DNA from: Candidatus Saccharimonadales bacterium
GTDB taxonomy: Bacteria; Patescibacteriota; Saccharimonadia; Saccharimonadales; EFPC-124
Length of the DNA stretch: 58,771 nt
NCBI GenBank assembly: GCA_035457345.1
Contig: DATIBT010000032.1
Span: 1-58,771 of the forward strand
Direction of reading: 5' to 3'
Shown here: positions 1 to 58,771 of the stretch, piece after piece
Layout: each line of letters opens with the position of its first letter
How positions within the stretch are numbered: position 1 is the stretch's first letter
Position numbers and translations under genes: made by a program
The notes under the pieces: generated by a model
What the model was told of the DNA's origin: nothing
What the model saw: only the letters and a program-made list of their open reading frames with translations
The model's database searches: none

Positions 1-94
1 ACAGACCGACGAGCAAACATGCCGCCAACGCGCCACCAAGCGCAACCCTCGCCGCAGCCCTGACGATGTTTATCCCGTCAGCCTTACAGAACAT

Positions 95-352
95 ATGTGG
101 TCGAATCTTGCCAAACAATTCGCCCAACCCGTCAAAGAAGCCTACATGGTTATTAGCGGCAAACACGCTTTCAGCACGCAAGCAAAAATGGTGCTGCGCA
201 AACTTTCCACCCCACATGCCCAAGAGGCTACGACTGTGCGTGCCCAGGAACGCGAGCAAGCCGCCCCCGTCTCCCGCGAAACGCCCCGTACCCCGCGCGC
301 CCCCGAACGGCCGGACGCGCGCCCTGGGCGCCGGAGCGTTTTAATCTCATAA
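95..352 (+). CDS. hypothetical protein with Pro/Arg-rich C-terminal tail
   Basis: 85-aa ORF whose stop lies 4 nt before the next ATG (356). Its A-ending Lys/Gln/Glu codons match the native neighbours. No recognisable motif. Competing ORFs 66..344(+) and 142..477(-) cover the GC-rich 200-340 stretch. Confidence 0.3.
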   Translation: MWSNLAKQFAQPVKEAYMVISGKHAFSTQAKMVLRKLSTPHAQEATTVRAQEREQAAPVSRETPRTPRAPERPDARPGRRSVLIS

Positions 353-355
353 CCT

Positions 356-1054
356 ATGCCAACAACGTCATTACAAGATGCCGAGTTCGGTGCAATCGCC
401 ATTCGCCGCTCTGCATTGGCGCGCAGTTTGCGCCTCAAAGTCAATGAACGCGGCTCGCTGGTTATTTCTATGCCCAAACGCGCGCCCCTCTACTTGGCAA
501 AACAATTAGTAGACGAAGCGCGCGATCAAGTCCGCAAAAGCCTTAAAAAAACACAGTCCCAGCTCACTGTCCTGCAAAATAGCGATATGATAGGCAAGTC
601 GCACCGGCTTGTTATTCGCGACGGCGATGAGTTATCTGGCCGGCTCATCGGCAATTTTATAGAGGTGACATTGCCGCCAGCGGTGTTACCCGAATCACCA
701 AAGGCGCAAGAATATATAAAAGAGTTCGCCCTCAAAGCACTACGTACGCAGGCCAAGGCATATTTGAGCCGCCGGCTTAAAGAACTCGCTGACCGCCACG
801 GCTTTCGGTACGAAAATGTCCGGTTTAGCAACGCCGGCACGCGGTGGGGGAGCTGCTCGTCCAGCGGCACTATCAGCCTGAACATTTGGCTTATGCAACT
901 GCCATTCGACCTTATTGATTATGTCATTGTGCATGAGCTTTGCCACACCCGCCAAATGAATCACTCACCCCAGTTCTGGTCACTCGTCGAAGCAATTTTG
1001 CCCAACTACCGTGAGCTCCGGCGCACCCTCAAAGCCAAGCGCCCCTACTTATAA
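356..1054 (+). CDS. YgjP/DUF45-type (M48-like) zinc metallohydrolase
   Basis: 232 aa. The C-terminal 'VIVHELCHTRQMNHSPQFW' is an HExxH motif in the context typical of the DUF45/YgjP family. Confidence 0.85.
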   Translation: MPTTSLQDAEFGAIAIRRSALARSLRLKVNERGSLVISMPKRAPLYLAKQLVDEARDQVRKSLKKTQSQLTVLQNSDMIGKSHRLVIRDGDELSGRLIGNFIEVTLPPAVLPESPKAQEYIKEFALKALRTQAKAYLSRRLKELADRHGFRYENVRFSNAGTRWGSCSSSGTISLNIWLMQLPFDLIDYVIVHELCHTRQMNHSPQFWSLVEAILPNYRELRRTLKAKRPYL

Positions 1055-1086
1055 AATGCTAACGGCTATGTATAATAGCAGCTAAG

Positions 1087-2805
1087 ATGACTCGCAAAAA
1101 AACTAAGACGGGCTACTACGAACGGTTGCTATTTGTATTTAAGAATGCTGCCGCGTTCATGCCGCTCGTTATGATTCCGTTCGGTTTTTTGGCGCGCAGT
1201 GGGCTGACCGATAACCGCTACTACTCGGGCGATGCCGTGTTTGCCTTCATTTCTGCTGCCTACCTTGTTGTGTCCGTCCTGAATTTCTGGTATGTACGGC
1301 GCCTTAAACCGTCGCTCGCCGGCGACCTCGCCTTTACTGCCGTATTTCATGTACTCACCCTACTGTTCATTCTATTTATCAGTGGTTTCTTAAGCGCATT
1401 CTTGTCGGTTTGGATTGTACTCATGATTAGTACGGATATACGCTTTGGCACCCGCGGGTTCTTTGCGAGCTTTGCCGGTCTGTGCATGGCTGGTATTTTT
1501 ATGCTCATTGCCCACTCTGACATAGCCGCAGGTGAAAGGTACGAGATTATACAAGGCGCCATAGTAGTGGGCGCCATAGGGTTTGTCATTGCTAAGATTC
1601 GTAACATTACGGACCGCGAGCGGCTATCGCTCGCCAAAACCCGCCAAGAAGAAATCTACCAGCGCGAACGGTTGCTCGCCCTTGTTAACAGCATGGGCGA
1701 TGCCGTTGTGGCCACCGACGAGCAAGGAGTAATAAAAGTATATAACTCGACATTATTAAATTTGCTCGACACTAACCTCAATTTAACCGGCAAAACGATC
1801 GATGAAGTATTGCGGCTGCACGACAATAACGGCCGAAGCATAAAAATTACCGAAGAAGCAAAAGTGCGCCACGCCGTGTTTAGCCGCACCGACCTATCAC
1901 ATAAATTTGAAGACGGCGAGACAATCAAACTCTACATTAACGTTGCGCCCATTCAGCCAAGCTACCGCAGCCATGCCGAAAGCGGCTACATTTTCATTTT
2001 GCGAGATATCACTAAAGAAAAGACGCTCGAAGAAGAGCGTGATGAGTTTATTTCGGTTGTCAGCCACGAACTTCGCACGCCGGTCGCCATTGCCGAGGGA
2101 GGCCTGTCTAATATAGTGCTCCTCCAAGAACGCGGGGCCGCGCCAGAAATGCTCAAAAGCGCCGCCAAAGCCGCCCATGAACAGATACTCTACCTTTCTA
2201 AGTTAATCAACGATCTCAGCGCGCTATCCCGCGCCGAACGGGGTTTGGGCGCCGAGATAGAGATCGTCGACCTCAACACCCTCCTTCACGACCTGTACGC
2301 CAATTATGTTGAGCAAGCAAAAACCAAGGGGTTGGTACTAAATATAGATGTCGCCAAGCTACCGCATGTCGTATCGAGCCGCTTATACATAGAAGAGATC
2401 ATGCAAAACTTACTTACCAACGCTATCAAATACACCAAACAAGGCTCAATAACCATCTGGGGCAAGCGCGAGAGTGGAGGTGTTATCCTTAAAATTACAG
2501 ACACTGGCATTGGCATTAGCAAATCCGACCAAAAGCATATGTTCGAAAAATTCTACCGTTCCGAAGATTACCGCACCCGCGAATCAAGCGGTACCGGCCT
2601 TGGACTGTATGTCTGTAAAAAGCTGTCCGAAAAAATTGGCTTGTCACTTGAATTTACCAGCCGCCTTAATCACGGCTCAACGTTTACCCTTACCATTCCA
2701 GCCGAACAGATTGCCAAACTTACGGACGGCGCCACACGGGCCGCTCGCCCTGGAGCGGCTGAGGCGTCAAAACCGGATAGCAAACATTCCGGCCCTTCCA
2801 ATTAA
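1087..2805 (+). CDS. membrane sensor histidine kinase (PAS-HisKA-HATPase), orphan
   Basis: 572 aa with about 5 N-terminal TM helices. H-box 'SHELRTPVA', N-box 'NLLTNAIKYT', G-boxes 'DTGIGI' and 'GTGLGL'. No response regulator gene is adjacent. Confidence 0.9.
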   Translation: MTRKKTKTGYYERLLFVFKNAAAFMPLVMIPFGFLARSGLTDNRYYSGDAVFAFISAAYLVVSVLNFWYVRRLKPSLAGDLAFTAVFHVLTLLFILFISGFLSAFLSVWIVLMISTDIRFGTRGFFASFAGLCMAGIFMLIAHSDIAAGERYEIIQGAIVVGAIGFVIAKIRNITDRERLSLAKTRQEEIYQRERLLALVNSMGDAVVATDEQGVIKVYNSTLLNLLDTNLNLTGKTIDEVLRLHDNNGRSIKITEEAKVRHAVFSRTDLSHKFEDGETIKLYINVAPIQPSYRSHAESGYIFILRDITKEKTLEEERDEFISVVSHELRTPVAIAEGGLSNIVLLQERGAAPEMLKSAAKAAHEQILYLSKLINDLSALSRAERGLGAEIEIVDLNTLLHDLYANYVEQAKTKGLVLNIDVAKLPHVVSSRLYIEEIMQNLLTNAIKYTKQGSITIWGKRESGGVILKITDTGIGISKSDQKHMFEKFYRSEDYRTRESSGTGLGLYVCKKLSEKIGLSLEFTSRLNHGSTFTLTIPAEQIAKLTDGATRAARPGAAEASKPDSKHSGPSN

Positions 2806-4225
2806 CCTCAGAAAACTCGTACGTCACCATGCTTGCCACGTAAATAACCGCTTCTTGGAAAACAACATATGGCCATAGCAGCCAGGCCAGAAACCAAATT
2901 TTAGGGGTAATGCGCACTACCACCAGGAGATAGTCGATGAAAAATAAGGCCGTTGCAGTGAGCGCCAACCAAAACGCCACACCCGTCTGACCATTTAGAA
3001 GGCTAAAGACAGTAAATCCGAGTGGCCCAAGCACCATAGCAAGTAAAGCTGTCACGGCGCCAATGGCGTAGAATGGCTGACGACGAAGAAGGGGATATGC
3101 TAATCGGAGAGAGGTGGCAACGTGGCTCGTCCAGCGTTTGGCGGTGGTAACGCCAAGCTCTGAGTTGCCGACCAAAAAGCGGTACTCATTACTGTTGAAT
3201 AGCCGGCGTGCGAATGATTCTTCGGGAATAATTTTGCGGCTCACAGAACCAAACTCGCCCAGGGCGTCGAGCGCTGAGCGCTTCACAAGCCACAACCGAC
3301 TAGAAATAGGCATGCGACTCTTGCCAATAGGCAGGACAATACGCCAGAACTGCTCAAGCGTCCCAAGCAGCGTACTTGCCCCAAGTGCCAACCGGTTCTG
3401 CGGCGCAACGCTGACCATTTGCAATGAGTTGCCTGAGGCGTACTGCATAAGGACGGTAATGGTCTGGGGTGAGATGTGGGTGTCGACATCCATAAATAGT
3501 ATGTAATCGCCCGAAGCATGGCTCACGAGCGTCTGCATTGCCTGCGTTTTACCGAGCCAGCCAAGCGCGGGCTGATCACCCTGCACAAAACGGACGCCTT
3601 CGTGGGCAAAAGAACGGATGATAGCGCTCGTTTTATCTTGCGAACAGTCGTCGAGCACTAAGACCTCAATCTTAGGATAGTCAGATGTTAAGACTGTTTC
3701 CAGGCAATCGGCCAATGCATGGTCTTCATTGCGGGCAGGAATACACACACTTACCGTTGGCATTTCACTAAGCACTATGCGTTTTTTAGGCAGCCGATAG
3801 TGGCGCATATTCCACAGCAGCTGCCCCAGAAACATGAGCCCTATACACACCGCACCAATGAGCATGACAATGCCAGTTATCTCTAGGAGGTCGCGCGGAA
3901 ACCAGTACTCCAGCGCCAACAAAACAACAATTGCCCCATAGCCAATAATCGCGTTTTTTCCGGTACTCCCCAGCAAAAAAGGCGGCTCCAACCTACCCAC
4001 AAACAAACGAAAGGGGAGCGCCAATAGCCCCAAGTGTACTACCGTCAGCAATACTTTCGTCCAAAGACTAAACGGCGTCGCATATATAAGAGGGAAGCCA
4101 AAAATAAGCAGCGCTATAACCAGTTCGCTTCCAACCTCTGTGAATCGCCGTAACCTCGTCACTACCAAAAGGGTGCCGACCGCCATAAGCACACTCGCCA
4201 GCCAAACCCCTACGAAAAAGCTCAT
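2720..4225 (-). CDS. polytopic membrane glycosyltransferase, family 2
   Basis: 501 aa. Central GT-A core 'VSVCIPARNED...VLVLDDCSQDKT...FMDVDT' flanked by N- and C-terminal TM helices. Its 3' end overlaps the kinase 3' end by 86 nt. Confidence 0.85.
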   Translation of the reverse strand: MSFFVGVWLASVLMAVGTLLVVTRLRRFTEVGSELVIALLIFGFPLIYATPFSLWTKVLLTVVHLGLLALPFRLFVGRLEPPFLLGSTGKNAIIGYGAIVVLLALEYWFPRDLLEITGIVMLIGAVCIGLMFLGQLLWNMRHYRLPKKRIVLSEMPTVSVCIPARNEDHALADCLETVLTSDYPKIEVLVLDDCSQDKTSAIIRSFAHEGVRFVQGDQPALGWLGKTQAMQTLVSHASGDYILFMDVDTHISPQTITVLMQYASGNSLQMVSVAPQNRLALGASTLLGTLEQFWRIVLPIGKSRMPISSRLWLVKRSALDALGEFGSVSRKIIPEESFARRLFNSNEYRFLVGNSELGVTTAKRWTSHVATSLRLAYPLLRRQPFYAIGAVTALLAMVLGPLGFTVFSLLNGQTGVAFWLALTATALFFIDYLLVVVRITPKIWFLAWLLWPYVVFQEAVIYVASMVTYEFSEVNWKGRNVCYPVLTPQPLQGERPVWRRP

Positions 4226-4346
4226 GCCATTATGGTAGCAAAAACTGCTAGGGCGCGATATCTTGACGTTTCGAGACTGCAGGCGTACTATTGACAGCAG
4301 ACGCCTACCGATTATGGTAGGTTTTTATATAGGAGAGCAATGCCCC

Positions 4347-4652
4347 GTGGCAAAGAAGCAAGCGAGCAAAGAAGAAAAAGCACCACGCGCAACAACGCGT
4401 GTGCTCAAAAAAAGGGTAGAGCTAACAAAAAACGCAAAACTTAGCCGTGACATTAAAATGCCCAAGTGGCTGCGTGCATTCTTTGGCTACTTTAGCGGCT
4501 CATGGCGCGAGCTACGTCAGGTGCGCTGGCCCAATCGCAAAGCAACATGGAGCCTCACTGCAGCGGTGATCACGTTCACCCTGGCATTTGTAGTAGTTAT
4601 CTTACTGCTCGACTACGGATTCGAACAACTATTTAAGAAGGTAATATTATAA
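4347..4652 (+). CDS. secE: preprotein translocase subunit SecE
   Basis: Lys-rich N-terminus, then 'ELRQVRWPNRKATW' plus a single C-terminal TM helix. It sits directly upstream of nusG with a TAATG overlap. The GTG at 4347 lies 9 nt after 'AGGAGAG'; the ORF-track start at 4263 is less likely. Confidence 0.8.
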   Translation: MAKKQASKEEKAPRATTRVLKKRVELTKNAKLSRDIKMPKWLRAFFGYFSGSWRELRQVRWPNRKATWSLTAAVITFTLAFVVVILLLDYGFEQLFKKVIL

Positions 4653-5197
4653 TGACAACACAACGATATGACTCGACCCGGTTGTGGTACGCCATCCACA
4701 CCTACAGTGGCTACGAAGAAAAGGTCGCTGAGAGCATTCGCCAGCGCGTTGATTCTGTCGACATGGCCGACAAAATCTTCGACGTCATGGTGCCAAAAGA
4801 AAAGCAAATCGAAATTAAAAACGGCAAACGCAAAATTGTAGAAAAGAAAATCTTCCAGGGCTACGTACTTGTAGAGATGAAGATGACCGAAGACGCTTGG
4901 TACATTATTCGCAATACACCGGGCGTGACCGGTTTTGTTGGCAGCGGCAGCATGCCAACCCCGGTTAGCGACGACGAAATGACTAAAATCAAGAAGCGCA
5001 TGGGCGTCGACGAGCCCAAGCACCGCATTGACTTTAGCGTGGGCGAAGTAGTCAGTATTATTGACGGACCATTTAAAGGGTTCGATGGCGCCATTAACGA
5101 GATTGACACTCAAAAAGGAAAAATCAAGGTACTGGTCAGTATGTTTGGCCGCGACACACCCGTTGAGCTGGATGCTTTGCAGGTCAAAAAAGTATAG
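4652..5197 (+). CDS. nusG: transcription termination/antitermination factor NusG
   Basis: 181 aa. NGN domain 'WYAIHTYSGYEEKV' and KOW motif 'GEVVSIIDGPFKGFDGAINEID'. Conserved secE-nusG synteny. Confidence 0.95.
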   Translation: MTTQRYDSTRLWYAIHTYSGYEEKVAESIRQRVDSVDMADKIFDVMVPKEKQIEIKNGKRKIVEKKIFQGYVLVEMKMTEDAWYIIRNTPGVTGFVGSGSMPTPVSDDEMTKIKKRMGVDEPKHRIDFSVGEVVSIIDGPFKGFDGAINEIDTQKGKIKVLVSMFGRDTPVELDALQVKKV

Positions 5198-5225
5198 CAC
5201 TGTCTCGCCCCTCACTGCATAAGAC

Positions 5226-5253
5226 AAAAAACCGCCCCTCATGGCGGTTTTTT
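5226..5253 (+). terminator. rho-independent terminator after nusG
   Basis: Stem ACCGCC/GGCGGT with loop CCTCAT. It is flanked by an A-run upstream and TTTTTT downstream. Confidence 0.75.
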
Positions 5254-5329
5254 GCATAAACAACTACCAATTAAGTTAATTCTATTATATAATAGTATGC
5301 TATAAGTCTCGATCGTGAGGTGAGGGCAG

Positions 5330-5713
5330 GTGAGCAATCAAGACTCAGCGGGCGACATAGGCTACCGGGCCATAAAGCTCACCGTTACGGCTGAGCGTAT
5401 GATTTGGAGCTGCCCAAGAGGCGACAGCGACATACAACTGAACAAACCTTATCTCTACCCGGGATTCTGGTTTGTAGCCTCAGAAGAATCAGGTGTACGC
5501 ACGCTCAAAGTTTTTCTCCATGGCGGTAGCGCGCACCAAGTGCGCGAGGTCAATATAACAACAGATGGTTATTACACCATCCTTCCCTATGAAGTACGTT
5601 ACACTCCATCCGCAAAGGAGGAAACAGACAAACCCGATGAACGGCTCGTTACGGTGGTTGATGAAAAGCTCCTGGAGCTGACCGAAAGGTTTAGCCCGGA
5701 GTATCGTCGTTAA
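5330..5713 (+). CDS. hypothetical protein (orphan between nusG and rplK)
   Basis: 127-aa ORF with a GTG start after 'GTGAGGTGAGGG'. It has its own TATAAT box (5288..5293) and hairpins on both sides. No recognisable motif. Confidence 0.5.
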   Translation: MSNQDSAGDIGYRAIKLTVTAERMIWSCPRGDSDIQLNKPYLYPGFWFVASEESGVRTLKVFLHGGSAHQVREVNITTDGYYTILPYEVRYTPSAKEETDKPDERLVTVVDEKLLELTERFSPEYRR

Positions 5714-5763
5714 CCAATCCAGCTGCCGACACGAGGCTTAATCCCCGGCTACAGCCGCCACTC

Positions 5764-5794
5764 AAAAGTGGCTGCCGTAGCCGGAGCCACTTTT
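5764..5794 (+). terminator. terminator-like hairpin after the orphan gene, competing with an upstream hairpin
   Basis: Perfect 10-bp stem AAAAGTGGCT/AGCCACTTTT. Its 5' arm overlaps the inner 3' arm of the alternative hairpin 5745..5784 (outer arms CCGGCTAC/GTAGCCGG). Confidence 0.5.
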
Positions 5795-5831
5795 GCTATT
5801 ATCCGGACCACTGTACAGTCCGCGCTAAAAC

Positions 5832-5840
5832 TGATATAAT
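5832..5840 (+). promoter_or_regulatory. extended -10 promoter element upstream of rplK
   Basis: TGaTATAAT lies 31 nt upstream of the leader element. Only a weak -35 (TGTACA) is present. Confidence 0.45.
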
Positions 5841-5871
5841 TCATATCCGTTACGCACTCCTAATAACATAA

Positions 5872-5909
5872 CCGTGGGAGGCCCAAAAAGCCGAAGGAAC
5901 CACAAGGAG
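5872..5909 (+). promoter_or_regulatory. rplK 5' leader element, copy 1 (candidate L1-binding rRNA mimic)
   Basis: CCGTGGGAGGCC-CAAAAAGCCGA-AGGAACCACAAGGAG ends in the RBS. A near-identical element sits before rplA. Confidence 0.5.
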
Positions 5910-5915
5910 CAATAT

Positions 5916-6341
5916 ATGGCACTCGCCGTAAAAGCAAATCTTAAAATGCGTCTTCCCGCTGGCCGCGCCAGCGCAGGCCCTCCGGTAGGATCTATTCTTG
6001 GTCAGCACGGCCTAAACCTGATGGAATTTGTCCAAGCGTTTAACGACCAAACAAAAGACATGATGGGCAAAGACGTCATCGTGCACGTAAAAGTGTTCGA
6101 AAACCGCACTATGAATTTTGAGATTATTGGCCAGCCGGTGGACGATATGATCCGCGAAGCCGCCAAAATCGACAAAGGCTCAGGCAAACCACACACCGAC
6201 AAAGTTGGCAAAATCACCATGGCCCAAGTACGCGAAATCGCCGAAAAGAAAATGGCTTTCCTGAACGCCAACGACGTTGACGCTGCCGCCAAGACCGTCG
6301 CCGGCACCGCCCGCAGCATGGGTGTTGAAGTAGTAGAATAA
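5916..6341 (+). CDS. rplK: 50S ribosomal protein L11
   Basis: 'KMRLPAGRASAGPPVGSILGQHGLNLMEFVQAFN' is the L11 N-terminal domain. The ATG at 5916 lies 6 nt after AAGGAG; the ORF-track start at 5874 falls inside the leader. Confidence 0.95.
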   Translation: MALAVKANLKMRLPAGRASAGPPVGSILGQHGLNLMEFVQAFNDQTKDMMGKDVIVHVKVFENRTMNFEIIGQPVDDMIREAAKIDKGSGKPHTDKVGKITMAQVREIAEKKMAFLNANDVDAAAKTVAGTARSMGVEVVE

Positions 6342-6345
6342 TAAT

Positions 6346-6383
6346 CCGTGGGAGGCCAGCAAAGCCGATTGCACCACAAGGAG
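6346..6383 (+). promoter_or_regulatory. rplA 5' leader element, copy 2 (candidate L1-binding rRNA mimic)
   Basis: CCGTGGGAGGCC-AGCAAAGCCGA-TTGCACCACAAGGAG. It has the same length and the same position relative to the RBS as copy 1. Confidence 0.5.
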
Positions 6384-6391
6384 TAATAATT

Positions 6392-7369
6392 ATGGCAACT
6401 AAAAAAGCCAAAGAGACTGAAGAAGTCAAAGAAGAAGTGGCTGTAGCAGTCGCTGAAGAAAATGTAGCTAACGAAGCTACCGAGAAGCCAAAAGCTGTAG
6501 AAGCTGAGGAACCCAAAGAAGAAAAGAAAGCCGCCAAAGCCGGCAAGCGCAGCGAGAAATCGCTGAAGGAAGCTGAAGAGAAGGCTGAAAAAGAAGAGCG
6601 CAAAGCCAAAGGCGACACGTCTCCGCAAGAAGGCGCAGAGGCTAAGGCCAAACAAAAGCAAAACCCAACCCGTTCTCGCCTTGAGCGCCGCGGCAAAAAC
6701 TACCGCAAAGTCGCTGAACAAGTTGAAAAGGGTAAGCTCTACGCTCTTACTGACGCCCTTGAGCTCGCTACTAAAACCAGCGTTGGCAAATTTGACGGCA
6801 CCGTTGAGATCCACCTAAACCTGAATGTTGACCCACGCCAAGCCGACCAAAACGTCCGCGGCACCGTCAGCCTGCCTGAAGGTACTGGTAAGACTGTTCG
6901 TGTTGCCGTTTTCGCTGGTGCTGCTGAAGCAGAAAAAGCCAAAAAAGCCGGCGCAGACCTAGCGGGCGAAGAAGAAGTCCTTGCTAAGCTCGACAAAGAA
7001 CAACTCGAATTCGACGTGCTCATTAGCACCCCGCAAAATATGCCAAAGCTCGGTAAGTACGCTCGCTTGCTGGGGCCACGCGGCCTTATGCCAAACCCTA
7101 AGAGCGGCACCGTGACTGCCAATGTCGCCAAGGCTGTCCAAGAAGCCAAAGCCGGCCGCGTTGAATACCGCGTGGACAAACAAGCAATTGTCCACCAGGG
7201 TATTGGCAAAGTAAGTTTCGGCGGCGCTAAATTACAAAACAACGCCAAAGCGTTCATTGATAATCTCAATGCAAACAAGCCTGCCAGCGTTAAGGGCGCG
7301 CTCATTAAAGGCGTGACCGTCAGTACGACCATGGGTCCTGGCATAAAGGTTGATATAAGCTCTTTGTAG
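6392..7369 (+). CDS. rplA: 50S ribosomal protein L1 with ~95-aa Lys/Glu-rich N-terminal extension
   Basis: The L1 core 'DQNVRGTVSLPEGTGKTVRVAVF...GPRGLMPNPKSGTV' starts near aa 97. The protein is 325 aa, against about 230 for typical L1. Confidence 0.95.
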   Translation: MATKKAKETEEVKEEVAVAVAEENVANEATEKPKAVEAEEPKEEKKAAKAGKRSEKSLKEAEEKAEKEERKAKGDTSPQEGAEAKAKQKQNPTRSRLERRGKNYRKVAEQVEKGKLYALTDALELATKTSVGKFDGTVEIHLNLNVDPRQADQNVRGTVSLPEGTGKTVRVAVFAGAAEAEKAKKAGADLAGEEEVLAKLDKEQLEFDVLISTPQNMPKLGKYARLLGPRGLMPNPKSGTVTANVAKAVQEAKAGRVEYRVDKQAIVHQGIGKVSFGGAKLQNNAKAFIDNLNANKPASVKGALIKGVTVSTTMGPGIKVDISSL

Positions 7370-7388
7370 CCCGTCACCAACCAAGCAT

Positions 7389-7420
7389 GCAAAAGCCGCT
7401 TAACCACAAGCGGCTTTTGC
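7389..7420 (+). terminator. rho-independent terminator after rplA
   Basis: Perfect 13-bp stem GCAAAAGCCGCTT/AAGCGGCTTTTGC with loop AACCAC and a T-rich tail. Confidence 0.8.
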
Positions 7421-7434
7421 TTTATGCTTAAAGT

Positions 7435-8193
7435 ATGGGTGAGCTTATTGGCATAACCGGCCCGATCGGCAGCGGCAAGTCAACAGTCGCGCAGTATTTT
7501 GCTACCATGCAGCCTGACCATGCGCTGTACGAAACATGGCATGTGGTCGCAGAGATTGCCACCGCATTCAACGCCGCCCTCAAGGCTGAGCTTGCCTATG
7601 AGACAACTCACGATCCCATTGAACTCGCCAACCAAGTGCTTATATGGCTACCAGATGCTATTAGCGAATCACTCCATCACGATGTCGTCTGGAACCAGCT
7701 CGCCTTTACAAAACATGATGCCATTGCCAAACCGGACATGTACGAAAAACTGCTCACCTACTTGCGCCAGATAGAAAAACAGCCAAAACTGCTTACAGCC
7801 CGCATTACGCCAGAGACAAAAGAAACATTCCGGCCAATACTCCAGTGGCTTGGCGGTTATTTAGTGACCAAAATTAGTAAAACTATATGGTACGATGAGC
7901 TCCTGCGCCGCATACAACTGCGCAACCCAACTACTAGCCTAGTCATTATAAGCGGCGTCCGCTACCCCAGCGACGCTGAAGTGGTGCGCGCTCACGGCGG
8001 CCGCATCTTGCGGGTGGAGCGCCCCGGCCCCGCAATACACACCAGCGACCCCACCGAAGCAGAGCGAGAAAATATACAACCAGACGTAACCGTCATTAAC
8101 AATGGTAGTCCCGAACAGCTTTCAGCTGCCGTAGAAACAATGTGGAACGACCTCGCCGCCGGCCATGCCCGGCCCAGCTACGCGGCTATGTGA
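7435..8193 (+). CDS. P-loop nucleotide kinase (dNMP-kinase / dephospho-CoA-kinase-like)
   Basis: Walker A 'GITGPIGSGKST' at the N-terminus. 'VIISGVRYPSDAEVVRAHGGRILRVERPG' resembles the DvRf.nE...GG..i.v.R pattern of dNMP kinases. The exact substrate cannot be assigned. Confidence 0.55.
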   Translation: MGELIGITGPIGSGKSTVAQYFATMQPDHALYETWHVVAEIATAFNAALKAELAYETTHDPIELANQVLIWLPDAISESLHHDVVWNQLAFTKHDAIAKPDMYEKLLTYLRQIEKQPKLLTARITPETKETFRPILQWLGGYLVTKISKTIWYDELLRRIQLRNPTTSLVIISGVRYPSDAEVVRAHGGRILRVERPGPAIHTSDPTEAERENIQPDVTVINNGSPEQLSAAVETMWNDLAAGHARPSYAAM

Positions 8194-8689
8194 TCACTTT
8201 GTAGTGTAGCAATATTGTTTGGTCGCCAATGTCTTTGCAAGTGAGCAAAGTGAGGTTGCGGTGAATGGGCTGATTGAATAACGGCACGCCTGCACCAAAA
8301 ACGGTCGGATGGACGGTCAGGAATAATTCGTCAACTAAGTTTGCCTCGAGAAATTGACCGTACACTGTTGAACCGCCGCAGACGGCAAGCTGCTCCACGC
8401 CTTCGTCCCGCAAACGCGAGACAAGGGCTGCAGGAGATTCACTAGTGGGCTCAATGCCCTCAAGCGTAATCGATTGCGGCTGCGTTGTCAGTACAATAGT
8501 GCGCCTGCCGGGCAACGCCCGGTTGAATGTTTCGAACGTCGTACGGCCAAAGACCGTGACGCCCGCGTCTTTTGTAGTTTTAACAAAAAAGCGTTTATCG
8601 GCCTGGGTACTCCATTCGAGTGACGAATGAGTTTTGTCTGCGCCTATAAACCCATCAGCAGTTACGGCGGCGATAATAAATACTTTCAT
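8186..8689 (-). CDS. dihydrofolate reductase-like protein (RibD C-terminal domain family)
   Basis: 167 aa. 'MKVFIIAAVTADGFIG...FGRTTFETF...CGGSTVYGQFL' follows the RibD_C/DHFR-like pattern. It lies in the same neighbourhood as thyA. Confidence 0.7.
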   Translation of the reverse strand: MKVFIIAAVTADGFIGADKTHSSLEWSTQADKRFFVKTTKDAGVTVFGRTTFETFNRALPGRRTIVLTTQPQSITLEGIEPTSESPAALVSRLRDEGVEQLAVCGGSTVYGQFLEANLVDELFLTVHPTVFGAGVPLFNQPIHRNLTLLTCKDIGDQTILLHYKVIT

Positions 8690-8726
8690 CTGGAATCATT
8701 GTGGCATACACGATACGATTGTGGCA

Positions 8727-9662
8727 ATGGACAGGGAAGTCATCGCTACCATCGCTGCCGCCTACGGCCTACAGCCAGAGCGCATATTGCCTATGCAGAA
8801 AGGGTACCGCAACAAATCGTTTGCCATGCAACTGCCAAGCGGCAGCATGGTGAATCTTGTTATTTACAAGACTGAGCCGGGTATACTGGCCCGCATACAG
8901 CACGCCAACGCAGTCTCGAACGCCGTCGCCACACACAACCTGCCCGCTCGCCACACCGCCGACCCACGCATCCTGCAACTTAAGCCCGGGACGTACGCCA
9001 GCCTATACAATTACTTGCCCGGCCGCACCATTCCCTGGGAAGCCTACACCATGGACCACCTAAAACAGCTCGGAAAAACCATGGGTGATATGCATGCAGC
9101 ACTAACAGGTTTTGAGGGCAATCTGCCGAGCATAGCCCATGAATGCCTTGCGCTTAACACCCGTATGCAGCGCTACTTTGCCCAGCCGCAAGTGGCAAAA
9201 GCGCTCAAGCACAAACTTACCTTGCGCCTTAGGCTCTTCAACGCCGACAAGCTGCTCGCACAGTGCGCCGCTCTCCCACAACAACAAGCCCTGCACATGG
9301 ATTTTGTGCGCGGCAATCTGCTATTCAATGACGAACCGATAATAACCGGCATTCTTGACTTCGAAAAAACCGCCCGCGGCCATGTGCTATTCGACATTGC
9401 GCGCACCCTGGCGTTTCTACTTGTTGATTGCAAGTACAAATCTGAGCAACAAATTCGCAAATACTTTTTATTATCCGGCTACCAGAAACGCAGCCAAGCA
9501 AACCTGCCAAACGCGCCGGCGCTACTTGAACAGCTAGTCACGTTCTTCCTCATCCATGACTTCTACAAATTTCTGCGCCACAATCCATACGAATCTCTCC
9601 CACAAAACGAACACTTCACCCGCACCCGCAATTTACTGCAGGCCCAACACATTATAGAATAG
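8727..9662 (+). CDS. APH/choline-kinase-fold phosphotransferase
   Basis: Brenner-type catalytic motif 'LHMDFVRGNLLF' followed by 'GILDFE'. The ATG at 8727 avoids overlap with the divergent DHFR-like gene; the ORF-track start at 8634 is unlikely. Confidence 0.75.
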   Translation: MDREVIATIAAAYGLQPERILPMQKGYRNKSFAMQLPSGSMVNLVIYKTEPGILARIQHANAVSNAVATHNLPARHTADPRILQLKPGTYASLYNYLPGRTIPWEAYTMDHLKQLGKTMGDMHAALTGFEGNLPSIAHECLALNTRMQRYFAQPQVAKALKHKLTLRLRLFNADKLLAQCAALPQQQALHMDFVRGNLLFNDEPIITGILDFEKTARGHVLFDIARTLAFLLVDCKYKSEQQIRKYFLLSGYQKRSQANLPNAPALLEQLVTFFLIHDFYKFLRHNPYESLPQNEHFTRTRNLLQAQHIIE

Positions 9663-9686
9663 AGAAAACAACGGAGGGGATTACTT

Positions 9687-10250
9687 ATGGCAGCGCCAGC
9701 GGCTTGGAAAAAACGGCTTATTTCACAGAGTGATTTAATGACGCTGCACGAAAAACTAAAGGAATCGGGCAAAAAAATCGTCTTCACTGCTGGCAGCTGG
9801 GACTTACTGCACGTGGGCCAGTGCCGCTATATGGAAGAGGCTAAAAAAGAGGGTGACATTTTGGTAGTGGGCGTCAGTAGCAACGCCGCCATTCGTCAAG
9901 TAAAGGGGCCGAATAAACCAATCCTCGATGAAAAAATCCGCGCCGAAATGCTAACCTACCTGCGCTCCGTCGATTTTGTCACTATTTTGCCCGAACCTAG
10001 CTGCGTGCCATCGCTCGCGCTGCTTAAACCTGACATTTTTATCACCGTTCGTGAAGATTGGGCCGCTGACTACAAAAACTCCAAAGAATACCAAGTGGTC
10101 ACCAAATACGGAGGCCAAGTTAAGGTGGTTGATCGCCAATCAACAGCGCTCTCAACCACCAAGATTGTCCAGCGCGCCATAGGCGGTGAGCTTGGAAGCA
10201 TTTTTAAAGACTTTATGGAGCTGCGCAAAGATCCGCTGAAAGAACGATGA
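9687..10250 (+). CDS. cytidylyltransferase-fold nucleotidyltransferase (RfaE domain II / TagD-like)
   Basis: 'KIVFTAGSWDLLHVGQ...ILVVGVSSNAAIRQVKGPNKPI...RSVDFV' matches the RfaE-II pattern. The HxGH motif reads HVGQ. A GGAGG RBS is present. Confidence 0.75.
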   Translation: MAAPAAWKKRLISQSDLMTLHEKLKESGKKIVFTAGSWDLLHVGQCRYMEEAKKEGDILVVGVSSNAAIRQVKGPNKPILDEKIRAEMLTYLRSVDFVTILPEPSCVPSLALLKPDIFITVREDWAADYKNSKEYQVVTKYGGQVKVVDRQSTALSTTKIVQRAIGGELGSIFKDFMELRKDPLKER

Positions 10251-10783
10251 ACCTTACTCCCGAAGAACAGAAAAAACAAATCTATTACCGCGATGCTCGC
10301 ACCGGCGGCTATTACGATGGCATCTGGAAGACCGTTGGCAAATGCGTTTTTTGCGACCTGCGCGATAAATATATTGTGCACGAAGAAAACGGCATGGTCC
10401 TAGTGGTCGCATTGTTTGCTTACATAGATGGCGATATGATGATAATCCCACGCCGCCACCTTAAGTCCGCCAAAGAACTCACGCCAGAGGAATGGCAAAC
10501 CACCCGCAAACTCATGTATATCGCCAAAAAATTATTGCGCAAAGTATATGGGCTACAAGACGTACAGTATGTCTTGCGGGACGGTGGCATTTTGGTGGGG
10601 AGCACCGTACAAGATCACTTCCACATGCACTGCGTGCCGTCTGACGGGCCAGACCTTACCGTGTGGAATTACCGCAAACTAAAATATACGCCGTTCGAAA
10701 ATGCCGAATTACTGCGGGCGCAGCGCAAAATGATTAAGCGGCTATCTGGCAGGTTCGACGAAAAATATGCGGAGACACCATGA
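10247..10783 (+). CDS. HIT-family nucleotide hydrolase/transferase
   Basis: Histidine triad 'DHFHMHCVP' and an N-terminal 'CVFCD' zinc-ribbon-like motif. ATGA overlaps link it to both neighbours. Confidence 0.8.
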   Translation: MNLTPEEQKKQIYYRDARTGGYYDGIWKTVGKCVFCDLRDKYIVHEENGMVLVVALFAYIDGDMMIIPRRHLKSAKELTPEEWQTTRKLMYIAKKLLRKVYGLQDVQYVLRDGGILVGSTVQDHFHMHCVPSDGPDLTVWNYRKLKYTPFENAELLRAQRKMIKRLSGRFDEKYAETP

Positions 10784-11730
10784 ACTTTGACTGGAACGAT
10801 CTCGCCTTTAACAGTAAAAAGCCAATTAACGAGCTGAGGGCCATTTTTATACTTGCTCCGCGCGAGCTGTCTGTTAAGCGGTTTACGCAGCTCATTAAAA
10901 CCTACCTACCGCACGGGAACATTGTGGTGGGTATTGCCAAAGAAGCGTACGTGCAAGGGCTTGAAGGTCAGCCGCAATTTAGAACGCTGCCGCTGAGCAG
11001 TATCGAACCGATTATAAAAAAGGTAAATAGCGCCGGGCTCAAGCACACGGTTTCAACGCTTAGTTATTTTCAACGTGATGCTAAATACGTCATTGAAAAA
11101 TTGGATTTTAGCAAAGCGCTGCTTATTCGCGGGTCATGGAAATATTTGTTTCATTCGCAGCCGCTCTATTATTCGTTTGTTAAACGGAAGTTGGCGTACG
11201 AGACGCTTTCGCCTTTTACCGATGAACAAGAGGCACGTCAGTACGAGACATCTATCCATTTGCCAAACCTCCCGGCGAACGGCTTATTCACTGCAGAGGA
11301 AATGCTGAAACATGCAAGTCTTGCCGCCACGCATTCGTTCGACAATGGGTTTCAGACCGGGGTGACGCTCGGCCGCCAAAAGGGTAAAAAATATGAATTT
11401 ATAACCTGGGGATTTAACAGGGTTGTACCATTCCAAACTTACGCTTGGCATTACGGGGTGACGCGCGAGGACAACTTCTCTCCCATGCATGATCTCAATC
11501 AATACGACACCATTCATGCCGAAGTCGATTTTATGATTAAGGCACAGAAGCAACGCATTGACCTGACCGCCACGACATTGTTTATTAATTTACTGCCATG
11601 CCCAATGTGTACGCGTATGTTTATGGTCAGCGACATAGCCGAATTCGTTTACCGCGAAGACCACTCGGACGGCTACGGCGTAAAGATGTTAGAGAAGGCC
11701 GGCAAAAAAGTAACAAGAATTGTGAGGTAG
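10780..11730 (+). CDS. dCMP/cytidine deaminase domain fused to an unknown ~165-aa N-terminal domain
   Basis: C-terminal 'HAEVDFM...LPCPMCTRM' is the H(A)E...PCxxC zinc-deaminase signature. The first ~165 aa carry no recognisable motif. Confidence 0.8.
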   Translation: MNFDWNDLAFNSKKPINELRAIFILAPRELSVKRFTQLIKTYLPHGNIVVGIAKEAYVQGLEGQPQFRTLPLSSIEPIIKKVNSAGLKHTVSTLSYFQRDAKYVIEKLDFSKALLIRGSWKYLFHSQPLYYSFVKRKLAYETLSPFTDEQEARQYETSIHLPNLPANGLFTAEEMLKHASLAATHSFDNGFQTGVTLGRQKGKKYEFITWGFNRVVPFQTYAWHYGVTREDNFSPMHDLNQYDTIHAEVDFMIKAQKQRIDLTATTLFINLLPCPMCTRMFMVSDIAEFVYREDHSDGYGVKMLEKAGKKVTRIVR

Positions 11731-11731
11731 C

Positions 11732-12544
11732 ATGGCACATCCAGAATACCAATACCTAAAAATGATGGCCGACATCATAAAAGACGGCAAAAGCAAACAT
11801 ACCCGCGGCATCCATGATATCCGCTACCTGTTTGGATACCAGGTGCGGTTCGATATGCGCTACGGATTTCCGCTGCTCACGACCAAAAAGATGCCCTTCA
11901 AGATTTTGTTACACGAACTGCTGTGGTTTATATCTGGCAGCTCTGAGGTAAAGTATCTGCACGACCACAAAATCCATTATTGGGACGGCTTTTTACACGA
12001 AGGCGAGACCGACCTGGGCCGCGTGTACGGGGTGCAGTGGCGCCACTGGCGGCGGCCCGACGGCACCGAATTCGACCAACTACAATGGGCAATCGATGAA
12101 CTCGAAAATAACCCTGATTCTAAAGGCATCATTGTCAACGCCTGGAACGCCGGTGAATTAGGCGAGATGCGCCTGCCCCCGTGCCACACCATGTTTCAGT
12201 TTGACCTGACCAAAGGCAAATTGCGCCTACATCTTTATCAGCGAAGTTGGGACGTATTCTTAGGAGCGCCGTTCAATATTGCCCAGTACGCCATGCTACT
12301 GCATATGGTTGCACATGTGATTGGCGCCGAACCACGCGAACTAATCATTTCCGCGGGCAATGCTCACCTGTATAAAAACCATATAGAGGCAGCCAAGGAG
12401 CAGATCAAACGCAAGCCATACCCATTCCCCAAGCTAACCATGGTGGGCGACATAAAGAACATTGACGATTTTACCGAAGAAAACTTTGTGCTCGAAGGCT
12501 ACGAGGCACACCCTCACCTCAAGACAGATCTTGTAATTCTTTAG
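11732..12544 (+). CDS. thyA: thymidylate synthase ThyA
   Basis: 'YGVQWRHWR', catalytic 'LPPCHTMFQF', 'DVFLGAPFNIAQYAML' (Asn retained), and a C-terminal hydrophobic end 'LVIL'. Confidence 0.95.
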   Translation: MAHPEYQYLKMMADIIKDGKSKHTRGIHDIRYLFGYQVRFDMRYGFPLLTTKKMPFKILLHELLWFISGSSEVKYLHDHKIHYWDGFLHEGETDLGRVYGVQWRHWRRPDGTEFDQLQWAIDELENNPDSKGIIVNAWNAGELGEMRLPPCHTMFQFDLTKGKLRLHLYQRSWDVFLGAPFNIAQYAMLLHMVAHVIGAEPRELIISAGNAHLYKNHIEAAKEQIKRKPYPFPKLTMVGDIKNIDDFTEENFVLEGYEAHPHLKTDLVIL

Positions 12545-12558
12545 TAAAAGGTTATAAT
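12531..12558 (+). promoter_or_regulatory. sigma70-type promoter in front of GC-rich island A
   Basis: TTGTAA-N16-TATAAT. The -35 lies inside the thyA 3' end. It is 41 nt upstream of the ATG. Confidence 0.5.
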
Positions 12559-12598
12559 ACCGTTAAGTAGAAGCTCCAGCAAACGGAGGCGATGTGTT

Positions 12599-13285
12599 AT
12601 GCGACGCTCGCGCGTCCTCGCCGTACTGACGGCCGTAGTCCTTACGGTCAGCATGGCGGCCTGTGGTGAAAGCAGCGGCAACAAAGGAAGCGCAGTCAGT
12701 GTTCCGGTGGCGAAAGTCAATGCCCCGGCCGGCGAGATGCCCCAGACGCTGCCCGTCAGTTTCCTTTGGCCGCAAAACGCCGGCCAGATGCCAGAGAACC
12801 TCAAGGTGAACTTCGGCATCATGGCCAAGTTCACCAAGGGGAACCTAACGCACCCGATGCCGAAGCTCGTCAGAGTAGACGACGCCGTCACCTGCTTGAC
12901 CAACTTCGGCAGTACGTCGCTCCAAGTGGGCGACAAGGCGACGGCCAACGAAGGTTTCAACGCTTTTCATGCGTGCCGGCTCAACGGCGAGCTGGTCATC
13001 GCCTACGGTCCCAAGAAGATGTTCCAGGACCACAAGGACTCGATCGCGACCGACGAGACCGGCGACTTCTGGTACGGCAGCCTGGCCAGCCTCTACCGCA
13101 ACTACCTGGTCGAACTCCACAACCGCAAGTCGCCCACCGACTACACCTGCCTCTACGGACTGGTGCTGGGCGGACTGCGCGACGCCAAGTACGTGCCAGA
13201 GTCGGTGGCAACTATCGAGGAAACACTGGCAACAGCGGCACAGAAGACGGCTTTCAACAAAGGCCGCGACGAAGGTAGTTGCTGA
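12599..13285 (+). CDS. lipoprotein of unknown function, foreign (high-GC3) composition
   Basis: Signal peptide plus lipobox 'LTVSMAAC|G'. GGAGG lies 9 nt upstream. Codons are strongly G/C-ending (11 AAG vs 3 AAA by hand count). Long overlapping shadow ORFs occur in the other frames. Confidence 0.7.
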   Translation: MRRSRVLAVLTAVVLTVSMAACGESSGNKGSAVSVPVAKVNAPAGEMPQTLPVSFLWPQNAGQMPENLKVNFGIMAKFTKGNLTHPMPKLVRVDDAVTCLTNFGSTSLQVGDKATANEGFNAFHACRLNGELVIAYGPKKMFQDHKDSIATDETGDFWYGSLASLYRNYLVELHNRKSPTDYTCLYGLVLGGLRDAKYVPESVATIEETLATAAQKTAFNKGRDEGSC

Positions 13286-13290
13286 TGTGC

Positions 13291-13318
13291 GCGGGCGGGC
13301 CGCCAAGGCCCGCCCCGC
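13291..13318 (+). terminator. GC-rich stem-loop without U-tract after island A gene
   Basis: GCGGGCGGGCC-GCCAA-GGCCCGCCCCGC starts 6 nt after the stop codon. Confidence 0.5.
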
Positions 13319-13365
13319 ACGCACAACTAGACGAATTACCGGTAGTGTCATACCATAGACAAATC

Positions 13366-13992
13366 ATGAAAAATCAGAAAGATTTCTGGAAGGTTAACCA
13401 CACCAAACTTCTGGGTGGCTATTCCGACCACCACACGACGTATGCCGAGGAGGTCGTAAGGACATTCCCGTCACACGCCCGTGTGCTGGATCTTGGCACG
13501 GGCGAAGGAAACGATGCCTTTTACTTTGCCGAAAATGGCCACACCGTGGTTGCAACAGACTTCTTACCCGAATTGCTCACTATAGGCAAATCACGCTACA
13601 GCCACAAAAATCTCACATTTCTTGAACAGGACATAAGTCAACCGCTCAAATTCGCCACTAACGAATTTGATGTTGTGTATGCGCGCCTATCGCTGCACTA
13701 CTTTACCAATGCAACTACACGCGGCATTTTCACAGAAATCGCCCGCGTCTTAAAGCCCGGCGGCAAGTTCTGCTTTATGTGCAAATCACCCGACGACCGC
13801 CGCTATGGGCAGGGTGTCCAAATTGAACCAGACATGTTCGACTACAACGGCCACATTAGACACTTCTTCAGTGAAGACTATGCGCGCAGCTTACTCGCAA
13901 AGGACTTCACTACCGAGCTGCTGCAAGCAGGCAAAGAGCAACTTTACGCCGAAGTTTCAGCATTTACCAAAGTTATTGCGACAAAGAAGTAA
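13366..13992 (+). CDS. class I SAM-dependent methyltransferase
   Basis: Motif I 'VLDLGTGEGNDAFYF', motif II 'FDVVYA', and post-II 'LKPGG'. The start is placed at ATG 13366 because the ORF-track start at 13279 would read through the GC-rich hairpin of the upstream island. Confidence 0.85.
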   Translation: MKNQKDFWKVNHTKLLGGYSDHHTTYAEEVVRTFPSHARVLDLGTGEGNDAFYFAENGHTVVATDFLPELLTIGKSRYSHKNLTFLEQDISQPLKFATNEFDVVYARLSLHYFTNATTRGIFTEIARVLKPGGKFCFMCKSPDDRRYGQGVQIEPDMFDYNGHIRHFFSEDYARSLLAKDFTTELLQAGKEQLYAEVSAFTKVIATKK

Positions 13993-15118
13993 GCCCGACA
14001 TACAAGGCGGCATGTTCCTGGCACATACGATTAAGAGTAAAACGCCGTTCAAATGCCTTCCGGCACGCCGTGCGGTCAATAGCGTCGATTCTGCGAATCG
14101 CCTCGGCAATACCGGCTTCATCGTCGACGACAAATCCAGTCACCCCATCCTCAATAAGCTCTGGGATAGCGCCAGAGCGCATACCAATAACCGGCGTGCC
14201 ACAGGCAAGTGCTTCTATAACGACCATGCCGAACGGCTCATCGAACGTCGAGGGAACAATGAGCGCTCTGGCGTTTGCCAAAAACGCCTGGCGCTCTGAT
14301 TGCTCGCGTAAAAAGCCGACATATTCGGCACCGCGGCCAAGCGCAGGCGAAATACTCTCCTGCCAATACGAATCTTTGGCGCCAGAATAATGCTTGCCAG
14401 CAATTTTGAGCGGCACACCGGCTTGCTTTGCCGCTGCAATTGCTAAATGCGCGCCTTTCGGCGCAATGAGTCGGCCCATAAAAGCTACGTAATCAGCGGT
14501 GAGCCTGGGCTCGAAGGCAAACGCTTCCTTTTTGAGGCCGTGGTAAATATTCGCCACCCAGTTTGTTCCTTTTGGCATAGCGCTGCGCTGCGCCAGCGAC
14601 ATAGAAACCCAGTTGAGCTGCTGGTATTTAGGAAAAACGTTTTTGTACTTCACCAAAAAATTAAACGGATCATGATGCGTAAATATAACCGGCTTTTGGC
14701 AAAGCTGCGCAAAGGGGAGGGCGGTGTCTTCTTCGTTCGTATATATATGAACAATGTCGAACTCGCCAGCGTTGGCGGCTGTGTATGCTTTGGCAATTAT
14801 TTCTGCCTGCACCTGGCGGGCAAGGGTAATAAAGGTAAAGGGATGCTTTTTTAGGAGATCTAGATAAGAGTCACCGCGGCCCGCAAGCTCACGCTCAAAA
14901 TAAGACAAATCAGCGCCAACCGTTTTAACGGTTGTAGCAACCGGGCCGGGGGAGAAAAGCGTTACCTGCGCGCCAAGCACCTGCAGCCCCTCCGCCAGGT
15001 CAACCGCTAACCGCCCCGGCGAAAAAATAACGTGCGGCAAAATCTCTTTATGCAAAAAGATATGCGGGACTACTAGCGCAATGCGCAGTGGTTTATTTGC
15101 TGTCGGCTGGTTTGTCAT
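13973..15118 (-). CDS. glycosyltransferase family 4
   Basis: 381 aa. GT-B/GT4 E-x7-E region 'PSTFDEPFGMVVIEALACGTPVIGMRSGAIPELIEDGVTGF'. Confidence 0.9.
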   Translation of the reverse strand: MTNQPTANKPLRIALVVPHIFLHKEILPHVIFSPGRLAVDLAEGLQVLGAQVTLFSPGPVATTVKTVGADLSYFERELAGRGDSYLDLLKKHPFTFITLARQVQAEIIAKAYTAANAGEFDIVHIYTNEEDTALPFAQLCQKPVIFTHHDPFNFLVKYKNVFPKYQQLNWVSMSLAQRSAMPKGTNWVANIYHGLKKEAFAFEPRLTADYVAFMGRLIAPKGAHLAIAAAKQAGVPLKIAGKHYSGAKDSYWQESISPALGRGAEYVGFLREQSERQAFLANARALIVPSTFDEPFGMVVIEALACGTPVIGMRSGAIPELIEDGVTGFVVDDEAGIAEAIRRIDAIDRTACRKAFERRFTLNRMCQEHAALYVGLTSLSQ

Positions 15119-15221
15119 CGTCTTGATCCAAGAAGCTTAGATCAAGTTCTTCAGAACTAACATCGTCGTCGCCGTAGTAAGCGTCTGCTTCTGGTACTGG
15201 TGGTTGATCTGGTTGCGACAT
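15093..15221 (-). CDS. candidate 42-aa acidic micro-ORF overlapping the GT4 start
   Basis: Hand translation gives MSQPDQPPVPEADAYYGDDDVSSEELDLSFLDQDDDKPADSK. 'AGAGGGA' lies about 7 nt upstream. It is below the ORF-track length cut-off and its stop lies 23 nt inside the GT4 gene. Confidence 0.2.
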   Translation of the reverse strand: MSQPDQPPVPEADAYYGDDDVSSEELDLSFLDQDDDKPADSK

Positions 15222-15277
15222 AGAAATCCCTCTTATTCACTATTATTATGCGCACCCAAACATGGGATTGCAAATAG

Positions 15278-15306
15278 TTGACTATAATAAATATAAATGT
15301 TATAAT
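15278..15306 (+). promoter_or_regulatory. consensus-like sigma70 promoter in front of GC-rich island B
   Basis: TTGACT-N17-TATAAT sits in an AT-rich patch 55 nt upstream of the ATG at 15362. Confidence 0.6.
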
Positions 15307-15340
15307 AATACCAATCAGTCGTCCGGCTGGTTTGCACTAC

Positions 15341-15788
15341 GACAAGCAGATGTGAGGTATCATGGACAGCCACCAGACGTTCTATGGCCGCTCCCTACAC
15401 ACAGCGATTGTGGCGCACACCGTCGCCACCGGTATCGTTGGCCTCGTGCAAACTGCACGCGAGACGGACCAGGAGTATCGAGACTTCCGCGCACGAATCG
15501 CCCTCGAATCAGGTTGCGAGATCGAACTGATCGTGTCTATCGCACGGCGCGATGCCAGAGTCAGTGTCGAGGCGTGCGCGTCCGAAAACGACAGGCCGCT
15601 GGACACGGACATCCTGAACAAGGTTCTCGAGCTGCTGCCCAAGTACTACCCTGGCGGCACCGCGGTCTGTGACAACGGCTTCGACATCAGCCTCAAGTTC
15701 ACCGGGCGTTAGCCGCAGCCACACCCCCAGGTTCCACCTGCAAGAAGGTGTGGCGGCGATCAGGATCCAATCCTGTCATCTGCTTGTC
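15341..15788. repeat. 12-bp perfect inverted repeat bracketing the island B gene
   Basis: GACAAGCAGATG at 15341..15352 and its reverse complement CATCTGCTTGTC at 15777..15788. Confidence 0.6.
15362..15712 (+). CDS. hypothetical protein, foreign (high-GC3) composition
   Basis: 116-aa ORF lying 55 nt downstream of a TTGACT-N17-TATAAT promoter. 'GTGAGGT' precedes the ATG. G/C-ending codons, with shadow ORFs on other frames. Confidence 0.55.
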   Translation: MDSHQTFYGRSLHTAIVAHTVATGIVGLVQTARETDQEYRDFRARIALESGCEIELIVSIARRDARVSVEACASENDRPLDTDILNKVLELLPKYYPGGTAVCDNGFDISLKFTGR

Positions 15789-15806
15789 ACATCTTCGTAT
15801 TATCAT

Positions 15807-15840
15807 GCAAAACCCCGCTCACATTTGAGCGGGGTTTTGC
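15807..15840. terminator. bidirectional rho-independent terminator between islands B and C
   Basis: Perfect 14-bp stem GCAAAACCCCGCTC/GAGCGGGGTTTTGC with loop ACATTT and AT-rich flanks on both sides. Confidence 0.75.
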
Positions 15841-15867
15841 ATTTATAAATTCAAGTTTTTAGAGTCC

Positions 15868-15914
15868 CTACCGGGCGGACGAGGCCATCCGTGGCCTACA
15901 AGCCCGCCCGGTAG
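15868..15914 (-). terminator. GC-rich nested hairpin after island C gene
   Basis: Outer arms CTACCGGGCGG/CCGCCCGGTAG enclose an inner AGGCCA-TCCG-TGGCCT hairpin. It lies 9 nt past the stop on the minus strand and has no U-tract. Confidence 0.5.
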
Positions 15915-15922
15915 ATGGGCGA

Positions 15923-16180
15923 TTACGCAGGAAGAGCGGCGCGCTGTTGCGTTGCCACCCAAGCTCGGAGACTGGGCTTGTGGTACAGCTCCGAGATCCG
16001 ACGGAAGAGTGAGCGGATCACGCTCAGCTCCCGTTGCGTCACCACGATCATTGCCTCACGCAGATACGCCCTCGCTCCACAAAGGAGCAGGTCAATCCGC
16101 GAAAGCTCATCGTCGCCGAGCGACGCCGCTTCATCGACAGCGCTACGCGCCTCGCCAATGAGGTCCTCTGCAGTCATCAC
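15923..16180 (-). CDS. small helical hypothetical protein, foreign (high-GC3) composition
   Basis: 85-aa ORF. GGAGG lies 5 nt before the GTG and 8 nt before the ATG. A GC-rich nested hairpin sits 9 nt after the stop. Shadow ORFs on the + strand. Confidence 0.5.
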   Translation of the reverse strand: MMTAEDLIGEARSAVDEAASLGDDELSRIDLLLCGARAYLREAMIVVTQRELSVIRSLFRRISELYHKPSLRAWVATQQRAALPA

Positions 16181-16621
16181 GTTCGCCTCCAGCGGTGCTG
16201 CGCTCTGATGGTTCCAAGCTGGTCGCCAGGCCAGCTTCCTTGCGTATGACGGCCGGTTAGTTCAAGGCGAAAACCGTACCGTATTTGTGTTATGGGCGTT
16301 ACCTCCTCCTTTCAGACGAGGCCCCGTAAGCTTGGGAGGGCCAGTATCCCAAGCTTACGGCGCGTCATCTGATTGTTAAAAAATCGAGCTCTTCCTCTGT
16401 GGGTTGAGCTCGGTTCTTACAATCTTTGTATGTGTTGTAAACTAGCGGTCAACCCCATGCATCGGGCGCACAATAATGAGACCAAGGAGCTTGGCTTGCA
16501 TGTTTGCACTGGTGCAGAGGTTAACTTTATTCACGATAATATTTACGCACAAGCATTGCGCCTAGTCAAGCACAATCTTACAATAGTGGCTAAGTTGCAC
16601 GCCCGGCTTGGGAGGTAGACG

Positions 16622-16801
16622 ATGCGCAAAGGCAAGGCACACCACATGACGCGCAATGCTGGCACCGTCTGCAAGGCGGTTATCGTAGGCGTCTGCGTGT
16701 TTATTGGAGTGGTTGGCTGGAAGGTTGCCAATCAGATGGGTCAAATAATCCTGCAAGAGCGTGATATGCAGTCCAGGGGGCGGCATCGGCTCAAGCGCTA
16801 G
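16622..16801 (+). CDS. candidate 59-aa single-TM micro-protein
   Basis: Hand translation gives MRKGKAHHMTRNAGTVCKAVIVGVCVFIGVVGWKVANQMGQIILQERDMQSRGRHRLKR. GGGAGG lies 5 nt upstream. It is just below the ORF-track cut-off and competes with the antisense ORF 16562..16867. Confidence 0.25.
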   Translation: MRKGKAHHMTRNAGTVCKAVIVGVCVFIGVVGWKVANQMGQIILQERDMQSRGRHRLKR

Positions 16802-16880
16802 TTTGCTCCAACCAGGGCGGGGCCGTTTTTGAAACAGGCCCCGCCCTGAGGCGTGCAACCCCCTCAAACCTCAAGAACTG

Positions 16881-16909
16881 TTGACACACGCACAATGTTT
16901 AGGTACACT
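16881..16909 (+). promoter_or_regulatory. promoter of the rplJL operon
   Basis: TTGACA-N17-TACACT, about 200 nt upstream of rplJ. Confidence 0.55.
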
Positions 16910-17109
16910 AAAATAGAACATTACCACAGACAGTAGCGGTCCATACGGACGATAAGAATGCTACCGAGGCAGTGACATAAAAATTCGTGTTCTCTCCCTG
17001 AACAAGAGTCTTTGGTAGTGCGAGAATCAAAGACTCTTTTTTTAATTGTCTTTATCTCAACCGAAACTTTACAATTTGGTCGAACAACTAAGTACAAAGG
17101 AGTTACCAC
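16910..17109 (+). promoter_or_regulatory. rplJ 5' leader with intrinsic attenuator (candidate L10(L12)4-responsive leader)
   Basis: About 200 nt of untranslated leader. It contains the 11-bp hairpin AAGAGTCTTTG/CAAAGACTCTT plus a T7 run at 17004..17043, 66 nt before the rplJ ATG. Confidence 0.6.
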
Positions 17110-17643
17110 ATGGCAATTTCACGCCAGACAAAGGAAACTCAGGTTGCTGAACTGGCCGAACTGCTTGGCGCTGCTAAGCTGACGGTTTGCGCTCAGTACC
17201 AGGGTCTCACCGTAAAAGAACTCCAAAGCTTACGTCGTGCTGCTCGCGAAGCAAACGTTACCATTAAAGTGGTTAAAAACCGCTTAGTGCGTGTTGCGCT
17301 TAGCCAGACAGAAGCATTAAAAGACGTCGACACAAGCGCTCTCACTGGCCAGCTGCTCTACGCAGCCAGCAGTGAAGACGAAGTTGCCCCAGCCCAAGTG
17401 CTGGCCAAATTCGCCAAAGAGCACGAGGCACTTAAACTGGTCAGCGCCATTGACGCTACCGGTACTGTGCTGGCCGAAGCCGACGTTAAGGCCCTCGCAA
17501 ACCTGCCTACCAAGGACCAACTCCGTGGTATCCTGGTTGGCACCATTGCCGCACCGCTTACCGGTTTCGTCAATGTTATGGCCGGCAATGTCCGTGGCGT
17601 TTTGAACGTTTTGAACGCCCGCGCCGAAGCTTTGGAAAATTAA
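17110..17643 (+). CDS. rplJ: 50S ribosomal protein L10
   Basis: 177 aa. 'KETQVAELAELL...TVCAQYQGLTVKELQSLRR' is the L10 pattern. AAGGAG RBS present. Followed by rplL. Confidence 0.95.
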   Translation: MAISRQTKETQVAELAELLGAAKLTVCAQYQGLTVKELQSLRRAAREANVTIKVVKNRLVRVALSQTEALKDVDTSALTGQLLYAASSEDEVAPAQVLAKFAKEHEALKLVSAIDATGTVLAEADVKALANLPTKDQLRGILVGTIAAPLTGFVNVMAGNVRGVLNVLNARAEALEN

Positions 17644-17675
17644 TTAGCATCTATCTCACTTAAAGGAGAATAATC

Positions 17676-18089
17676 ATGGCAGACGAAGAAAAGAAGACTG
17701 TCGAAGTACCAGCCGAGTTTAAGAAACTCGTCGACGAGCTCGACAAAATGAGCGCGCTGGAAATCAGCAAATTTGTAAAATTCCTTGAAGAATACTGGGG
17801 CGTTAGCGCCGCTGCACCTGCTGTAGCTGTTGCCGCTGCTCCTGCCGAAGGTGGCGCTGCCGCTGCTGCCGACGAAAAGACCGAGTTCACCGTTACCCTT
17901 AAGGACGCCGGTGGCCAGAAGGTCGCTGTCATTAAGGCTGTTAAAGACCTGACCGGTCTTGGCCTTGGTGAAGCTAAGGCTTTAGTCGACAACGTTCCAA
18001 GCCCAATCAAAGAGAAAGTCAGCAAAGACGAAGCCGACGCTGCAAAGAAAGCTTTGGAAGAAGCTGGCGCTACCGTCGAAGTCGCCTAA
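17676..18089 (+). CDS. rplL: 50S ribosomal protein L7/L12
   Basis: 137 aa with an Ala-rich hinge and the C-terminal domain '[24 protein letters not shown]'. Confidence 0.95.
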
Positions 18090-18124
18090 GCACGTCAACG
18101 TTCGACCATATTGTACCAAAACAG

Positions 18125-18147
18125 CACCCCTCAACAGGGGTGTTTTT
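18125..18147 (+). terminator. rho-independent terminator after rplL
   Basis: CACCCCT-CAAC-AGGGGTG followed by TTTTT. Confidence 0.8.
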
Positions 18148-18159
18148 GGTGCGCAATGC

Positions 18160-18188
18160 TTGACTTTACCACAAGCCGGGAGTAGGCT
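18160..18188 (+). promoter_or_regulatory. promoter-like element downstream of the rplL terminator
   Basis: TTGACT-N17-TAGGCT. Confidence 0.4.
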
Positions 18189-18278
18189 GTAGACATGTCA
18201 AAACAATGGATGATTGTGGGTTTTATGCTTGTGCGCCAATAACGGCGTCGGTTTAGCGTGATTCCAACAACCACCAAG

Positions 18279-18307
18279 CCGAGCCGTGACCAGCCGCTCG
18301 GTTTTTT
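18279..18307 (+). terminator. terminator/attenuator-like hairpin 20 nt upstream of the M20 peptidase start
   Basis: CCGAGC-(11 nt)-GCTCGG followed by TTTTTT. Confidence 0.4.
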
Positions 18308-18326
18308 AGTGCAGAAGGCCAAACCT

Positions 18327-19511
18327 ATGAAAACATCTAGCACCACCATACAGCAACGCCTCGAGCAACGGCTCGCCAGATACGTTGCCATGCCCACCGT
18401 CTCTAGCGACGCCACAGCTTGCAAAGAGGCAATACAGACCATAACGGCGGAACTGAACACTCTCGGTTTTAAAACTACCGTTCACCAAAGCAACCACCCT
18501 TGGGTTATGGCTACGACGCGCGACACAAAACATGTGCGAGTATTGCTACATGCCCATTTTGACGTTGTCATGGCGAACAGCGACGAACAGTATAGCTTGC
18601 GCACAGAAGAAGATAAACTGTATGGGCGCGGCGTCCTTGATATGAAATTCGCCCTCGCCTGTTACATGGAAGCCCTGACAGACCTTTTGCAACAGGATGA
18701 ACTGAGCGCCTATGACCTTGGCGTCCTAGTGACAACAGATGAAGAGCTCGGTGGCGAGCATGGCGTCAAGGAATTCTTGGATCAGGGGTGGACATGTGAC
18801 ATTGCCATAATTCCCGATGGCGGACGCGATTTTAAAATAGAGAAACGGGCCAAAGGCTTCCATTTGCTTTATCTTGACTCACATGGCACTAGTACCCATG
18901 GCTCGCGCCCCTGGGAAGGTGTTAACCCGCTGCCTAAGCTACTGCCCGCTGTGCTTGAAATTATGGGGCATTATAAAAATGACCAGCCCGACCTGCCAAC
19001 TGTCAGTATTAATGGCATCGATACCCCCAGTTCGTTCACCCAGGTGGGCGACTTGGCACGTGCACGCATTGATGTCCGCGCTTTCGAAGACAATGAGCTG
19101 CTGGCTGTCGAGGACCATATTAAAGATATCGCCGACAAATTCGGCCTCACGATGACCCGTCACCTTGAAGGCTCGGCAGTACACCTTGATGAGTCTAACC
19201 CACTCGTCCAAACCTTTATACAATGCCAATCAAAGGTACTTGGCAAGCCGACCGAATTTGTTGAATCGCTCGCGGCTAGCGACGCCCGCTACTTTGCGGC
19301 CCATAATATTCCGACTATTCTGGAATACATCCACGGCGGCGGACACCATAGTAAAAATGAATGGATTTTGCGTAGTTCACTTGTACAATTTTACGAGGTG
19401 ATCTGGGTGTACATTCAAGAGGCGGCCCTTGACCGTGCCGGCCAGCCCATAGGCCGCCGTTTGTTTGGTGCTCCAAAAAAGGTGATGCGCAATTTGCTCA
19501 ACCGCTCATAA
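18327..19511 (+). CDS. M20-family metallopeptidase/deacylase (ArgE/DapE/CPG2-like)
   Basis: 'LLHAHFDVV', 'GRGVLDMK' and 'TTDEELGG' are metal-ligand motifs. The start is placed at ATG 18327 (MKTSS...), 22 aa before 'PTVSS'. The ORF-track start at 18258 would read through a terminator-like hairpin. Confidence 0.85.
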   Translation: MKTSSTTIQQRLEQRLARYVAMPTVSSDATACKEAIQTITAELNTLGFKTTVHQSNHPWVMATTRDTKHVRVLLHAHFDVVMANSDEQYSLRTEEDKLYGRGVLDMKFALACYMEALTDLLQQDELSAYDLGVLVTTDEELGGEHGVKEFLDQGWTCDIAIIPDGGRDFKIEKRAKGFHLLYLDSHGTSTHGSRPWEGVNPLPKLLPAVLEIMGHYKNDQPDLPTVSINGIDTPSSFTQVGDLARARIDVRAFEDNELLAVEDHIKDIADKFGLTMTRHLEGSAVHLDESNPLVQTFIQCQSKVLGKPTEFVESLAASDARYFAAHNIPTILEYIHGGGHHSKNEWILRSSLVQFYEVIWVYIQEAALDRAGQPIGRRLFGAPKKVMRNLLNRS

Positions 19512-19702
19512 CATATGAGCCTCACCGGTTGCGTCACCTCCCGCAACAGAGGCTGTAGTAGGACAGTGGCGTCGGAAAACGCTAAATGTAGCGGAGTTGT
19601 GGAAAACTCTGTTGACCCACCAAAACATCGATGCTATGCTGGCACCATAATGTGATCAGGATAAAAATATCCTGAAAACAAACAAATAAGGACTTTACAC
19701 CA

Positions 19703-20212
19703 GTGGCAGAATTACCCGAAAAGCAAATCAAACGGCTGCGATCCCTCCTGCAAGACGCCGAAACTAATTTGGCTGCCGCCAAAGAATTACTCATAAGCTT
19801 GGTTGGAGAAGAAGCCGGCGACCATGCTGCTCCTATTGAAGATGTGGCAGGCAAGGTGATCGAAGGCGTATTCGACGGCAACACCATGGTTGGCCCAGAC
19901 GGCAAAACCTATCCCGTACCCGCCAACTACGCCAGCAAATCTAAACTGGTGGAGGGCGATATCCTTAAGCTCACCATCGCTGATGACGGCGGCTTCATTT
20001 ACAAGCAAATCGGCCCAGTGGCACGCCGCCAGATCATTGGCACCCTTCAGCAGCACGATGGCACTTACTACGTAGAAGCCGGCGGCCGCGAATACCGCGT
20101 GCTCCTTGCCAGCGTGACCTACTTTAAGTGCAAGACTGGCGACCAAATTAGCATCATCGTCCCAGAAGACAACCGCGACGCAGAGTGGGCGGCGATTGAA
20201 GCTGCATTGTAG
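19703..20212 (+). CDS. conserved-looking hypothetical protein (N-terminal coiled coil, C-terminal beta-rich domain)
   Basis: 169-aa ORF with a GTG start 10 nt after AAGGA and a clean rho-independent terminator downstream. No motif assignable by eye. Confidence 0.55.
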   Translation: MAELPEKQIKRLRSLLQDAETNLAAAKELLISLVGEEAGDHAAPIEDVAGKVIEGVFDGNTMVGPDGKTYPVPANYASKSKLVEGDILKLTIADDGGFIYKQIGPVARRQIIGTLQQHDGTYYVEAGGREYRVLLASVTYFKCKTGDQISIIVPEDNRDAEWAAIEAAL

Positions 20213-20223
20213 CTACATTCCCT

Positions 20224-20258
20224 AAAAAGTCTTAGCCTGAATCGCCAAGACTTTTTTT
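20224..20258 (+). terminator. rho-independent terminator after 19703..20212
   Basis: 10-bp stem AAAAAGTCTT/AAGACTTTTT with a 13-nt loop; the T-run extends to 20258. Confidence 0.7.
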
Positions 20259-20366
20259 GTTATCTCAAAACTACGGTTCACGGCGGCCGCACTACTCCTT
20301 GCCCGCACCCAGCGTTATAAAATACTACAGTGTGCCCGCACAGTCTGCGCTATACTTAAACCAAGT

Positions 20367-21827
20367 ATGGGGCAGGCATTATATAGAAAGTACCGTTCAA
20401 GGTCGCTTGATGAGCTCGTTGGGCAGGAGCATATTACGCAGACACTGGCCAGGGCTCTGAAGGCAGGGCGGGTAAGTCATGCGTATTTGTTTACCGGTCC
20501 GCGCGGGGTTGGTAAAACAAGTGTGGCTCGTATTCTGGCACACGAAATTAACGGCCTGCCCTACAGCGATTCCCAGAATCTCGACATTATAGAAATTGAC
20601 GCGGCAAGTAACCGCCGCATAGATGATATTCGCGATTTGCGCGAAAAAGTGTTCATTGCCCCGGTTAGCAGTAAATATAAAGTATACATAATAGACGAAG
20701 TGCACATGCTCACAGGGGAGAGTTTTAATGCACTCCTTAAGACGCTTGAGGAACCGCCAAGCCACGTGGTATTTATCCTTGCCACAACAGAGGCCCATAA
20801 ACTGCCTGCGACCATTGTAAGCCGCACGCAGCGGTTTGCGTTTAGGCCTGTCGCGCGTGAGAAAGTCATGGTGCACCTACGCGAACTCGCCGACAAAGAA
20901 AAGATTGCCATAACAGATGAGGCGCTAGGGCTCATAGCCGACCATGGGGAGGGGAGTTTCCGCGACAGTATTAGCTTGCTCGACCAATTAGCCCATTCTT
21001 CCGCCGAGGAGATCAACACCGGAGATGTTGAGAGGACCCTAGGCCTGGCCCCGAAGAAACAAATAGACCTGCTTATCCACTACCTCAAAGACCAGGACCG
21101 TGAGGGAATCGCCAAGACCCTTAGAGAACTCACAGCCCAGGGAACAAGTACCAGTACCTTAGTAGGCCAACTAAGTATGGCTGTTGCAAACGCTGCGCAT
21201 AAAGAAAAGGGGGCAAAACTTTACGAGGTTCTCGATGGCTTGCTCGATGTGCCCCGCGCTTACAACCCAGAGCTGAAACTCCTAACTGTCCTCATGCGCG
21301 CAACCGCGCCGAGCGTCAAAGCTGAGCCAAAAAGCGCCCCTGCCACCGTTACGGCCCCAACCGTAACTATTGCCGAAGTTGCGCCAAAACGAACCGCACC
21401 CGTCACTATTAAATCTGAAGCTCCCACACAGAAAACAGCAGAGCCACCTACCGAAGCAGCCTTACAGAGCAGTACCCCACTAGAGAGTTTTAGCCTCGAA
21501 GACTGGCATACCGTACTCGCCCAACTCAAAGCGAACAACCCACCGCTTTATAGCGTTGCCAAACAAGCCCAACCCGAGTTTGATGCAGAAAAACAAGCGC
21601 TCACACTTCACTTTAAATACCAGCTGCATCGCAAGAAACTTGACGACCCTAAGCATAAAGCTGCGCTTGTGAGCCTCATGAATACCATTCTTGGTGGCGC
21701 GCCAAGTATAGCCACAAATGTCAACAAGGACGCCACACCTCCGCCACCACCTCCCGCCGATCCAACCCTTGCCAACGTTGCTGCTATTATGGGTGGAGGG
21801 GAAATTATACATGCCGAAAACGTCTGA
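20367..21827 (+). CDS. dnaX: DNA polymerase III subunit gamma/tau
   Basis: Walker A 'GPRGVGKTS', 'IIDEVHMLT' and sensor 'SRTQRF'. Ala/Pro/Thr-rich C-terminal region. Confidence 0.95.
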   Translation: MGQALYRKYRSRSLDELVGQEHITQTLARALKAGRVSHAYLFTGPRGVGKTSVARILAHEINGLPYSDSQNLDIIEIDAASNRRIDDIRDLREKVFIAPVSSKYKVYIIDEVHMLTGESFNALLKTLEEPPSHVVFILATTEAHKLPATIVSRTQRFAFRPVAREKVMVHLRELADKEKIAITDEALGLIADHGEGSFRDSISLLDQLAHSSAEEINTGDVERTLGLAPKKQIDLLIHYLKDQDREGIAKTLRELTAQGTSTSTLVGQLSMAVANAAHKEKGAKLYEVLDGLLDVPRAYNPELKLLTVLMRATAPSVKAEPKSAPATVTAPTVTIAEVAPKRTAPVTIKSEAPTQKTAEPPTEAALQSSTPLESFSLEDWHTVLAQLKANNPPLYSVAKQAQPEFDAEKQALTLHFKYQLHRKKLDDPKHKAALVSLMNTILGGAPSIATNVNKDATPPPPPPADPTLANVAAIMGGGEIIHAENV

Positions 21828-23184
21828 CAGAAAGCCGAACCAGCCCAGTAAACCGGCTGGCGCAAAGCTGCCACCGCAAAACCTCGACGCCGAGACCAGC
21901 CTGCTCGGCGCAGTGCTTATTGACGAGAATGTCCTGACACGCATTAGCGATAAAGTGGTCGCCGACGACTTTTACGATCGCCGCCACCAACTCATCTTTG
22001 CGGCCATGATTAGCTTGTACGAGCACCACAAGCCAGTCGACCTCCTTACCCTGGCCGATGAGCTCAAAAAACGCAGCGAACTTGACGACGCCGGGGGCTC
22101 TGACTATTTATCAGAGCTTACCAATCAGGTGCCAACCGCCGCTCACGCCGAAGGCTACGCCGACATCATTACGCAAAATGGCATGCGCCGCCGGCTCATT
22201 ACTGCCAGTGGGGCAATTGCCGAGCTCGGGTTTGATGAGTCACAAAGCGCCCAAGAGCTCCTCTCCAATGCCGAGGCCCAACTGTTTGCCGTCTCCGACC
22301 AAACACTGCGCCAAGACCTGACCAGTCTTGAGCAAATCCTAACCGAAAGCTTCGACCGCATGGAAGAACTCCATCGGGACAAGTCCAAAATGCGCGGTAT
22401 TCCAACCGGCTACCGCGATATGGATAACATGATGGCCGGCCTGCAGCGCAGCGACCTTATTATTCTTGCCGCCCGCCCTGCCATGGGTAAATCCACGTTT
22501 GCTCTTAACTTGGCGCACAATGTGGCGGTGGGAGCTAAACACTCTGTGCTTGTGTTCAGTCTTGAGATGAGCAAAGAGCAGTTAGTTGACCGCATGCTCG
22601 CCGACGAAGCAGGGGTGGACGCCTGGAATATTCGCACCGGCAACCTTAGCGACGAGGATTTCGAAAAACTCAGCCACGCCATGGGCGTCCTTGCCGAAGC
22701 GCCTATTTATATAGATGACACCCCTGGCTTAAGTGTGCTTGAGCTACGTACTAAAGCCCGCCGGGCGGCGCATGACCGGCCGCTTGGCCTTATCGTCGTC
22801 GACTACCTGCAGCTTATGAGCGGTAGCCGCACCGGTGGCGATAACCGCGTGCAAGAAATTTCAGAGATATCACGCGGCTTAAAACTTGTAGCCCGCGAGT
22901 TAAACGTGCCAGTGATCGCGCTCAGTCAGTTAAGCCGTTCCGTAGAAAGCCGCAACCCACCCCACCCGCAACTATCTGACCTGCGCGAATCAGGCTCTAT
23001 TGAGCAAGACGCCGATATCGTCATGTTCCTGTACCGCGAAGATTATTACAATCCGGAGACCGACCGCGCGCACGTTACCGACCTTATGATCAAGAAACAT
23101 CGTAACGGGCCCGTAGGTAACGTGGAGCTTTACTTCCATCCTGAACGACTAAAGTTTATGACACTAGACAAACATCACGAATAA
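21811..23184 (+). CDS. dnaB: replicative DNA helicase DnaB
   Basis: 'PPQNLDAETSLLGAVL', Walker A 'ARPAMGKST', 'VVDYLQLM' and 'SQLSRSVE'. The ATG at 21811 follows GGAGGGG and overlaps the dnaX 3' end by 17 nt. Confidence 0.95.
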   Translation: MPKTSDRKPNQPSKPAGAKLPPQNLDAETSLLGAVLIDENVLTRISDKVVADDFYDRRHQLIFAAMISLYEHHKPVDLLTLADELKKRSELDDAGGSDYLSELTNQVPTAAHAEGYADIITQNGMRRRLITASGAIAELGFDESQSAQELLSNAEAQLFAVSDQTLRQDLTSLEQILTESFDRMEELHRDKSKMRGIPTGYRDMDNMMAGLQRSDLIILAARPAMGKSTFALNLAHNVAVGAKHSVLVFSLEMSKEQLVDRMLADEAGVDAWNIRTGNLSDEDFEKLSHAMGVLAEAPIYIDDTPGLSVLELRTKARRAAHDRPLGLIVVDYLQLMSGSRTGGDNRVQEISEISRGLKLVARELNVPVIALSQLSRSVESRNPPHPQLSDLRESGSIEQDADIVMFLYREDYYNPETDRAHVTDLMIKKHRNGPVGNVELYFHPERLKFMTLDKHHE

Positions 23185-23193
23185 TTATATAAT
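23165..23193 (+). promoter_or_regulatory. sigma70-type promoter in front of GC-rich island D
   Basis: TAGACA-N17-TATAAT. The -35 lies inside the dnaB 3' end. Confidence 0.5.
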
Positions 23194-23242
23194 AGAGTCA
23201 ACGTACGGCGTAGACTCGCCGACGACGCACACCACCTGTTCA

Positions 23243-23845
23243 ATGGAGGCTGACGTGACACCGTTCACGGCTTTCGTCCCGACCACCCACAAACTCTACC
23301 CCTCGCGCATCGCCGGCAACCCGATGGAACGCGAGCAGGTCCGCGACGGTCTGACCGCGCTGCACGAGGCGGTCTGGCCGCTCAACCCCATCCAGCGGCC
23401 GCTGTCGTTCGAGGAAATGATGACTGTCTTCAGGGCGGTCGAAACCCTCACCGACGACTTCCCAACCACAGGCGGACGAACCCCGGTCGGCTACAACGAG
23501 CAACTCAGCAACCTGCACTACTGGCTCCGCCAGGAAGCACTGGCTGAGGCAACCCGGGTGTTCGGGACCCGCTACGCGGAGCTCGAACTGCCCAAGCTCA
23601 CTCCAGACCAGTGGCTCATGCTGTGCCGGGCCGCCTACGCCAACTACCAGATCATCTGGGCGAAGGATACGCACACGGGCAAGGATCTACTGGCGCTCCA
23701 GCAGGCCATTCACGGCACAATCGGTGCGCTCAAGGAGCTCATCACCATGCCCGAGGCCCCTCCCATGAGCGTCAGCTGCAAGTCCTGGGGCATGTACGGC
23801 CCATGGATGACGGTCATCGACACCCTCACGAACCAGCTCCTCTGA
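23243..23845 (+). CDS. hypothetical protein, foreign (high-GC3) composition
   Basis: 200-aa ORF. The true start could instead be the GTG at 23255, 5 nt after GGAGG. A TAGACA-N17-TATAAT promoter lies upstream and a GC-rich U-less hairpin downstream. Shadow ORFs on other frames. Confidence 0.55.
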   Translation: MEADVTPFTAFVPTTHKLYPSRIAGNPMEREQVRDGLTALHEAVWPLNPIQRPLSFEEMMTVFRAVETLTDDFPTTGGRTPVGYNEQLSNLHYWLRQEALAEATRVFGTRYAELELPKLTPDQWLMLCRAAYANYQIIWAKDTHTGKDLLALQQAIHGTIGALKELITMPEAPPMSVSCKSWGMYGPWMTVIDTLTNQLL

Positions 23846-23854
23846 ACACGTGGC

Positions 23855-23886
23855 GTTCCCCGCGGCCGGCACCCGGCCGCGGGAAC
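23855..23886 (+). terminator. GC-rich stem-loop without U-tract after island D gene
   Basis: GTTCCCCGCGGCCGG-CAC-CCGGCCGCGGGAAC starts 10 nt after the stop codon. Confidence 0.55.
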
Positions 23887-23903
23887 ACCCCAAGACCGTA
23901 AGG

Positions 23904-23925
23904 CACGCCGATATGGCGTGTTTTT
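23904..23925 (+). terminator. second, native-style rho-independent terminator
   Basis: CACGCC-GATAT-GGCGTG followed by TTTTT. Confidence 0.6.
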
Positions 23926-23945
23926 GATATACTACAAGTAACCAT

Positions 23946-25412
23946 ATGAACATTCGCCCAGTGAACGAGTGGACCTTATACCGCATGCGCTTTTTGCTAG
24001 CGTATGTACTGCTGGCGATAATCACCGCCGCGCTCCTTGCATTCTATTTAGATATTGCACCGCCCGGCCTTGGCCCGACCGAAAAACAAAGCATCGTCAG
24101 CTCTGCCGCTATTAGTTTTAAAGAACCACCAACTAATATTGTCGATCTGCCGTTTCATGTTTTGCAAAAGCTAAGTGTGGAATGGTTGGGCGTAACACCG
24201 CTGGGCGTACGATTACCGTCGCTTGTATTTGGCGGGCTGACCGCGCTCTGCATGGCACTGCTGTTGCGACGCTGGTTTAAAACGAATATTGCACTGGCAG
24301 TCAGCCTTATATTTGTGACGTCAACGTGGTTTTTAAGCGTCGCCAGACTTGGCGCACCGTTTATTATGATTCCTCTCTGGACGAGCATACTCTTGTTAAC
24401 CGCAACGTATGTGTCGCAACAAACGAAGGCCTGGAAATGGTGGCGCGTTGCGTTCGCCATGGCAGCCGCGCTGTCTATGTACACGCCATTTATGGCGTAC
24501 TTCTTTATTGCAGCAGCTTTGGCAACCATTGCCCAGCCACATTTACGGTACTTGTTGCGTGAAAGCAATAGGGTCAACCTGTTTATCGGTGGTTTCTTCT
24601 TCATATTACTTCTTGTGCCATTGGGGTGGGGAATCTACAAAGAGCCTGGCGTCATCCGTGACTTGCTCGCCATTCCAGCGGCGCTGCCAGACCCGCTGCA
24701 GTTTGCCAAAGGCTTGTGGCATGCGATTAGTAATGTGATTAACCCCTACAACCTTGCTGCCACTGAAATGATCACGCCCACCCTTGGTATCGTCACCTGC
24801 GCCCTACTCCTGACTGGTGGCGCAAGACTACTGCGTGACTTTCACTCCGTGCGTGCCCACGTACTATTACTGTGGGCTGCGTTACTCGTGCCGATTGTTG
24901 CCTTCAACCCAACGCAACTTACCGCACTTTTGGTGCCTACCATGCTAGTTGTCGCTATTGGCTTGAACCAAATTATCCGCTATTGGTACCGCTTGTTTCC
25001 CCGCAATCCATACGCCAGATTGTTTGGCTTAGTGCCGCTAACGATTCTAGTGATAAGCATTGTGCAGCTCAATTATCAACGCTATACCTTCGGCATGATT
25101 TATAGCAAGCAAGCCGGTCAGACATTTAACCAAGATGCGTTCCTTGCGCAAAAAGAATTAATGAATATAGATAAAGCCCGGCCGGTGACTTTTGTGGTCG
25201 CACCTGAGAATGAAGCGCTATATAACGTTCTTGCCGGCCGACGGCCATCTACAGCCGTTGAAACAGGCGAAACAGCCAGTGACAGGGCGGGTACCTGGAT
25301 TGTGCAAAACTCGCAGTATAATACCGTGGCGCAAAAAGTTGGCGCGCCCAGTAAATTGCTTGTCACCGACCAAAAAGCCGATGCCCTACGTTTGACCGTT
25401 CACGAACGGTAG
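23946..25412 (+). CDS. GT-C fold membrane glycosyltransferase (family 39/83, ArnT/PMT-like)
   Basis: 488 aa with about 11 TM helices. N-terminal architecture 'VEWLGVTPLGVRLPSLVFGGLTALCMALLLRRWF' is typical of ArnT-like enzymes, followed by a C-terminal soluble domain. Confidence 0.6.
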   Translation: MNIRPVNEWTLYRMRFLLAYVLLAIITAALLAFYLDIAPPGLGPTEKQSIVSSAAISFKEPPTNIVDLPFHVLQKLSVEWLGVTPLGVRLPSLVFGGLTALCMALLLRRWFKTNIALAVSLIFVTSTWFLSVARLGAPFIMIPLWTSILLLTATYVSQQTKAWKWWRVAFAMAAALSMYTPFMAYFFIAAALATIAQPHLRYLLRESNRVNLFIGGFFFILLLVPLGWGIYKEPGVIRDLLAIPAALPDPLQFAKGLWHAISNVINPYNLAATEMITPTLGIVTCALLLTGGARLLRDFHSVRAHVLLLWAALLVPIVAFNPTQLTALLVPTMLVVAIGLNQIIRYWYRLFPRNPYARLFGLVPLTILVISIVQLNYQRYTFGMIYSKQAGQTFNQDAFLAQKELMNIDKARPVTFVVAPENEALYNVLAGRRPSTAVETGETASDRAGTWIVQNSQYNTVAQKVGAPSKLLVTDQKADALRLTVHER

Positions 25413-25453
25413 ACGCATATCTGTTATAATAATCCCATACAAGGAGACCTTAC

Positions 25454-25741
25454 ATGTTTGACCAAGCAAAAATGCTCATGAAGATTAAGAAAGCCCAAAA
25501 AGAGCTCGCCAACGAAATTATTGAAGTCGAAGCTGGCGACGGCGCCGTAGTAGTGCGGATAACCGGCGAGCAGAAAATTAAGAATATAGAGATTGACCCA
25601 GAGCAAGTCGACCTAAACGACATCCACGAACTCGAGCGCTGGATTGAAACGGCCGTTAAAGAAGCTATTAATCGTTCGCAACAAGTAGCCGCGGAAAAAA
25701 TGAAGCCCCTGATGGGCAGCCTTGGCAAATTAGGGTTGTAA
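25454..25741 (+). CDS. ybaB: YbaB/EbfC nucleoid-associated protein
   Basis: 95 aa. 'MLMKIKKAQKELANEIIEVEAGDGAVVVRITGEQKIKNIEIDPE' is the YbaB pattern. Located upstream of recR. Confidence 0.9.
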   Translation: MFDQAKMLMKIKKAQKELANEIIEVEAGDGAVVVRITGEQKIKNIEIDPEQVDLNDIHELERWIETAVKEAINRSQQVAAEKMKPLMGSLGKLGL

Positions 25742-25753
25742 GCAGGCCGAGCC

Positions 25754-26365
25754 GTGGCGACAATCCTCCCAAAGGCACTATTGCATTTGATTGACGAGCT
25801 TGGCAAATTACCAGGTGTTGGCCCGCGCACAGCTGAGCGCTACGCTTATGATTTACTGCGCCGCGATCCCAGTATTGCAACTAGAGTAGCCGACGCTATC
25901 TCTCATTTGCATGCCGGCGTAAAGTACTGTCCTAAAACATTCGCCCTCATAGAAAAGGAGCAAGACGTCTCACCGTTATACACCGATCCAGAGCGGGACA
26001 AGACGCTGGTTGCCGTAGTCGAGGAACCGCTCGACGTTGTAGCACTCGAGCGTACCGGCCAATTTAAGGGCACCTACCACGTGCTGGGCGGGGTTATTTC
26101 TCCAATTGATGGGATAGGGCCAGAGCAGTTGCACATACAAGAGCTGCTTGATCGCATAGACACTGACAACGTGAAAGAAGTTATCTTGGCAACGAACGCG
26201 AGCGTGGAAGGCGAATCAACAGCGCTGTACTTGCAAAAACGCATAAGCGACAAGCCTGGGGTGAATGTGACACGCTTGGCGCGCGGACTGCCTGTGGGAG
26301 TTGACCTTGAGTATGCAGACCAGATTACCCTTTCTCATGCCCTTGAGGGCCGCCAGCAAGTTTAA
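25754..26365 (+). CDS. recR: recombination protein RecR (zinc-finger cysteines largely missing)
   Basis: HhH 'LGKLPGVGPRTAERYAY' and Toprim 'VVEEPLDVVALERTGQFKGTYHVLGG...ILATNASVEGESTALY'. GTG start. The whole protein contains only one Cys. Confidence 0.95.
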   Translation: MATILPKALLHLIDELGKLPGVGPRTAERYAYDLLRRDPSIATRVADAISHLHAGVKYCPKTFALIEKEQDVSPLYTDPERDKTLVAVVEEPLDVVALERTGQFKGTYHVLGGVISPIDGIGPEQLHIQELLDRIDTDNVKEVILATNASVEGESTALYLQKRISDKPGVNVTRLARGLPVGVDLEYADQITLSHALEGRQQV

Positions 26366-26367
26366 TA

Positions 26368-26396
26368 TTGTAAAAACATTACTTTTATTGTATAAT
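26368..26396 (+). promoter_or_regulatory. promoter-like element between the recR stop and its terminator
   Basis: TTGTAA-N17-TATAAT, using the same -35 hexamer as the island A promoter. It lies 90 nt upstream of the island E ATG. Confidence 0.4.
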
Positions 26397-26407
26397 CACA
26401 CTTCAGT

Positions 26408-26436
26408 AAACCCATCTGTCTACAGAGTGGGTTTTT
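26408..26436 (+). terminator. rho-independent terminator after recR
   Basis: AAACCCATCTG-TCTA-CAGA(G)TGGGTTT followed by TTT. Confidence 0.7.
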
Positions 26437-26485
26437 GTAGCCGGGCGTTGCCTGGTATCACATCGAACGGAAGGATAGATCCGAG

Positions 26486-27115
26486 ATGTTCGGAATCCGC
26501 ACCACCCCGCGTCGCGCGGGTCTCAGCGCGACTGCCGTAGTCGCCGCCCTGCTGGCCCTCATGGGCTGCCAGACCGGCGGTAAGGACAACAAGCCGACGG
26601 CCTTCGCAGGCAGCCCCACGAGCGCAACCAGCGCGCCCGAGGTCACCGTGACCACGGACGCGCCCGAGACCGCTCCCACCACCCCCGAGTCCGACTCGCC
26701 GTCGTCCGCACCGACCACCACACCGGCGGCCAGTGCCACCATCGACGCCACGAACCCGGACGCCGGTGGCTCCTCCCACATGACCGCCATCACCACGGTG
26801 CAGTGCCCCAAGGGACTGCCGGTGAGCGGCGTGTTCGTGGAGGGCAACGGTAGCGAGGACAAGCCGCCGTACGGCGACCTGGACATCTGGGACAACCAGC
26901 GCAACCGACTGACCGTCTTGCACACCGTCCTGCCCACCGAGTCGTACAAGATCAGCTTCGGCTGCGGTTACGTCAAGGGGGCGGACCACGAGTGGGAGTA
27001 CGGCTTCGAGACGCTGCCGCTCTTCGCGCCGAGCCAGGGAACCAAGCACACCATCGTGTGCCCCAAGGTCAATGGCAAGACGTGCAACGTGGACGGCGTC
27101 ATGCGGAACATCTGA
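26486..27115 (+). CDS. Cys-rich lipoprotein of unknown function, foreign (high-GC3) composition
   Basis: Signal peptide plus lipobox 'LALMGC|Q', a Thr/Pro/Ser linker, then a domain with 6 further Cys. Codons are strongly G/C-ending. 252- and 163-aa shadow ORFs lie on the opposite strand. Confidence 0.7.
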   Translation: MFGIRTTPRRAGLSATAVVAALLALMGCQTGGKDNKPTAFAGSPTSATSAPEVTVTTDAPETAPTTPESDSPSSAPTTTPAASATIDATNPDAGGSSHMTAITTVQCPKGLPVSGVFVEGNGSEDKPPYGDLDIWDNQRNRLTVLHTVLPTESYKISFGCGYVKGADHEWEYGFETLPLFAPSQGTKHTIVCPKVNGKTCNVDGVMRNI

Positions 27116-27125
27116 TCCCGTTCTA

Positions 27126-27169
27126 CGCGGCCGCGCCGAACGCCCCAGCGGCGAATCGGTGCGGCCGCG
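27126..27169 (+). terminator. GC-rich inverted repeat after island E gene
   Basis: CGCGGCCGC...GCGGCCGCG forms a 9-bp stem with a 26-nt loop. No U-tract. Confidence 0.4.
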
Positions 27170-27215
27170 CACGTCCAAGCTTTAAACCAGGTGTAAACCT
27201 GTTAGAATATAACGA

Positions 27216-28217
27216 ATGAGTACAGCAGCCTACGAACAAGCCCAAAACATAATCGATGAGGCTTCGCATATTGTCGTTATCCAGGCCGAAAATCCTGACG
27301 GCGACAGTCTGGGAAGCGCGCTTGCGCTCGAGGCTATGCTAGATGAGCTCGGTAAAAAAGTGACGCTATATTGCGCCATAGAAATTCCTAAGTACTTACG
27401 CTACGCCGTGGGCTGGGATCGTGTCACATCTGACTTCCCGAAAACATTCGACGCCAGCATTATTGTTGATACCGCAAGTAGCGCCTTGCTAGAAAAAACA
27501 TTCGTACCCGCCCAACTTGCCGCCCTTACTGCGCACCCAATTGTGGTTATCGACCACCACCTTACCAAAAGTGATCTGCCGTTTGAGTTTGCTTTTGTCA
27601 ACAACAGCAAGGCAGTCGCCACTGGCGAAGTAATTTACGATCTCGCTAAAAAACAGAAATGGCCAGTACCAGCAGATGCCGCCGAAAACTTAGCCTTATC
27701 AATTTTGGCAGACTCACTTGGGCTCGTCACCGAAACAACCACTGCCCACAGCATTCACACTCTTGCTGAACTTGTTGAGCACGGCGCTCGAGTCAGCGAT
27801 ATAGAAAACCGCCGCCGGGAATTCATGCGCAAAAGCCCAGAGATCCTCGAGTATAAAGGCCGTTTACTGCAACGCATCGAGTACCACCTCGACAACCAGT
27901 TAGCTATCGTGCACATACCCTGGGACGAAATTAAAGAATATAGCGACCAATATAATCCGAGCGTGCTCGTGCTCGATGAAATGCGGCTGGTCGAAGGGGT
28001 GCGCGTTGCCGTTGCCATAAAAACCTATCCCGACGGTCGGCTCACGGGCAAGATCCGCACTAACCCCGATGCAAAAATTGCCGAAATCATTGCCGGCTAC
28101 TTTGGTGGCGGCGGCCACGGGTACACCGCGGGCTTTAAGATTTACGACAGAGACTACGAAAAAATAAAATTAGAACTCATCGGCGCAGCCCAAAAGGCAC
28201 TCAGTGACCTACAATAA
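27216..28217 (+). CDS. DHH/DHHA1 phosphoesterase (NrnA-like oligoribonuclease/pAp phosphatase)
   Basis: 'NPDGDSLGSALAL', 'VVIDHH' and the DHHA1 motif 'GGGGHGYTAGF'. Confidence 0.85.
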   Translation: MSTAAYEQAQNIIDEASHIVVIQAENPDGDSLGSALALEAMLDELGKKVTLYCAIEIPKYLRYAVGWDRVTSDFPKTFDASIIVDTASSALLEKTFVPAQLAALTAHPIVVIDHHLTKSDLPFEFAFVNNSKAVATGEVIYDLAKKQKWPVPADAAENLALSILADSLGLVTETTTAHSIHTLAELVEHGARVSDIENRRREFMRKSPEILEYKGRLLQRIEYHLDNQLAIVHIPWDEIKEYSDQYNPSVLVLDEMRLVEGVRVAVAIKTYPDGRLTGKIRTNPDAKIAEIIAGYFGGGGHGYTAGFKIYDRDYEKIKLELIGAAQKALSDLQ

Positions 28218-28283
28218 AACAATCACCGCCACCGAGCCTTGTTGACGCCTTCTTTGCTACTATAAAAGTAACGGAGCACAGGC

Positions 28284-29687
28284 ATGCAACTATATAACAC
28301 TCTCACTCGTAAGCTTGAACAATTTGAACCCACCGACCCAGAAGACGTAAAACTCTACACTTGCGGTCCAACCGTGTACGACTATCAGCATATTGGCAAT
28401 TACAGCGCTTATGTGCGCTGGGACACGCTTGTGCGCGTACTGCAAGCTAGCGGTTACGATGTACATTGGGTCATGAATATTACCGATGTCGGTCACCTAG
28501 TCAGCGATGCGGATGAGGGCGAGGACAAACTAGAAAAAGGCGCAAAGCGCGAAGGCAAAAGCGCGTGGGACATTGCCAAATTTTACATGGACGATTTTAT
28601 GCTCGGCCTCACAGCGCTCAACATACAAACACCGACCCATATCGTGCGAGCAACGGACCACATTGCAGAGCAGATAGAGCTCGTTAAGACGCTTGAGCAA
28701 AAAGGGTACACCTATACCATCGACGACGGCGTATATTTCGACACTAGCAAGTCAAAAGATTACGGCAAGCTCGCCCGGCTTGATCTTGCCGGTTTGCAAG
28801 CTGGCGCGCGGGTAGAACTGAACCCACAAAAACGAGGCGCAACCGACTTTGCCCTCTGGAAGCTTACGCCAACCGGCCAAAAACGTGACATGGAATGGGA
28901 TAGCCCTTGGGGGAAAGGATTCCCTGGCTGGCATCTTGAGTGCTCGGCGATGAGCATGAAGTACCTTGGCGAAACGCTCGATATCCACACTGGCGGCATC
29001 GACCATATTCCCGTTCATCATATAAACGAGATCGCTCAAAGCGAGGCGGCTACCGGCAAGCAGTTTTCGCGGTTCTGGCTGCACTGCAATCATCTTTTGG
29101 TGGAAAATACAAAGATCGCAAAAAGCGCGGGCAATGGCATCTTACTGCACCATCTGGCCGAGCAAGGATTTACCCCACTCGACGTGCGCATGCTACTGCT
29201 GCAAAGCCACTATCGCACCCAGGCCAACTTCACCCATGGGGCCCTGCAGGCTGCACGCCAACGTCGGCTCGCGCTGCAGGCATTCGCCGATCTTCGGTTC
29301 CAAACAATAGATGGCGGCGAGTTAGATGCTGCAGCCTTTGAGCAAACCAAGGCTGTCATGCTCGAAGAACTTAAAGAAGATCTTCACACACCAGAAGCGC
29401 TAGCAGCTCTCAGTGACCTCGTTACGGCCGGCGAAACAAACCTGGTAAGTGCCAATGCCCACGCTGCCTTTGTGGAGTTCCTGGATTTCGTAGACGCCAC
29501 CCTGGGCCTACAGCTACTTGCCAGCAGCGACATAACGAGCGAGCAAAAACAGCTTATCCGTGAGCGTGAGGAAGCCCGGCGCAATAAGGATTTTGCAAAA
29601 GCAGACCAAATTCGCCTAGCGCTCGACGCAAATCATCTTGCGGTGCGCGATACGCCGCTTGGCACCATTTGGAGCCGGACAGCCTAA
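28284..29687 (+). CDS. cysS: cysteine--tRNA ligase
   Basis: HIGH-type 'YQHIGNYSAY', 'GWHLECSAM', and the KMSKS-type 'KIAKSAGN'. Confidence 0.95.
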   Translation: MQLYNTLTRKLEQFEPTDPEDVKLYTCGPTVYDYQHIGNYSAYVRWDTLVRVLQASGYDVHWVMNITDVGHLVSDADEGEDKLEKGAKREGKSAWDIAKFYMDDFMLGLTALNIQTPTHIVRATDHIAEQIELVKTLEQKGYTYTIDDGVYFDTSKSKDYGKLARLDLAGLQAGARVELNPQKRGATDFALWKLTPTGQKRDMEWDSPWGKGFPGWHLECSAMSMKYLGETLDIHTGGIDHIPVHHINEIAQSEAATGKQFSRFWLHCNHLLVENTKIAKSAGNGILLHHLAEQGFTPLDVRMLLLQSHYRTQANFTHGALQAARQRRLALQAFADLRFQTIDGGELDAAAFEQTKAVMLEELKEDLHTPEALAALSDLVTAGETNLVSANAHAAFVEFLDFVDATLGLQLLASSDITSEQKQLIREREEARRNKDFAKADQIRLALDANHLAVRDTPLGTIWSRTA

Positions 29688-30820
29688 TCGTTGGCTGCCG
29701 CCTTGGCGACCAGCTTATGCCAGAGCCTTTGTTTTGAGGGCTCTGGCTTGCGACGGCGATGCTCCATGTAATCAATAAGAATAACGCGTATGCAACCGGC
29801 AACAGGAATTGCCACAATACCACCGACCAACCCAAGCAAACTAATGCCCACAATGACCGACACAAGCACCGAAAGAGCGCTGAGCGCCACCGTGCGCGAC
29901 TGCACCAAGGGCTGAATAAAATTATTCTCAATTTGCTGATAAATAACAAAGTAGATAACAAACACAATGGCCGCGCCAAAATCATTCAGTGCAATCACAG
30001 CAGTCACAATAACAGCGCCGATAGTTGCGCCAATCATGGGAATCAGATCAGTGATAAAGATAAGACCAGTAAGCGGGATGGCCGCACTAGCGGGCAGTTG
30101 TGGGAAGAAATAGGTGAGCAATAACAAAACAGTGAGGCCCGCTGCTGCGGCAATTGAAGCAACCAGCACCTGACCATTCACATAACTAGTAACCACCTTG
30201 TACATTTTTATTGCCAATTTTTGGTGGCGGACTAACTTGGCGGCGTCTCGATAGAGACTCCAAAGCCGCTCCATCCAAACCGGCCCCTCGATGAGCATAA
30301 GGAATGTGAGCACCAAGACAGTTAGCATAGTGACGAAACCACTAAGGATAGAAGATATGCCTGTCACGAGCGAGCTACCGACGCCCTGCGCCAAACTTGC
30401 CGCCTGCGTCTGCGCGCCTGCAACTAATTGATCTAGTTGCGGCTGCAAATTATACGTGTTTATGAGGTTCGCAATCACCCCCTTTTTGTTGCTCAAGTCT
30501 TGAATATACTCCGGTAGAGATGCAATGAACCGATTTGTCTCATTTATAATTGGCGGCAATGCTATGTATATGAACACGCCAATAACAGCCAACATAAACA
30601 CATAGGCAACAGCTGTTGCCAGCACGCGGCTATGGCCGGGAAGGCGGCTTGCCAAAGCGCTCACGGGAGGGTTGAGGGCGAGCGCCAGGAAGGCAGCGAT
30701 TGCCACAATCATGAGCGCAGTCCAAAGCTTCCAGATAGCAAGAATGACTGCTACAAAACCGGTCACTACCAGGAGGAACCGAACAAAAGTTTTTGTATCG
30801 ATATCGACTTTTACTTTCAC
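29684..30820 (-). CDS. AI-2E family (PerM/UPF0118) transporter
   Basis: 378 aa with 7-8 TM helices. 'ITDLIPMIGATIGAVIVT' is the typical family motif. Convergent 4-nt overlap with cysS. Confidence 0.85.
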   Translation of the reverse strand: MKVKVDIDTKTFVRFLLVVTGFVAVILAIWKLWTALMIVAIAAFLALALNPPVSALASRLPGHSRVLATAVAYVFMLAVIGVFIYIALPPIINETNRFIASLPEYIQDLSNKKGVIANLINTYNLQPQLDQLVAGAQTQAASLAQGVGSSLVTGISSILSGFVTMLTVLVLTFLMLIEGPVWMERLWSLYRDAAKLVRHQKLAIKMYKVVTSYVNGQVLVASIAAAAGLTVLLLLTYFFPQLPASAAIPLTGLIFITDLIPMIGATIGAVIVTAVIALNDFGAAIVFVIYFVIYQQIENNFIQPLVQSRTVALSALSVLVSVIVGISLLGLVGGIVAIPVAGCIRVILIDYMEHRRRKPEPSKQRLWHKLVAKAAAND

Positions 30821-30869
30821 TATGCCCTCAGTATGACAATAGGAGCCCTGCCTGGCAAGAGAGCTTATG

Positions 30870-31325
30870 CTATTGCTTTACGTCATCTCCGAGGTTTACC
30901 TTGGAATACTCTATAACTTTATGGGTTGTAGGCCGGTAGAGTAGCGCACGGCCGGCCTTAGGAAAAATGAGCACCTTGTCGCCATCTTTCGCCTGCTTAA
31001 AGAAGTCTTGGCCTTGGAGCTTCGTGACGTCATTTACGGTAGCAAGCGTTGGCTTCTCATTCGGCAGCTCAAGCCGCTGCCCAATCTCTTTTACAATATC
31101 CTCACCTTCGAGCGCACCTGCTAGCGCTGGGTCGGAGAGACGGGCAATTTGGTTCCGTGCATCAACATATAACCAGGCAAACGCACCAAGAACAACAATA
31201 CCGGCAACCACAATGCCCACACGAGTGTGCCGTCCCACAAAGTCCACAATACCACTTTTCTTCCTTGTGTCAGCGAGTGGGGCGACCTTATTGGCCGGGC
31301 GTTTTATGCCATCTATGTCCTGCAT
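30870..31325 (-). CDS. membrane-anchored hypothetical protein
   Basis: 151 aa with a single TM helix 'VGIVVAGIVVLGAFAWLYV' followed by a small extracytoplasmic domain. Confidence 0.6.
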   Translation of the reverse strand: MQDIDGIKRPANKVAPLADTRKKSGIVDFVGRHTRVGIVVAGIVVLGAFAWLYVDARNQIARLSDPALAGALEGEDIVKEIGQRLELPNEKPTLATVNDVTKLQGQDFFKQAKDGDKVLIFPKAGRALLYRPTTHKVIEYSKVNLGDDVKQ

Positions 31326-31405
31326 ATAATATTGAGTGTAGCCGACTTAGCCCACATCAGACAAGTCACTAGTAAATAACCGCTCGTAGCCATACAATAG
31401 AATCA

Positions 31406-32362
31406 GTGAAGCGCCGTTTTTTGCTGTTTACGACATTGTTTTTTATGGCATTGAGTATTCTTTTGGGCGTACTGTACTATCAAAGCTCGACAAAAAACGA
31501 GAGCACCAAATACCCACACCTCGCGAAACGATTATTCCTAGAAGATCCCAACGACGTTCTCATAAACCTAGAACCATTACGGCAAAACGTACGCAAATAC
31601 CTTACCGACACTGGTTTAACCTATAGTTTTTATTTTGAGTACTTATTTACGGGTTCGAATATTCGCGCGGGCGACAGCAACAAGCTCGTGGGCGCATCAC
31701 TCATGAAAATTCCAGTGGTTATGGACCTGTACAAGGCGGCCGAACAGAACAAGATAGATATCAACAAAAAGGTGACCGTCGACAAAGAATCAGTAAACAA
31801 TGATACCGAATTTGGCAACCAGCAACATCTAAAGCCGGGCGATCAAATTAGCTTACGCGATGCCGCCAGAATTGCGTTGACTGAATCGGACAACACGGCA
31901 GCATATATAGTATTCCAAGCGACACAACATTTGCTCGCGCCTGAGGATCAGGCAATCAATAATCTTGATGTAGAGACACAAATTGGCGAAAGCGACAAAG
32001 GCAAATATGCGCTTATTGGCGCTCGCTCGTATTCTTCTTTCTTGAAGTGCCTCTATTATTCCTGTTTTTTGTCGCGTGATCACTCTGAACAGATACTGAG
32101 CGACCTCTCAAAGACAACCGATACCACACGCATCAGGGCTGGCGTGTCCAAAGATACCGAGGTAATCCATAAAATCGGCTCGTTTAGCAATGTCACGCAA
32201 AGCGATTGTGGCATTGTCTATCTCACCAACCGGCGCTACATATTGTGCATTATGCTCGACACCGACGCGCAAACTGCTAATAAACATATACAAAAGATAG
32301 CTGAAATGACGAATGACTATGTCGCCAAAGCGAACTTGACTACTCGACAACCCAATAATTAA
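31406..32362 (+). CDS. class A beta-lactamase-fold serine hydrolase (PBP/beta-lactamase-like), membrane anchored
   Basis: GTG start and an N-terminal TM helix. SxxK 'ASLMK', SDN 'ESDNTAA', and a KTG-like 'HKIGS'. Confidence 0.7.
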   Translation: MKRRFLLFTTLFFMALSILLGVLYYQSSTKNESTKYPHLAKRLFLEDPNDVLINLEPLRQNVRKYLTDTGLTYSFYFEYLFTGSNIRAGDSNKLVGASLMKIPVVMDLYKAAEQNKIDINKKVTVDKESVNNDTEFGNQQHLKPGDQISLRDAARIALTESDNTAAYIVFQATQHLLAPEDQAINNLDVETQIGESDKGKYALIGARSYSSFLKCLYYSCFLSRDHSEQILSDLSKTTDTTRIRAGVSKDTEVIHKIGSFSNVTQSDCGIVYLTNRRYILCIMLDTDAQTANKHIQKIAEMTNDYVAKANLTTRQPNN

Positions 32363-35300
32363 AAGTGATGCTCGCCTCTGGAGGCGGGGGAGCGGCAAAA
32401 GTGATTGCAAAACCACTTGGCGTGCTTTCAACGTAATATTTAAGATCTGCAGCTGCCTGGCTGCTGGGAGTAAGTTGTACTTTGGGCGCCTTGCCGAATG
32501 GCCTGGCAAAGCTTACTGTCAACGCTTTGCCAGCTGCTACATCCTGTCCAACTTTCAGAGTAATGCGGCCCGTAGTGTCATTGCCATCTAGTTGAATGGC
32601 GTGTTCGGCAGTAATGCCTGCGGCAGACTCGGCCGTTGCTTTCGGTGCTGCGCCGGCGGTGGCAACATGGCCTTGGAGGGTTATGTCGTTCTTAAAGACG
32701 ACCTTCTCCACAAATGTAACCAGGCCATAGAACAGGGCGTTACCCTGAAATTCGCTATCACCGCCCACTTTTAGACCACCACCGACGCGTAGGTCGAGGG
32801 CGACGCGACCATTACCGCTCGCATCGAAGCTAAATGCTTCTTTACCTTCATTGGTAAGGCCAAGAACTTTGCCAGCCGGCGAGAGTTTAAGGCTGATATC
32901 ACCGCCATCTGCCGACTCAATAGAATGAGTAGCTAACGTATCAGTTGTCACCTGGGGTGCGGTAATTTCGAGGCCCGCAACTATGCGGTCAGTGAACACC
33001 TCAGAAAGATCTTGTTCGGTTTTAAGGGCTTCTTTTTCACTCATTAAATAGGCGAGAAGGGAAGTGCTGAGGGTATCGCCAGTAACCCCTGAAGTGCCGC
33101 CAAGGGCAACATTAGTTTTCACAAACACAACCGTCATACCTTGGCCAGGCCCATCGAAAGCCGCCATAGCCTGGCCAATAATTTGTCCGGCTTTGGTCGC
33201 TTTCATAGCAACACCAGGCGTAGAGGAAGGGGCGAGTAAGTCACCGGCCTTGATTGGTCCATTCTCTACGGACACAGCAACAGGGGTGCGTCCAGCCAGC
33301 ACAACGGGCGCCGATTTTACATTCTTATCTTCAACCGCTCCAATGACTAACCCTGGCGTAGTTGTAATAATGCCGACCGCCTGTGAATCATATGCTTTAG
33401 TACACTTCTTAACGCCCGCCTGCAAGGTTGCGTCGAGGCACACGACATCACCGGGCTGCAGGTCTTCTTTCGTACCGTACACTTCCGCAAGATCCGCCCC
33501 GGAACCGCGTACCGTCCAAACACGTACCTCGCCGCGCGCTCCAGCGCCACCAGCGCCACCCACCGTACTGCCAGTGTGGGCTGCGCCACCGCCACCGCCA
33601 CCACCACCAGGTGTGCCCCCCGTACCGCCAGCGCCACCTGCACCGCTTGCGTTACTCGCACCGCCACCGCCACCGGAACCGCCCGCCGAATTACCTACAT
33701 TACCCGCGCCGCCGGCGCCACCCGAACCAGTACCGGCCGCACCGCCGTTAATAGCGCCGCCATTTGTCGCGCCGCCGGCGCCACCTGTTCGAACGGTACA
33801 TGTAGTGACGGCACAGCTCCCGCCGCCGCCACCAGCGCCGCCGCCGCGAGCACTGGCACCGCCAGCACCACTGTTGGCACCGCCAGCAGTCGTAGAAGGT
33901 GCACCGCCACCGCCGCCAAAGTTCGCCTGGCCTCCCGCCACAGTACCGGTACCGGCCGTGCCACCGCTACCGCCGCCAAAACCAGAGTTGGCAAGTGCAC
34001 TAGAAGCCGCCGCATGCAGCGGGTTCCCGCCGCCACCAAATGTGGCAGAGCTGGCGTTACTACCGGCGCTCTGACTACCGCCACCGCCGCCACCGCCATT
34101 ACCAGCTGCGCCTGCGCCTGCGCCAAAACCGCCGCCAAAAGCTCGCAAATACACAGTACCGCCGCAACTCGCGGCCGTAGTGAAACAGCTGTTCCCACCA
34201 GCGCCACCATTACCGCCCACAGCGTTATTGCCAGCGGTCCCAGCAGTGCCACCACTGCCAATGGTTACTTCTGCCGAACTACCGATATTCGCCGCTAAAA
34301 ACGTATTTGTCACAAAAGCGCCGCCACCGCCGCCACCGCCGCCCGTACGGGCTGCGGCATTCGAGCCGCCCGCGCCGCCACCACCGCCGGCGCCGCCGCC
34401 CCACATGTCAACAATGATAAGGGCAGCATCGTTCGGCTTAGTGTAGGTACCGCTAGTGGTGAACGTTTCATACTTGTCGCCCGCACCTATGTCAGAGACG
34501 ACACCATTGACACATTTCTTAAGCTTCGTCTCTGAAAGATCGGCAAAAATGCTGTAATTACCAGAGGAACAAGTAGGGTTAGTGTCGGATTCGGTGAACT
34601 CGATACCTTGGTTTGATGTTGTGATACTACTAGCAAAGGTAGTTGCGTCTTGCACGTCTAGTATATCGGCACCGTCTATAACAATGTCATTGCCCGCACC
34701 GCTCGAAGCAACAGTCAAGGCACCCGCAGCCGTTATGCCACCAAGATCAGTAATATTATTACCGTTGAAATCAAGTGCTGTCGAAGAAAAACCGTATTCA
34801 TCACTACCATTCACCTGAACGTTAACGTTCTTGCCCGTCAGCACATTTAATGAAAGATCGCCGGCATTGTCCCTGAATATGGCAACGTCAGTACTTGCCG
34901 GAACGCCGGTGCTTTCGCGGAAAAGGATGTTACTGAGATCAGCCACATCAAAGCCATCGGCATCTATATCTTGCGTCCAGGGCGTCTGCGACCCGCCTCC
35001 ACCGGCCGATGCGCACGTACCGCCAGTAATTATCCCGCCAGTGACTACCTGATTTTGCAAGAACTGTCCGCCAGAGCACGTTGTTGTAGCACCAGAGACG
35101 CCGCCAACCTGATAGCCACCATCTACATTAATAAACGCGGAACCGGCGCCGGTGTTAGTAACGCTAAGGAGGGTGTTTGAGCCGTCTATCAAGTTAAGGG
35201 TTGTCGTGCCGGCTGCAGTACGCTGGATAGTAGCACTATTAATGGTGACTGAGTTACCTTGTAGCGTCAGCGAGCTTGAAGCATTCGTTGAACCAACAGT

Positions 35301-37229
35301 CACCGACTGTGCCGAGCCACTCGCCGTACCAATTTGTATGCTGTGAGCAGTATTGCCATTACCGATGGCAATACTGCCAGCCCCCGTACCCGCCTCAAGC
35401 GTTACTGTATTTGCCGAGTTACCGCTGCCACCAATAGTAATAGCCTGTGTACCAGTAGCACCCGTGTTGCCAATACCGATAGTGTGCGCAGCGTTGTTGG
35501 TGCCAATGTTTATAACGGTGCCGCCACCATTACCCAAATTTAAGTTGGTGGCAGCCTGCACCGAAAGATCACCCGAATCTGTGCTCCATGTACTTGTGGC
35601 GTGCGCAGTAATAGTTAATGCCTGACTGGTCGCAGGTTGAATAACGGCGGTGCTTGCGTTACTAAAGGTAAGGGCGCTTGAGCTAAATGTATTGCCGCTT
35701 ATAGTAGTTGCTGTTAGATTACCAGTTACCGCCGCGCCGCTCGAAGTGACCGACAAACGCGTTGTGCCCGAAACATTCAAGCCAATATTTCCCGAACCGC
35801 TCTGCAGCGTTGTCGCGCTAGCCAGCGCTGTTGATCCGATAGTCACAAGGTTAGAGCCACTCCCGGTAGGGGTGCCAGTACCGATATTAATTGTCTTACC
35901 GCCGGCCGCAGTAGTGTTACCAGTGCCAATGTTTAGAGTGTCCACCGCCGTCGAATCACCGGTGAATAAGTTGAACGTGCGAGCGGCATCCGCAACAATG
36001 TTACCTATATCAACTTGGTTAACACGGTCATAATTAGCAATCTTGAGCGTTGCTGTACCATTGCTCCCTGCGCCGCCAGACAACAAGTTAACGTTGAGGG
36101 TACTGGCCGAACTCTGGCCACTCGCGGCGCTTGCAATATTAACGGTTTGAGTGTTGGTGCTGCTTGGCGCCGTATTTGCTAGGGAGAGGGTAAAGCTGCC
36201 GTTTGAACGACCAATAGTAATTGCAGAACCACCGGTTGTGGCGCCAATATTCACGGCGGCGCTGTTACTCGTAGCGATATTCACTGCGCCGTTAGACGAG
36301 GCGCCAGTGCCGGCATCTATATTTACATCGCCGCCGGTCCGCGAGCCTGAGCCCCCAGTCGCCGCGCCACCCTGTATAACGATCGCCCCGCCCACGACAG
36401 TAGTCGTGCCACTGCCGTCACCGCCCTTCAAAGTAAGAGCTGCACCATTAGACGAAGCGCCAGACGACGTGCCCGGCTGAAACGTCAAGGCCGCGGCAGT
36501 GGTTGTGTCGGCCGTTGTTATATCTTTTGTCAGCCCGCCCGCCAAGGTCACCAAACCGTCATTGCCTACAACTACCACATTTGCGCCGTTCTTTTGGAGT
36601 TGTAAAATGTTGCCGCTCGCGCCTGTCTTGTTTAAAAAGAGCGTGCTGAGCGTGCTGCTATCAGTTTGCACCGCAGTGGGGGCAACTTGTACGAACCTAC
36701 TCCAGTCTAGGCCGCCCAGCTGTTTGGCATTTAAAGCGTACGGAGTTGCAGCCAGCCGACGGAAGGGTAGCATTTCACCATCCCAGCTTGGCGTCCCTGT
36801 ACCGCCAATATTGAGTGACAGCCACAAGGTATCCTGATTCCAATCGACATTTGTACTAAATGGCGTCACCGAACCCAGCTGGACAGAAAAATATCCGTTG
36901 GTGACGGTCACCTTGCTAGAGCCGGTGCGTGTTTCTGTCCATTTAAGCGTGCCACCGCAAGGCGAGGAGCCGCCCGCTTCACAGCCAGTACCATCTTGGT
37001 AGATTTTAAATTCCATGTTGTAGGTGCCATCGGGCACCAACGCGCCTGTACTGTCGAGTAAGCGCGCCTGGTAGTTTACCTGCTCGTTAACCCCCGTCGT
37101 AGCACTCGCTGGCATGGTCGAAAACGAAATGCTTAACAAACTTACAATTCCCCATAAAGCAAAAAGGCCGCCTATGCGGCCGCGCTGAGCAATATATTTG
37201 CCAAATTTAGTAAGTATCACGCCTCTCAT
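32340..37229 (-). CDS. giant secreted fibre/adhesin-like surface protein with internal poly-glycine domain
   Basis: 1629 aa. Signal peptide 'LFALWGIVSLLSISFSTMPASA', about 700 aa of T/S/G/N/A-rich imperfect repeats, a Gly-rich block of about 320 aa, and a globular C-terminal region. No LPXTG or C-terminal TM. Confidence 0.9.
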   Translation of the reverse strand: MRGVILTKFGKYIAQRGRIGGLFALWGIVSLLSISFSTMPASATTGVNEQVNYQARLLDSTGALVPDGTYNMEFKIYQDGTGCEAGGSSPCGGTLKWTETRTGSSKVTVTNGYFSVQLGSVTPFSTNVDWNQDTLWLSLNIGGTGTPSWDGEMLPFRRLAATPYALNAKQLGGLDWSRFVQVAPTAVQTDSSTLSTLFLNKTGASGNILQLQKNGANVVVVGNDGLVTLAGGLTKDITTADTTTAAALTFQPGTSSGASSNGAALTLKGGDGSGTTTVVGGAIVIQGGAATGGSGSRTGGDVNIDAGTGASSNGAVNIATSNSAAVNIGATTGGSAITIGRSNGSFTLSLANTAPSSTNTQTVNIASAASGQSSASTLNVNLLSGGAGSNGTATLKIANYDRVNQVDIGNIVADAARTFNLFTGDSTAVDTLNIGTGNTTAAGGKTINIGTGTPTGSGSNLVTIGSTALASATTLQSGSGNIGLNVSGTTRLSVTSSGAAVTGNLTATTISGNTFSSSALTFSNASTAVIQPATSQALTITAHATSTWSTDSGDLSVQAATNLNLGNGGGTVINIGTNNAAHTIGIGNTGATGTQAITIGGSGNSANTVTLEAGTGAGSIAIGNGNTAHSIQIGTASGSAQSVTVGSTNASSSLTLQGNSVTINSATIQRTAAGTTTLNLIDGSNTLLSVTNTGAGSAFINVDGGYQVGGVSGATTTCSGGQFLQNQVVTGGIITGGTCASAGGGGSQTPWTQDIDADGFDVADLSNILFRESTGVPASTDVAIFRDNAGDLSLNVLTGKNVNVQVNGSDEYGFSSTALDFNGNNITDLGGITAAGALTVASSGAGNDIVIDGADILDVQDATTFASSITTSNQGIEFTESDTNPTCSSGNYSIFADLSETKLKKCVNGVVSDIGAGDKYETFTTSGTYTKPNDAALIIVDMWGGGAGGGGGAGGSNAAARTGGGGGGGGAFVTNTFLAANIGSSAEVTIGSGGTAGTAGNNAVGGNGGAGGNSCFTTAASCGGTVYLRAFGGGFGAGAGAAGNGGGGGGGSQSAGSNASSATFGGGGNPLHAAASSALANSGFGGGSGGTAGTGTVAGGQANFGGGGGAPSTTAGGANSGAGGASARGGGAGGGGGSCAVTTCTVRTGGAGGATNGGAINGGAAGTGSGGAGGAGNVGNSAGGSGGGGGASNASGAGGAGGTGGTPGGGGGGGGAAHTGSTVGGAGGAGARGEVRVWTVRGSGADLAEVYGTKEDLQPGDVVCLDATLQAGVKKCTKAYDSQAVGIITTTPGLVIGAVEDKNVKSAPVVLAGRTPVAVSVENGPIKAGDLLAPSSTPGVAMKATKAGQIIGQAMAAFDGPGQGMTVVFVKTNVALGGTSGVTGDTLSTSLLAYLMSEKEALKTEQDLSEVFTDRIVAGLEITAPQVTTDTLATHSIESADGGDISLKLSPAGKVLGLTNEGKEAFSFDASGNGRVALDLRVGGGLKVGGDSEFQGNALFYGLVTFVEKVVFKNDITLQGHVATAGAAPKATAESAAGITAEHAIQLDGNDTTGRITLKVGQDVAAGKALTVSFARPFGKAPKVQLTPSSQAAADLKYYVESTPSGFAITFAAPPPPEASITFNYWVVE
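33520..34490 (-). repeat. low-complexity GGN-codon tract encoding the poly-glycine domain
   Basis: The + strand reads as runs of GCCACC/GCCGCC/ACCGCC. It encodes 'WGGGAGGGGGAGG...GGGGGGGGAAHTG' and generates a 336-aa Pro-rich shadow ORF on the opposite strand. Confidence 0.85.
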
Positions 37230-37293
37230 TGTTTGCTTTTACGCTTATGGTTTAAGTATACAGGCAAGTGGCTTCGAGGCAATGGGGTAATGG

Positions 37294-38184
37294 CTATTTT
37301 GTCAATCGCTTTTTCCACAAAAACCATCCCACAAATGTACCGATGCCTATAGAAGGCAGTGCGATTGCTGACGTCATAAACACAAGCGCAGGCATAGAGA
37401 CGCTTGTGCGCACCTCGCCAAAGGGCGTCCTAATATTCACCGTATCTGGCGAACCGTTCACTACCACCACGAATTGCAAGAAAGCCTCGGTGCCGTCTTT
37501 GTCTGATATCTTAATCTTGATTTGATGCGTCCCAGGCTTAGTAAATAAATGTTCGGCAATAAACAGAACTGCCGTTTGACGGCTTACGAGCGATGTTTCG
37601 CCATCACCCCAATCAACGCTAACTGCATACGGCGGCGTACCACCGGCAAAGCGTATTGGCAGCCGGAACGTTTGATTAATAAACGCACTTTGTAGGGTGT
37701 AGTCATAGTCAAGTTTAAGTTCGAATTTGGCAATGCGCGGCCCAGTTGTATCCACCCCCTCTGGCTGACTGCCTTCAATAGTAGGGGCAATGGGCGGCGT
37801 ATAAAAAACAAGGAGCGGATCAGATTCCGGGCTTGGCTGATTCACTGCATCATATTGTCGGGCTATCAGCGTATTCTTACCCTCTTCTAGATCAATCTGC
37901 AATTCATAGGTGCTATCAGCAAGGCAAGTAGTAGAGCCTGCAAACACCGCATTGCGGAAGATTTTTACTATTAACCCAACCGCGCAGCCACCCTTAATAT
38001 GCATATTCTTTTCAATAGTAGTCGTGCCTGGATCGGGTGAAGTAATGGTTGGGGGAGTCGTTGGCGGCGGCGAAGGCACAACCGCATGGAGCGCCTCGGC
38101 GTACGCCGGCTGGGGCAGGCAAAAATAAGCCGTCAAACCAACAATTAAAAGACCTTTTACCCCTCGCTCCAACAACATATACAT
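37294..38184 (-). CDS. PKD-domain surface protein with C-terminal membrane anchor
   Basis: 296 aa with a signal peptide. PKD signature 'PPYAVSVDWGDGETS...GTHQIKIKISDKDG'. C-terminal TM plus 'WKKRLTK'. It sits 64 nt upstream of the giant gene on the same strand. Confidence 0.75.
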   Translation of the reverse strand: MYMLLERGVKGLLIVGLTAYFCLPQPAYAEALHAVVPSPPPTTPPTITSPDPGTTTIEKNMHIKGGCAVGLIVKIFRNAVFAGSTTCLADSTYELQIDLEEGKNTLIARQYDAVNQPSPESDPLLVFYTPPIAPTIEGSQPEGVDTTGPRIAKFELKLDYDYTLQSAFINQTFRLPIRFAGGTPPYAVSVDWGDGETSLVSRQTAVLFIAEHLFTKPGTHQIKIKISDKDGTEAFLQFVVVVNGSPDTVNIRTPFGEVRTSVSMPALVFMTSAIALPSIGIGTFVGWFLWKKRLTK

Positions 38185-38229
38185 GGTTGCATTGTAGCAT
38201 GAGCGGGATAAGTCGCTTACAATAGCGGC

Positions 38230-38982
38230 ATGGTACGGGCTGTGTTTGCCATCAATGCCGGAAAAATGATAGGTGCCATACTGCTTGCAATAGGAGTGCT
38301 ATTCGCGTATGCGCAACAGGTAGAAGCGATTAGCTCGGGCAGCTACCAAATACGCGAAGATTTTATTGGAGGAGGCGGGGGAGCAGGTGCAAGCTCTTCT
38401 AGTTATCGCGCAAACGATGCGCTTGGTGGCGCGGCTGGCGTCGGTGGTGCGAGCGGCACTATTTTCGGCTCGCAGACCGGCTCCCAAACTGCGGATGAAC
38501 CTGCGCTTTCGTTTGCCGTTACCACAGCGAGCGTTAGCCTTGGCTCGCTTTCTACCTCTTTAACACGAACCGGCACCGCCACATTTAGCGTAGCCAACTA
38601 CACAAGTTACGGTTATATTGTGCAAATGATTGGCTCACCACCGAATAACGGCACACATCCGCTCAGCGGTATGTCGTCGGCCGCCAGTTCGAGCATTGGC
38701 ACGGAGCAATTTGGCATAAATCTGGTAGCCAACACCTCGCCCTCAACCCTGGGCGCAGACCCGCAACAAATCCCGAACGGCAACTTTGGATTCGGTAGCG
38801 CCGCAAGCGGCTACAATACAGCTAACCAATATAAATACGTTGCAGGTGACACCATTGCGTCAGCGCCAAAGAGTTCCGGCCAGACAACATTTACCATCTC
38901 GTTTATTGCAAACATTGCGAATGACACGCCAGGCGGTAGCTATTCTGGCAATCAAACACTGGTAGTTACAGGTACTTATTAG
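38230..38982 (+). CDS. secreted beta-rich surface protein (WxL/CscB-C-like C-terminal domain), paralog 1
   Basis: 250 aa with a signal peptide 'AILLAIGVLFAYAQQVEA'. The C-terminal 'EQFGINL...QYKYVAGDTIAS...PGGSYSGNQTLVVTGTY' is shared with 39733..40782. Confidence 0.65.
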   Translation: MVRAVFAINAGKMIGAILLAIGVLFAYAQQVEAISSGSYQIREDFIGGGGGAGASSSSYRANDALGGAAGVGGASGTIFGSQTGSQTADEPALSFAVTTASVSLGSLSTSLTRTGTATFSVANYTSYGYIVQMIGSPPNNGTHPLSGMSSAASSSIGTEQFGINLVANTSPSTLGADPQQIPNGNFGFGSAASGYNTANQYKYVAGDTIASAPKSSGQTTFTISFIANIANDTPGGSYSGNQTLVVTGTY

Positions 38983-39067
38983 AAATCAGTAAGAAATCTT
39001 ACAAAATGCTTACGCTTTTTCTGTATGAATGCTAAACTAAACTTACTAAATAATAAGGAGGATGGTT

Positions 39068-39625
39068 ATGGGAAAAGTCATGCATCAGCGGTTGGTTAGT
39101 GGTCTTGCGTACACATTAAGTTTACTCGCACTCTTTCTTGGCGTTGCACCAGTAGGCCACGCAAATGCAGCCTCACTGTCACCGCGCAAAGTAACACTCG
39201 GCAGCTCCGCGCCAAGCGCAGTTACCACCCACAAGTTCGAGGTAACAGTCCCGACGACGGCCGATGTTGGCTCGGTACGCTTTTGGTACTGCACAACGGG
39301 TTCAGGCACCTGCACAACTCCTACGGGGCTCAGCACAACAAGCGCCACGCTCGACGCCCAGACGGGGGCTACCGGGTTCACTCTCAATAACAGCACTAAT
39401 GGCCTGCCCTATATCACACGCACAGCCGCCAGTATCAGCAGTGGCACAGCAGTCAGTTATACGTTAGGTAATGTAACCAATCCATCTACGACCAACACTA
39501 CCTTTTACATTCGCATGGCCACCTTTGCTTCGACCGACATTAGCGGTACGGCAATCGACACAGGCAATGTACTCGCCAGTACGGCAACTCCTATAGGCTA
39601 TATTGCAAAAAGATACTTAAGTTAG
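39068..39625 (+). CDS. secreted surface protein, N-domain-only paralog 2
   Basis: AAGGAGG lies 6 nt before the ATG at 39068. Signal peptide ending 'GHANA'. Residues after the signal are visibly homologous to the N-domain of 39733..40782, but the ORF stops before the C-domain. Confidence 0.65.
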   Translation: MGKVMHQRLVSGLAYTLSLLALFLGVAPVGHANAASLSPRKVTLGSSAPSAVTTHKFEVTVPTTADVGSVRFWYCTTGSGTCTTPTGLSTTSATLDAQTGATGFTLNNSTNGLPYITRTAASISSGTAVSYTLGNVTNPSTTNTTFYIRMATFASTDISGTAIDTGNVLASTATPIGYIAKRYLS

Positions 39626-39649
39626 TAAACTGTCTGTTAAATAACTCAC

Positions 39650-39706
39650 AAATTTGTTGACCGCTAAAACGTGCTTATGCTACGCTTAGGTCAACAAATT
39701 TTTATT
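39650..39706 (+). terminator. long-loop hairpin plus T-run between paralogs 2 and 3
   Basis: Perfect 13-bp stem AAATTTGTTGACC/GGTCAACAAATTT with a 26-nt loop, followed by TTTTATT. Confidence 0.55.
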
Positions 39707-39732
39707 GGGTGCGGACCCCAGAGGAGTGGTAA

Positions 39733-40782
39733 ATGACAGCGACAGTGCGACGGATAGGCTTACAAAGATTCTTGTATGGTGCCAGCATTGCGGTTGTCGC
39801 GCTACTTTCTATGCCGTTACCATCTAATGCCGCCCAACTTACCGTCCGTAAGGTGACGCTAGGATCATCTGCAGTGAGCACCTCAACCACGCATAAGTTT
39901 GACTTTACTGTGCCCACTACTGCAAGTGTAGGCTCAATTAAATTCCTATACTGTACCGCCGCATCTGGTACCTGCACAACCCCCGCAGGCCTCACCACCA
40001 CAAGCGCCACCCTGTCCGCACAGACTGGTGCTACCGGCTTTGCCATTAACGCAACGACCAATGGTTCGCCTTATATTACGCGCTCAGCTTCGAGCATCAC
40101 TGCAGCTACGGCAGTCAGCTACACGCTTAGCGGCGTTACCAACCCATCGACAGCAAATGGAACATTCTACATTCGCATTAGTACATATGCCAGTACCGAC
40201 ACGACAGGTGGCACTACAGACTCAGCCGTAGTCGCGGCAAGCACCGGCACACAAATGAATGTCTCTGCATCCGTGGACGAGACATTGACGTTCTGTACGG
40301 GCACCTCAGGCATCACCAGCAGCAGCTGCGCAGGCGCCACTGGTAACAGTATTGACCTTGGGGCGTTGACCTCATCTTCCACCGGCAGCGGCACCTCACA
40401 AATTGGCGTGTCCACAAACGCCAGTGGCGGCTATGTCATCACGGTAAACGGCAACACATTAACCTCCGGGTCAGACACCATCACGGCCCTTGCATCTCAG
40501 GCAGCATCGAGCCAGGGCAATAGCCAATTTGGTATTAATCTCCGCGACAACGCAACGCCAAACGTAGGCACTGACCCACAAGGGTCCGGTACGGCAACGC
40601 CGTCGGCAAACTATAACACTATTGACCAATATCGTTTTGTGACCGGGGACCAGATTGCAAGCAAGAACACTGCGGACAACTTCCGCCTCTTCACTGTGTC
40701 GTACATGGCCAACATAAGCGGCGCTCAACCAGCCGGATCGTACGCAACAAGCCTAACCTACATTGTCACTCCTACGTTCTAG
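39733..40782 (+). CDS. secreted two-domain surface protein, paralog 3
   Basis: 349 aa. GAGGAG RBS and a signal peptide ending 'SNA'. The N-domain resembles paralog 2; the C-domain 'SQFGINL...QYRFVTGDQIAS...PAGSYATSLTYIVTPTF' resembles paralog 1. Confidence 0.7.
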   Translation: MTATVRRIGLQRFLYGASIAVVALLSMPLPSNAAQLTVRKVTLGSSAVSTSTTHKFDFTVPTTASVGSIKFLYCTAASGTCTTPAGLTTTSATLSAQTGATGFAINATTNGSPYITRSASSITAATAVSYTLSGVTNPSTANGTFYIRISTYASTDTTGGTTDSAVVAASTGTQMNVSASVDETLTFCTGTSGITSSSCAGATGNSIDLGALTSSSTGSGTSQIGVSTNASGGYVITVNGNTLTSGSDTITALASQAASSQGNSQFGINLRDNATPNVGTDPQGSGTATPSANYNTIDQYRFVTGDQIASKNTADNFRLFTVSYMANISGAQPAGSYATSLTYIVTPTF

Positions 40783-40822
40783 CGTTCCATAACAATAGAG
40801 TTTCCTGTACAATCCTAAGTTA

Positions 40823-41854
40823 ATGAACGGTCGCAAATCTCGTCATGTAGCTGGCCTACTCCTGGGAGTGTTCCTCCTTGGATTAGCAATGCAGACACTC
40901 ATTACTGCGAGGCCTGCGGCAGCAGAGGCGGGGCAAGCCTTCTCTATATCACCGCCACTCATTGAGCTAAAAGCCGACCGCGGGCAAACTGTCACAACCA
41001 AGATTAGGCTTACTAACGTATCGAACGATGAGCTACTCATAAAAGTGCAGTTCAACGATTTTGGCGCCAAAGATGAAACAGGCGCCCCAAATATTATCTT
41101 TGACGACACAAAGGGCACAACGTACTCACTGCGCAATTGGATTGGCAGTCCCGCCCCCTTCAAGGTCAAAAGCAAAGAGACAAAAACAGTCGAGTTTCCC
41201 ATACAAGTACCCAAAGACGCCGAACCAGGCGGGCACTACGCAACCATCCGCTTTACAGGTACCAGCACGGCCATAGAAGACAGTGGCGTCGCGCTTAACG
41301 CCAGTATCGGCGCCTTAGTGCTCATGCAGGTCGCAGGTGACATTAAAGAAGATGCCGCTATTGCCGACTTCTTCAGCACCGCCTCTTCGTCACAGACGAA
41401 CTTCTTTGAAAGTGCACCCATAGGTTTCGTTGAACGAATAAAAAACAACGGTAATGTGCATATTAAGCCGACTGGGGTTATTGAAGTTAAAAACATGTTT
41501 GGCAGCACAATCGCCACGCTACGGGTCAACGGCGATACTAAAGATCAAAAAGACCAGCCAAAGAGTATTCTGCCACAAAGTATACGACGCTTTGAGCAAA
41601 CACTATCAAACCAATGGCTCTTTGGCTCCTACACAGCCACGCTCAAACTGCACTATGGACAGGGCGGCAAAGAGATTACCGCCACCACGACCTTTTGGGT
41701 TATCCCTTACAAACTTATCATTCTTGGTTTAGTTGGCCTGACGGCACTCATAGTTATACTGCGTTTTGGCATGCGTCGCTATAAGCAGAAGATTTTAGCC
41801 GAAGCACGCGGAGAATCGTTCGGCAAAAAGCCGCTCAAAAAAATAAAGCGCTAA
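40823..41854 (+). CDS. DUF916/CscA-like Ig-fold surface protein with C-terminal TM anchor
   Basis: 343 aa. Signal peptide, 'FSISPPLIELKADRGQTVTTKIRLTNVSNDELLIKV...EPGGHYATIRF', and a C-terminal TM 'LIILGLVGLTALIVIL' followed by a basic tail. Confidence 0.65.
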   Translation: MNGRKSRHVAGLLLGVFLLGLAMQTLITARPAAAEAGQAFSISPPLIELKADRGQTVTTKIRLTNVSNDELLIKVQFNDFGAKDETGAPNIIFDDTKGTTYSLRNWIGSPAPFKVKSKETKTVEFPIQVPKDAEPGGHYATIRFTGTSTAIEDSGVALNASIGALVLMQVAGDIKEDAAIADFFSTASSSQTNFFESAPIGFVERIKNNGNVHIKPTGVIEVKNMFGSTIATLRVNGDTKDQKDQPKSILPQSIRRFEQTLSNQWLFGSYTATLKLHYGQGGKEITATTTFWVIPYKLIILGLVGLTALIVILRFGMRRYKQKILAEARGESFGKKPLKKIKR

Positions 41855-43075
41855 TCACTGCTTCTTAAGTAGTTCTTGCAACGTGGCGTAGACTTGCTTT
41901 CGGCTACCGTCTTTTCTAAAGATGCCAAAGAAGTTTTCGTTATCAGCCTTATCTGTCCCTAAATCTTTGTAGCTATACCAGAACATACCAGCCATCCAGG
42001 GCGATTGCTCAACATACGTCGCTGCTTGCTGTGCAGACAGCGACAACGCGTCTTCGGTGAGATGGTATGGTTGCTGGCCTTCAACATAACCCTGCGTGCT
42101 AGCTACGCCACCTGGACCATCGGTAGGTGCGCCAAATTCTGTTATCCAAATCAGTTTATTGACATCGCCGTTATCGGTCATAATACTACGGAGACTGGGC
42201 TTAAGGGCGCTAATTTTTGACCACCCACTCCACGCACGGACGGTATTTGGCATTGCCGGGTATGAATAGGCATGGTATCCCAGCGAATCAAAGTAGGGTT
42301 TAGCGCCTGCGGCGTACATTTGCTTAAGGAAGGTAAGCTGTTCAATACTATTAGGATTATCATCGAGCGAGCTAATGCCGCCCGAAATAACCTGCGACAT
42401 AGGATCGGCAAGCTTTATTTGCGCATACGCCTCTTTCAAAAAACGCGTATAGGCAGCGGCATTTGCTTTTGGCCCCCAAAATCCAGCAAGGTTTGGCTCA
42501 TTCCAAATCTCCCAAGTATGAACCCCTTTGGGCGCATACCGCGCAACTACTTGCTTAACATATTTACCGTAGGCCGCAGAGCTGGCCGGGGCGCAACCAT
42601 CGTCGGTACAACCATTGGCACGGGCCCAGGGTGGAGTGCGCGTCAATACAGCGAGAATTTTAATATTATGCGCCTTGGCAGCCTCCACTACACGGTCGTA
42701 CTGGTACCAGTCCCATTTGTTGGCGTTTTCAGGCTGCAGCGCCCACCAGTCAAAATCGGTGCGCAGCCAACCAAAACCAATGGTGGCAATATCGGTCATT
42801 TGTTTGTTGAGTTCTGCATCGCTTAGGCCGCGTAACGTGTCGCCAAATGCCACACCGTAACTGGCGGGCTGGGCAATAGGAAGAGCAATCTGCTTAGTGT
42901 TTGGTTTTGCCACCACCTGACGGACCGGCTCCTTCTTATTCGACTCTAAAAACTGGGTAATTGGTGGTGTTGCCACCATGGCCAAGAGAGCCACAACGAC
43001 GCCTAAAATAATAACATCGTGCAACAGCGTTACGGCATGCTTACGCAGGTGAGGTCTTTGCTTTTTCATCCACAT
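41855..43075 (-). CDS. clan GH-A glycoside hydrolase (GH5/GH39, PslG-like), membrane anchored
   Basis: 406 aa with an N-terminal TM. Acid/base motif 'HTWEIWNEPN' and nucleophile motif 'LIWITEFG'. Confidence 0.8.
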   Translation of the reverse strand: MWMKKQRPHLRKHAVTLLHDVIILGVVVALLAMVATPPITQFLESNKKEPVRQVVAKPNTKQIALPIAQPASYGVAFGDTLRGLSDAELNKQMTDIATIGFGWLRTDFDWWALQPENANKWDWYQYDRVVEAAKAHNIKILAVLTRTPPWARANGCTDDGCAPASSAAYGKYVKQVVARYAPKGVHTWEIWNEPNLAGFWGPKANAAAYTRFLKEAYAQIKLADPMSQVISGGISSLDDNPNSIEQLTFLKQMYAAGAKPYFDSLGYHAYSYPAMPNTVRAWSGWSKISALKPSLRSIMTDNGDVNKLIWITEFGAPTDGPGGVASTQGYVEGQQPYHLTEDALSLSAQQAATYVEQSPWMAGMFWYSYKDLGTDKADNENFFGIFRKDGSRKQVYATLQELLKKQ

Positions 43076-43145
43076 ATAGTCATAAGTAGTATACAGCTAT
43101 TATAAAGGGTGGTATAAGATATGGGAAGGCCGTATAATATCAGTA

Positions 43146-44417
43146 GTGAAAGAGAAGTTAACCCAACTGCGCCAAGACAGCTTGGTGCAGAATTCATTTT
43201 ATCTGATGGTATCTACGGCTGTTATGGCGGCCTTAGGCTTTTTGTTTTGGCTCATTGCCGCAAGACTGTTCAGCCAAGACGACATTGGCATTGCCACTAC
43301 CCTTATATCGGCCATGACACTCATTTCTTACATTGGGTTGCTTGGATTTAACAGTACTCTTATACGCATCCTGCCAAAGTCACAAAAACGCAGCCAAGAG
43401 ATTAATACGGCGCTCTTGCTTTCCACAAGCGCAGCCACAGTAGTTGCAACAATCTACGTATTGGTTATCCCACTACTTGCACCAGGGCTAAGCCTAGTGC
43501 GCGACAATGTGCTCTACGCCCTTGGATTTATCTTGTTAGTGGCGCTCGCCTGCATTAATTTACTGACGAGTAGCATCTTTATTGCTTTCCGGGCCGCAAA
43601 ATATAACCTGCTCATCGACGGCACCATAATGAGCCTCACCAAACTTGCCCTTCCCTTTGCGCTCGTGGGTCTTGGTGCATTTGGCCTGTTTGGCGCAGCT
43701 GGCTTGGGTGCGGCAGCGGCACTCATTGCCAGCATGTATTTTTTGACTAAAAAGTTTAATTACAAACCCCGTATTCAAATCGACACCGCAATGGTTCGTG
43801 ACGTGTGGAAATATTCTTTTTCCAATTACGCCGCAAACCTGCTCAATATTGCGCCGACTCTTATTCTGCCTCTCGTCGTATTAAACCACCTAGGCGCCGC
43901 TGCAGCGGGCTACTACTATCTTGGCTCAATGGTCGCCAATTTGCTCTACACGGTTGTCTACGCAGTGGCGCAATCACTTTTTGCTGAAGGTTCGTATGCC
44001 GACAAAACCTTGCGAGAACTCATTAAACGCTCTTCACTGGTTATTGCTGCTATCATGATCCCTGCCGTGACCGTCATGTATGTTGGCGCGAATTTCATGC
44101 TGACTATTTACGGCCCTAGCTATGCCGCTAACGCCACCGAACTTTTGCAAGTACTTGCACTAGCCGGGCCATTCGTGGCGGTATATACCATAGTTAACGT
44201 CCTGCTACGCATTACTAAGCTAACCAAGCAAATCATTATCATAGATGTCATTTACATGATTGTCATTGCCGGCCTCGCCGAACTGTGGGCAAAGAACGGT
44301 CTGGTGTGGGTGGGATACGCCTGGATTATTGGCAATGGCGTGTCAGGACTTGCTGGCCTATGGTTTTTGTGGCGCCACCGCCACGATAAAAAAGTTGCGG
44401 CAGCGGCTACTTTATAA
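43146..44417 (+). CDS. Wzx-type oligosaccharide flippase (MOP superfamily)
   Basis: 423 aa with about 12 TM helices. The N-terminal 'NSFYLMVSTAVMAALGFLFWLIAARLFS' is typical of polysaccharide biosynthesis flippases. GTG start. Confidence 0.75.
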   Translation: MKEKLTQLRQDSLVQNSFYLMVSTAVMAALGFLFWLIAARLFSQDDIGIATTLISAMTLISYIGLLGFNSTLIRILPKSQKRSQEINTALLLSTSAATVVATIYVLVIPLLAPGLSLVRDNVLYALGFILLVALACINLLTSSIFIAFRAAKYNLLIDGTIMSLTKLALPFALVGLGAFGLFGAAGLGAAAALIASMYFLTKKFNYKPRIQIDTAMVRDVWKYSFSNYAANLLNIAPTLILPLVVLNHLGAAAAGYYYLGSMVANLLYTVVYAVAQSLFAEGSYADKTLRELIKRSSLVIAAIMIPAVTVMYVGANFMLTIYGPSYAANATELLQVLALAGPFVAVYTIVNVLLRITKLTKQIIIIDVIYMIVIAGLAELWAKNGLVWVGYAWIIGNGVSGLAGLWFLWRHRHDKKVAAAATL

Positions 44418-45555
44418 AGCCAGCGTACACCGATTCAAGGCGCGTAACAAACTCATCTATCGTAAAACGTTTGGCGCCACTATGCGCAACGTCGGCCTTG
44501 GTTTGCAACTGCTTGTCGGCCAGGAGCGAAGTAATCGCCTGAGCGAGTGCGTCGCTGTCACCGGGCGAGACAACACGCCCGCTCACCCCATCTTCTACCA
44601 GCTCTGGAATACCCCCTACGGCCGTTCCCACAATCGGGCGGCCAACAGCGAGTGCCTCTAGCGCCACGGTGGGCAAATTTTCAGGCCACACCGAGGGAAT
44701 AACAAACAGCCGTGCCTTGGCATACTCGGCCACCACATCTTTCTGCCAGCCTACAAATGTCACGCTATGCTGAACGCCAAGTTCTGCGGCAAGCGCTTCG
44801 AGCCGGGTACAATCAGGCCCGTCACCCACGATTCGCAGGCGAGTAGCCGGATTGGCCGCAACAACAGCGGGCAGTGCCCGCAGCAGGACATCGACGCCCT
44901 TTACATGCTCCAGCCGGCCAACATACAAGATGACCGGCTCGGACGGCAATGGCTGTTGCTCGGGCAATACAATACCGTTGTATATGTGCTGGATTGGCAC
45001 ATCGTATTCTTCGCGGGCAAGCTGGTTTGCCAAATAACGACTCGGGGAAATTATACCGCTCAAATGACGGAACCCCATTTTATACAGCGGCCGCTGAAAG
45101 TAACGAAAAAACGCGTAATGCAGACGGCCGGCCAAAGTGAGGTTGCCAAGGCTCACCGGACCATTAAACGAGGCAGGCGCCAGATACCACTCGAGCATCG
45201 TCAGCGTATATTCTTCGGGGCCGTGCACCGTCAGCAGGGCAGGAGTTTTGCCAAGCGCAAACAAAACAGAGGGTGAGAGTTCGCCCATAGTATGGAAGTG
45301 GACAATATCAGGCTGAAATTCGGCAATTGCTTTCTTGAGCGTCTTATAGGCGCTCATACTCCACAAGTGCTTGAGTGGGCCGCCTTGTATGTGACGGCAT
45401 TCGTAATCGGTGTAGTGGGGCTGTTCTGGGTCGCGGTCACTAGCCATAATTTTTACTTGATGGCCCCGTTTAGTAAGTGCGTCTCGCAGCAACAATACAC
45501 TACGTTCAGCGCCGCCACACACATATCCCATGCTAATGACTTGTAAAATTTTCAT
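44407..45555 (-). CDS. glycosyltransferase family 4
   Basis: 'GRLEHVKGVDVLL' and the E-x7-E region 'PSVWPENLPTVALEALAVGRPIVGTAVGGIPELVEDGVSG'. Confidence 0.9.
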   Translation of the reverse strand: MKILQVISMGYVCGGAERSVLLLRDALTKRGHQVKIMASDRDPEQPHYTDYECRHIQGGPLKHLWSMSAYKTLKKAIAEFQPDIVHFHTMGELSPSVLFALGKTPALLTVHGPEEYTLTMLEWYLAPASFNGPVSLGNLTLAGRLHYAFFRYFQRPLYKMGFRHLSGIISPSRYLANQLAREEYDVPIQHIYNGIVLPEQQPLPSEPVILYVGRLEHVKGVDVLLRALPAVVAANPATRLRIVGDGPDCTRLEALAAELGVQHSVTFVGWQKDVVAEYAKARLFVIPSVWPENLPTVALEALAVGRPIVGTAVGGIPELVEDGVSGRVVSPGDSDALAQAITSLLADKQLQTKADVAHSGAKRFTIDEFVTRLESVYAGFIK

Positions 45556-47900
45556 CGGTAAAACTCTGCGTCGCCGTTGCTGTAGACGAGATTTTTATTT
45601 TGCTGTAAGAAATCGCGTGGAAAGGCATAGGTGACGAGATCACTATTGTAAGTTATAGTGGCCTGGCCTTTATGTACATTAGCGTAACTCAGGAATACAT
45701 AAGAATCTTTGCGGACGAGTCCAGGGACAATATCGTCATTGACATGCAAATCACTTATAGCGCGTAGTTTCGTAAGAGCATAACGATCGCTTTGGATTTC
45801 TGACTGGACTTTGCCAGTCGAATTATCACCTGGCAGCCGTGCGGCCAGCCAGTCAATGGCGATAATCTCGCCATTATGCAAATAATAAATATCGTAATAA
45901 GTACCTGCATTATTCAAATGAAGCTGAGGCGTATACCCGCCGAGCATTTGACCAACGGCGCTTGTAGAAGACAGGAAAAATCCAAGCGCAAACACCGCCG
46001 GCACCACACGCTGCAACCACGCTTTTTTAAAGGGCATAACGATAGCCACCGTACCTATCGCCACAAATAGGCCCAGCACCATAAGTGATTGTTGAAACGC
46101 CCTCAGCAGCCCATACTCTACCGACAAAAACGGCAGCACAATCTGCAGCATAACAAACGCCAAGCTCCCAAATACCACCATAATAAAATCTGTTTCCATA
46201 GGTTTGGTAAGCGTACGGCGCACAATAACATATACAATACCTATAGCAATAAACAATTGGAGCAAACGCGCCGATAGCTGCTTAAAGGCAAAGTTAAACA
46301 GTGGGACGTCGAAGCCATTATTCATAAGCACCTGGCCTGCCGGGCTGAGAGGCATACTTGGTGGAGGTAATGCTTTGAGCGGATAGGCGTTAACCACTGC
46401 ATCGTCAAAGTATACGCCCGGGGCCGCGTCTTTCCGGACAGCGTCCACAACAGACTTCTTATACTGATCGAGCTGTCCCTGCGGATCGACCTTCTTAGCC
46501 GAAACCAAGCTGTACGACGTGTCATTTGAACGGGTGTCAGATTTAAACCCGTTGGCGATAGTCGTCGTTAATTGCCGGGCAATGTTTGAAAGGCCTTGCG
46601 ACGTATTAGTAAGCAATGTGTTCCACGTAAACACCATGGCAACAAGCAGAATAACCGTTACCAAGCTAATTGAAATGTCCGGCTTTTTGCCTTGCCGTGT
46701 AAGGGCGACCACTCCCGACTGGAGGAAAAATTTCTTTTTGCGCCAACGAGACGCAATAAAACTGAAGATTGGCCGCATCACCACCAACGCGCCCATAATC
46801 ACCACAAATGAATAGGTAGTCGAATAGTGAGAAAGCACCAACCCGAGGCCAAATAAGAGGAATAGGCTACGGCGCTTCCAGAGGCCAATCGTTTTATCGA
46901 GCACAAAGTACAGCATGAGCGCCAGGAACAAAAAGGCGATCTCCTGCCGGTTAAGCATGGGCATGTCGCTAAAGAACGTAGGGAATGAAATAAAGTACAT
47001 GACCGCCAAAATGGCCATGCCTTTACCGACGTAGCGTCGCATAAAGTAGTAAATGATAACCGGCACAGTGGCGAACAGCACCTGGAACAGCACTTTAAAA
47101 ACATACGGTTCATTAATGTGCAGCACATTAGCAAATACCGTTGGCAAAATAGTAATACTAAGGCAGGCATTGTATGGGTCGCGGTAAGACGCAATGTCCC
47201 AAAGGCCTGCGTTTTGGGCAAGCTCAAACATGCGGTATTCGCGTTGAATGTCATGACCGGTAGTAAGCCAGCCACGCAGGCTTGTCATAAATAGCAGCGC
47301 TATTGAAATCATGAAAAAGCCAGCCGCAATGGTAGCATTAGACAACCGGTGGCGAAGCAACAATAATGCGCCCAAGTAGCCCGCTATACCGAACAGCATG
47401 GCGAGCGTTATCCAGCCAGTGCCGCCGTTGTTAAGCAACGTCGCGCCCATGATGCTCATGCAAATGAAGAGCAGTGGCAGGCCAAGGAACAAAGCATCTA
47501 GCCATGAGAAGCGTGGAAGCCGAATGGTATACACTGTGTGCCGCAACCGGTACCACGCAATACTCGCAACCAAGACAAAGCCGGCCGAAAGCTCCATAAG
47601 CAGCGGCCCTGGGTCGAGCGGCCGCGCAATGCCGAATAACGGCAAAACTGTGTTAAAGAAAAGCGGGATAACAATTAGTTCTAGCACACCAAGCCCCACC
47701 ATGCCAGCTCCGGCCATAATGGGCGGCTGCTTAGGCAGCTTCAGCGCTGCGTATGTAGGCAGGCCAAAACAGAGGAGTAGGGCGCCAAACCCGACAATCG
47801 GCAATATAAAGAAGGCGTCGAACTGCAGCACACTCAACAGCGCAAAAAGTGTCCACCACAGGGTGATGAGAAGGATGAAAACAGTACGAGTTATCTTCAT
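45552..47900 (-). CDS. large polytopic membrane protein (polymerase / GT-C-like candidate)
   Basis: 782 aa. At least 12 TM helices in the N-terminal 420 aa, a ~150-aa loop domain, 4-5 more TM helices, and a C-terminal soluble domain. 4-nt overlaps with both flanking GT genes. Confidence 0.6.
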   Translation of the reverse strand: MKITRTVFILLITLWWTLFALLSVLQFDAFFILPIVGFGALLLCFGLPTYAALKLPKQPPIMAGAGMVGLGVLELIVIPLFFNTVLPLFGIARPLDPGPLLMELSAGFVLVASIAWYRLRHTVYTIRLPRFSWLDALFLGLPLLFICMSIMGATLLNNGGTGWITLAMLFGIAGYLGALLLLRHRLSNATIAAGFFMISIALLFMTSLRGWLTTGHDIQREYRMFELAQNAGLWDIASYRDPYNACLSITILPTVFANVLHINEPYVFKVLFQVLFATVPVIIYYFMRRYVGKGMAILAVMYFISFPTFFSDMPMLNRQEIAFLFLALMLYFVLDKTIGLWKRRSLFLLFGLGLVLSHYSTTYSFVVIMGALVVMRPIFSFIASRWRKKKFFLQSGVVALTRQGKKPDISISLVTVILLVAMVFTWNTLLTNTSQGLSNIARQLTTTIANGFKSDTRSNDTSYSLVSAKKVDPQGQLDQYKKSVVDAVRKDAAPGVYFDDAVVNAYPLKALPPPSMPLSPAGQVLMNNGFDVPLFNFAFKQLSARLLQLFIAIGIVYVIVRRTLTKPMETDFIMVVFGSLAFVMLQIVLPFLSVEYGLLRAFQQSLMVLGLFVAIGTVAIVMPFKKAWLQRVVPAVFALGFFLSSTSAVGQMLGGYTPQLHLNNAGTYYDIYYLHNGEIIAIDWLAARLPGDNSTGKVQSEIQSDRYALTKLRAISDLHVNDDIVPGLVRKDSYVFLSYANVHKGQATITYNSDLVTYAFPRDFLQQNKNLVYSNGDAEFYR

Positions 47901-50137
47901 TTGGCTACCTCAGTATATACTTTCTTGAAATCATCCGATACACGCGACCAAGTGTAGGTGCGGGCGGTCTGGATACTCTTGCGAGACATACGTGTAAGTT
48001 CTTCAGGCACGGCGAACAGCCCGTTCAGGGCTTCTGCGAACATAGCAGGCGACGGGTCATTAACCAGCGCGCCTACACCCCTGACCAATTCGCGTATGCC
48101 GGTCACGTTCGAGCCGACAATTGGCAGGCCGGCTGCCATGGCTTCGAGTACGACCAGCGGCATACCTTCACGCTCGGAGGGAATAACGAATACGTCGGCA
48201 GCGGCAAAATACTCACGTATTTCAACGGGTGACTTGTAGCCAGTAAATGTCACATTAGTGAGACCCATCTTGGCCACCTGTTGCTCGAGTGACGCTTTAC
48301 GTTCGCCGTCTCCGACTATCGTTAGCGTAGCTCGGTCACCAAGCTCAGCCATGGCGCCAACAAGGCGGTCGACGCGTTTTTGCGGCGATAAGCGGCCAGC
48401 ATATACAATGGCAAACTTTTTCTTACCGGCGTAACTTTTCGGCTTGCCGAAAAATACATCGTCCACGCCATTTGGAATAACCACAATTCGCTCGGCCGGC
48501 ACGTGATATGTCCGCTCAATAAACTGTTGCTGCTCGGCACTAAACACCGCCACCCTGGCCGCACTGCGAATTACGCGCGTAATGACAATTGCCTTGTATG
48601 CCAAAAACAGCTTGCCCAGCGCACCCGATGGCATAAGGTCTAAATGGAAGTGGACAATATAGGGAATGCCACGGATTTTGCTCGCCAACCACACCAGTTC
48701 GGGGTAAAACGCTTGCGCAAGATGCAGGTGAATAACGGATTGTCGTGGCAGCCTAAAAATGGCTGGAATAAAACCGAATGCAATGGGCGTATGAGCAAAC
48801 TCAAAAGCCCCAAACCGGCGGACAAGCAAATTGGGTGTGTGGGCAGGCGGCGGGGTACTCGGTATGTTGGAGGTTAATACGCGGGTATCATACCCAGAAG
48901 CAGCCATTCGTTCTGCTAATGCCTGGGCAACTTTTTCCATGCCACCCAAATGGGGCGGGTAGTAGCCGGCAACATGCGCTATTGTTGGCTGAATTGCCTG
49001 CGTGAGCGCATGACTCGTACTGGCGGTCAGCATATCCCAATCAAATTGCGTCTTGGCACGAGCCGCACCTGCACGGCCCAAACGCGCGGCAAGTGAGGCA
49101 TCCTCCAAAATAGTACCAATAGAGGCCGCTAATGCCTCGGGATTGCGCGGAGGCACAAGCAAACCAGTCTTGCCGTCTTGTATGGCAAAAGGAATACCGC
49201 CAACTTCTGTACCAACGACCGGTACGCCGCACGCGCTCGCCTCGATAAGTACCATGCCAAAACCTTCAGTGTTATTAGTCGAAGGAAGTACTACAACATC
49301 TGAAGCAGCATAGTAGCCAGCGAGTTCAGCATGAGTTTTGCAGCCAACAAACGCCACGTCGTCCTGCAGCCCGGCAGAATAGACCGTTTGCTGGTAATGG
49401 GCAAGATTGTCACCTTCGCCAACAACCACCAACTGGGCATTTGGGATGCGCTGCTTCACAATGGCCATGCTTGCAATAAGTGTGTCGAGGCCCTTATGCG
49501 CTTGTGCCCGCGACAACGATCCTACAAACAAAATGATCCGTTTGCCGTCATGTGCCTTGCGGACGGTTGCACCATCAGCGTCGGTGGTAAAAATGGCAGC
49601 ATCAATGCCCGGTGGCACCACGCTCAGTTTATGCGTATGGGGTGCAAGGTGGCGTGATCGGCTAGCGTAGTAATCGGAGGTGGCAATAATTCGATTCGCG
49701 CGGCGTAAAGTGCCGGCGATTAAAAACAAATGAGCCAATTTGGCGAGCATGGTAAACGGCCAGCGTTCTTTAACAACATCGTTATGGTACGTCAGCACAA
49801 ACGGAATGCGCCCGCGCAGGCGCTCCACCATGTCAGCAAAATAGGGGACAGGAGCATGTCCATTGATAACATCTGGCTTTTCGCTGGTAATGATGCGCTC
49901 AATGTCCCGCCTCCACGTAAAACTAACTGGCGTGTTTGACAGCTTAAACTGGTATCCTAGGCGGTACACTCGCATGCCATCTTGTTGGGTCACTGTTGTC
50001 TTGGCGGATCTATCACCAGTAGTGACAAGACACACCTCCCAGCCCATCTCTTTAAGCCGAGTGGCAATATTACGCACATATACCTCCACACCGCCAACGT
50101 GCGGGTGATAGTAGGGTGTCGCAATGACTACCTTCAC
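47897..50137 (-). CDS. tandem GT4-GT4 fusion glycosyltransferase
   Basis: 746 aa with two complete GT4 units. The N-half has 'ATPYYHPHVGGVE...EGFGMVLIEASACGVPVVGTEVGGIP'. The C-half has 'GYYPPHLGGME...EGMPLVVLEAMAAGLPIVGSNVTGIRE'. Confidence 0.9.
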   Translation of the reverse strand: MKVVIATPYYHPHVGGVEVYVRNIATRLKEMGWEVCLVTTGDRSAKTTVTQQDGMRVYRLGYQFKLSNTPVSFTWRRDIERIITSEKPDVINGHAPVPYFADMVERLRGRIPFVLTYHNDVVKERWPFTMLAKLAHLFLIAGTLRRANRIIATSDYYASRSRHLAPHTHKLSVVPPGIDAAIFTTDADGATVRKAHDGKRIILFVGSLSRAQAHKGLDTLIASMAIVKQRIPNAQLVVVGEGDNLAHYQQTVYSAGLQDDVAFVGCKTHAELAGYYAASDVVVLPSTNNTEGFGMVLIEASACGVPVVGTEVGGIPFAIQDGKTGLLVPPRNPEALAASIGTILEDASLAARLGRAGAARAKTQFDWDMLTASTSHALTQAIQPTIAHVAGYYPPHLGGMEKVAQALAERMAASGYDTRVLTSNIPSTPPPAHTPNLLVRRFGAFEFAHTPIAFGFIPAIFRLPRQSVIHLHLAQAFYPELVWLASKIRGIPYIVHFHLDLMPSGALGKLFLAYKAIVITRVIRSAARVAVFSAEQQQFIERTYHVPAERIVVIPNGVDDVFFGKPKSYAGKKKFAIVYAGRLSPQKRVDRLVGAMAELGDRATLTIVGDGERKASLEQQVAKMGLTNVTFTGYKSPVEIREYFAAADVFVIPSEREGMPLVVLEAMAAGLPIVGSNVTGIRELVRGVGALVNDPSPAMFAEALNGLFAVPEELTRMSRKSIQTARTYTWSRVSDDFKKVYTEVAK

Positions 50138-51987
50138 TTGCTCGCCTCCGCAGGAATACCCATGATGCGCCGCAGGATAGTGTCAGTATCGCGAACCTTG
50201 TGGTCCCAGCTAAACGTAGTTTCAGCTTTTTTACGAGACTGCCTACCCATAGCCGCCGCCTTTGTTGGATGGGAAAGAAGGTACGACACCTTCTCGGCGA
50301 TTGCCTGGCTGTCAGCCGGCGGAATAAGGTAGCCTGTTTCGGCGTCATCGATTATATCTGATATGGCGCCCACATTTGTACCAACAACGGGCAACCCACA
50401 GGCCATAGCCTCAAGCGTAACCAAGGCAAAATTCTCGTTTAGCGAAGGCAATACCAGTACTGTTGCCCCCTGATATGCTCGCCTAAGATCTTCCCCAAAC
50501 AATGCGCCCAAAAAAGTAACGCGGTCTTGCAAGCCTAGGTCTTCCACTTGGCGTTCAAAATCACTGCGCGCCGTGCCATCACCCACAAGAACGAGCTTAA
50601 CGCCTGGGCGATCTGCCGCAATACTCGCGAACGCATCAATAAGATAGGCCAGCCCTTTATGTTTGTCCGATTTATTCATGCTGCCCACGAACAACACCGT
50701 GTCTTTCGCTAGCGTTTTAGCCGGTGTAAAAAATGTGGTGTCGGTTCCCGGAGTGATAGTGCGAGTCTTTATGGCATGCGTCTCCATATGCATGTCTTTT
50801 ACGACACGGGAGGTAGCAATGGTAGCCGTTGCCCTGCGCAGTACAGCCGGCAGAAACCGTGTTTCGTATAAAGCGATAAGCCAATCAAACCGCTTGTCAT
50901 TCTTCTTCATACTTGCCATGTGGTACGTAATAGCCGAAGGAATATGCTTACCCACCATCACTGCAATATCGCCAAACCCAGGCACGGGCGCGTGCGCATT
51001 AATAGCAGCAATGTTATGTTTGGCTATAAATCGCCTGAGGGTCAGTGGCCACAATGGGTTAATGGGCGTGTTGGAAAGCTTAAACCAATACGGCAAGCGG
51101 TACACATGCACTCCTTTGTACAACTCGTGGGTACGAGAAATACCCCGCTCGCCCGTTGTTGCCACCTTAACATCCCAACCGTAATTGTCCTGGAGGCGTT
51201 TTGCTATGTTATAGGCATACTGCTCTTGCCCGCCAAGATGGGGAGGAAAATACGGCGCCACCATAAGTAAGTTCTTTGGTTGCAAGACGGGCAGCTCGCC
51301 ATTCGTGGCGTAGATGACGTCACTGTGGCCCGATATGTAACGAAGTACCTCTTCCAACTTGTCCCAGTCGCCGTGCTGGTCAATCTCCCAGCTATGACCC
51401 CAGAGGTGGAAGATACCACCTTCGCGGCGCAGTTTGTCGAACATAGCTTTTGCCAAGTTCTCCCACTTAAAATAGTGGGGCACCTTAGAAGGATTATAGC
51501 CGGCAAACTTAAAAATCTTGGGAAGGTCCTGATAATGATTATAAGCATTGACCGAGGTGTGGGCCTCAAATACCGAACCATGCAGGTCATTAATATGACG
51601 CTTCACCGTGCGGGCATAACTGAATCCAACCTCTTCGGCCAGACCAGGATGCTGCCGGTTGTATTCACCGCCAGGGTAGCAGAAGCTCACAATTGGCTTG
51701 CCGGTTACCCCTTCTAAGTACTCTTTGGATTCGCGCATTTCGCGCCGAGCTTCGTCGTCAGAGATATCTGGCAGGCGGGGGTGAGTCATGGTATGGGCGC
51801 CAATTTCGAATTCTTTGGACAACGCCCTGACTTCCGCATCTGTCAGCAGATCTTTTTTGGGAAACTCGCGGTCGAACGGCGAGACATAGAAGGTGCCGGG
51901 CAGATTGTACTTGCGTAATAATGCAGCCAAGCGAACATCGAGCTTGTGCCCGTCATCCCAACTTGTCGTTACAATGAGTCGCTTCAT
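50134..51987 (-). CDS. polysaccharide deacetylase (NodB/CE4-like) - GT4 fusion protein
   Basis: The ATG at 51987 forms an ATGA overlap with the upstream gene. The N-terminal 'TTSWDDGH...GAHTMTHP' is a deacetylase domain. The C-terminal 'APYFPPHLGGQE...ENFALVTLEAMACGLPVVGTNVGAISD' is a GT4 domain. Confidence 0.85.
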   Translation of the reverse strand: MKRLIVTTSWDDGHKLDVRLAALLRKYNLPGTFYVSPFDREFPKKDLLTDAEVRALSKEFEIGAHTMTHPRLPDISDDEARREMRESKEYLEGVTGKPIVSFCYPGGEYNRQHPGLAEEVGFSYARTVKRHINDLHGSVFEAHTSVNAYNHYQDLPKIFKFAGYNPSKVPHYFKWENLAKAMFDKLRREGGIFHLWGHSWEIDQHGDWDKLEEVLRYISGHSDVIYATNGELPVLQPKNLLMVAPYFPPHLGGQEQYAYNIAKRLQDNYGWDVKVATTGERGISRTHELYKGVHVYRLPYWFKLSNTPINPLWPLTLRRFIAKHNIAAINAHAPVPGFGDIAVMVGKHIPSAITYHMASMKKNDKRFDWLIALYETRFLPAVLRRATATIATSRVVKDMHMETHAIKTRTITPGTDTTFFTPAKTLAKDTVLFVGSMNKSDKHKGLAYLIDAFASIAADRPGVKLVLVGDGTARSDFERQVEDLGLQDRVTFLGALFGEDLRRAYQGATVLVLPSLNENFALVTLEAMACGLPVVGTNVGAISDIIDDAETGYLIPPADSQAIAEKVSYLLSHPTKAAAMGRQSRKKAETTFSWDHKVRDTDTILRRIMGIPAEASK

Positions 51988-53132
51988 GCCGGTGCAGCCC
52001 CCTGGGTTATATCGTCGTATACCTGTTCGAGCTTGGTTACCACACGCTCCCACGCAAAATGAGTGTTGGCGTAATCGCGGGAATATAAACTCATCGCCTT
52101 GCGTAAATCGTCGTTGCCCAGCACTGCCTTAATAGCGGCGCGGATACTGTGCTCATTTGGCTGATGCAGCATTTTGAAAAGCTGCGGGTCTAGTTGATAG
52201 CGAGCGTAGCCTTCGTCGTGAGCAGTAACAATGGGCAGGCCTGTTGCCATTGCTTCTTGAATTGAGAGCGGAAACCCCTCGCCTTCAGATGGCAGTACGA
52301 ATACGTCGGCAGCGCGGTACAATTTCGCAAGTTCATCTTGAGACAAAATACCCATGACGACGGTGTTGTCATCGGTAAACATATTAGCCTCACCGCCCGC
52401 GAATACGAGTTGGTAACTACTGTCTTTGGCGGCGAGTACTTTATCAAACCCTTTCTTAGGAACAAATCGGCCAACAAAAAGGGCGATGAGCCTATCCGTG
52501 CTTAGGCCAAACTCCCTGCGGAGCGCTTGTTTCTCATTCGCATCTGCCGGATAAAATAATGACGTATCAACGCCGTTTGCCAACGGCACTACCCGCTCTG
52601 GCTGCGCGCCATATGCCAGCACATGCGCTTCTACACGGTCATTCAGGGTAAAAATGGCGTTTGCTACTTTATATACATACGCGCCAATGGTGGCGTGCAC
52701 CAATTTTTGTGCTCGCATAATCCAGGGAGAAGGGTGCTGCACAAGCCCCACATGCTGAGTGAGTACTACCGGCTTGCCTAGTAACCGGGCAATGAACACG
52801 GCTGCCGCACACGATACATACGTGGCATCATGCACATGCACCACATCGGCCTGGGAAATAGCGTGCCATAAGGTGGTAAAAATGCTCGGCGCAAAAATAG
52901 GGTAGGGTGACCCTTTTTCTTCCAAGCCGTTCCAAGCGCGTACCCGGCACACGCGTACGCCGTAAGCGATACCGCTGTGCTCTTCTTCGTCAACTTTGCT
53001 CGTTACCACGGTCACCGAATGTCCCAGCGCTGCCAGCCGTTCTGCCTGTTGCTTTGCAACCATTTCAATACCACCCATGTGGGGCGGATAATAATGAGTC
53101 ACCATAACAATACTCTTGGGAATGGCCGACAT
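51984..53132 (-). CDS. glycosyltransferase family 4
   Basis: 'VTHYYPPHMGGIEMV' and 'PSEGEGFPLSIQEAMATGLPIV'. Confidence 0.9.
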   Translation of the reverse strand: MSAIPKSIVMVTHYYPPHMGGIEMVAKQQAERLAALGHSVTVVTSKVDEEEHSGIAYGVRVCRVRAWNGLEEKGSPYPIFAPSIFTTLWHAISQADVVHVHDATYVSCAAAVFIARLLGKPVVLTQHVGLVQHPSPWIMRAQKLVHATIGAYVYKVANAIFTLNDRVEAHVLAYGAQPERVVPLANGVDTSLFYPADANEKQALRREFGLSTDRLIALFVGRFVPKKGFDKVLAAKDSSYQLVFAGGEANMFTDDNTVVMGILSQDELAKLYRAADVFVLPSEGEGFPLSIQEAMATGLPIVTAHDEGYARYQLDPQLFKMLHQPNEHSIRAAIKAVLGNDDLRKAMSLYSRDYANTHFAWERVVTKLEQVYDDITQGAAPA

Positions 53133-53144
53133 GGCTATCTAAAA

Positions 53145-53873
53145 CTAATCTGCGACCTTGGCCAACTCGCGCACTTTGCGCCGAGGGCGAACCGAACGAA
53201 TTCGCTTAACAAACAACTGCGATGTGGTGCGGATTGGATCGCCAATGCTGCTCAGTTTAACTTCACCGGCACGAACGCGGTACTCAATGGGCAGCTCAGC
53301 GTTGCGGAACCCTTTCAAGTACGCTTCTAATTTAAGTTCCTGTGAGAATGGCATACCTTGCGAGCGCACCTCTAGTTGCGGCCAAATAGAACGCTTAAAG
53401 ACCCACATGCCAGATTGGGAGTCTTTGTACGGCCAATTGTATAGCCACCGTGCAAGCGTGGTTAGGAACCGATTGCCAAACAAGTGCCACTGGCTCATTG
53501 CCTCGGGGTTGAGCATGCTTAAGCGGTCGGTGTTGATAAAATCGAGGTCATCACGCTCCATGCGGTCCAAAATGCCGGGCAGCGCATCGAACGGATACGT
53601 CATGTCAGCGTCGCCAGTGGCAATAATGTCGCCAGTGGCATTCGCAAAGCCGGCTTTATAGGCATTGCCATAGCCGCGGACGGGCTGCACAATAACTCGT
53701 GCGCCGGCTTGGCGGGCAATCTCACCAGTACGGTCAGTAGAACCGTTATCTATAACAAGCACCTCGGTCTCATATCCGGCCGCCCGTAATTTTTCTGTTG
53801 GTATTTGCTGAATGACTGCGCCAATGCCCTGTTCTTCATTGAGCGCGGGGATCACTACACTGATTTTCTTCAT
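53145..53873 (-). CDS. GT2 polyprenyl-phosphate sugar synthase (DPM1/GtrB-like)
   Basis: 242 aa, soluble. GT-A motifs 'ISVVIPALNEE...VLVIDNGSTDRT...GDADMTYP'. Confidence 0.85.
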   Translation of the reverse strand: MKKISVVIPALNEEQGIGAVIQQIPTEKLRAAGYETEVLVIDNGSTDRTGEIARQAGARVIVQPVRGYGNAYKAGFANATGDIIATGDADMTYPFDALPGILDRMERDDLDFINTDRLSMLNPEAMSQWHLFGNRFLTTLARWLYNWPYKDSQSGMWVFKRSIWPQLEVRSQGMPFSQELKLEAYLKGFRNAELPIEYRVRAGEVKLSSIGDPIRTTSQLFVKRIRSVRPRRKVRELAKVAD

Positions 53874-53882
53874 GTATTGGTC

Positions 53883-54356
53883 CTACAACCTTTCTAGCCA
53901 GAAGTGTATACGCTGGCTTTTATTTATTATTTGTACGCTCACTTCACCCCGGGCCGTACCTGCCGGCACCTTGATGCTTTGCGTTATAGCTTGTGATTGG
54001 CCATCTTGCAGAATGACACTGCCATCGGGGGTGGTAACGGTTTGCTTACCATCAGAAAATGTAACCCTATAGGTATACTCCATAGTTTTTGCTTCCCGGT
54101 TGGCAATGACAAACGAGACGGGCAGTTCTTGCTCAGTAACAACCAGTGAGCTAGGCAGTGCCTCGGCGTCTGCGAAGTAAAGCTCGGTCAGTGTTTCGGG
54201 CTGACGGGTAGTGGCAAGGGTTAACTCCCGCTTGGCCTGGCTCGTGTGAGTGACAACATAATACACTCCCCAGATGACGGCAATACCTATCACGCTGGCG
54301 GCAAACCATTTTAATATGTTTGTCGCACGATTATGCAACCTCTCGCTCCTCCGCAT
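53883..54356 (-). CDS. membrane-anchored hypothetical protein (small beta-rich ectodomain)
   Basis: 157 aa with an N-terminal TM 'FAASVIGIAVIWGVYYVV'. It lies in the same operon direction as the GT2 gene. No motif assignable. Confidence 0.55.
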   Translation of the reverse strand: MRRSERLHNRATNILKWFAASVIGIAVIWGVYYVVTHTSQAKRELTLATTRQPETLTELYFADAEALPSSLVVTEQELPVSFVIANREAKTMEYTYRVTFSDGKQTVTTPDGSVILQDGQSQAITQSIKVPAGTARGEVSVQIINKSQRIHFWLERL

Positions 54357-54469
54357 TTACAACAAAAATTCAGGCGGAACCCGCCGATCTATTTCCCCTA
54401 AGGTATAGCATGTTTTGCTAGGAATAGAAAGTACTTATGACAGTAAAATACAAACGAAACGTTACGGCA

Positions 54470-55645
54470 TTAATTATCGAAGAGCCAAAAATCGATTTTT
54501 TTGTTGCTCATGTCGCTAATGAATTCGGTCAGTATCGGTGTTGCTGGTGAATTGAACGGGCGGTTGTCGGCCCAATATGACCAGTTGGTCTCTTCAGATG
54601 TTTTACTTTTATCTTTTGCAAATACATGCACGGCCACATGGTAGCCCTTGGTTTTGAGGACTTCAGCCTGCGTGGCGATGGTATCAAGGATTTCCTTGCG
54701 CTGCTCCGGCGCCATACTCACCATGCGCGCCGGGTCAAGCGCGTATTTTGTACTGTAGGTACCAGTGTTAAACCATACATTTTTTGTCTTTAAAAGGTCG
54801 GCCATTTCGCTCAGCAGGTTCGGATTCAAAAATTCCGCCGCATTATAAATAGTTGCCGTACCACCCTGCGGAGCAGCCCAAGGGAAGCCTTGCAAGCCAG
54901 CATAATTAATGGTACCTGGGGTAACACCCTTTACGTACTGCGCAAGACTTTGGTAGTCGCCATTTTCCCAGTTAAAGTCAGTAGTTTCGTAAGTGGCAGA
55001 GTTAAGCATAATGCTCGTTTCAACCTTGGGGAAATGCTTACGAAGTATGGCTACAAAACGGTTCACGCCGGGCGCGAAGTATTTGGGCTCGTTGTTGCTC
55101 CAATAGGGAAGATTAGCCTCCGGCAGGGGTGTCCAGATACCCATTTGTTGATCTGTTATGCCCAGGCTCTTTATTTTAGAAAAGTACGTATCAAGAAGAG
55201 GATCGTACGCGCCGTTAGCAATGGCCGCAAAATCCAGGTTATTGCCTGCAGCATCGGTAGGTTCGGCAATGACAAGGGGGCGTACGCCGGCTTTCGCAAA
55301 GGCCTTCATCCTGGCCGCAATCTGCTGGGCGGTTTCATCAGCCTCTTGCGGACTAGTGGGCATACCCACAAATGTCATTAGCGTATTGGTAACAAAGGAA
55401 TGACAAGCGTCTTGATAGTAATGGAGCTTTTGTAGCTGGGTATCACCAGCACCATCGAGGCGCTCAATAGCTTGCTTATCGGTGCAGCGGTTAGTCGTAA
55501 CGACGGCTGCTTTTTTAGTGCCACTTAGCTCAGCAAGTGCTTCGAGCGGTTTGTTGCCTGTTAAAAATTGATAGACAACGCCGCCCGAAAACACCATCAG
55601 GCCAAAGAAAATCACATTGATGACAATAATATGTACGCGCTTCAT
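54470..55645 (-). CDS. membrane-anchored extracytoplasmic protein, possible glycan hydrolase
   Basis: 391 aa with an N-terminal TM. It sits immediately downstream of the processive GT2 gene (4-nt gap). The barrel-like alternation of motifs is only weakly reminiscent of GH6, so the family is not assignable by eye. Confidence 0.4.
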   Translation of the reverse strand: MKRVHIIVINVIFFGLMVFSGGVVYQFLTGNKPLEALAELSGTKKAAVVTTNRCTDKQAIERLDGAGDTQLQKLHYYQDACHSFVTNTLMTFVGMPTSPQEADETAQQIAARMKAFAKAGVRPLVIAEPTDAAGNNLDFAAIANGAYDPLLDTYFSKIKSLGITDQQMGIWTPLPEANLPYWSNNEPKYFAPGVNRFVAILRKHFPKVETSIMLNSATYETTDFNWENGDYQSLAQYVKGVTPGTINYAGLQGFPWAAPQGGTATIYNAAEFLNPNLLSEMADLLKTKNVWFNTGTYSTKYALDPARMVSMAPEQRKEILDTIATQAEVLKTKGYHVAVHVFAKDKSKTSEETNWSYWADNRPFNSPATPILTEFISDMSNKKIDFWLFDN

Positions 55646-55648
55646 ATG

Positions 55649-56935
55649 TTAAATTCCCTCACGTTTCCAGTGTTGCCACTCCAGCGCATCACCCCGGACC
55701 ACCATATGCAAGCTCCGAAGCAAAGCAAGGAACTCGACCCACACTACAATATAGAACAATGGCCAGGTAATTGGCCACAAGAAAAGTAGTCGCAGGCGTT
55801 CTTTAAATGACATTTTTACTCCAAACGTGGCTACTACCAGATAGGATATGCCTACGAACAGCATACTGAGCGACAGCGACACAAAATCACTCGACAGCAA
55901 ACTGTACGTAATAAGCAGCGTAGCACCAATTGGCTCAAGCAACAGTTGGATTTCTGACAGCATGGTATAGGGGAGGATAAACCAGCTCAGCGGTTTGTTG
56001 TGGCGCTTATCAAGCGAAAAAAACATGCGGCGGTAGTGCAAAAAGGTATCAAACCGACCTTTCTTCCAGCGAAGGCGCTGATTAATAAGGCCCATGTAGC
56101 TTGCGGCGCCCTCTGTATAACAAATAACGTCTTCAGCAAAAATGGAGCGAAGGCCGTGGAATTTAGTACGCATAGACATTTCGATGTCTTCTGTTTTGTT
56201 CTTTTCGTCGAATAACCCGAAGTATTCAAACGTAGATTTGCGACGGAACGCAGCGCAGGCGCCCCCATAAATATATTCTGCGCCCATCACGCAGTGCGAA
56301 CGCTTAAAGTAAAAACCGAACAAATACTCAAGCTTTTGAATATTACCCACCAGGCGGCCTTTGGTGTTAGCGACACGGACCTGGCCCACGACCGCAGATA
56401 CATGCGGGTCACGGAAATACTCAACCAATTTACTAAGCGCATCAGGCGCGAGTGCCGAGTCGGCATCCATGGTCAGAATAATATCGCCTTTACAGTGTTT
56501 AATGCCGTAATTAAGGGCCGCGCCTTTGCCGCCGTTTGGCTTGTAATAGTGGCGAATGTCGCGGCCGCCCTTGCGGTAGGCAGCGCCGTGGCGGGTAATG
56601 AAATCTTCAACGATCATGCGTGAGTCGTCGGTTGAGCCGTCATTCACTACAACAATCTCTACGTTGCGGTAGCCATTTGCCAGGATCGATTTAATCGTGC
56701 GCATAATGCCGACCTCTTCGTTCCAAGCGGGTACAACCACTGACACGAGCGGCATGTACGGACGGATACGACCGAACTTTTTCTTCTCGCGCCTCAGTAC
56801 TTTTATGCGGCGCAGCTGTTCATGCACAGGAAACCAGGCTGCCAGCATAAGAAACACAAAATACTTAACCAGCATAACGGTAGCCAGTACAATGGTAATG
56901 TTTCTAAAAAAGATAAAAAGCGCTTCGTTGCTCAT
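55649..56935 (-). CDS. processive family-2 glycosyltransferase (PgaC/IcaA/cellulose-chitin synthase-like)
   Basis: 428 aa. N-terminal TM, 'VVPAWNEE', 'VVNDGSTDD', 'TMDADS', 'GGACAAFRR', the Q-x-x-RW motif 'QRLRWKKG', and C-terminal TM helices. Confidence 0.85.
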   Translation of the reverse strand: MSNEALFIFFRNITIVLATVMLVKYFVFLMLAAWFPVHEQLRRIKVLRREKKKFGRIRPYMPLVSVVVPAWNEEVGIMRTIKSILANGYRNVEIVVVNDGSTDDSRMIVEDFITRHGAAYRKGGRDIRHYYKPNGGKGAALNYGIKHCKGDIILTMDADSALAPDALSKLVEYFRDPHVSAVVGQVRVANTKGRLVGNIQKLEYLFGFYFKRSHCVMGAEYIYGGACAAFRRKSTFEYFGLFDEKNKTEDIEMSMRTKFHGLRSIFAEDVICYTEGAASYMGLINQRLRWKKGRFDTFLHYRRMFFSLDKRHNKPLSWFILPYTMLSEIQLLLEPIGATLLITYSLLSSDFVSLSLSMLFVGISYLVVATFGVKMSFKERLRLLFLWPITWPLFYIVVWVEFLALLRSLHMVVRGDALEWQHWKREGI

Positions 56936-57579
56936 TGCGTTACCCCTTGTACCGACAGTATGGTTGCTTCTACGACGGCATCAACGTTACTGGTGGCATC
57001 GTAGCAAAAAATGACAATGCGGCCGGTTTGGCCATTATCTGAAACAACATACTGTTCATAGGCTGGCACTACTTTTGAGCTGCTGACACGGTAAATGTAG
57101 CGCCAATTTTTATCAGTATCCATAAAGATATTCTCACCCGCCGCGGGCAGGGCAGTAGTAGAAATAGTTCGAAAACTAGAACGACAATATAGCACAAGCA
57201 GGCCAATGTTTCCTCGGCGTGGTTCTTTGAGCACAATGCTGTGGAGCGTGTTAGCCCGGGCAAGCCAGCCACCGCTACCATCTGTTATAGGGGCGGTTAT
57301 ATCTAGGCGTAACGCCCGCTCCGGCAGTTTAAGTGTCTGGGGTTTGCCAAAATTACCGAACATTTCGGGAGTTTGGGCGGCGACAGCCTTTGGCAGGTCG
57401 TATCGTTTGCTTAAAGCAGTCAAATTAACAGAATCGAGCGTATGTACAAGCGGCAAGTCTTTATTAAAGATTGACTCATAGCCCGATAGAACCAAAAAAA
57501 GACTAATCAAGCCACAGGCAGTGAGCGTTACCACGCGCCCAATAATAAAAAGGTAATTCTTCGATGTGCGCTTCCTCAC
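56932..57579 (-). CDS. membrane-anchored hypothetical protein, first gene of the synthase operon
   Basis: 215 aa with a GTG start and an N-terminal TM. 4-nt overlap with the GT2 synthase gene. A vaguely sortase-like beta-barrel pattern is present, but there is no TLxTC motif and no downstream Arg. Confidence 0.5.
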   Translation of the reverse strand: MRKRTSKNYLFIIGRVVTLTACGLISLFLVLSGYESIFNKDLPLVHTLDSVNLTALSKRYDLPKAVAAQTPEMFGNFGKPQTLKLPERALRLDITAPITDGSGGWLARANTLHSIVLKEPRRGNIGLLVLYCRSSFRTISTTALPAAGENIFMDTDKNWRYIYRVSSSKVVPAYEQYVVSDNGQTGRIVIFCYDATSNVDAVVEATILSVQGVTQ

Positions 57580-57842
57580 GAACGCCTCTCGTCTTGCAGC
57601 CGCTGGGCGTATCGCCTAAGCAAAAAGGCAATGAACAAGCAAACAAGGTGCACCACAATGACGGCACACAAAAAACCGAGGAACAAGTACCAGACTGAAA
57701 TAAACGGACTTTGGCTCGTGTTGGTTAGTCCTGCCACTAAGCTACCCTTGTTGTTATTTTCCTTATTAAAGTATATTGGAGGGGTAAATTATTGCAACGC
57801 TTTCTTTGAAATTGCGCCAATTTTTATTGTAAGATTAGCCCT

Positions 57843-58745
57843 ATGGAGCAATATATTGCACCGCTTCACATCAATGGCTTGAACGGCCGGATCGCACATA
57901 TGCCGGCGCCAACACAAGGGGCTCCCGAGGTGCTTTTTATTTACGGGCATCACTCAAGCTTAGAAAGATGGTGGGGTATCTTAGCCCTGCTCAATCAGTA
58001 CTGTGCCGTCACCATGCCAGACTTGCCTGGTTTTGGTGGCATGGACAGCCTTTACAAGATTGGTAAACCGGCCACCCTAGATAACCTCGCCGATTATGTT
58101 GCCGATGTCATCCGCCAGCGTTACCAAGACCGCAAAGTCATTATTATTGGCATGAGCCTAGGCTTTGTGATTGTCACACGAATGTTACAGCGCCACCCTG
58201 AATTAACGCTGAACGTGGAAAAGCTGATAAGTCTCTTTGGATTCGCACACACCGATGACTTTGTTATGCCGCCCAAACAGCGCAAGTTCTATCTGCGTGG
58301 CTCGCGGCTCTTCTCACTTCCCCTTACGCACCGTTTGTACCGCGTGGCACTTCTGAACCGCTTTGTGCTGTCGCGAGCGTACCACAAGACGCCCAACGCC
58401 CGCGAAAAGTTCAAACATGCCACGCCAGAAGAGCACAAACGCGCTATGGATTTCGAGATTGGCCTATGGCAAGACAACGACCTGCGTACCTACATGAAAA
58501 CTAGTGCTGAATTTTTAACGCTCGACAACACTCGCGTACGCATTAACCTGCCGGTGTATCATGTGGCGGTCGCACGCGATCGTTACTTCGACAATAGCAG
58601 TGTTCGGAAACACTTCAGTAAAATTTTTAGCAGTTACCATTTACTTGCCGAGCTTCAAAACGGTAGCCACGCACCAACGCGTGTAGCTACCGCTGAAGAA
58701 GCAAAAACCTTAATCCCGGACGAACTACTGAAAGCCGTTATTTAG
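57843..58745 (+). CDS. alpha/beta-fold hydrolase
   Basis: 300 aa. 'VLFIYGHHSS' oxyanion region and nucleophile elbow 'IIGMSLGF' (GxSxG). Confidence 0.75.
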   Translation: MEQYIAPLHINGLNGRIAHMPAPTQGAPEVLFIYGHHSSLERWWGILALLNQYCAVTMPDLPGFGGMDSLYKIGKPATLDNLADYVADVIRQRYQDRKVIIIGMSLGFVIVTRMLQRHPELTLNVEKLISLFGFAHTDDFVMPPKQRKFYLRGSRLFSLPLTHRLYRVALLNRFVLSRAYHKTPNAREKFKHATPEEHKRAMDFEIGLWQDNDLRTYMKTSAEFLTLDNTRVRINLPVYHVAVARDRYFDNSSVRKHFSKIFSSYHLLAELQNGSHAPTRVATAEEAKTLIPDELLKAVI

Positions 58746-58771
58746 AAACGAACGTCAACGCCTTGCCAGAT

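Follow-up and report, generated by a model that had tools for sequence, protein, structure and literature searches.

In transformable bacteria, hotspots that lack mobile elements and lie between core genes are over-represented (Oliveira, Touchon, Cury and Rocha 2017, PMC5635113), and this model predicts raised recombination in the core genes on either side. The term phage moron denotes a gene that brings its own promoter and terminator and has a deviant GC content (Cumby, Davidson and Maxwell 2012, PMC3594210). In integron gene cassettes, CALIN and SALIN, a single ORF is followed by an imperfect inverted repeat, and the cargo varies at a fixed position. The moron concept is reportedly due to Juhala and Hendrix, and the amelioration framework attributed to Lawrence and Ochman is said to hold that a GC3 far from the resident equilibrium marks a recent arrival.

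The window analysed here is the whole stretch of 58,771 nucleotides, with a GC content of 51.6%. It belongs to a soil MAG of Saccharibacteria (Saccharimonadales) with a small genome, which confirms the Saccharibacteria-like organism considered in the initial annotation. Five ORFs lie at the operon boundaries thyA/GT4, GT4/rplJ, dnaB/GT-C and recR/DHH of a very syntenic backbone, and gene annotation agreed with the conserved flanking genes named earlier. They are called I1 (12599–13285, plus strand), I2 (15362–15712, plus), I3 (15923–16180, minus), I4 (23255–23845, plus) and I5 (26486–27115, plus). The backbone order rplJ-rplL-...-dnaX-dnaB-GT-C-ybaB-recR-DHH-cysS is kept across approximately 25 Saccharibacteria loci. 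The initial annotation had proposed comparing presence and absence in relatives, and synteny in these relatives supports the five ORFs as lineage-specific insertions into the conserved backbone. Its statement that no integrase, tRNA or direct repeats explain the insertions agreed with our scans: no integrase or transposase domain was found among the approximately 50 window ORFs, no tRNA in the window, and no flanking direct repeats or target-site duplications at the islands.

As in the hotspots of transformable bacteria, accessory genes occupy a few intergenic positions between core genes, the cargo varies between relatives, no integrase or transposase is present, and the lineage is known to be naturally competent (PMC11665869). 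Unlike those hotspots, each slot contains a lone gene instead of an islet of several, the cargo deviates extremely in GC and lacks detectable homologues, and the genome is that of a highly reduced episymbiont. Like a moron, a cassette of this kind is one extra gene between genes that are adjacent in relatives, with a promoter-like site ahead of it, a hairpin behind it and deviant GC. However, these genes lie among the housekeeping genes of a cellular chromosome and not in a phage or prophage, none matches a PHROG, the left promoter is at least partly recipient sequence, and the predicted terminators lack a U-tract. In contrast to integron cassettes, CALIN and SALIN, there is no IntI, attI or attC R''/L''/L'/R' architecture here, and the cassettes are scattered rather than arrayed and carry promoter-like sites. 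As with other unameliorated acquired genes, the spread of GC3 (0.67–0.90) may stem from differences in age or in donor; unlike in the usual cases, no donor lineage can be named, hence there is no phylogenetic confirmation.

The computed GC and GC3 profiles bore out the claim of high-GC3 islands, and the codon usage is an extreme outlier. The GC3 of I1 to I5 was 0.80, 0.77, 0.67, 0.85 and 0.90, with z scores of 7.0, 6.2, 3.4, 8.4 and 9.8 relative to 45 backbone genes, whose GC3 has a mean of 0.547, an sd of 0.036 and a maximum of 0.63. Local GC was 0.60–0.73 at 12.6–13.3, 15.4–15.75, 15.85–16.35, 23.2–23.9 and 26.5–27.2 kb, and maximum-likelihood change points delimited the islands at 12601–13322, 15320–15758, 15866–16364, 23206–23910 and 26497–27176. 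Codon fractions in islands and backbone were 0.88 vs. 0.39 for AAG, 0.96 vs. 0.37 for TTC and 0.88 vs. 0.23 for ATC. The islands prefer C endings (GTC over GTG, CTC about equal to CTG, and also ACC, TTC and ATC). The earlier hand count in I1 (11 AAG vs. 3 AAA) was exact. Overlapping ORFs had been said to pile up only at the five islands; at least three overlapping ORFs pile up at 25 places in the window. These data support a foreign composition of the islands, and the codon usage would fit a donor of approximately 65–70% GC, Actinomycetota included, with no group singled out. A stretch at 33.35–34.5 kb with a GC of 0.72 was rejected as an island, being a Gly-rich tract within a 1629-aa surface protein.

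The cassettes measure 0.44–0.72 kb and have a common layout: a 5′ UTR with a GGAGG-type Shine-Dalgarno sequence, the ORF, and a GC-rich hairpin without a U-tract. At thyA/GT4, a promoter-like site TTGTAA-N16-TATAAT (12531–12558, plus; 10/12 match) lies upstream of I1, and its −35 overlaps the last thyA codons. I1 encodes a predicted lipoprotein of 228 aa with a signal peptide ending in SMAA/C, and its Shine-Dalgarno sequence GGAGG is at 12585–12589. The island ends with its 3′ hairpin (13283–13323, plus; dG −34.1 kcal/mol, z −5.4; change point 13322), which is GC-rich and lacks a U-tract. In the relatives L081 and L001, thyA adjoins GT4 and I1 is absent.

Between GT4 and rplJ, the site TTGACT-N17-TATAAT (15278–15306, plus; 11/12 match, with an upstream TG) lies ahead of I2, within a divergent promoter region that it shares with the GT4 operon. 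A 12-nt motif, GACAAGCAGATG (15341–15352, plus), lies between this promoter and the Shine-Dalgarno sequence, and a right copy, CATCTGCTTGTCAC (15777–15790, plus), is in inverted orientation to it. I2 is a 116-aa ORF and a singleton in the 90% clusters. Its 3′ hairpin (15714–15758, plus; dG −24.5, z −3.7) had been overlooked. I2 and I3 are convergent and are separated by a native-style bidirectional intrinsic terminator (15805–15842; 17-bp perfect stem with A/T runs, dG −30.6, z −9.9). The layout first given for I3 was corrected to the minus strand on the basis of GC1/GC2/GC3 (0.71/0.47/0.67), a GGAGG Shine-Dalgarno sequence and the public annotation (84-aa product). I3 starts at GTG 16180 or ATG 16177 (84–85 aa) and is followed by a GC-rich hairpin without a U-tract (15868–15914, minus; dG −37.6, z −5.0), and the consensus scan gave no promoter match upstream of it. 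The GC-rich tract upstream of I3 (16181–16372, minus) is still island by change-point extent and ends in a hairpin with 26-bp arms (16312–16372; dG −42.5, z −7.1), with a copy of the motif with one mismatch at its edge (16366–16376). A candidate sixth, older cassette (16622–16846, plus) contains a 59-aa ORF with a GGGAGG Shine-Dalgarno sequence and a GC3 of 0.68, followed by a U-less GC hairpin (16811–16846); it has no counterpart in L081. In the distant relative L011, the inverted motif pair likewise flanks an ORF inserted between DHH and cysS; the two tandem cassettes found there have promoter and terminator modules in common and differ in their ORFs. The exact 12-mer occurs five times in 1.4 Mb, against approximately 0.17 expected by chance.

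At dnaB/GT-C, the junction promoter TAGACA-N17-TATAAT (23165–23193, plus; consensus match) has its −35 inside dnaB codons, and its −10 begins 3 nt past the dnaB stop. Homology with L081 at the DNA level breaks off at 23193, and again at 26366 after recR, and picks up again ahead of the downstream genes. The captured genes had been described as put under native promoters; this needs revision, since at I4 only the −35 lies in dnaB, and the −10 lies at the junction and has no counterpart in the empty L094 site. The high GC3 of I4 stood and its start was corrected to GTG 23255, giving a predicted all-helical protein of 196 aa behind a GGAGG Shine-Dalgarno sequence. Its GC-rich, U-less 3′ hairpin (23852–23889, plus) has a perfect 11-bp palindrome core (dG −31.4, z −3.9). 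Then come a native small hairpin, TTTTT and the ancestral GT-C −10, TGATATACT (23904–23933, plus; hexamer 23928–23933). This −10 survives on the far side of the I4 cassette, 12 nt ahead of the ATG of GT-C, and is almost the same as the only −10 in the empty L094 site. In 13 distant relatives the dnaB/GT-C spacer spans 25–78 bp; in L094, a closer relative, it spans 38 bp.

Directly 3′ of the recR stop is the consensus match TTGTAA-N17-TATAAT (26368–26396, plus), with both hexamers within a 13-nt direct repeat (26366–26378 and 26386–26398). The promoter-like site is present as claimed, but a terminator-like hairpin followed by UUUUU (26408–26437, plus; dG −14.3, z −2.1), which is probably the recR terminator, intervenes before I5. 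I5 encodes a predicted lipoprotein of 209 aa with the lipobox LMG/C, a linker rich in Pro, Thr and Ser, and a C-terminal domain that contains Cys. With I1 and I5, two of the genes encode lipoproteins as predicted from signal peptide and lipobox, in agreement with the initial annotation. The GC-rich 3′ hairpin of I5 (27126–27169, plus; 14-bp arms with GCGGCCGC, dG −38.6, z −4.3) lacks a U-tract, and the DHH gene has its own promoter downstream of it (27181–27208).

The four quoted promoters, located at 12531, 15278, 23165 and 26368, are sigma-70-like with 10–11/12 matches. The consensus scan found six distinct matches of 10/12 or better within 16 kb, and these four are among them, in agreement with the claim of near-consensus promoters ahead of four islands. 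A hairpin lies just 3′ of the stop codon in all five ORFs (dG −24.5 to −38.6 kcal/mol, z −3.7 to −5.4), each time without a U-tract. This style had been noted for the other islands and denied for the 15.4-kb island, which does have such a hairpin. The promoter and terminator roles of these sites are predicted from consensus scans and folding.

The closest long relative is L081 (amino acid identity 85% in DnaB and 82% in RecR). It holds different high-GC3 single genes in the dnaB/GT-C and recR/DHH slots, plus one upstream of rplK (GC3 0.78, 0.71 and 0.88), and none of their proteins is significantly similar to a window protein. The L081 recR/DHH gene has orthologues in three other samples (dS 0.49, dN/dS 0.08) and is under purifying selection. 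Between the window and L081, the dS of backbone gene pairs ranges from 0.8 to saturation. Under neutral amelioration, saturated synonymous sites together with a GC3 of 0.85–0.90 argue that the window cassettes would have arrived after the split from L081. The different genes in two slots and the saturated sites also uphold the earlier proposal of repeated, independent captures. Judged from strong codon periodicity, two lipoprotein signal peptides and the low dN/dS of the positional analogue in the sister lineage, the cassette proteins are real, and a cell-surface role is likely for the putative lipoproteins I1 and I5.

In our view, the five ORFs are probably cassettes of a single gene each that were imported recently, from one or several source genomes of approximately 65–70% GC. 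That the source was the epibiont's own Actinomycetota host, with the genes reused as surface or effector proteins, as the initial annotation suggested, seems unlikely. In its favour, the GC3 of I1, I2, I4 and I5 (0.77–0.90), the C-ending codons and the U-less GC hairpins resemble those of Actinomycetota genes. Two products are predicted lipoproteins, and in L010 and L013 the space between rplA and rplJ contains an island with a GC of 0.71 that codes for a Pro/Thr-rich Big_8 protein bearing an LAxTG-type anchor. Saccharibacteria in cultivation grow on Actinobacteria (PMC11665869, PMC8386444), but in TM7x McLean et al. saw no strong indication of genes derived from the host (PMC7427843). Among 5.8 billion protein clusters, I1, I4 and I5 each match only themselves, and tblastn of these three against phages and plasmids gave no match. 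In a full HMMER scan, I4 had no real homologue among 1.84 billion representatives, none of the five matches a family in Pfam, NCBIfam, PHROGs or PADLOC, and I1, I2, I4 and I5 have no significant match in the PDB; for I2 and I3 the homology search covered the family libraries and the 90% clusters (and the PDB for I2). The lack of homologues of I1, I4 and I5 would be unexpected if the donors were well-sampled bacteria, and because Actinomycetota are heavily sequenced, it is hard to square with a recent host origin; a host or Actinomycetota origin is unsupported. Less probable still is long vertical inheritance, in which the cassettes would be old, rapidly evolving residents of these slots and an active process, such as GC-biased gene conversion at recombination hotspots or selection, would keep their GC3 high. 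I4 (196 aa) and its L081 slot-mate (201 aa) are of nearly equal length and have a weak, collinear match (BLASTP E 0.027, 24% identity over 140 aa, Smith-Waterman z 3.0), which is compatible with a single older gain or with membership in one gene family. In this slot both genomes have a left −10, a gene, a GC hairpin, a small T-run terminator and the GT-C −10, and the L081 recR/DHH cassette held its GC3 at 0.71–0.72 across a dS of 0.49. However, I5 has no similarity to the L081 recR/DHH gene (z 0.0), the dnaB/GT-C slot is empty in L094 and in the 13 more distant relatives, and the GC3 of fast-evolving native genes is ordinary (0.55 for both M20 and GT-C, with 45% and 64% amino acid identity to L081), that of ribosomal protein genes being near 0.52.

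An undescribed dedicated system that mobilises cassettes by inserting or swapping the genes, through site-specific or hairpin-dependent recombination, with the 3′ hairpins and/or the inverted GACAAGCAGATG motif as recognition sites, is slightly more improbable again. A strong hairpin stands at the end of all eight high-GC3 cassettes in the window and L081, and the motif that brackets I2 and the L011 ORF exceeds chance. Yet no copy of the motif lies at the boundaries of I1, I4 or I5, no sequence common to the cassette hairpins was found, no recombinase is present in the window, and no attC-type R and L boxes were seen by eye. A scan of viral contigs gave five motif matches, which is the chance level, and the motif could just as well act by 5′/3′ pairing in RNA or be bound by a protein. 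That chimeric assembly or contamination in binning spliced in high-GC fragments is very improbable. The contig is metagenome-assembled and the left junction of I5 (26366–26600) is present in the MAG assembly only; the other seven of eight junctions (both of I1, of I2 with I3 and of I4, and the right one of I5) are matched at 100% by Logan contigs of SRR25158331, a separate public assembly (L084 for the I1 junctions, L089 spanning I2, L090 for the right junction of I5). The suspicion of chimeric assembly is thereby answered for these seven. Moreover, the inserts start and stop precisely in intergenic spacers and the same backbone resumes, five such chimeras are implausible, and the L081 cassette with its flanks recurs in four independent samples.

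The best reading is that of moron-shaped cassettes in mobile-element-free hotspots of a naturally competent lineage. By extrapolation from oral Saccharibacteria, the cassette DNA may have been taken up by natural competence, and integration was most likely achieved by the cell's own recombination functions, as suggested by the lack of any mobile-element gene, tRNA or target-site duplication. Only insertions into permissive intergenic slots would have survived, and the other high-GC3 genes at the same two positions of the related genome show that these slots are reused. An AT-rich sigma-70-type promoter at the left junction may drive four of the five cassettes. For I4 it would join a −35 inside dnaB codons to a −10 at the junction, and the downstream housekeeping gene would keep its own −10. 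The cassettes are not a new kind of genetic system; they are a clear example of piecemeal gene import.

The complete contig (58,771 bp) has a GC content of 51.6%. Five GC peaks were found at 12.5–27.2 kb, where the local GC content rose from about 0.50 to 0.60–0.73. Likelihood change points placed the compositional steps at 12601–13322, 15320–15758, 15866–16364, 23206–23910 and 26497–27176, and each interval extends approximately from the start codon or short 5′ UTR of a single ORF to the end of the hairpin 3′ of it. These ORFs were named I1 (12599–13285, plus strand, 228 aa, GC3 0.80), I2 (15362–15712, plus strand, 116 aa, GC3 0.77), I3 (15923–16180, minus strand, 84–85 aa, GC3 0.67), I4 (23255–23845, plus strand, 196 aa, GC3 0.85), and I5 (26486–27115, plus strand, 209 aa, GC3 0.90). 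The GC3 of 45 backbone genes had a mean of 0.547 (sd 0.036, maximum 0.63), and the five islands lie 3.4–9.8 sd away, so the observation of the initial annotation was confirmed, with minor corrections. The islands prefer AAG (0.88 vs. 0.39 in the backbone), TTC (0.96 vs. 0.37) and ATC (0.88 vs. 0.23), and the earlier hand count of 11 AAG and 3 AAA in I1 was exact on recount. The islands show the order GC1 > GC2 << GC3 that marks real coding sequence of a genome with about 65–70% GC and not random GC-rich DNA. Pile-ups of overlapping ORFs, previously described as confined to the five islands, also occur elsewhere in the window.

Two explanations without gene capture were considered. The islands could be read as highly expressed native genes, but rplJ and rplL have a GC3 near 0.52. 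They could also come from a chimeric assembly. Logan contigs of run SRR25158331 were 100% identical to the window at 7721–14883, 14858–18467, 21679–25950 and 26601–29529, and crossed both junctions of I1, of I2 and I3 together, and of I4, as well as the right junction of I5. An independent assembly thus reproduces, at the level of contigs, every junction but that from recR to I5, which lies in the sole stretch (25951–26600) that no independent contig spans, and an assembly chimera was rejected for the others.

Two other GC-rich stretches were noted. The one at 33347–34500 (GC 0.72) was tried as a sixth island and rejected; it is a Gly/Ala-rich, low-complexity tract of a 1629-aa predicted surface protein (minus-strand ORF 32340–37229), and its GC content is due to amino-acid composition, not horizontal transfer. 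The first 350 bp of the window have a GC content of 0.60–0.62 (ORF 66–344, GC3 0.67); this region lies upstream of a YgjP-like metallopeptidase gene and is truncated by the contig end.

A GGAGG-type Shine–Dalgarno sequence was present in all five island ORFs. The sequence scan found consensus promoter matches for four of them and none for I3. It recovered the four promoter sites quoted in the initial annotation (12531, 15278, 23165 and 26368), which account for four of the six distinct matches of ≥10/12 in 16 kb; the fifth is the rplJ-leader promoter. These promoter-like sites would drive four of the five island ORFs. For I5, the near-consensus site at 26368 is indeed present, but a terminator-like hairpin followed by UUUUU (26408–26437) lies between it and the ORF. 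The −35 and −10 hexamers of this promoter each fall within one copy of a 13-nt direct repeat (26366–26378, TATTGTAAAAACA, and 26386–26398, TATTGTATAATCA), a pattern that suggests an origin by local duplication.

A stable GC-rich hairpin lies directly 3′ of each of the five ORFs (ΔG −24.5 to −38.6 kcal/mol, z −3.7 to −5.4). The lack of a U-tract in these hairpins was confirmed, and I2, thought to have no hairpin, does have one. The orientation of I3 was corrected; it is on the minus strand and convergent with I2, with a native-style bidirectional terminator (15805–15842) between them. Inspection of the translations for the lipobox [LVI][ASTVIM][GAS]C found a signal peptide with a lipobox at the N-termini of I1 (...LTVSMAA/C) and I5 (...LLALMG/C), in agreement with the earlier prediction of two lipoproteins.

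The spacer between GT4 and rplJ contains two very stable GC-rich hairpins, at 16312–16372 (ΔG −42.5) and 16811–16846 (ΔG −33.7). They may be relics of earlier cassettes. The second is the U-less hairpin of a 59-aa ORF (16622–16801) with a GC3 of 0.68 and a GGGAGG Shine–Dalgarno sequence, which looks like an older, sixth cassette. A 42-aa acidic ORF (15093–15221, minus strand), annotated by gene callers, overlaps the start of GT4 and is conserved at the protein level upstream of GT4 in the relatives L081 and L001. Housekeeping genes carry an extended −10 (TGnTATAAT or TATACT) 8–14 nt before the start codon in the dnaB–GT-C and recR–DHH spacers of the Saccharibacteria loci L001–L014 and L094 and at 23925–23933 and 27181–27208 of the window, which implies leaderless or very short-leader mRNAs. 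By contrast, the island genes have 5′ UTRs of 34–83 nt with Shine–Dalgarno sites.

The DnaB proteins of relatives come from Saccharibacteria MAGs (60–73% identity) and the cluster-mates are named Candidatus Saccharimonadales, so the assignment of the organism to Saccharibacteria was upheld. With few exceptions, the backbone proteins form singleton 90% clusters. The order rplJ-rplL-(o19703)-dnaX-dnaB-GT-C-ybaB-recR-DHH-cysS is kept in about 25 loci, and the accessory genes are flanked by core genes that retain their synteny across relatives. The dnaB–GT-C spacer is 25–78 bp in 13 relatives, with one extended −10 of the above type 8–14 nt before the GT-C start, and is 762 bp in the window, where it holds I4. 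The recR–DHH gap ranges from 12 to 1469 bp across relatives, the long ones holding unrelated accessory genes of native GC, and is a general variable slot. Because thyA abuts GT4 in L001 and L081, I1 and a native-GC methyltransferase are extra in the window. The content of the DHH–cysS slot varies among L011, L013 and L021.

Several genes of native GC are also lineage-specific additions at operon boundaries (window 7435–8193, 13366–13992, 5330–5713 and 18258–19511). They include a dNMP-kinase-like gene and a SAM methyltransferase, both missing in L081, and a 127-aa ORF without a homologue, with a 3′ hairpin, in the slot before rplK that is occupied by a high-GC3 gene in L081. Only the clade of the window and L081 has an M20 peptidase gene between rplL and o19703.

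L081, found via a 90% cluster-mate of L7/L12, is a contig of 92 kb from a Saccharimonadales MAG (50.7% GC). Its gene order is almost that of the window, and its proteins are 85% (DnaB), 82% (RecR) and 64% (GT-C) identical. I1, I2 and I3 are absent from L081. It carries three high-GC3 cassettes of its own, each a single gene with a U-less GC hairpin: one upstream of rplK (466–1008, 180 aa, GC3 0.88), c4 between dnaB and GT-C (16039–16644, 201 aa, GC3 0.78), and c5 between recR and DHH (19220–19933, a 237-aa lipoprotein, GC3 0.71). DNA homology between the window and L081 ends at 23193 (at the −10 that closely follows the dnaB stop codon) and at 26366 (the recR stop codon), and restarts just before GT-C and DHH. 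I5 and c5 gave a Smith–Waterman z of 0.0. The similarity of I4 to c4 was not significant (z 3.0, BLASTP E 0.027, 24% identity over 140 collinear residues) and is a hint of relationship at the sequence level, not a demonstration.

The short contig L094, from another sample, is closer to the window; its dnaB 3′ end is 82% identical, compared with about 75% for L081. Its dnaB–GT-C slot is empty and reads TAG, 38 nt, ATG. The single −10 in this empty site (TGTTATACT) is, like the 12 nt ahead of the start codon, nearly identical to the right side of the window slot, so the promoter of GT-C is ancestral and lies right of I4. The left TATAAT came with the insertion of I4 or later. The idea that the captured genes were put under native promoters needs revision at I4: the TAGACA lies within dnaB codons, and this TATAAT makes a near-consensus promoter only through its 17-nt spacing from that hexamer. 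Positions 1–134 of L094 align reversed to the dnaB 5′ region, a rearrangement or unitig artefact; the junction used here, from the dnaB 3′ end to GT-C, is continuous.

Across these genomes, the dnaB–GT-C slot holds I4, c4 or nothing, and the recR–DHH slot holds I5, c5 or various native-GC genes. The same slots hold different or no cargo in relatives, and the reading of the islands as repeated, independent captures between conserved genes was borne out.

Three other samples (L085–L087) contain the c5 cassette together with its flanks, at about 88% nucleotide identity. The c5 orthologues have a dS of 0.49, a dN of 0.041 and a dN/dS of 0.08, with a GC3 of 0.71–0.72 in both lineages. The low dN/dS and the recurrence with flanks indicate a functional gene that was vertically inherited over that interval. 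The dS of the backbone between the window and L081 ranges from 0.8 to saturation. In a simple Jukes–Cantor-type model of GC3 decay, in which the deviation is multiplied by exp(−4d/3) in each lineage, I4 and I5 would need a starting GC3 above 1 even at d = 0.4. Under this model, both must have entered after the split of the window and L081. I3 (GC3 0.67) and the 59-aa ORF (0.68) could be older, and the spread of GC3 among the islands fits different ages or different donors.

Word-seeded HMMER searches of 5.8 × 10⁹ protein clusters returned only self-matches for I1, I4 and I5, and tblastn of the same proteins against phage and plasmid records (50,697 phage records) returned nothing. A full phmmer search with I4 of 1.84 × 10⁹ representatives returned I4 itself and the repeat protein P0030; the latter match (29 aa) was inflated by six SSDFPTT repeats and was rejected as spurious, leaving no real homologue. 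No match was found for I2 and I3 in 90% clusters and family libraries. I1, I2, I4 and I5 had no significant sequence match in the PDB, and neither the five island proteins of the window nor the four cassette proteins of L081 gave a hit above threshold in Pfam, PHROGs, NCBIfam or PADLOC. The only PHROG signal was a sub-threshold match (E 0.006) to the signal-peptide region of I1. The island DNA, compared with all loci by tblastx, matched high-GC Chloroflexi and Proteobacteria loci only at the level of compositional noise. The pLDDT of single-sequence AlphaFold2 models (I4 50, I1 36) was too low for use. Searches for related genomes with backbone genes added little: a scan of genome contigs with the M20 peptidase found no relative, an alignment scan of metagenomes with GT-C gave one distant locus, and P0026, a cluster-mate of CysS, pointed to phage-like contigs that are unrelated.

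The initial annotation had suggested that the islands derive from Actinomycetota hosts. Both the codon usage and the lack of U-tracts in the hairpins would be compatible with Actinomycetota genomes, a resemblance shared with other high-GC phyla. The closest homologues were not found there, I1, I4 and I5 having no homologue at all in the searches and I2 and I3 none at the level of 90% clusters and family libraries, and an Actinomycetota or host origin has no support so far. The foreign, repeated and independent capture of genes at intergenic slots holds up, and the earlier interpretation is thus partly supported. McLean et al. saw no strong sign of host-derived genes in TM7x (PMC7427843). In two Saccharibacteria of 45–50% GC from animal-associated samples, a GC-0.71 island lies between rplA and rplJ (L010, 2505–4103; L013, 2164–3846). 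Its product is a surface protein of 530–560 aa in which a Big_8 domain is combined with a long Pro/Thr/Ser linker and an anchor of the form LAHTG or LAVTG; L011 has a surface protein of native GC that ends in LPKTG instead.

The islands were compared with several known systems. An integron cassette was rejected, since the window has no IntI (Phage_integrase) domain, the cassettes are scattered over 15 kb and form no array, and inspection of the five 3′ hairpins found neither the attC R''/L''...L'/R' boxes (RYYYAAC ... GTTRRRY) nor a common sequence. Among about 50 window ORFs scanned against Pfam, none had a domain of an integrase, transposase or recombinase, there is no tRNA in the window, and searches for target duplications, direct repeats and shared island ends were empty, in line with the earlier statement that no such element explains the insertions. 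In anatomy the islands match the phage moron, a single gene of deviant GC with its promoter and terminator, placed between two genes that adjoin each other in relatives (PMC3594210). They consist of such an extra deviant-GC gene; four of the five have a promoter-like site in front by sequence scan, and all five a stable hairpin behind by folding, without a U-tract. They differ in their location on a cellular chromosome among thyA, rplJ, dnaB, recR and other such genes rather than in a phage or prophage, and in having no significant PHROG family.

With the hotspots of Oliveira et al. (2017), the islands share accessory genes between syntenic core genes, turnover of content and the lack of a mobility gene. 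In transformable bacteria, core-gene-flanked hotspots without mobile elements are common, and flanking recombination has been proposed as the means of their turnover (PMC5635113). Natural competence is a trait of Saccharibacteria (PMC11665869), and uptake by competence followed by recombination would be the probable route for the islands. We therefore read the islands as islets of one gene each, gained by horizontal transfer, in permissive operon-boundary slots that are reused, a class of phenomenon that is already known.

A conserved 12–14-nt motif (GACAAGCAGATG/CATCTGCTTGTCAC) was found in inverted orientation around accessory ORFs in two distantly related Saccharibacteria. In the window, the exact 12-mer GACAAGCAGATG (15341–15352) and its inverse CATCTGCTTGTC(AC) (15777–15790) bracket I2, and a copy with one mismatch is located at the far end of the I3 island (16366–16376). 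In the distant relative L011, the same inverted pair, its left copy having the extended form GCAC-N3-GACAAGCAGATG, flanks an ORF inserted between DHH and cysS (16389–16400 and 17365–17378); its sister genomes L013 and L021 have a different gene in this slot. L011 carries two tandem cassettes with the same promoter and terminator modules and different ORFs. A further copy was found in L021 (9392–9403). Five exact 12-mer hits were observed in 1.4 Mb, and about 0.17 were expected by chance. In the window and L011, the ATG at the end of the left copy runs directly into a stop codon (ATGTGA, ATGTAA). The motif matched no Rfam family, the I2/I3 spacer gave only the L10 leader in Rfam, and a scan of viral contigs with the extended motif gave five hits, at chance level. 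In L011, the hairpin in the 5′ UTR of the second cassette (17569–17633) had a sub-threshold match to Rfam RAGATH-10 (30 bits against a gathering threshold of 41.2, E 0.005). The motif could serve in pairing of mRNA 5′ and 3′ ends, as a protein-binding site or in recombination. Since I1, I4 and I5 lack it, it does not account for the islands collectively.

The genomes of Saccharibacteria, which are obligate epibionts, are tiny and very syntenic. To our knowledge, the gain of new functions in these bacteria is poorly documented. This contig and L081 provide a clean case, junction by junction, in which genes are gained singly, without mobile elements, and slots are reused. The cargo has a strongly foreign composition, no detectable homologue where searched deeply, and purifying selection in at least one case, which makes these proteins good candidates for lineage-specific surface or interaction proteins. 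One could speculate further that a small set of promoter-proximal slots of soil Saccharibacteria constitutes an integrase-free gene-capture system, in which single genes from high-GC neighbors or hosts would be repeatedly inserted, expressed from junction promoters and exchanged between strains, with the bracket motif GACAAGCAGATG ... CATCTGCTTGTC marking part of this cassette system, and in which turnover of lipoproteins and small proteins without known relatives would tune the episymbiotic interface; we consider this improbable. For genetic work, the slots are candidates for neutral or expression-competent insertion sites. Should donors be found in the same metagenome, the cassettes could indicate the physical partners of this uncultivated lineage. 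Overall, gene gain in a CPR episymbiont is documented here unusually cleanly, and the islands provide testable candidates for interaction proteins.

What the first reader, a model, noticed from the sequence alone, without database searches (positions are those of the whole stretch)
37294..41854. Csc/WxL-like cell-surface complex locus divergent from the giant protein operon
Four + strand genes encode three signal-peptide proteins rich in T/S/A/G beta-strands and a 343-aa protein. The 343-aa protein has an N-terminus (FSISPPLIELKADRGQTVTTKIRLTNVSNDELLIKV...AEPGGHYATIRF) and a C-terminal TM plus basic tail that match the DUF916/CscA architecture. Two of the secreted proteins end in '..GSYSGNQTLVVTGTY' and '..GSYATSLTYIVTPTF'. 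These resemble the terminal strand of WxL (CscB/CscC) and of SCPU/archaic-pilin domains, but without the Trp. Established knowledge: Csc clusters (a DUF916 anchor protein plus WxL proteins) were described in lactobacilli and enterococci as non-covalent surface complexes. A Trp-less version placed head-to-head (45-nt divergent spacer) with a PKD-anchor plus giant-fibre operon suggests one integrated surface apparatus. It could be an anchored Ig-fold, chaperone-like protein presenting or polymerising beta-sandwich subunits in a monoderm that lacks an usher.
Basis: partly seen in the sequence, partly recalled or inferred. Interest (0 to 1): 0.7.

Follow-up and report, generated by a model that had tools for sequence, protein, structure and literature searches.

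The report
Compact Pam pilus operon of Saccharibacteria

Summary
Four + strand genes (38230-41854) sit head-to-head, across 45 nt, with a membrane-anchored Ig/PKD-like protein gene and a 1629-aa fibre protein gene. NCBIfam names them: PamT tip subunit (304 bits, above cutoff), a two-domain pilin with the Pam pilin C-domain (E 4e-54), and a PamR-like anchor (E 8e-65). This is the CPR 'Pam pilus', solved by cryo-EM in Ca. Mycosynbacter amalyticus (bioRxiv 10.64898/2026.03.03.709456). It is a donor-strand-exchange filament assembled by membrane-anchored PapD-like chaperones without an usher. The gene set is syntenic in 66 of 80 related loci.

Evidence: 26 of 35 family members hit PF06030; hhalign against genuine WxLIPs gives 96.4% (E 1e-9); the best PDB fold match is E. 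faecium WxLIP. The 'Trp-less WxL' call for the secreted proteins fails: no Pfam hit, hhalign not significant. The PamT fold best matches chaperone-usher pilins (PapG pilin domain, Csu, FimG).

Two points go beyond the preprint. The Pam chaperone links to WxLIP. A conserved 185-aa pilin paralog has only the N-terminal domain and is under purifying selection.

Verdict: new member of a known kind, moderate interest.

The parts
32340..37229 (-). 1629-aa secreted giant fibre-like protein, downstream of the PamR-like gene on the - strand. It is a conserved neighbour of pam loci (the 'tail fibre-like protein' of the preprint). It carries no Pam pilin C-domain.
   Evidence: ORF. No Pfam or NCBIfam family. 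Its N-terminal ~230 aa are 48-78% identical to a protein encoded next to pam genes in 19 of 80 related loci, always in the order PamR then giant. The preprint notes a tail fibre-like protein at the centre of the neighbourhood network.
37294..38184 (-). PamR-like anchor: signal peptide, Pro/Thr-rich stretch, two Ig/PKD-like domains and a C-terminal TM helix. It is the proposed terminator and membrane tether of the pilus.
   Evidence: NCBIfam NF058578 CPR_pilus_PamR: E 8.4e-65, 218.6 bits, below the 300-bit equivalog cutoff. Weak PKD Pfam hits. Hydrophobic segment 263-286. A PamR-like gene is present in 62 of 80 related loci.
38185..38229 (.). 45-nt divergent intergenic spacer between the PamR-like gene and pamT.
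38230..38982 (+). PamT: tip-type subunit. Signal peptide, a Gly/Ser-rich region predicted disordered, then a single pilin C-domain (an incomplete Ig-like fold). It has no N-terminal domain and no linker strand.
   Evidence: NF058579 CPR_pilus_PamT equivalog: E 5e-91, 304 bits against a 240 cutoff. AF2 model: residues 90-250 confident, 29-88 disordered. Best PDB fold matches are the PapGII pilin domain, Csu pilus, FimG, CfaB and PapA/PapH.
39062..39625 (+). Pilin paralog with only the N-terminal domain (185 aa from 39068). It has a signal peptide and the pilin N-terminal beta-sandwich, then stops before the linker strand and C-domain. It is not described in the Pam preprint.
   Evidence: 60% identical to residues 7-175 of the 349-aa pilin. 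Same-length orthologs of 185 aa, 79% and 74% identical, lie in the same T-N(-P-C) order in two other assemblies. Against the L201 ortholog, pN is 0.216 with synonymous sites saturated, similar to PamT and the chaperone. No NCBIfam or Pfam family.
39733..40782 (+). Two-domain Pam pilin, the likely major subunit. Signal peptide, N-terminal beta-sandwich (about 31-178), linker or donor strand (about 179-200, QMNVSASVDETLTF...), then pilin C-domain (203-349). Two Cys pairs.
   Evidence: NF058581 CPR_Pam_pilin_C: E 4.2e-54, 182.7 bits against a 55 cutoff, residues 203-349. The domain layout matches PamA/PamB/PamE as described from cryo-EM. One to five such genes lie directly upstream of the chaperone in 66 of 80 related loci.
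40823..41854 (+). Membrane-anchored two-Ig-domain chaperone (PamC/PamD class) and a remote homolog of WxLIP (DUF916-DUF3324-TM, CscA-like).
   Evidence: AF2 model: pLDDT 84.6, two beta-sandwich domains plus helix 296-329. Foldseek hits: WxLIP 9i1y/9i25 (E 3e-9), then the CfaA, CsuC, Caf1M and FaeE chaperones. PF06030 in 26 of 35 members. hhalign to WxLIP 96.4%. The family has 10,573 clusters at 50% identity with E<=1e-3.

Best explanation
The locus is a compact pam (CPR 'Pam pilus') gene cluster of a Saccharimonadia bacterium.

Proposed mechanism:
1. All products are exported by Sec.
2. The 343-aa protein stays tethered in the cytoplasmic membrane by its C-terminal helix. It acts as a PapD-like chaperone: a strand from it fills the open groove of the incomplete Ig-like C-domain of each newly exported subunit.
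3. PamT has a C-domain only and cannot donate a strand, so it nucleates the distal tip.
4. The 349-aa pilin donates the linker strand between its two domains into the C-domain groove of the preceding subunit. This displaces the chaperone (donor-strand exchange), so the fibre grows from its base without an usher or an outer membrane.
5. The divergently encoded PamR-like protein inserts its N-terminal strand into the last pilin and anchors the fibre through its own TM helix.
6. The giant fibre protein encoded downstream of PamR is a co-inherited surface partner with an undefined role.
7. The conserved N-domain-only paralog is an accessory of unknown role. It might be a non-extendable cap or a competitor for the N-domain interface.

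What is shown here: gene identities, domain architectures, predicted folds, synteny, and the chaperone's remote homology to WxLIP.
What is shown elsewhere: donor-strand-exchanged filaments of homologous PamA/PamB, by cryo-EM.
What is inferred: every assembly step in this organism, the order of subunits, and the roles of PamR, the giant protein and the N-domain-only protein.
For: - NCBIfam assigns PamT (above the equivalog cutoff), the Pam pilin C-domain (182.7 bits against a 55 cutoff) and a PamR-like protein (E 8e-65).
- The preprint reports 2.8 and 3.6 A cryo-EM filaments of PamA/PamB. They have an N-terminal beta-sandwich, a donated linker strand and a truncated Ig-like C-domain. It also describes TM-anchored PapD/FimC-like chaperones, PamT as tip, PamR as anchor and a conserved tail-fibre-like neighbour.
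- The window's proteins show the same architectures.
- The chaperone model is confident. It matches WxLIP and chaperone-usher chaperones in complex with their subunits.
- The PamT model matches chaperone-usher pilin domains.
- The pilin(s)-chaperone unit recurs in 66 of 80 related loci, and a PamR-like gene in 62 of 80. The window's exact order (G' R' T P C) occurs in 11 loci, and with the N-domain-only gene in L201.
- No usher, sortase or LPXTG signal was seen among the neighbours scanned.
Against: - Nothing was measured in this organism. No complex prediction could be run here.
- The chaperone-exchange pathway, subunit order and PamR anchoring in the preprint are themselves AlphaFold-based models. 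Only the filament structure is experimental.
- This locus has one chaperone and one full pilin. M. amalyticus has two chaperones and three two-domain pilins.
- The 349-aa pilin matched only the shared C-domain model and, below its cutoff, the PamT model.
- The PamR-like protein scores below NCBI's equivalog cutoff.
- The chaperone has no NCBIfam model hit.
- The role of the giant protein rests on synteny only.
Confidence: 0.85

Rival explanations
1. A Csc/WxL-type non-covalent surface complex. The DUF916-like protein (WxLIP/CscA) simply holds one small and one large beta-sandwich protein on the cell surface, with no polymerisation into a fibre.
For: - The 343-aa protein is a remote WxLIP homolog.
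- The cluster composition parallels WxL clusters: a domain-only protein, a protein with an extra N-terminal domain plus that domain, and a TM-anchored two-Ig protein. The WxL cluster layout is given in PMC10599100.
- AF2, and the title of PDB entry 9i25, indicate that WxLIP binds WxL. The AF2 model has a WxLIP strand completing the WxL sandwich.
Against: - The client proteins carry the Pam pilin C-domain, whose homologs form donor-strand-exchanged filaments in cryo-EM.
- There is no similarity to the WxL domain by Pfam or hhalign.
- The PamT fold best matches chaperone-usher pilins, and WxL is not in the top 50.
- The WxLIP hallmark motif is absent, and DUF3324 is not independently detectable.
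Confidence: 0.07
2. A horizontally acquired classical chaperone-usher pilus operon whose usher lies outside the region examined.
For: Foldseek matches of the chaperone to CfaA, CsuC, Caf1M and FaeE. Foldseek matches of PamT to the PapG pilin domain, Csu, FimG and PapA.
Against: - No usher-like or other outer-membrane protein was found among the scanned genes of the window.
- The chaperone is membrane-anchored, unlike periplasmic PapD.
- PapD_N is not significant for the window protein (E 0.13) and is absent from the families matched by the 35 members.
- Every homolog that carries a source name and all but three of the 80 related loci are labelled CPR or left unclassified. The three exceptions (Magnetospirillaceae, Acidoferrum, Streptomyces labels) look like mis-assigned Saccharimonadia sequence.
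- The pilins have an extra N-terminal domain and an internal donor strand rather than an N-terminal one.
Confidence: 0.02
3. Unrelated secreted Thr/Ser-rich wall or S-layer proteins that happen to lie next to an Ig-fold membrane protein, with no functional coupling.
For: Low-complexity T/S/A/G-rich composition. No Pfam families for three of the four proteins.
Against: Strong family assignments, internal paralogy, conserved order across dozens of genomes, and purifying selection on all five genes.
Confidence: 0.02

Closest known systems
Pam pilus system of Candidatus Mycosynbacter amalyticus (PamA/B/E pilins, PamT, PamC/D chaperones, PamR). Source: bioRxiv 10.64898/2026.03.03.709456; NCBIfam NF058578, NF058579 and NF058581.
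   Same: - PamT equivalog.
- Two-domain pilin with the Pam pilin C-domain.
- TM-anchored two-Ig chaperone.
- PamR-like anchor.
- Fibre-like giant neighbour.
- Sec signals on all products.
- No usher.
- CPR (Saccharimonadia) host.
   Different: - Compact set: one chaperone (not two) and one full pilin (not PamA, PamB and PamE).
- The PamR-giant pair is divergent from the pilin genes rather than co-directional.
- An extra conserved N-domain-only paralog is present.
- No ATP-synthase genes were found among the window ORFs scanned.
- PamR is below the equivalog cutoff.
WxL / Csc clusters of Firmicutes: small WxL, large WxL and WxLIP (DUF916-DUF3324-TM, CscA). Sources: PMC10599100; PDB 9i1y and 9i25.
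   Same: - The chaperone is a remote homolog of WxLIP with identical architecture.
- The cluster logic is the same: a domain-only client, a client with added N-terminal domain(s), and one TM-anchored two-Ig protein.
- WxLIP is predicted to complete the WxL sandwich with one of its own strands.
   Different: - The clients show no detectable WxL domain, no Trp-x-Leu motifs and no Pro-rich N-terminal linker.
- The NQIDKxxxYFDLK motif is missing.
- DUF3324 is not detected on its own.
- The window protein scores below the PF06030 gathering threshold.
- WxL proteins are thought to bind peptidoglycan non-covalently. They are not known to polymerise.
Chaperone-usher pili of Gram-negative bacteria: P and type 1 pili, class 5 CFA/I, archaic Csu (SCPU-type subunits).
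   Same: - Two-Ig-domain chaperone fold, with Foldseek matches to chaperone-subunit complexes.
- Subunit with an incomplete Ig-like fold, best matched by the PapG pilin domain, Csu, FimG, CfaB and PapA/PapH.
- Donor-strand complementation and exchange as the assembly principle.
   Different: - No usher and no outer membrane.
- The chaperone is membrane-anchored.
- The donor strand is an internal linker between two domains, not an N-terminal extension.
- An extra N-terminal domain gives a linear, uncoiled fibre.
- No significant sequence similarity: PapD_N E 0.13, and no PDB sequence hits.

Membership tests
Pam pilus system (CPR) | PamT: single-domain tip subunit (NCBIfam equivalog NF058579) | tested here: met
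   250-aa protein: E 5.1e-91, 304.4 bits against a 240 cutoff, full-length match. The model shows one C-terminal beta domain after a disordered region.
Pam pilus system (CPR) | Two-domain pilin: N-terminal beta-sandwich, linker strand, then C-terminal Pam pilin domain (NF058581) | tested here: met
   349-aa protein: NF058581 at 182.7 bits against a 55 cutoff, residues 203-349. The N-terminal half is a separate module, duplicated in the 187-aa paralog. The structure of the N-domain and linker was not modelled here.
Pam pilus system (CPR) | Membrane-anchored PapD/FimC-like two-domain chaperone (PamC/PamD) | tested here: met
   AF2 model: two beta-sandwich domains plus C-terminal helix 296-329, pLDDT 84.6. 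Foldseek probability 1.00 to the CfaA, CsuC, Caf1M and FaeE chaperones. No NCBIfam chaperone model matched, so assignment to PamC or PamD is open.
Pam pilus system (CPR) | PamR: RbmA-like two-domain protein with a C-terminal TM helix (NF058578) | tested here: inconclusive
   E 8.4e-65 but 218.6 bits, below the 300-bit equivalog cutoff. C-terminal hydrophobic segment present. This is clear homology, but orthology is not certified.
Pam pilus system (CPR) | Subunits polymerise by donor-strand exchange into extracellular filaments | not testable with these tools
   Shown by cryo-EM only for M. amalyticus PamA/PamB.
Pam pilus system (CPR) | Restricted to CPR/Patescibacteria with a conserved operon context | tested here: met
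   Named homologs and related loci are Saccharimonadia, Uhrbacteria or Veblenbacteria MAGs, plus a few records with other labels that look like mis-assigned Saccharimonadia sequence. Pilin-chaperone synteny holds in 66 of 80 loci.
WxLIP / CscA (DUF916-DUF3324-TM) | DUF916 = WxLIP_PGBD domain (PF06030) above the Pfam gathering score | tested here: not met
   Window protein: 25.5 bits against a 27.3 cutoff, E 1.5e-5. However, 26 of 35 family members hit at E<=0.01, best 1e-7. The N-domain profile against the WxLIP profile gives 94% probability, P 1.2e-7. This is remote, superfamily-level homology, not family membership.
WxLIP / CscA (DUF916-DUF3324-TM) | DUF3324 = WxLIP_HBD domain (PF11797) following DUF916 | tested here: inconclusive
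   No PF11797 hit in any of 35 members. The C-domain alone against WxLIP is not significant, P 0.17. The full-length hhalign alignment does run collinearly into the second domain, 226 columns at 96.4%. The model has a second beta-sandwich there.
WxLIP / CscA (DUF916-DUF3324-TM) | Conserved N-terminal motif NQIDKxxxYFDLK | tested here: not met
   In the hhalign alignment the motif region falls in a gap of the Pam chaperone: 'FSISPPL-----------IELKA' against 'FsV..viPENQIDKxktYFDL'.
WxLIP / CscA (DUF916-DUF3324-TM) | C-terminal transmembrane helix | tested here: met
   Hydrophobic segment 290-318 with a basic tail. AF2 helix 296-329.
WxL cluster (Csc) | At least two adjacent proteins carrying a WxL domain (PF13731) with dual Trp-x-Leu motifs | tested here: not met
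   - No PF13731 hit for the window proteins or for 33 PamT-family members at E<=10.
- hhalign of PamT against 17 verified small WxL proteins aligns only the signal peptide, 7%.
- Trimmed broad profiles align only the last strand: 18 columns, P 0.06.
- Global alignment gives nothing.
- PamT and the pilin contain no Trp.
Chaperone-usher pili | Outer-membrane usher (PF00577) encoded with the chaperone and subunits | tested here: not met
   No usher family among the proteins scanned across the window. Not every ORF of the window was scanned. The preprint also reports no trans-envelope machinery.
Chaperone-usher pili | Subunit with an incomplete Ig-like fold that requires a donated strand | tested here: inconclusive
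   The PamT model's best PDB matches are the PapGII pilin domain (E 3e-3, TMt 0.58), Csu, FimG, CS17, CfaB and PapA/PapH. The E-values are weak. The groove itself was not inspected.

The most novel reading that the evidence does not exclude
Pam pili of CPR bacteria and the WxL/Csc clusters of Firmicutes may be two branches of one ancient monoderm system. In it, a membrane-anchored two-Ig-domain chaperone (PamC/D = WxLIP/CscA) completes, and hands over, incomplete beta-sandwich clients.

If so, WxLIP would be a donor-strand chaperone rather than a peptidoglycan or host binder. WxL clusters (small WxL plus large WxL) might then assemble tip-plus-stalk oligomers or short fibres by strand exchange.

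A smaller novel point is the conserved N-domain-only pilin paralog, which could be a new class of Pam accessory, such as a cap or release factor.

Neither point appears in the Pam preprint. In the searched literature only one paper, a 2013 review, contains both 'WxL' and 'donor strand', each once.
Probability: 0.3. Interest if true: 0.65.

Novelty: new member of a known kind. Interest (0 to 1): 0.35.

Why it matters
Pam pili are abundant surface fibres of episymbiotic CPR bacteria and are thought to make first contact with host cells.

This locus shows that the system can run with a minimal parts list: one chaperone, one full pilin, one tip subunit and one anchor. It also shows that the chaperone family is very large, with over 10,000 clusters at 50% identity. 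That suggests the system may be more widespread than the preprint's genome counts imply.

The chaperone's demonstrable remote homology to WxLIP/CscA links a CPR pilus to a widespread but mechanistically unclear surface-protein system. That system occurs in lactobacilli, enterococci and Listeria. The link gives a concrete, testable hypothesis for what DUF916 proteins do: act as donor-strand chaperones.

As a discovery in its own right, the locus is no longer new. It was published and given NCBIfam models in 2026.

Tried and rejected
1. **WxL identity of the secreted proteins: rejected.** Tests were Pfam on single sequences and on 33 family members, a PDB profile search, and hhalign against WxL proteins. 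The WxL proteins came from 80 metagenomic WxL clusters fetched with the DUF916 motif. Only the final strand ('G.Y...lT[YW].[VL]') aligns, and not significantly.
2. **The 187-aa ORF as a decayed pilin fragment: first adopted, then rejected.** I adopted it because none of the 80 genome loci showed an equivalent. I rejected it after finding same-length orthologs in two assemblies with conserved order and low pN. Two other short homologs are uninformative: P0258 lies near a contig end, and P0248 has no contig on record.
3. **Sequence searches of the PDB** with the chaperone, the pilin and both profiles gave nothing useful. The PamA/PamB structures are not detectable there by sequence.
4. **Additional pam paralogs elsewhere in the window:** none.
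5. **ATP-synthase linkage reported in the preprint:** no ATP-synthase gene among the window ORFs scanned, though it is seen in L202.
6. **Exhaustive representative search with the chaperone profile:** only the top 150 hits are visible, so the taxonomic tail of the family could not be inspected. Firmicutes WxLIPs score at most 28.5 bits against that profile. They are therefore not part of the 10,573.
7. **Hairpin after the N-domain-only gene:** stable but not conserved in L201, so it was not made part of the model.
8. **C-domain of the chaperone against DUF3324 alone:** not significant.

Full report
**1. Observation**

On the + strand there are four consecutive ORFs:
- 38230-38982 (250 aa)
- 39062-39625 (187 aa; the public gene call is 185 aa from 39068)
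- 39733-40782 (349 aa)
- 40823-41854 (343 aa)

On the - strand, a 296-aa gene (37294-38184) starts 45 nt from the first + gene. It is followed by a 1629-aa gene (32340-37229). The quoted peptides are exact.

The three secreted proteins are 50-55% Thr+Ser+Ala+Gly, and each has one N-terminal hydrophobic signal-like segment. PamT and the pilin contain no Trp. The 343-aa protein has an N-terminal signal-like segment, a C-terminal hydrophobic helix and a basic tail.

The proteins are modular paralogs:
- The 187-aa protein is 60% identical to the N-terminal half of the 349-aa protein (E 2e-57).
- The 250-aa protein is 38% identical to its C-terminal half (E 6e-23).

The only correction is that coordinate 37294 belongs to the - strand gene.

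**2. Identity**

NCBIfam (release of June 2026) names the parts:

| Protein | Model | Result |
|---|---|---|
| 250 aa | CPR_pilus_PamT equivalog | E 5e-91, 304 bits, cutoff 240 |
| 349 aa, residues 203-349 | CPR_Pam_pilin_C domain | E 4e-54 |
| 296 aa (- strand) | CPR_pilus_PamR | E 8e-65, 218.6 bits, below the 300 cutoff |

[quoted passage not shown] That work reports:
- Filaments of Ca. Mycosynbacter amalyticus solved by cryo-EM at 2.8 and 3.6 A.
- The linker of one subunit fills the C-domain of its neighbour (donor-strand exchange).
- From AlphaFold and Foldseek: PamC and PamD as PapD/FimC-like chaperones with a C-terminal TM helix, PamT as a C-domain-only tip, PamR as an RbmA-like membrane anchor, and no trans-envelope machinery.
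- A 'tail fibre-like protein' as a conserved neighbour.

The window therefore carries a pam locus. It has no other pam paralogs.

**3. The 343-aa protein**

Its 409 detectable homologs in the 90%-clustered collection are unnamed or labelled Saccharimonadales, apart from one Magnetospirillaceae-labelled record. Several carry a precomputed PF06030 hit.

An exhaustive profile search finds 10,573 clusters at 50% identity with E<=1e-3, and 6,122 with E<=1e-10.

The AlphaFold2 model (35-sequence alignment, pLDDT 84.6) has two beta-sandwich domains and a C-terminal helix, 296-329.

Foldseek against the PDB gives:
- 'WxLIP from Enterococcus faecium' first (9i1y, E 3e-9; 9i25_C, 'bound to long WxL').
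- RbmA.
- The chaperone-usher chaperones CfaA, CsuC, Caf1M and FaeE, mostly as chaperone-subunit complexes.

By sequence:
- The window protein hits Pfam WxLIP_PGBD (DUF916, PF06030) at E 1.5e-5, 25.5 bits, just under the 27.3 gathering score.
- 26 of 35 family members hit PF06030 at E<=0.01. None hits PapD_N or DUF3324.

To test this properly I fetched genuine WxL clusters from metagenomes. I used the published DUF916 motif NQIDKxxxYFDL (PMC10599100; scan). I extracted their WxLIP and WxL proteins and verified examples with Pfam: WxL E 5e-72; WxLIP_PGBD plus WxLIP_HBD E about 1e-42 to 1e-54.

Results of the comparison:
- Pam-chaperone alignment against 14 WxLIPs: 96.4% probability, E 1.2e-9, over 226 collinear columns spanning both domains.
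- N-domain alone: 94%, P 1.2e-7.
- C-domain alone: not significant.
- Reversed-sequence and cross controls: P 0.006-0.19.
- Reciprocal HMMER: a WxLIP profile hits 26 of 35 Pam chaperones at E<1e-3. The Pam profile scores WxLIPs at up to 28.5 bits.

The WxLIP hallmark motif falls in a gap of the Pam proteins.

Conclusion: the protein is a PamC/D-class chaperone and a remote, superfamily-level homolog of WxLIP/CscA. It is not a member of the Pfam family by its own threshold.

**4. The secreted proteins**

The PamT model is confident for residues 90-250 and disordered for 29-88. Its best PDB matches are the pilin domain of PapGII in complex with PapD (2wmp_B, E 3e-3, TM 0.58 on the target), the archaic Csu pilus, FimG, CS17, CfaB, PapA and PapH. 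No WxL chain appears in the top 50.

WxL membership fails every sequence test:
- No PF13731 hit in the window proteins or in 33 PamT-family members at E<=10.
- hhalign of PamT against 17 small WxL proteins aligns only the signal peptides.
- A broad trimmed C-domain profile (37 non-redundant pilin and PamT C-domains) against 29 WxL domains aligns only the last strand: 'i....aG.Yt.t.Tyi' against 'VP....Y...ltW.L', 18 columns, P 0.06, probability 0.9%.
- A forced global alignment gives nothing.

**5. Synteny**

A scan of one genome per species returned 194 loci encoding a relative of the chaperone. The best 80 were analysed. By tblastn with the window's proteins:
- 66 of 80 have one to five two-domain pilin genes directly upstream of the chaperone.
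- 62 of 80 have a PamR-like gene.
- 42 of 80 have a second, divergent chaperone.
- 18 have a detectable PamT.
- 19 have the giant protein's N-terminal domain, always in the order PamR then giant.

The window's arrangement is giant and PamR divergent from PamT, pilin(s) and one chaperone. It occurs in 11 loci, including its closest relatives (L001-L005, L007-L011, L015).

**6. The 187-aa gene**

None of the 80 loci showed an N-domain-only gene at this position, so I first read it as a truncated remnant. A direct search overturned that. It found orthologs of exactly 185 aa, 79% and 74% identical, ending at the same point with a similar tail...ASTATPIG[YL][ILV]..R.

One ortholog lies in a 191-kb Saccharimonadia contig with this order (L201):
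- fibre protein (657 aa, - strand)
- PamR-like (293 aa, - strand)
- PamT (248 aa)
- N-domain-only protein (185 aa)
- pilin (349 aa)
- chaperone (327 aa)

The other ortholog follows a PamT gene on a short contig.

Between the window and L201, synonymous sites are saturated (pS 0.72-0.82). Non-synonymous divergence compares as follows:

| Gene | pN |
|---|---|
| N-domain-only | 0.216 |
| PamT | 0.238 |
| chaperone | 0.265 |
| PamR | 0.318 |

So it is a maintained gene in a subclade, with a signal peptide and the pilin N-domain. It has no acceptor C-domain and at most a stub of the donor linker. Its role is unknown. A non-extendable cap or a competitor for the N-domain interface are speculations.

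**7. Mechanism, and what is shown versus inferred**

- Shown here: identities, architectures, folds, synteny, selection, and the chaperone-WxLIP homology.
- Shown elsewhere: homologous PamA/PamB form donor-strand-exchanged filaments.
- Inferred: that here the 343-aa chaperone caps the C-domain groove of PamT and of the 349-aa pilin at the membrane; that the pilin linker displaces it to extend the fibre from the base; that PamR terminates and anchors it; and that the giant protein is a functional partner.

Weak points:
- One chaperone and one pilin here, against two and three in the model organism.
- PamR is below the equivalog cutoff.
- No multimer prediction was possible.

**8. Comparison and novelty**

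The locus is a member of the Pam pilus kind, in a compact variant with an extra N-domain-only gene. It works like a chaperone-usher pilus without the usher. It is not a WxL/Csc cluster by membership.

The preprint never mentions WxL, DUF916 or Csc. Only one paper in the searched library, a 2013 review, contains both 'WxL' and 'donor strand', each once.

The WxLIP literature describes three points that parallel the Pam system:
- WxLIP is a two-Ig-domain, TM-anchored protein.
- Its hairpin strand is predicted to complete the WxL sandwich.
- Clusters contain one small (domain-only) WxL protein, one large (N-terminal domains plus WxL) WxL protein and one WxLIP.

This is the same logic as PamT, pilin and chaperone. 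That paper interprets the TM helix as inserting into host membranes. The Pam parallel suggests a bacterial-membrane-anchored chaperone instead.

This is the most novel reading left open. The chaperone homology is well supported. Homology of the clients is not.

**9. Verdict**

The system is already described and has curated models, so the finding is a new member of a known kind. Residual interest lies in the Pam-WxLIP link and the N-domain-only paralog.

Noticed in passing
window 39650-39701 (between the N-domain-only gene and the pilin gene): A perfect 13-bp stem (AAATTTGTTGACC ... GGTCAACAAATTT) runs into a T-rich tail. The 90-nt context folds at -24.7 kcal/mol, z -4.2 against shuffles. It could be a terminator or attenuator that sets the ratio of upstream to downstream pam transcripts. 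The ortholog locus L201 has no equivalent at 8559-8647.
   Followed up: partly
L078 20-6394 (Candidatus Uhrbacteria, MGEK01000004.1): A 2124-aa repeat-rich giant protein ends in a full-length but divergent Pam pilin C-domain (NF058581, E 1.2e-6, positions 3-148 of 148; C-terminus ...AGPYQTTIIYIVTPQF). It lies next to two Pam-type chaperones and a 422-aa pilin-like protein. This looks like a giant tip adhesin fused to a pilin domain, analogous to 'large WxL' proteins or FimH/PapG. The window's own giant protein has no such domain.
   Followed up: partly
L201 4202-6175 (- strand); window 32340-37229: In L201 the fibre protein next to PamR is only 657 aa. It has a precomputed PF22237 SO2946-like_C hit and a weak match to the N-terminal domain of Bdellovibrio 'mosaic adhesive trimer' fibre proteins (NF053851, E 6.5e-5). 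The window's 1629-aa version shares the conserved N-terminal ~230 aa but matched no family. Its middle is Gly/Ala/Ser/Thr low-complexity sequence.
   Followed up: partly
P0192; L002 and L022: Saccharimonadia-type pam genes appear in records labelled Streptomyces caniscabiei (PamT homolog on a 957,675-bp contig), Magnetospirillaceae bacterium and Candidatus Acidoferrum sp. These are probably a co-cultured or co-assembled Saccharibacteria genome and mis-binned contigs, rather than real occurrences outside CPR.
   Followed up: no
window 41855-43075 (-), 43146-44417 (+), 44407-53873 (-), 23946-25412 (+): The pam locus is flanked by several surface-sugar genes:
- a membrane-anchored GH5-like glycosidase
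- a multi-pass membrane protein with no family hit
- a run of GT4 and GT2 glycosyltransferases
- a DUF2206 membrane protein
- further upstream, a PMT_2-type glycosyltransferase

The pilins are Thr/Ser-rich, and the preprint saw a modification on PamA Ser356. These could be pilin-glycosylation or wall-polysaccharide genes. The GH5 neighbour is conserved in L003.
   Followed up: partly
L202 1-1925 (JGI Ga0558060_0000535): ATP synthase gamma, beta and epsilon genes lie a few kb from pam genes in this locus, as the preprint reports for many CPR genomes. No ATP-synthase gene was found among the window ORFs scanned; its neighbours are dnaX, dnaB, recR, cysS and an nrnA-like gene.
   Followed up: partly
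window 31406-32362 (+) against 32340-37229 (-): A class A beta-lactamase / DD-peptidase-like gene overlaps the 3' end of the giant protein gene by 23 nt in convergent orientation. The same beta-lactamase-like neighbour sits next to the fibre gene in L201.
   Followed up: no
window 38230-38982, residues ~34-60 of PamT; alignment A2: After the signal peptide, PamT proteins share a conserved motif, S.NYQI.EDF.GGGG...SSS.NY, inside the region AlphaFold leaves disordered. The giant protein starts its mature part with a similar '...VNYQARL...'. The motif could be a strand-like interaction element, but it was not examined.
   Followed up: no
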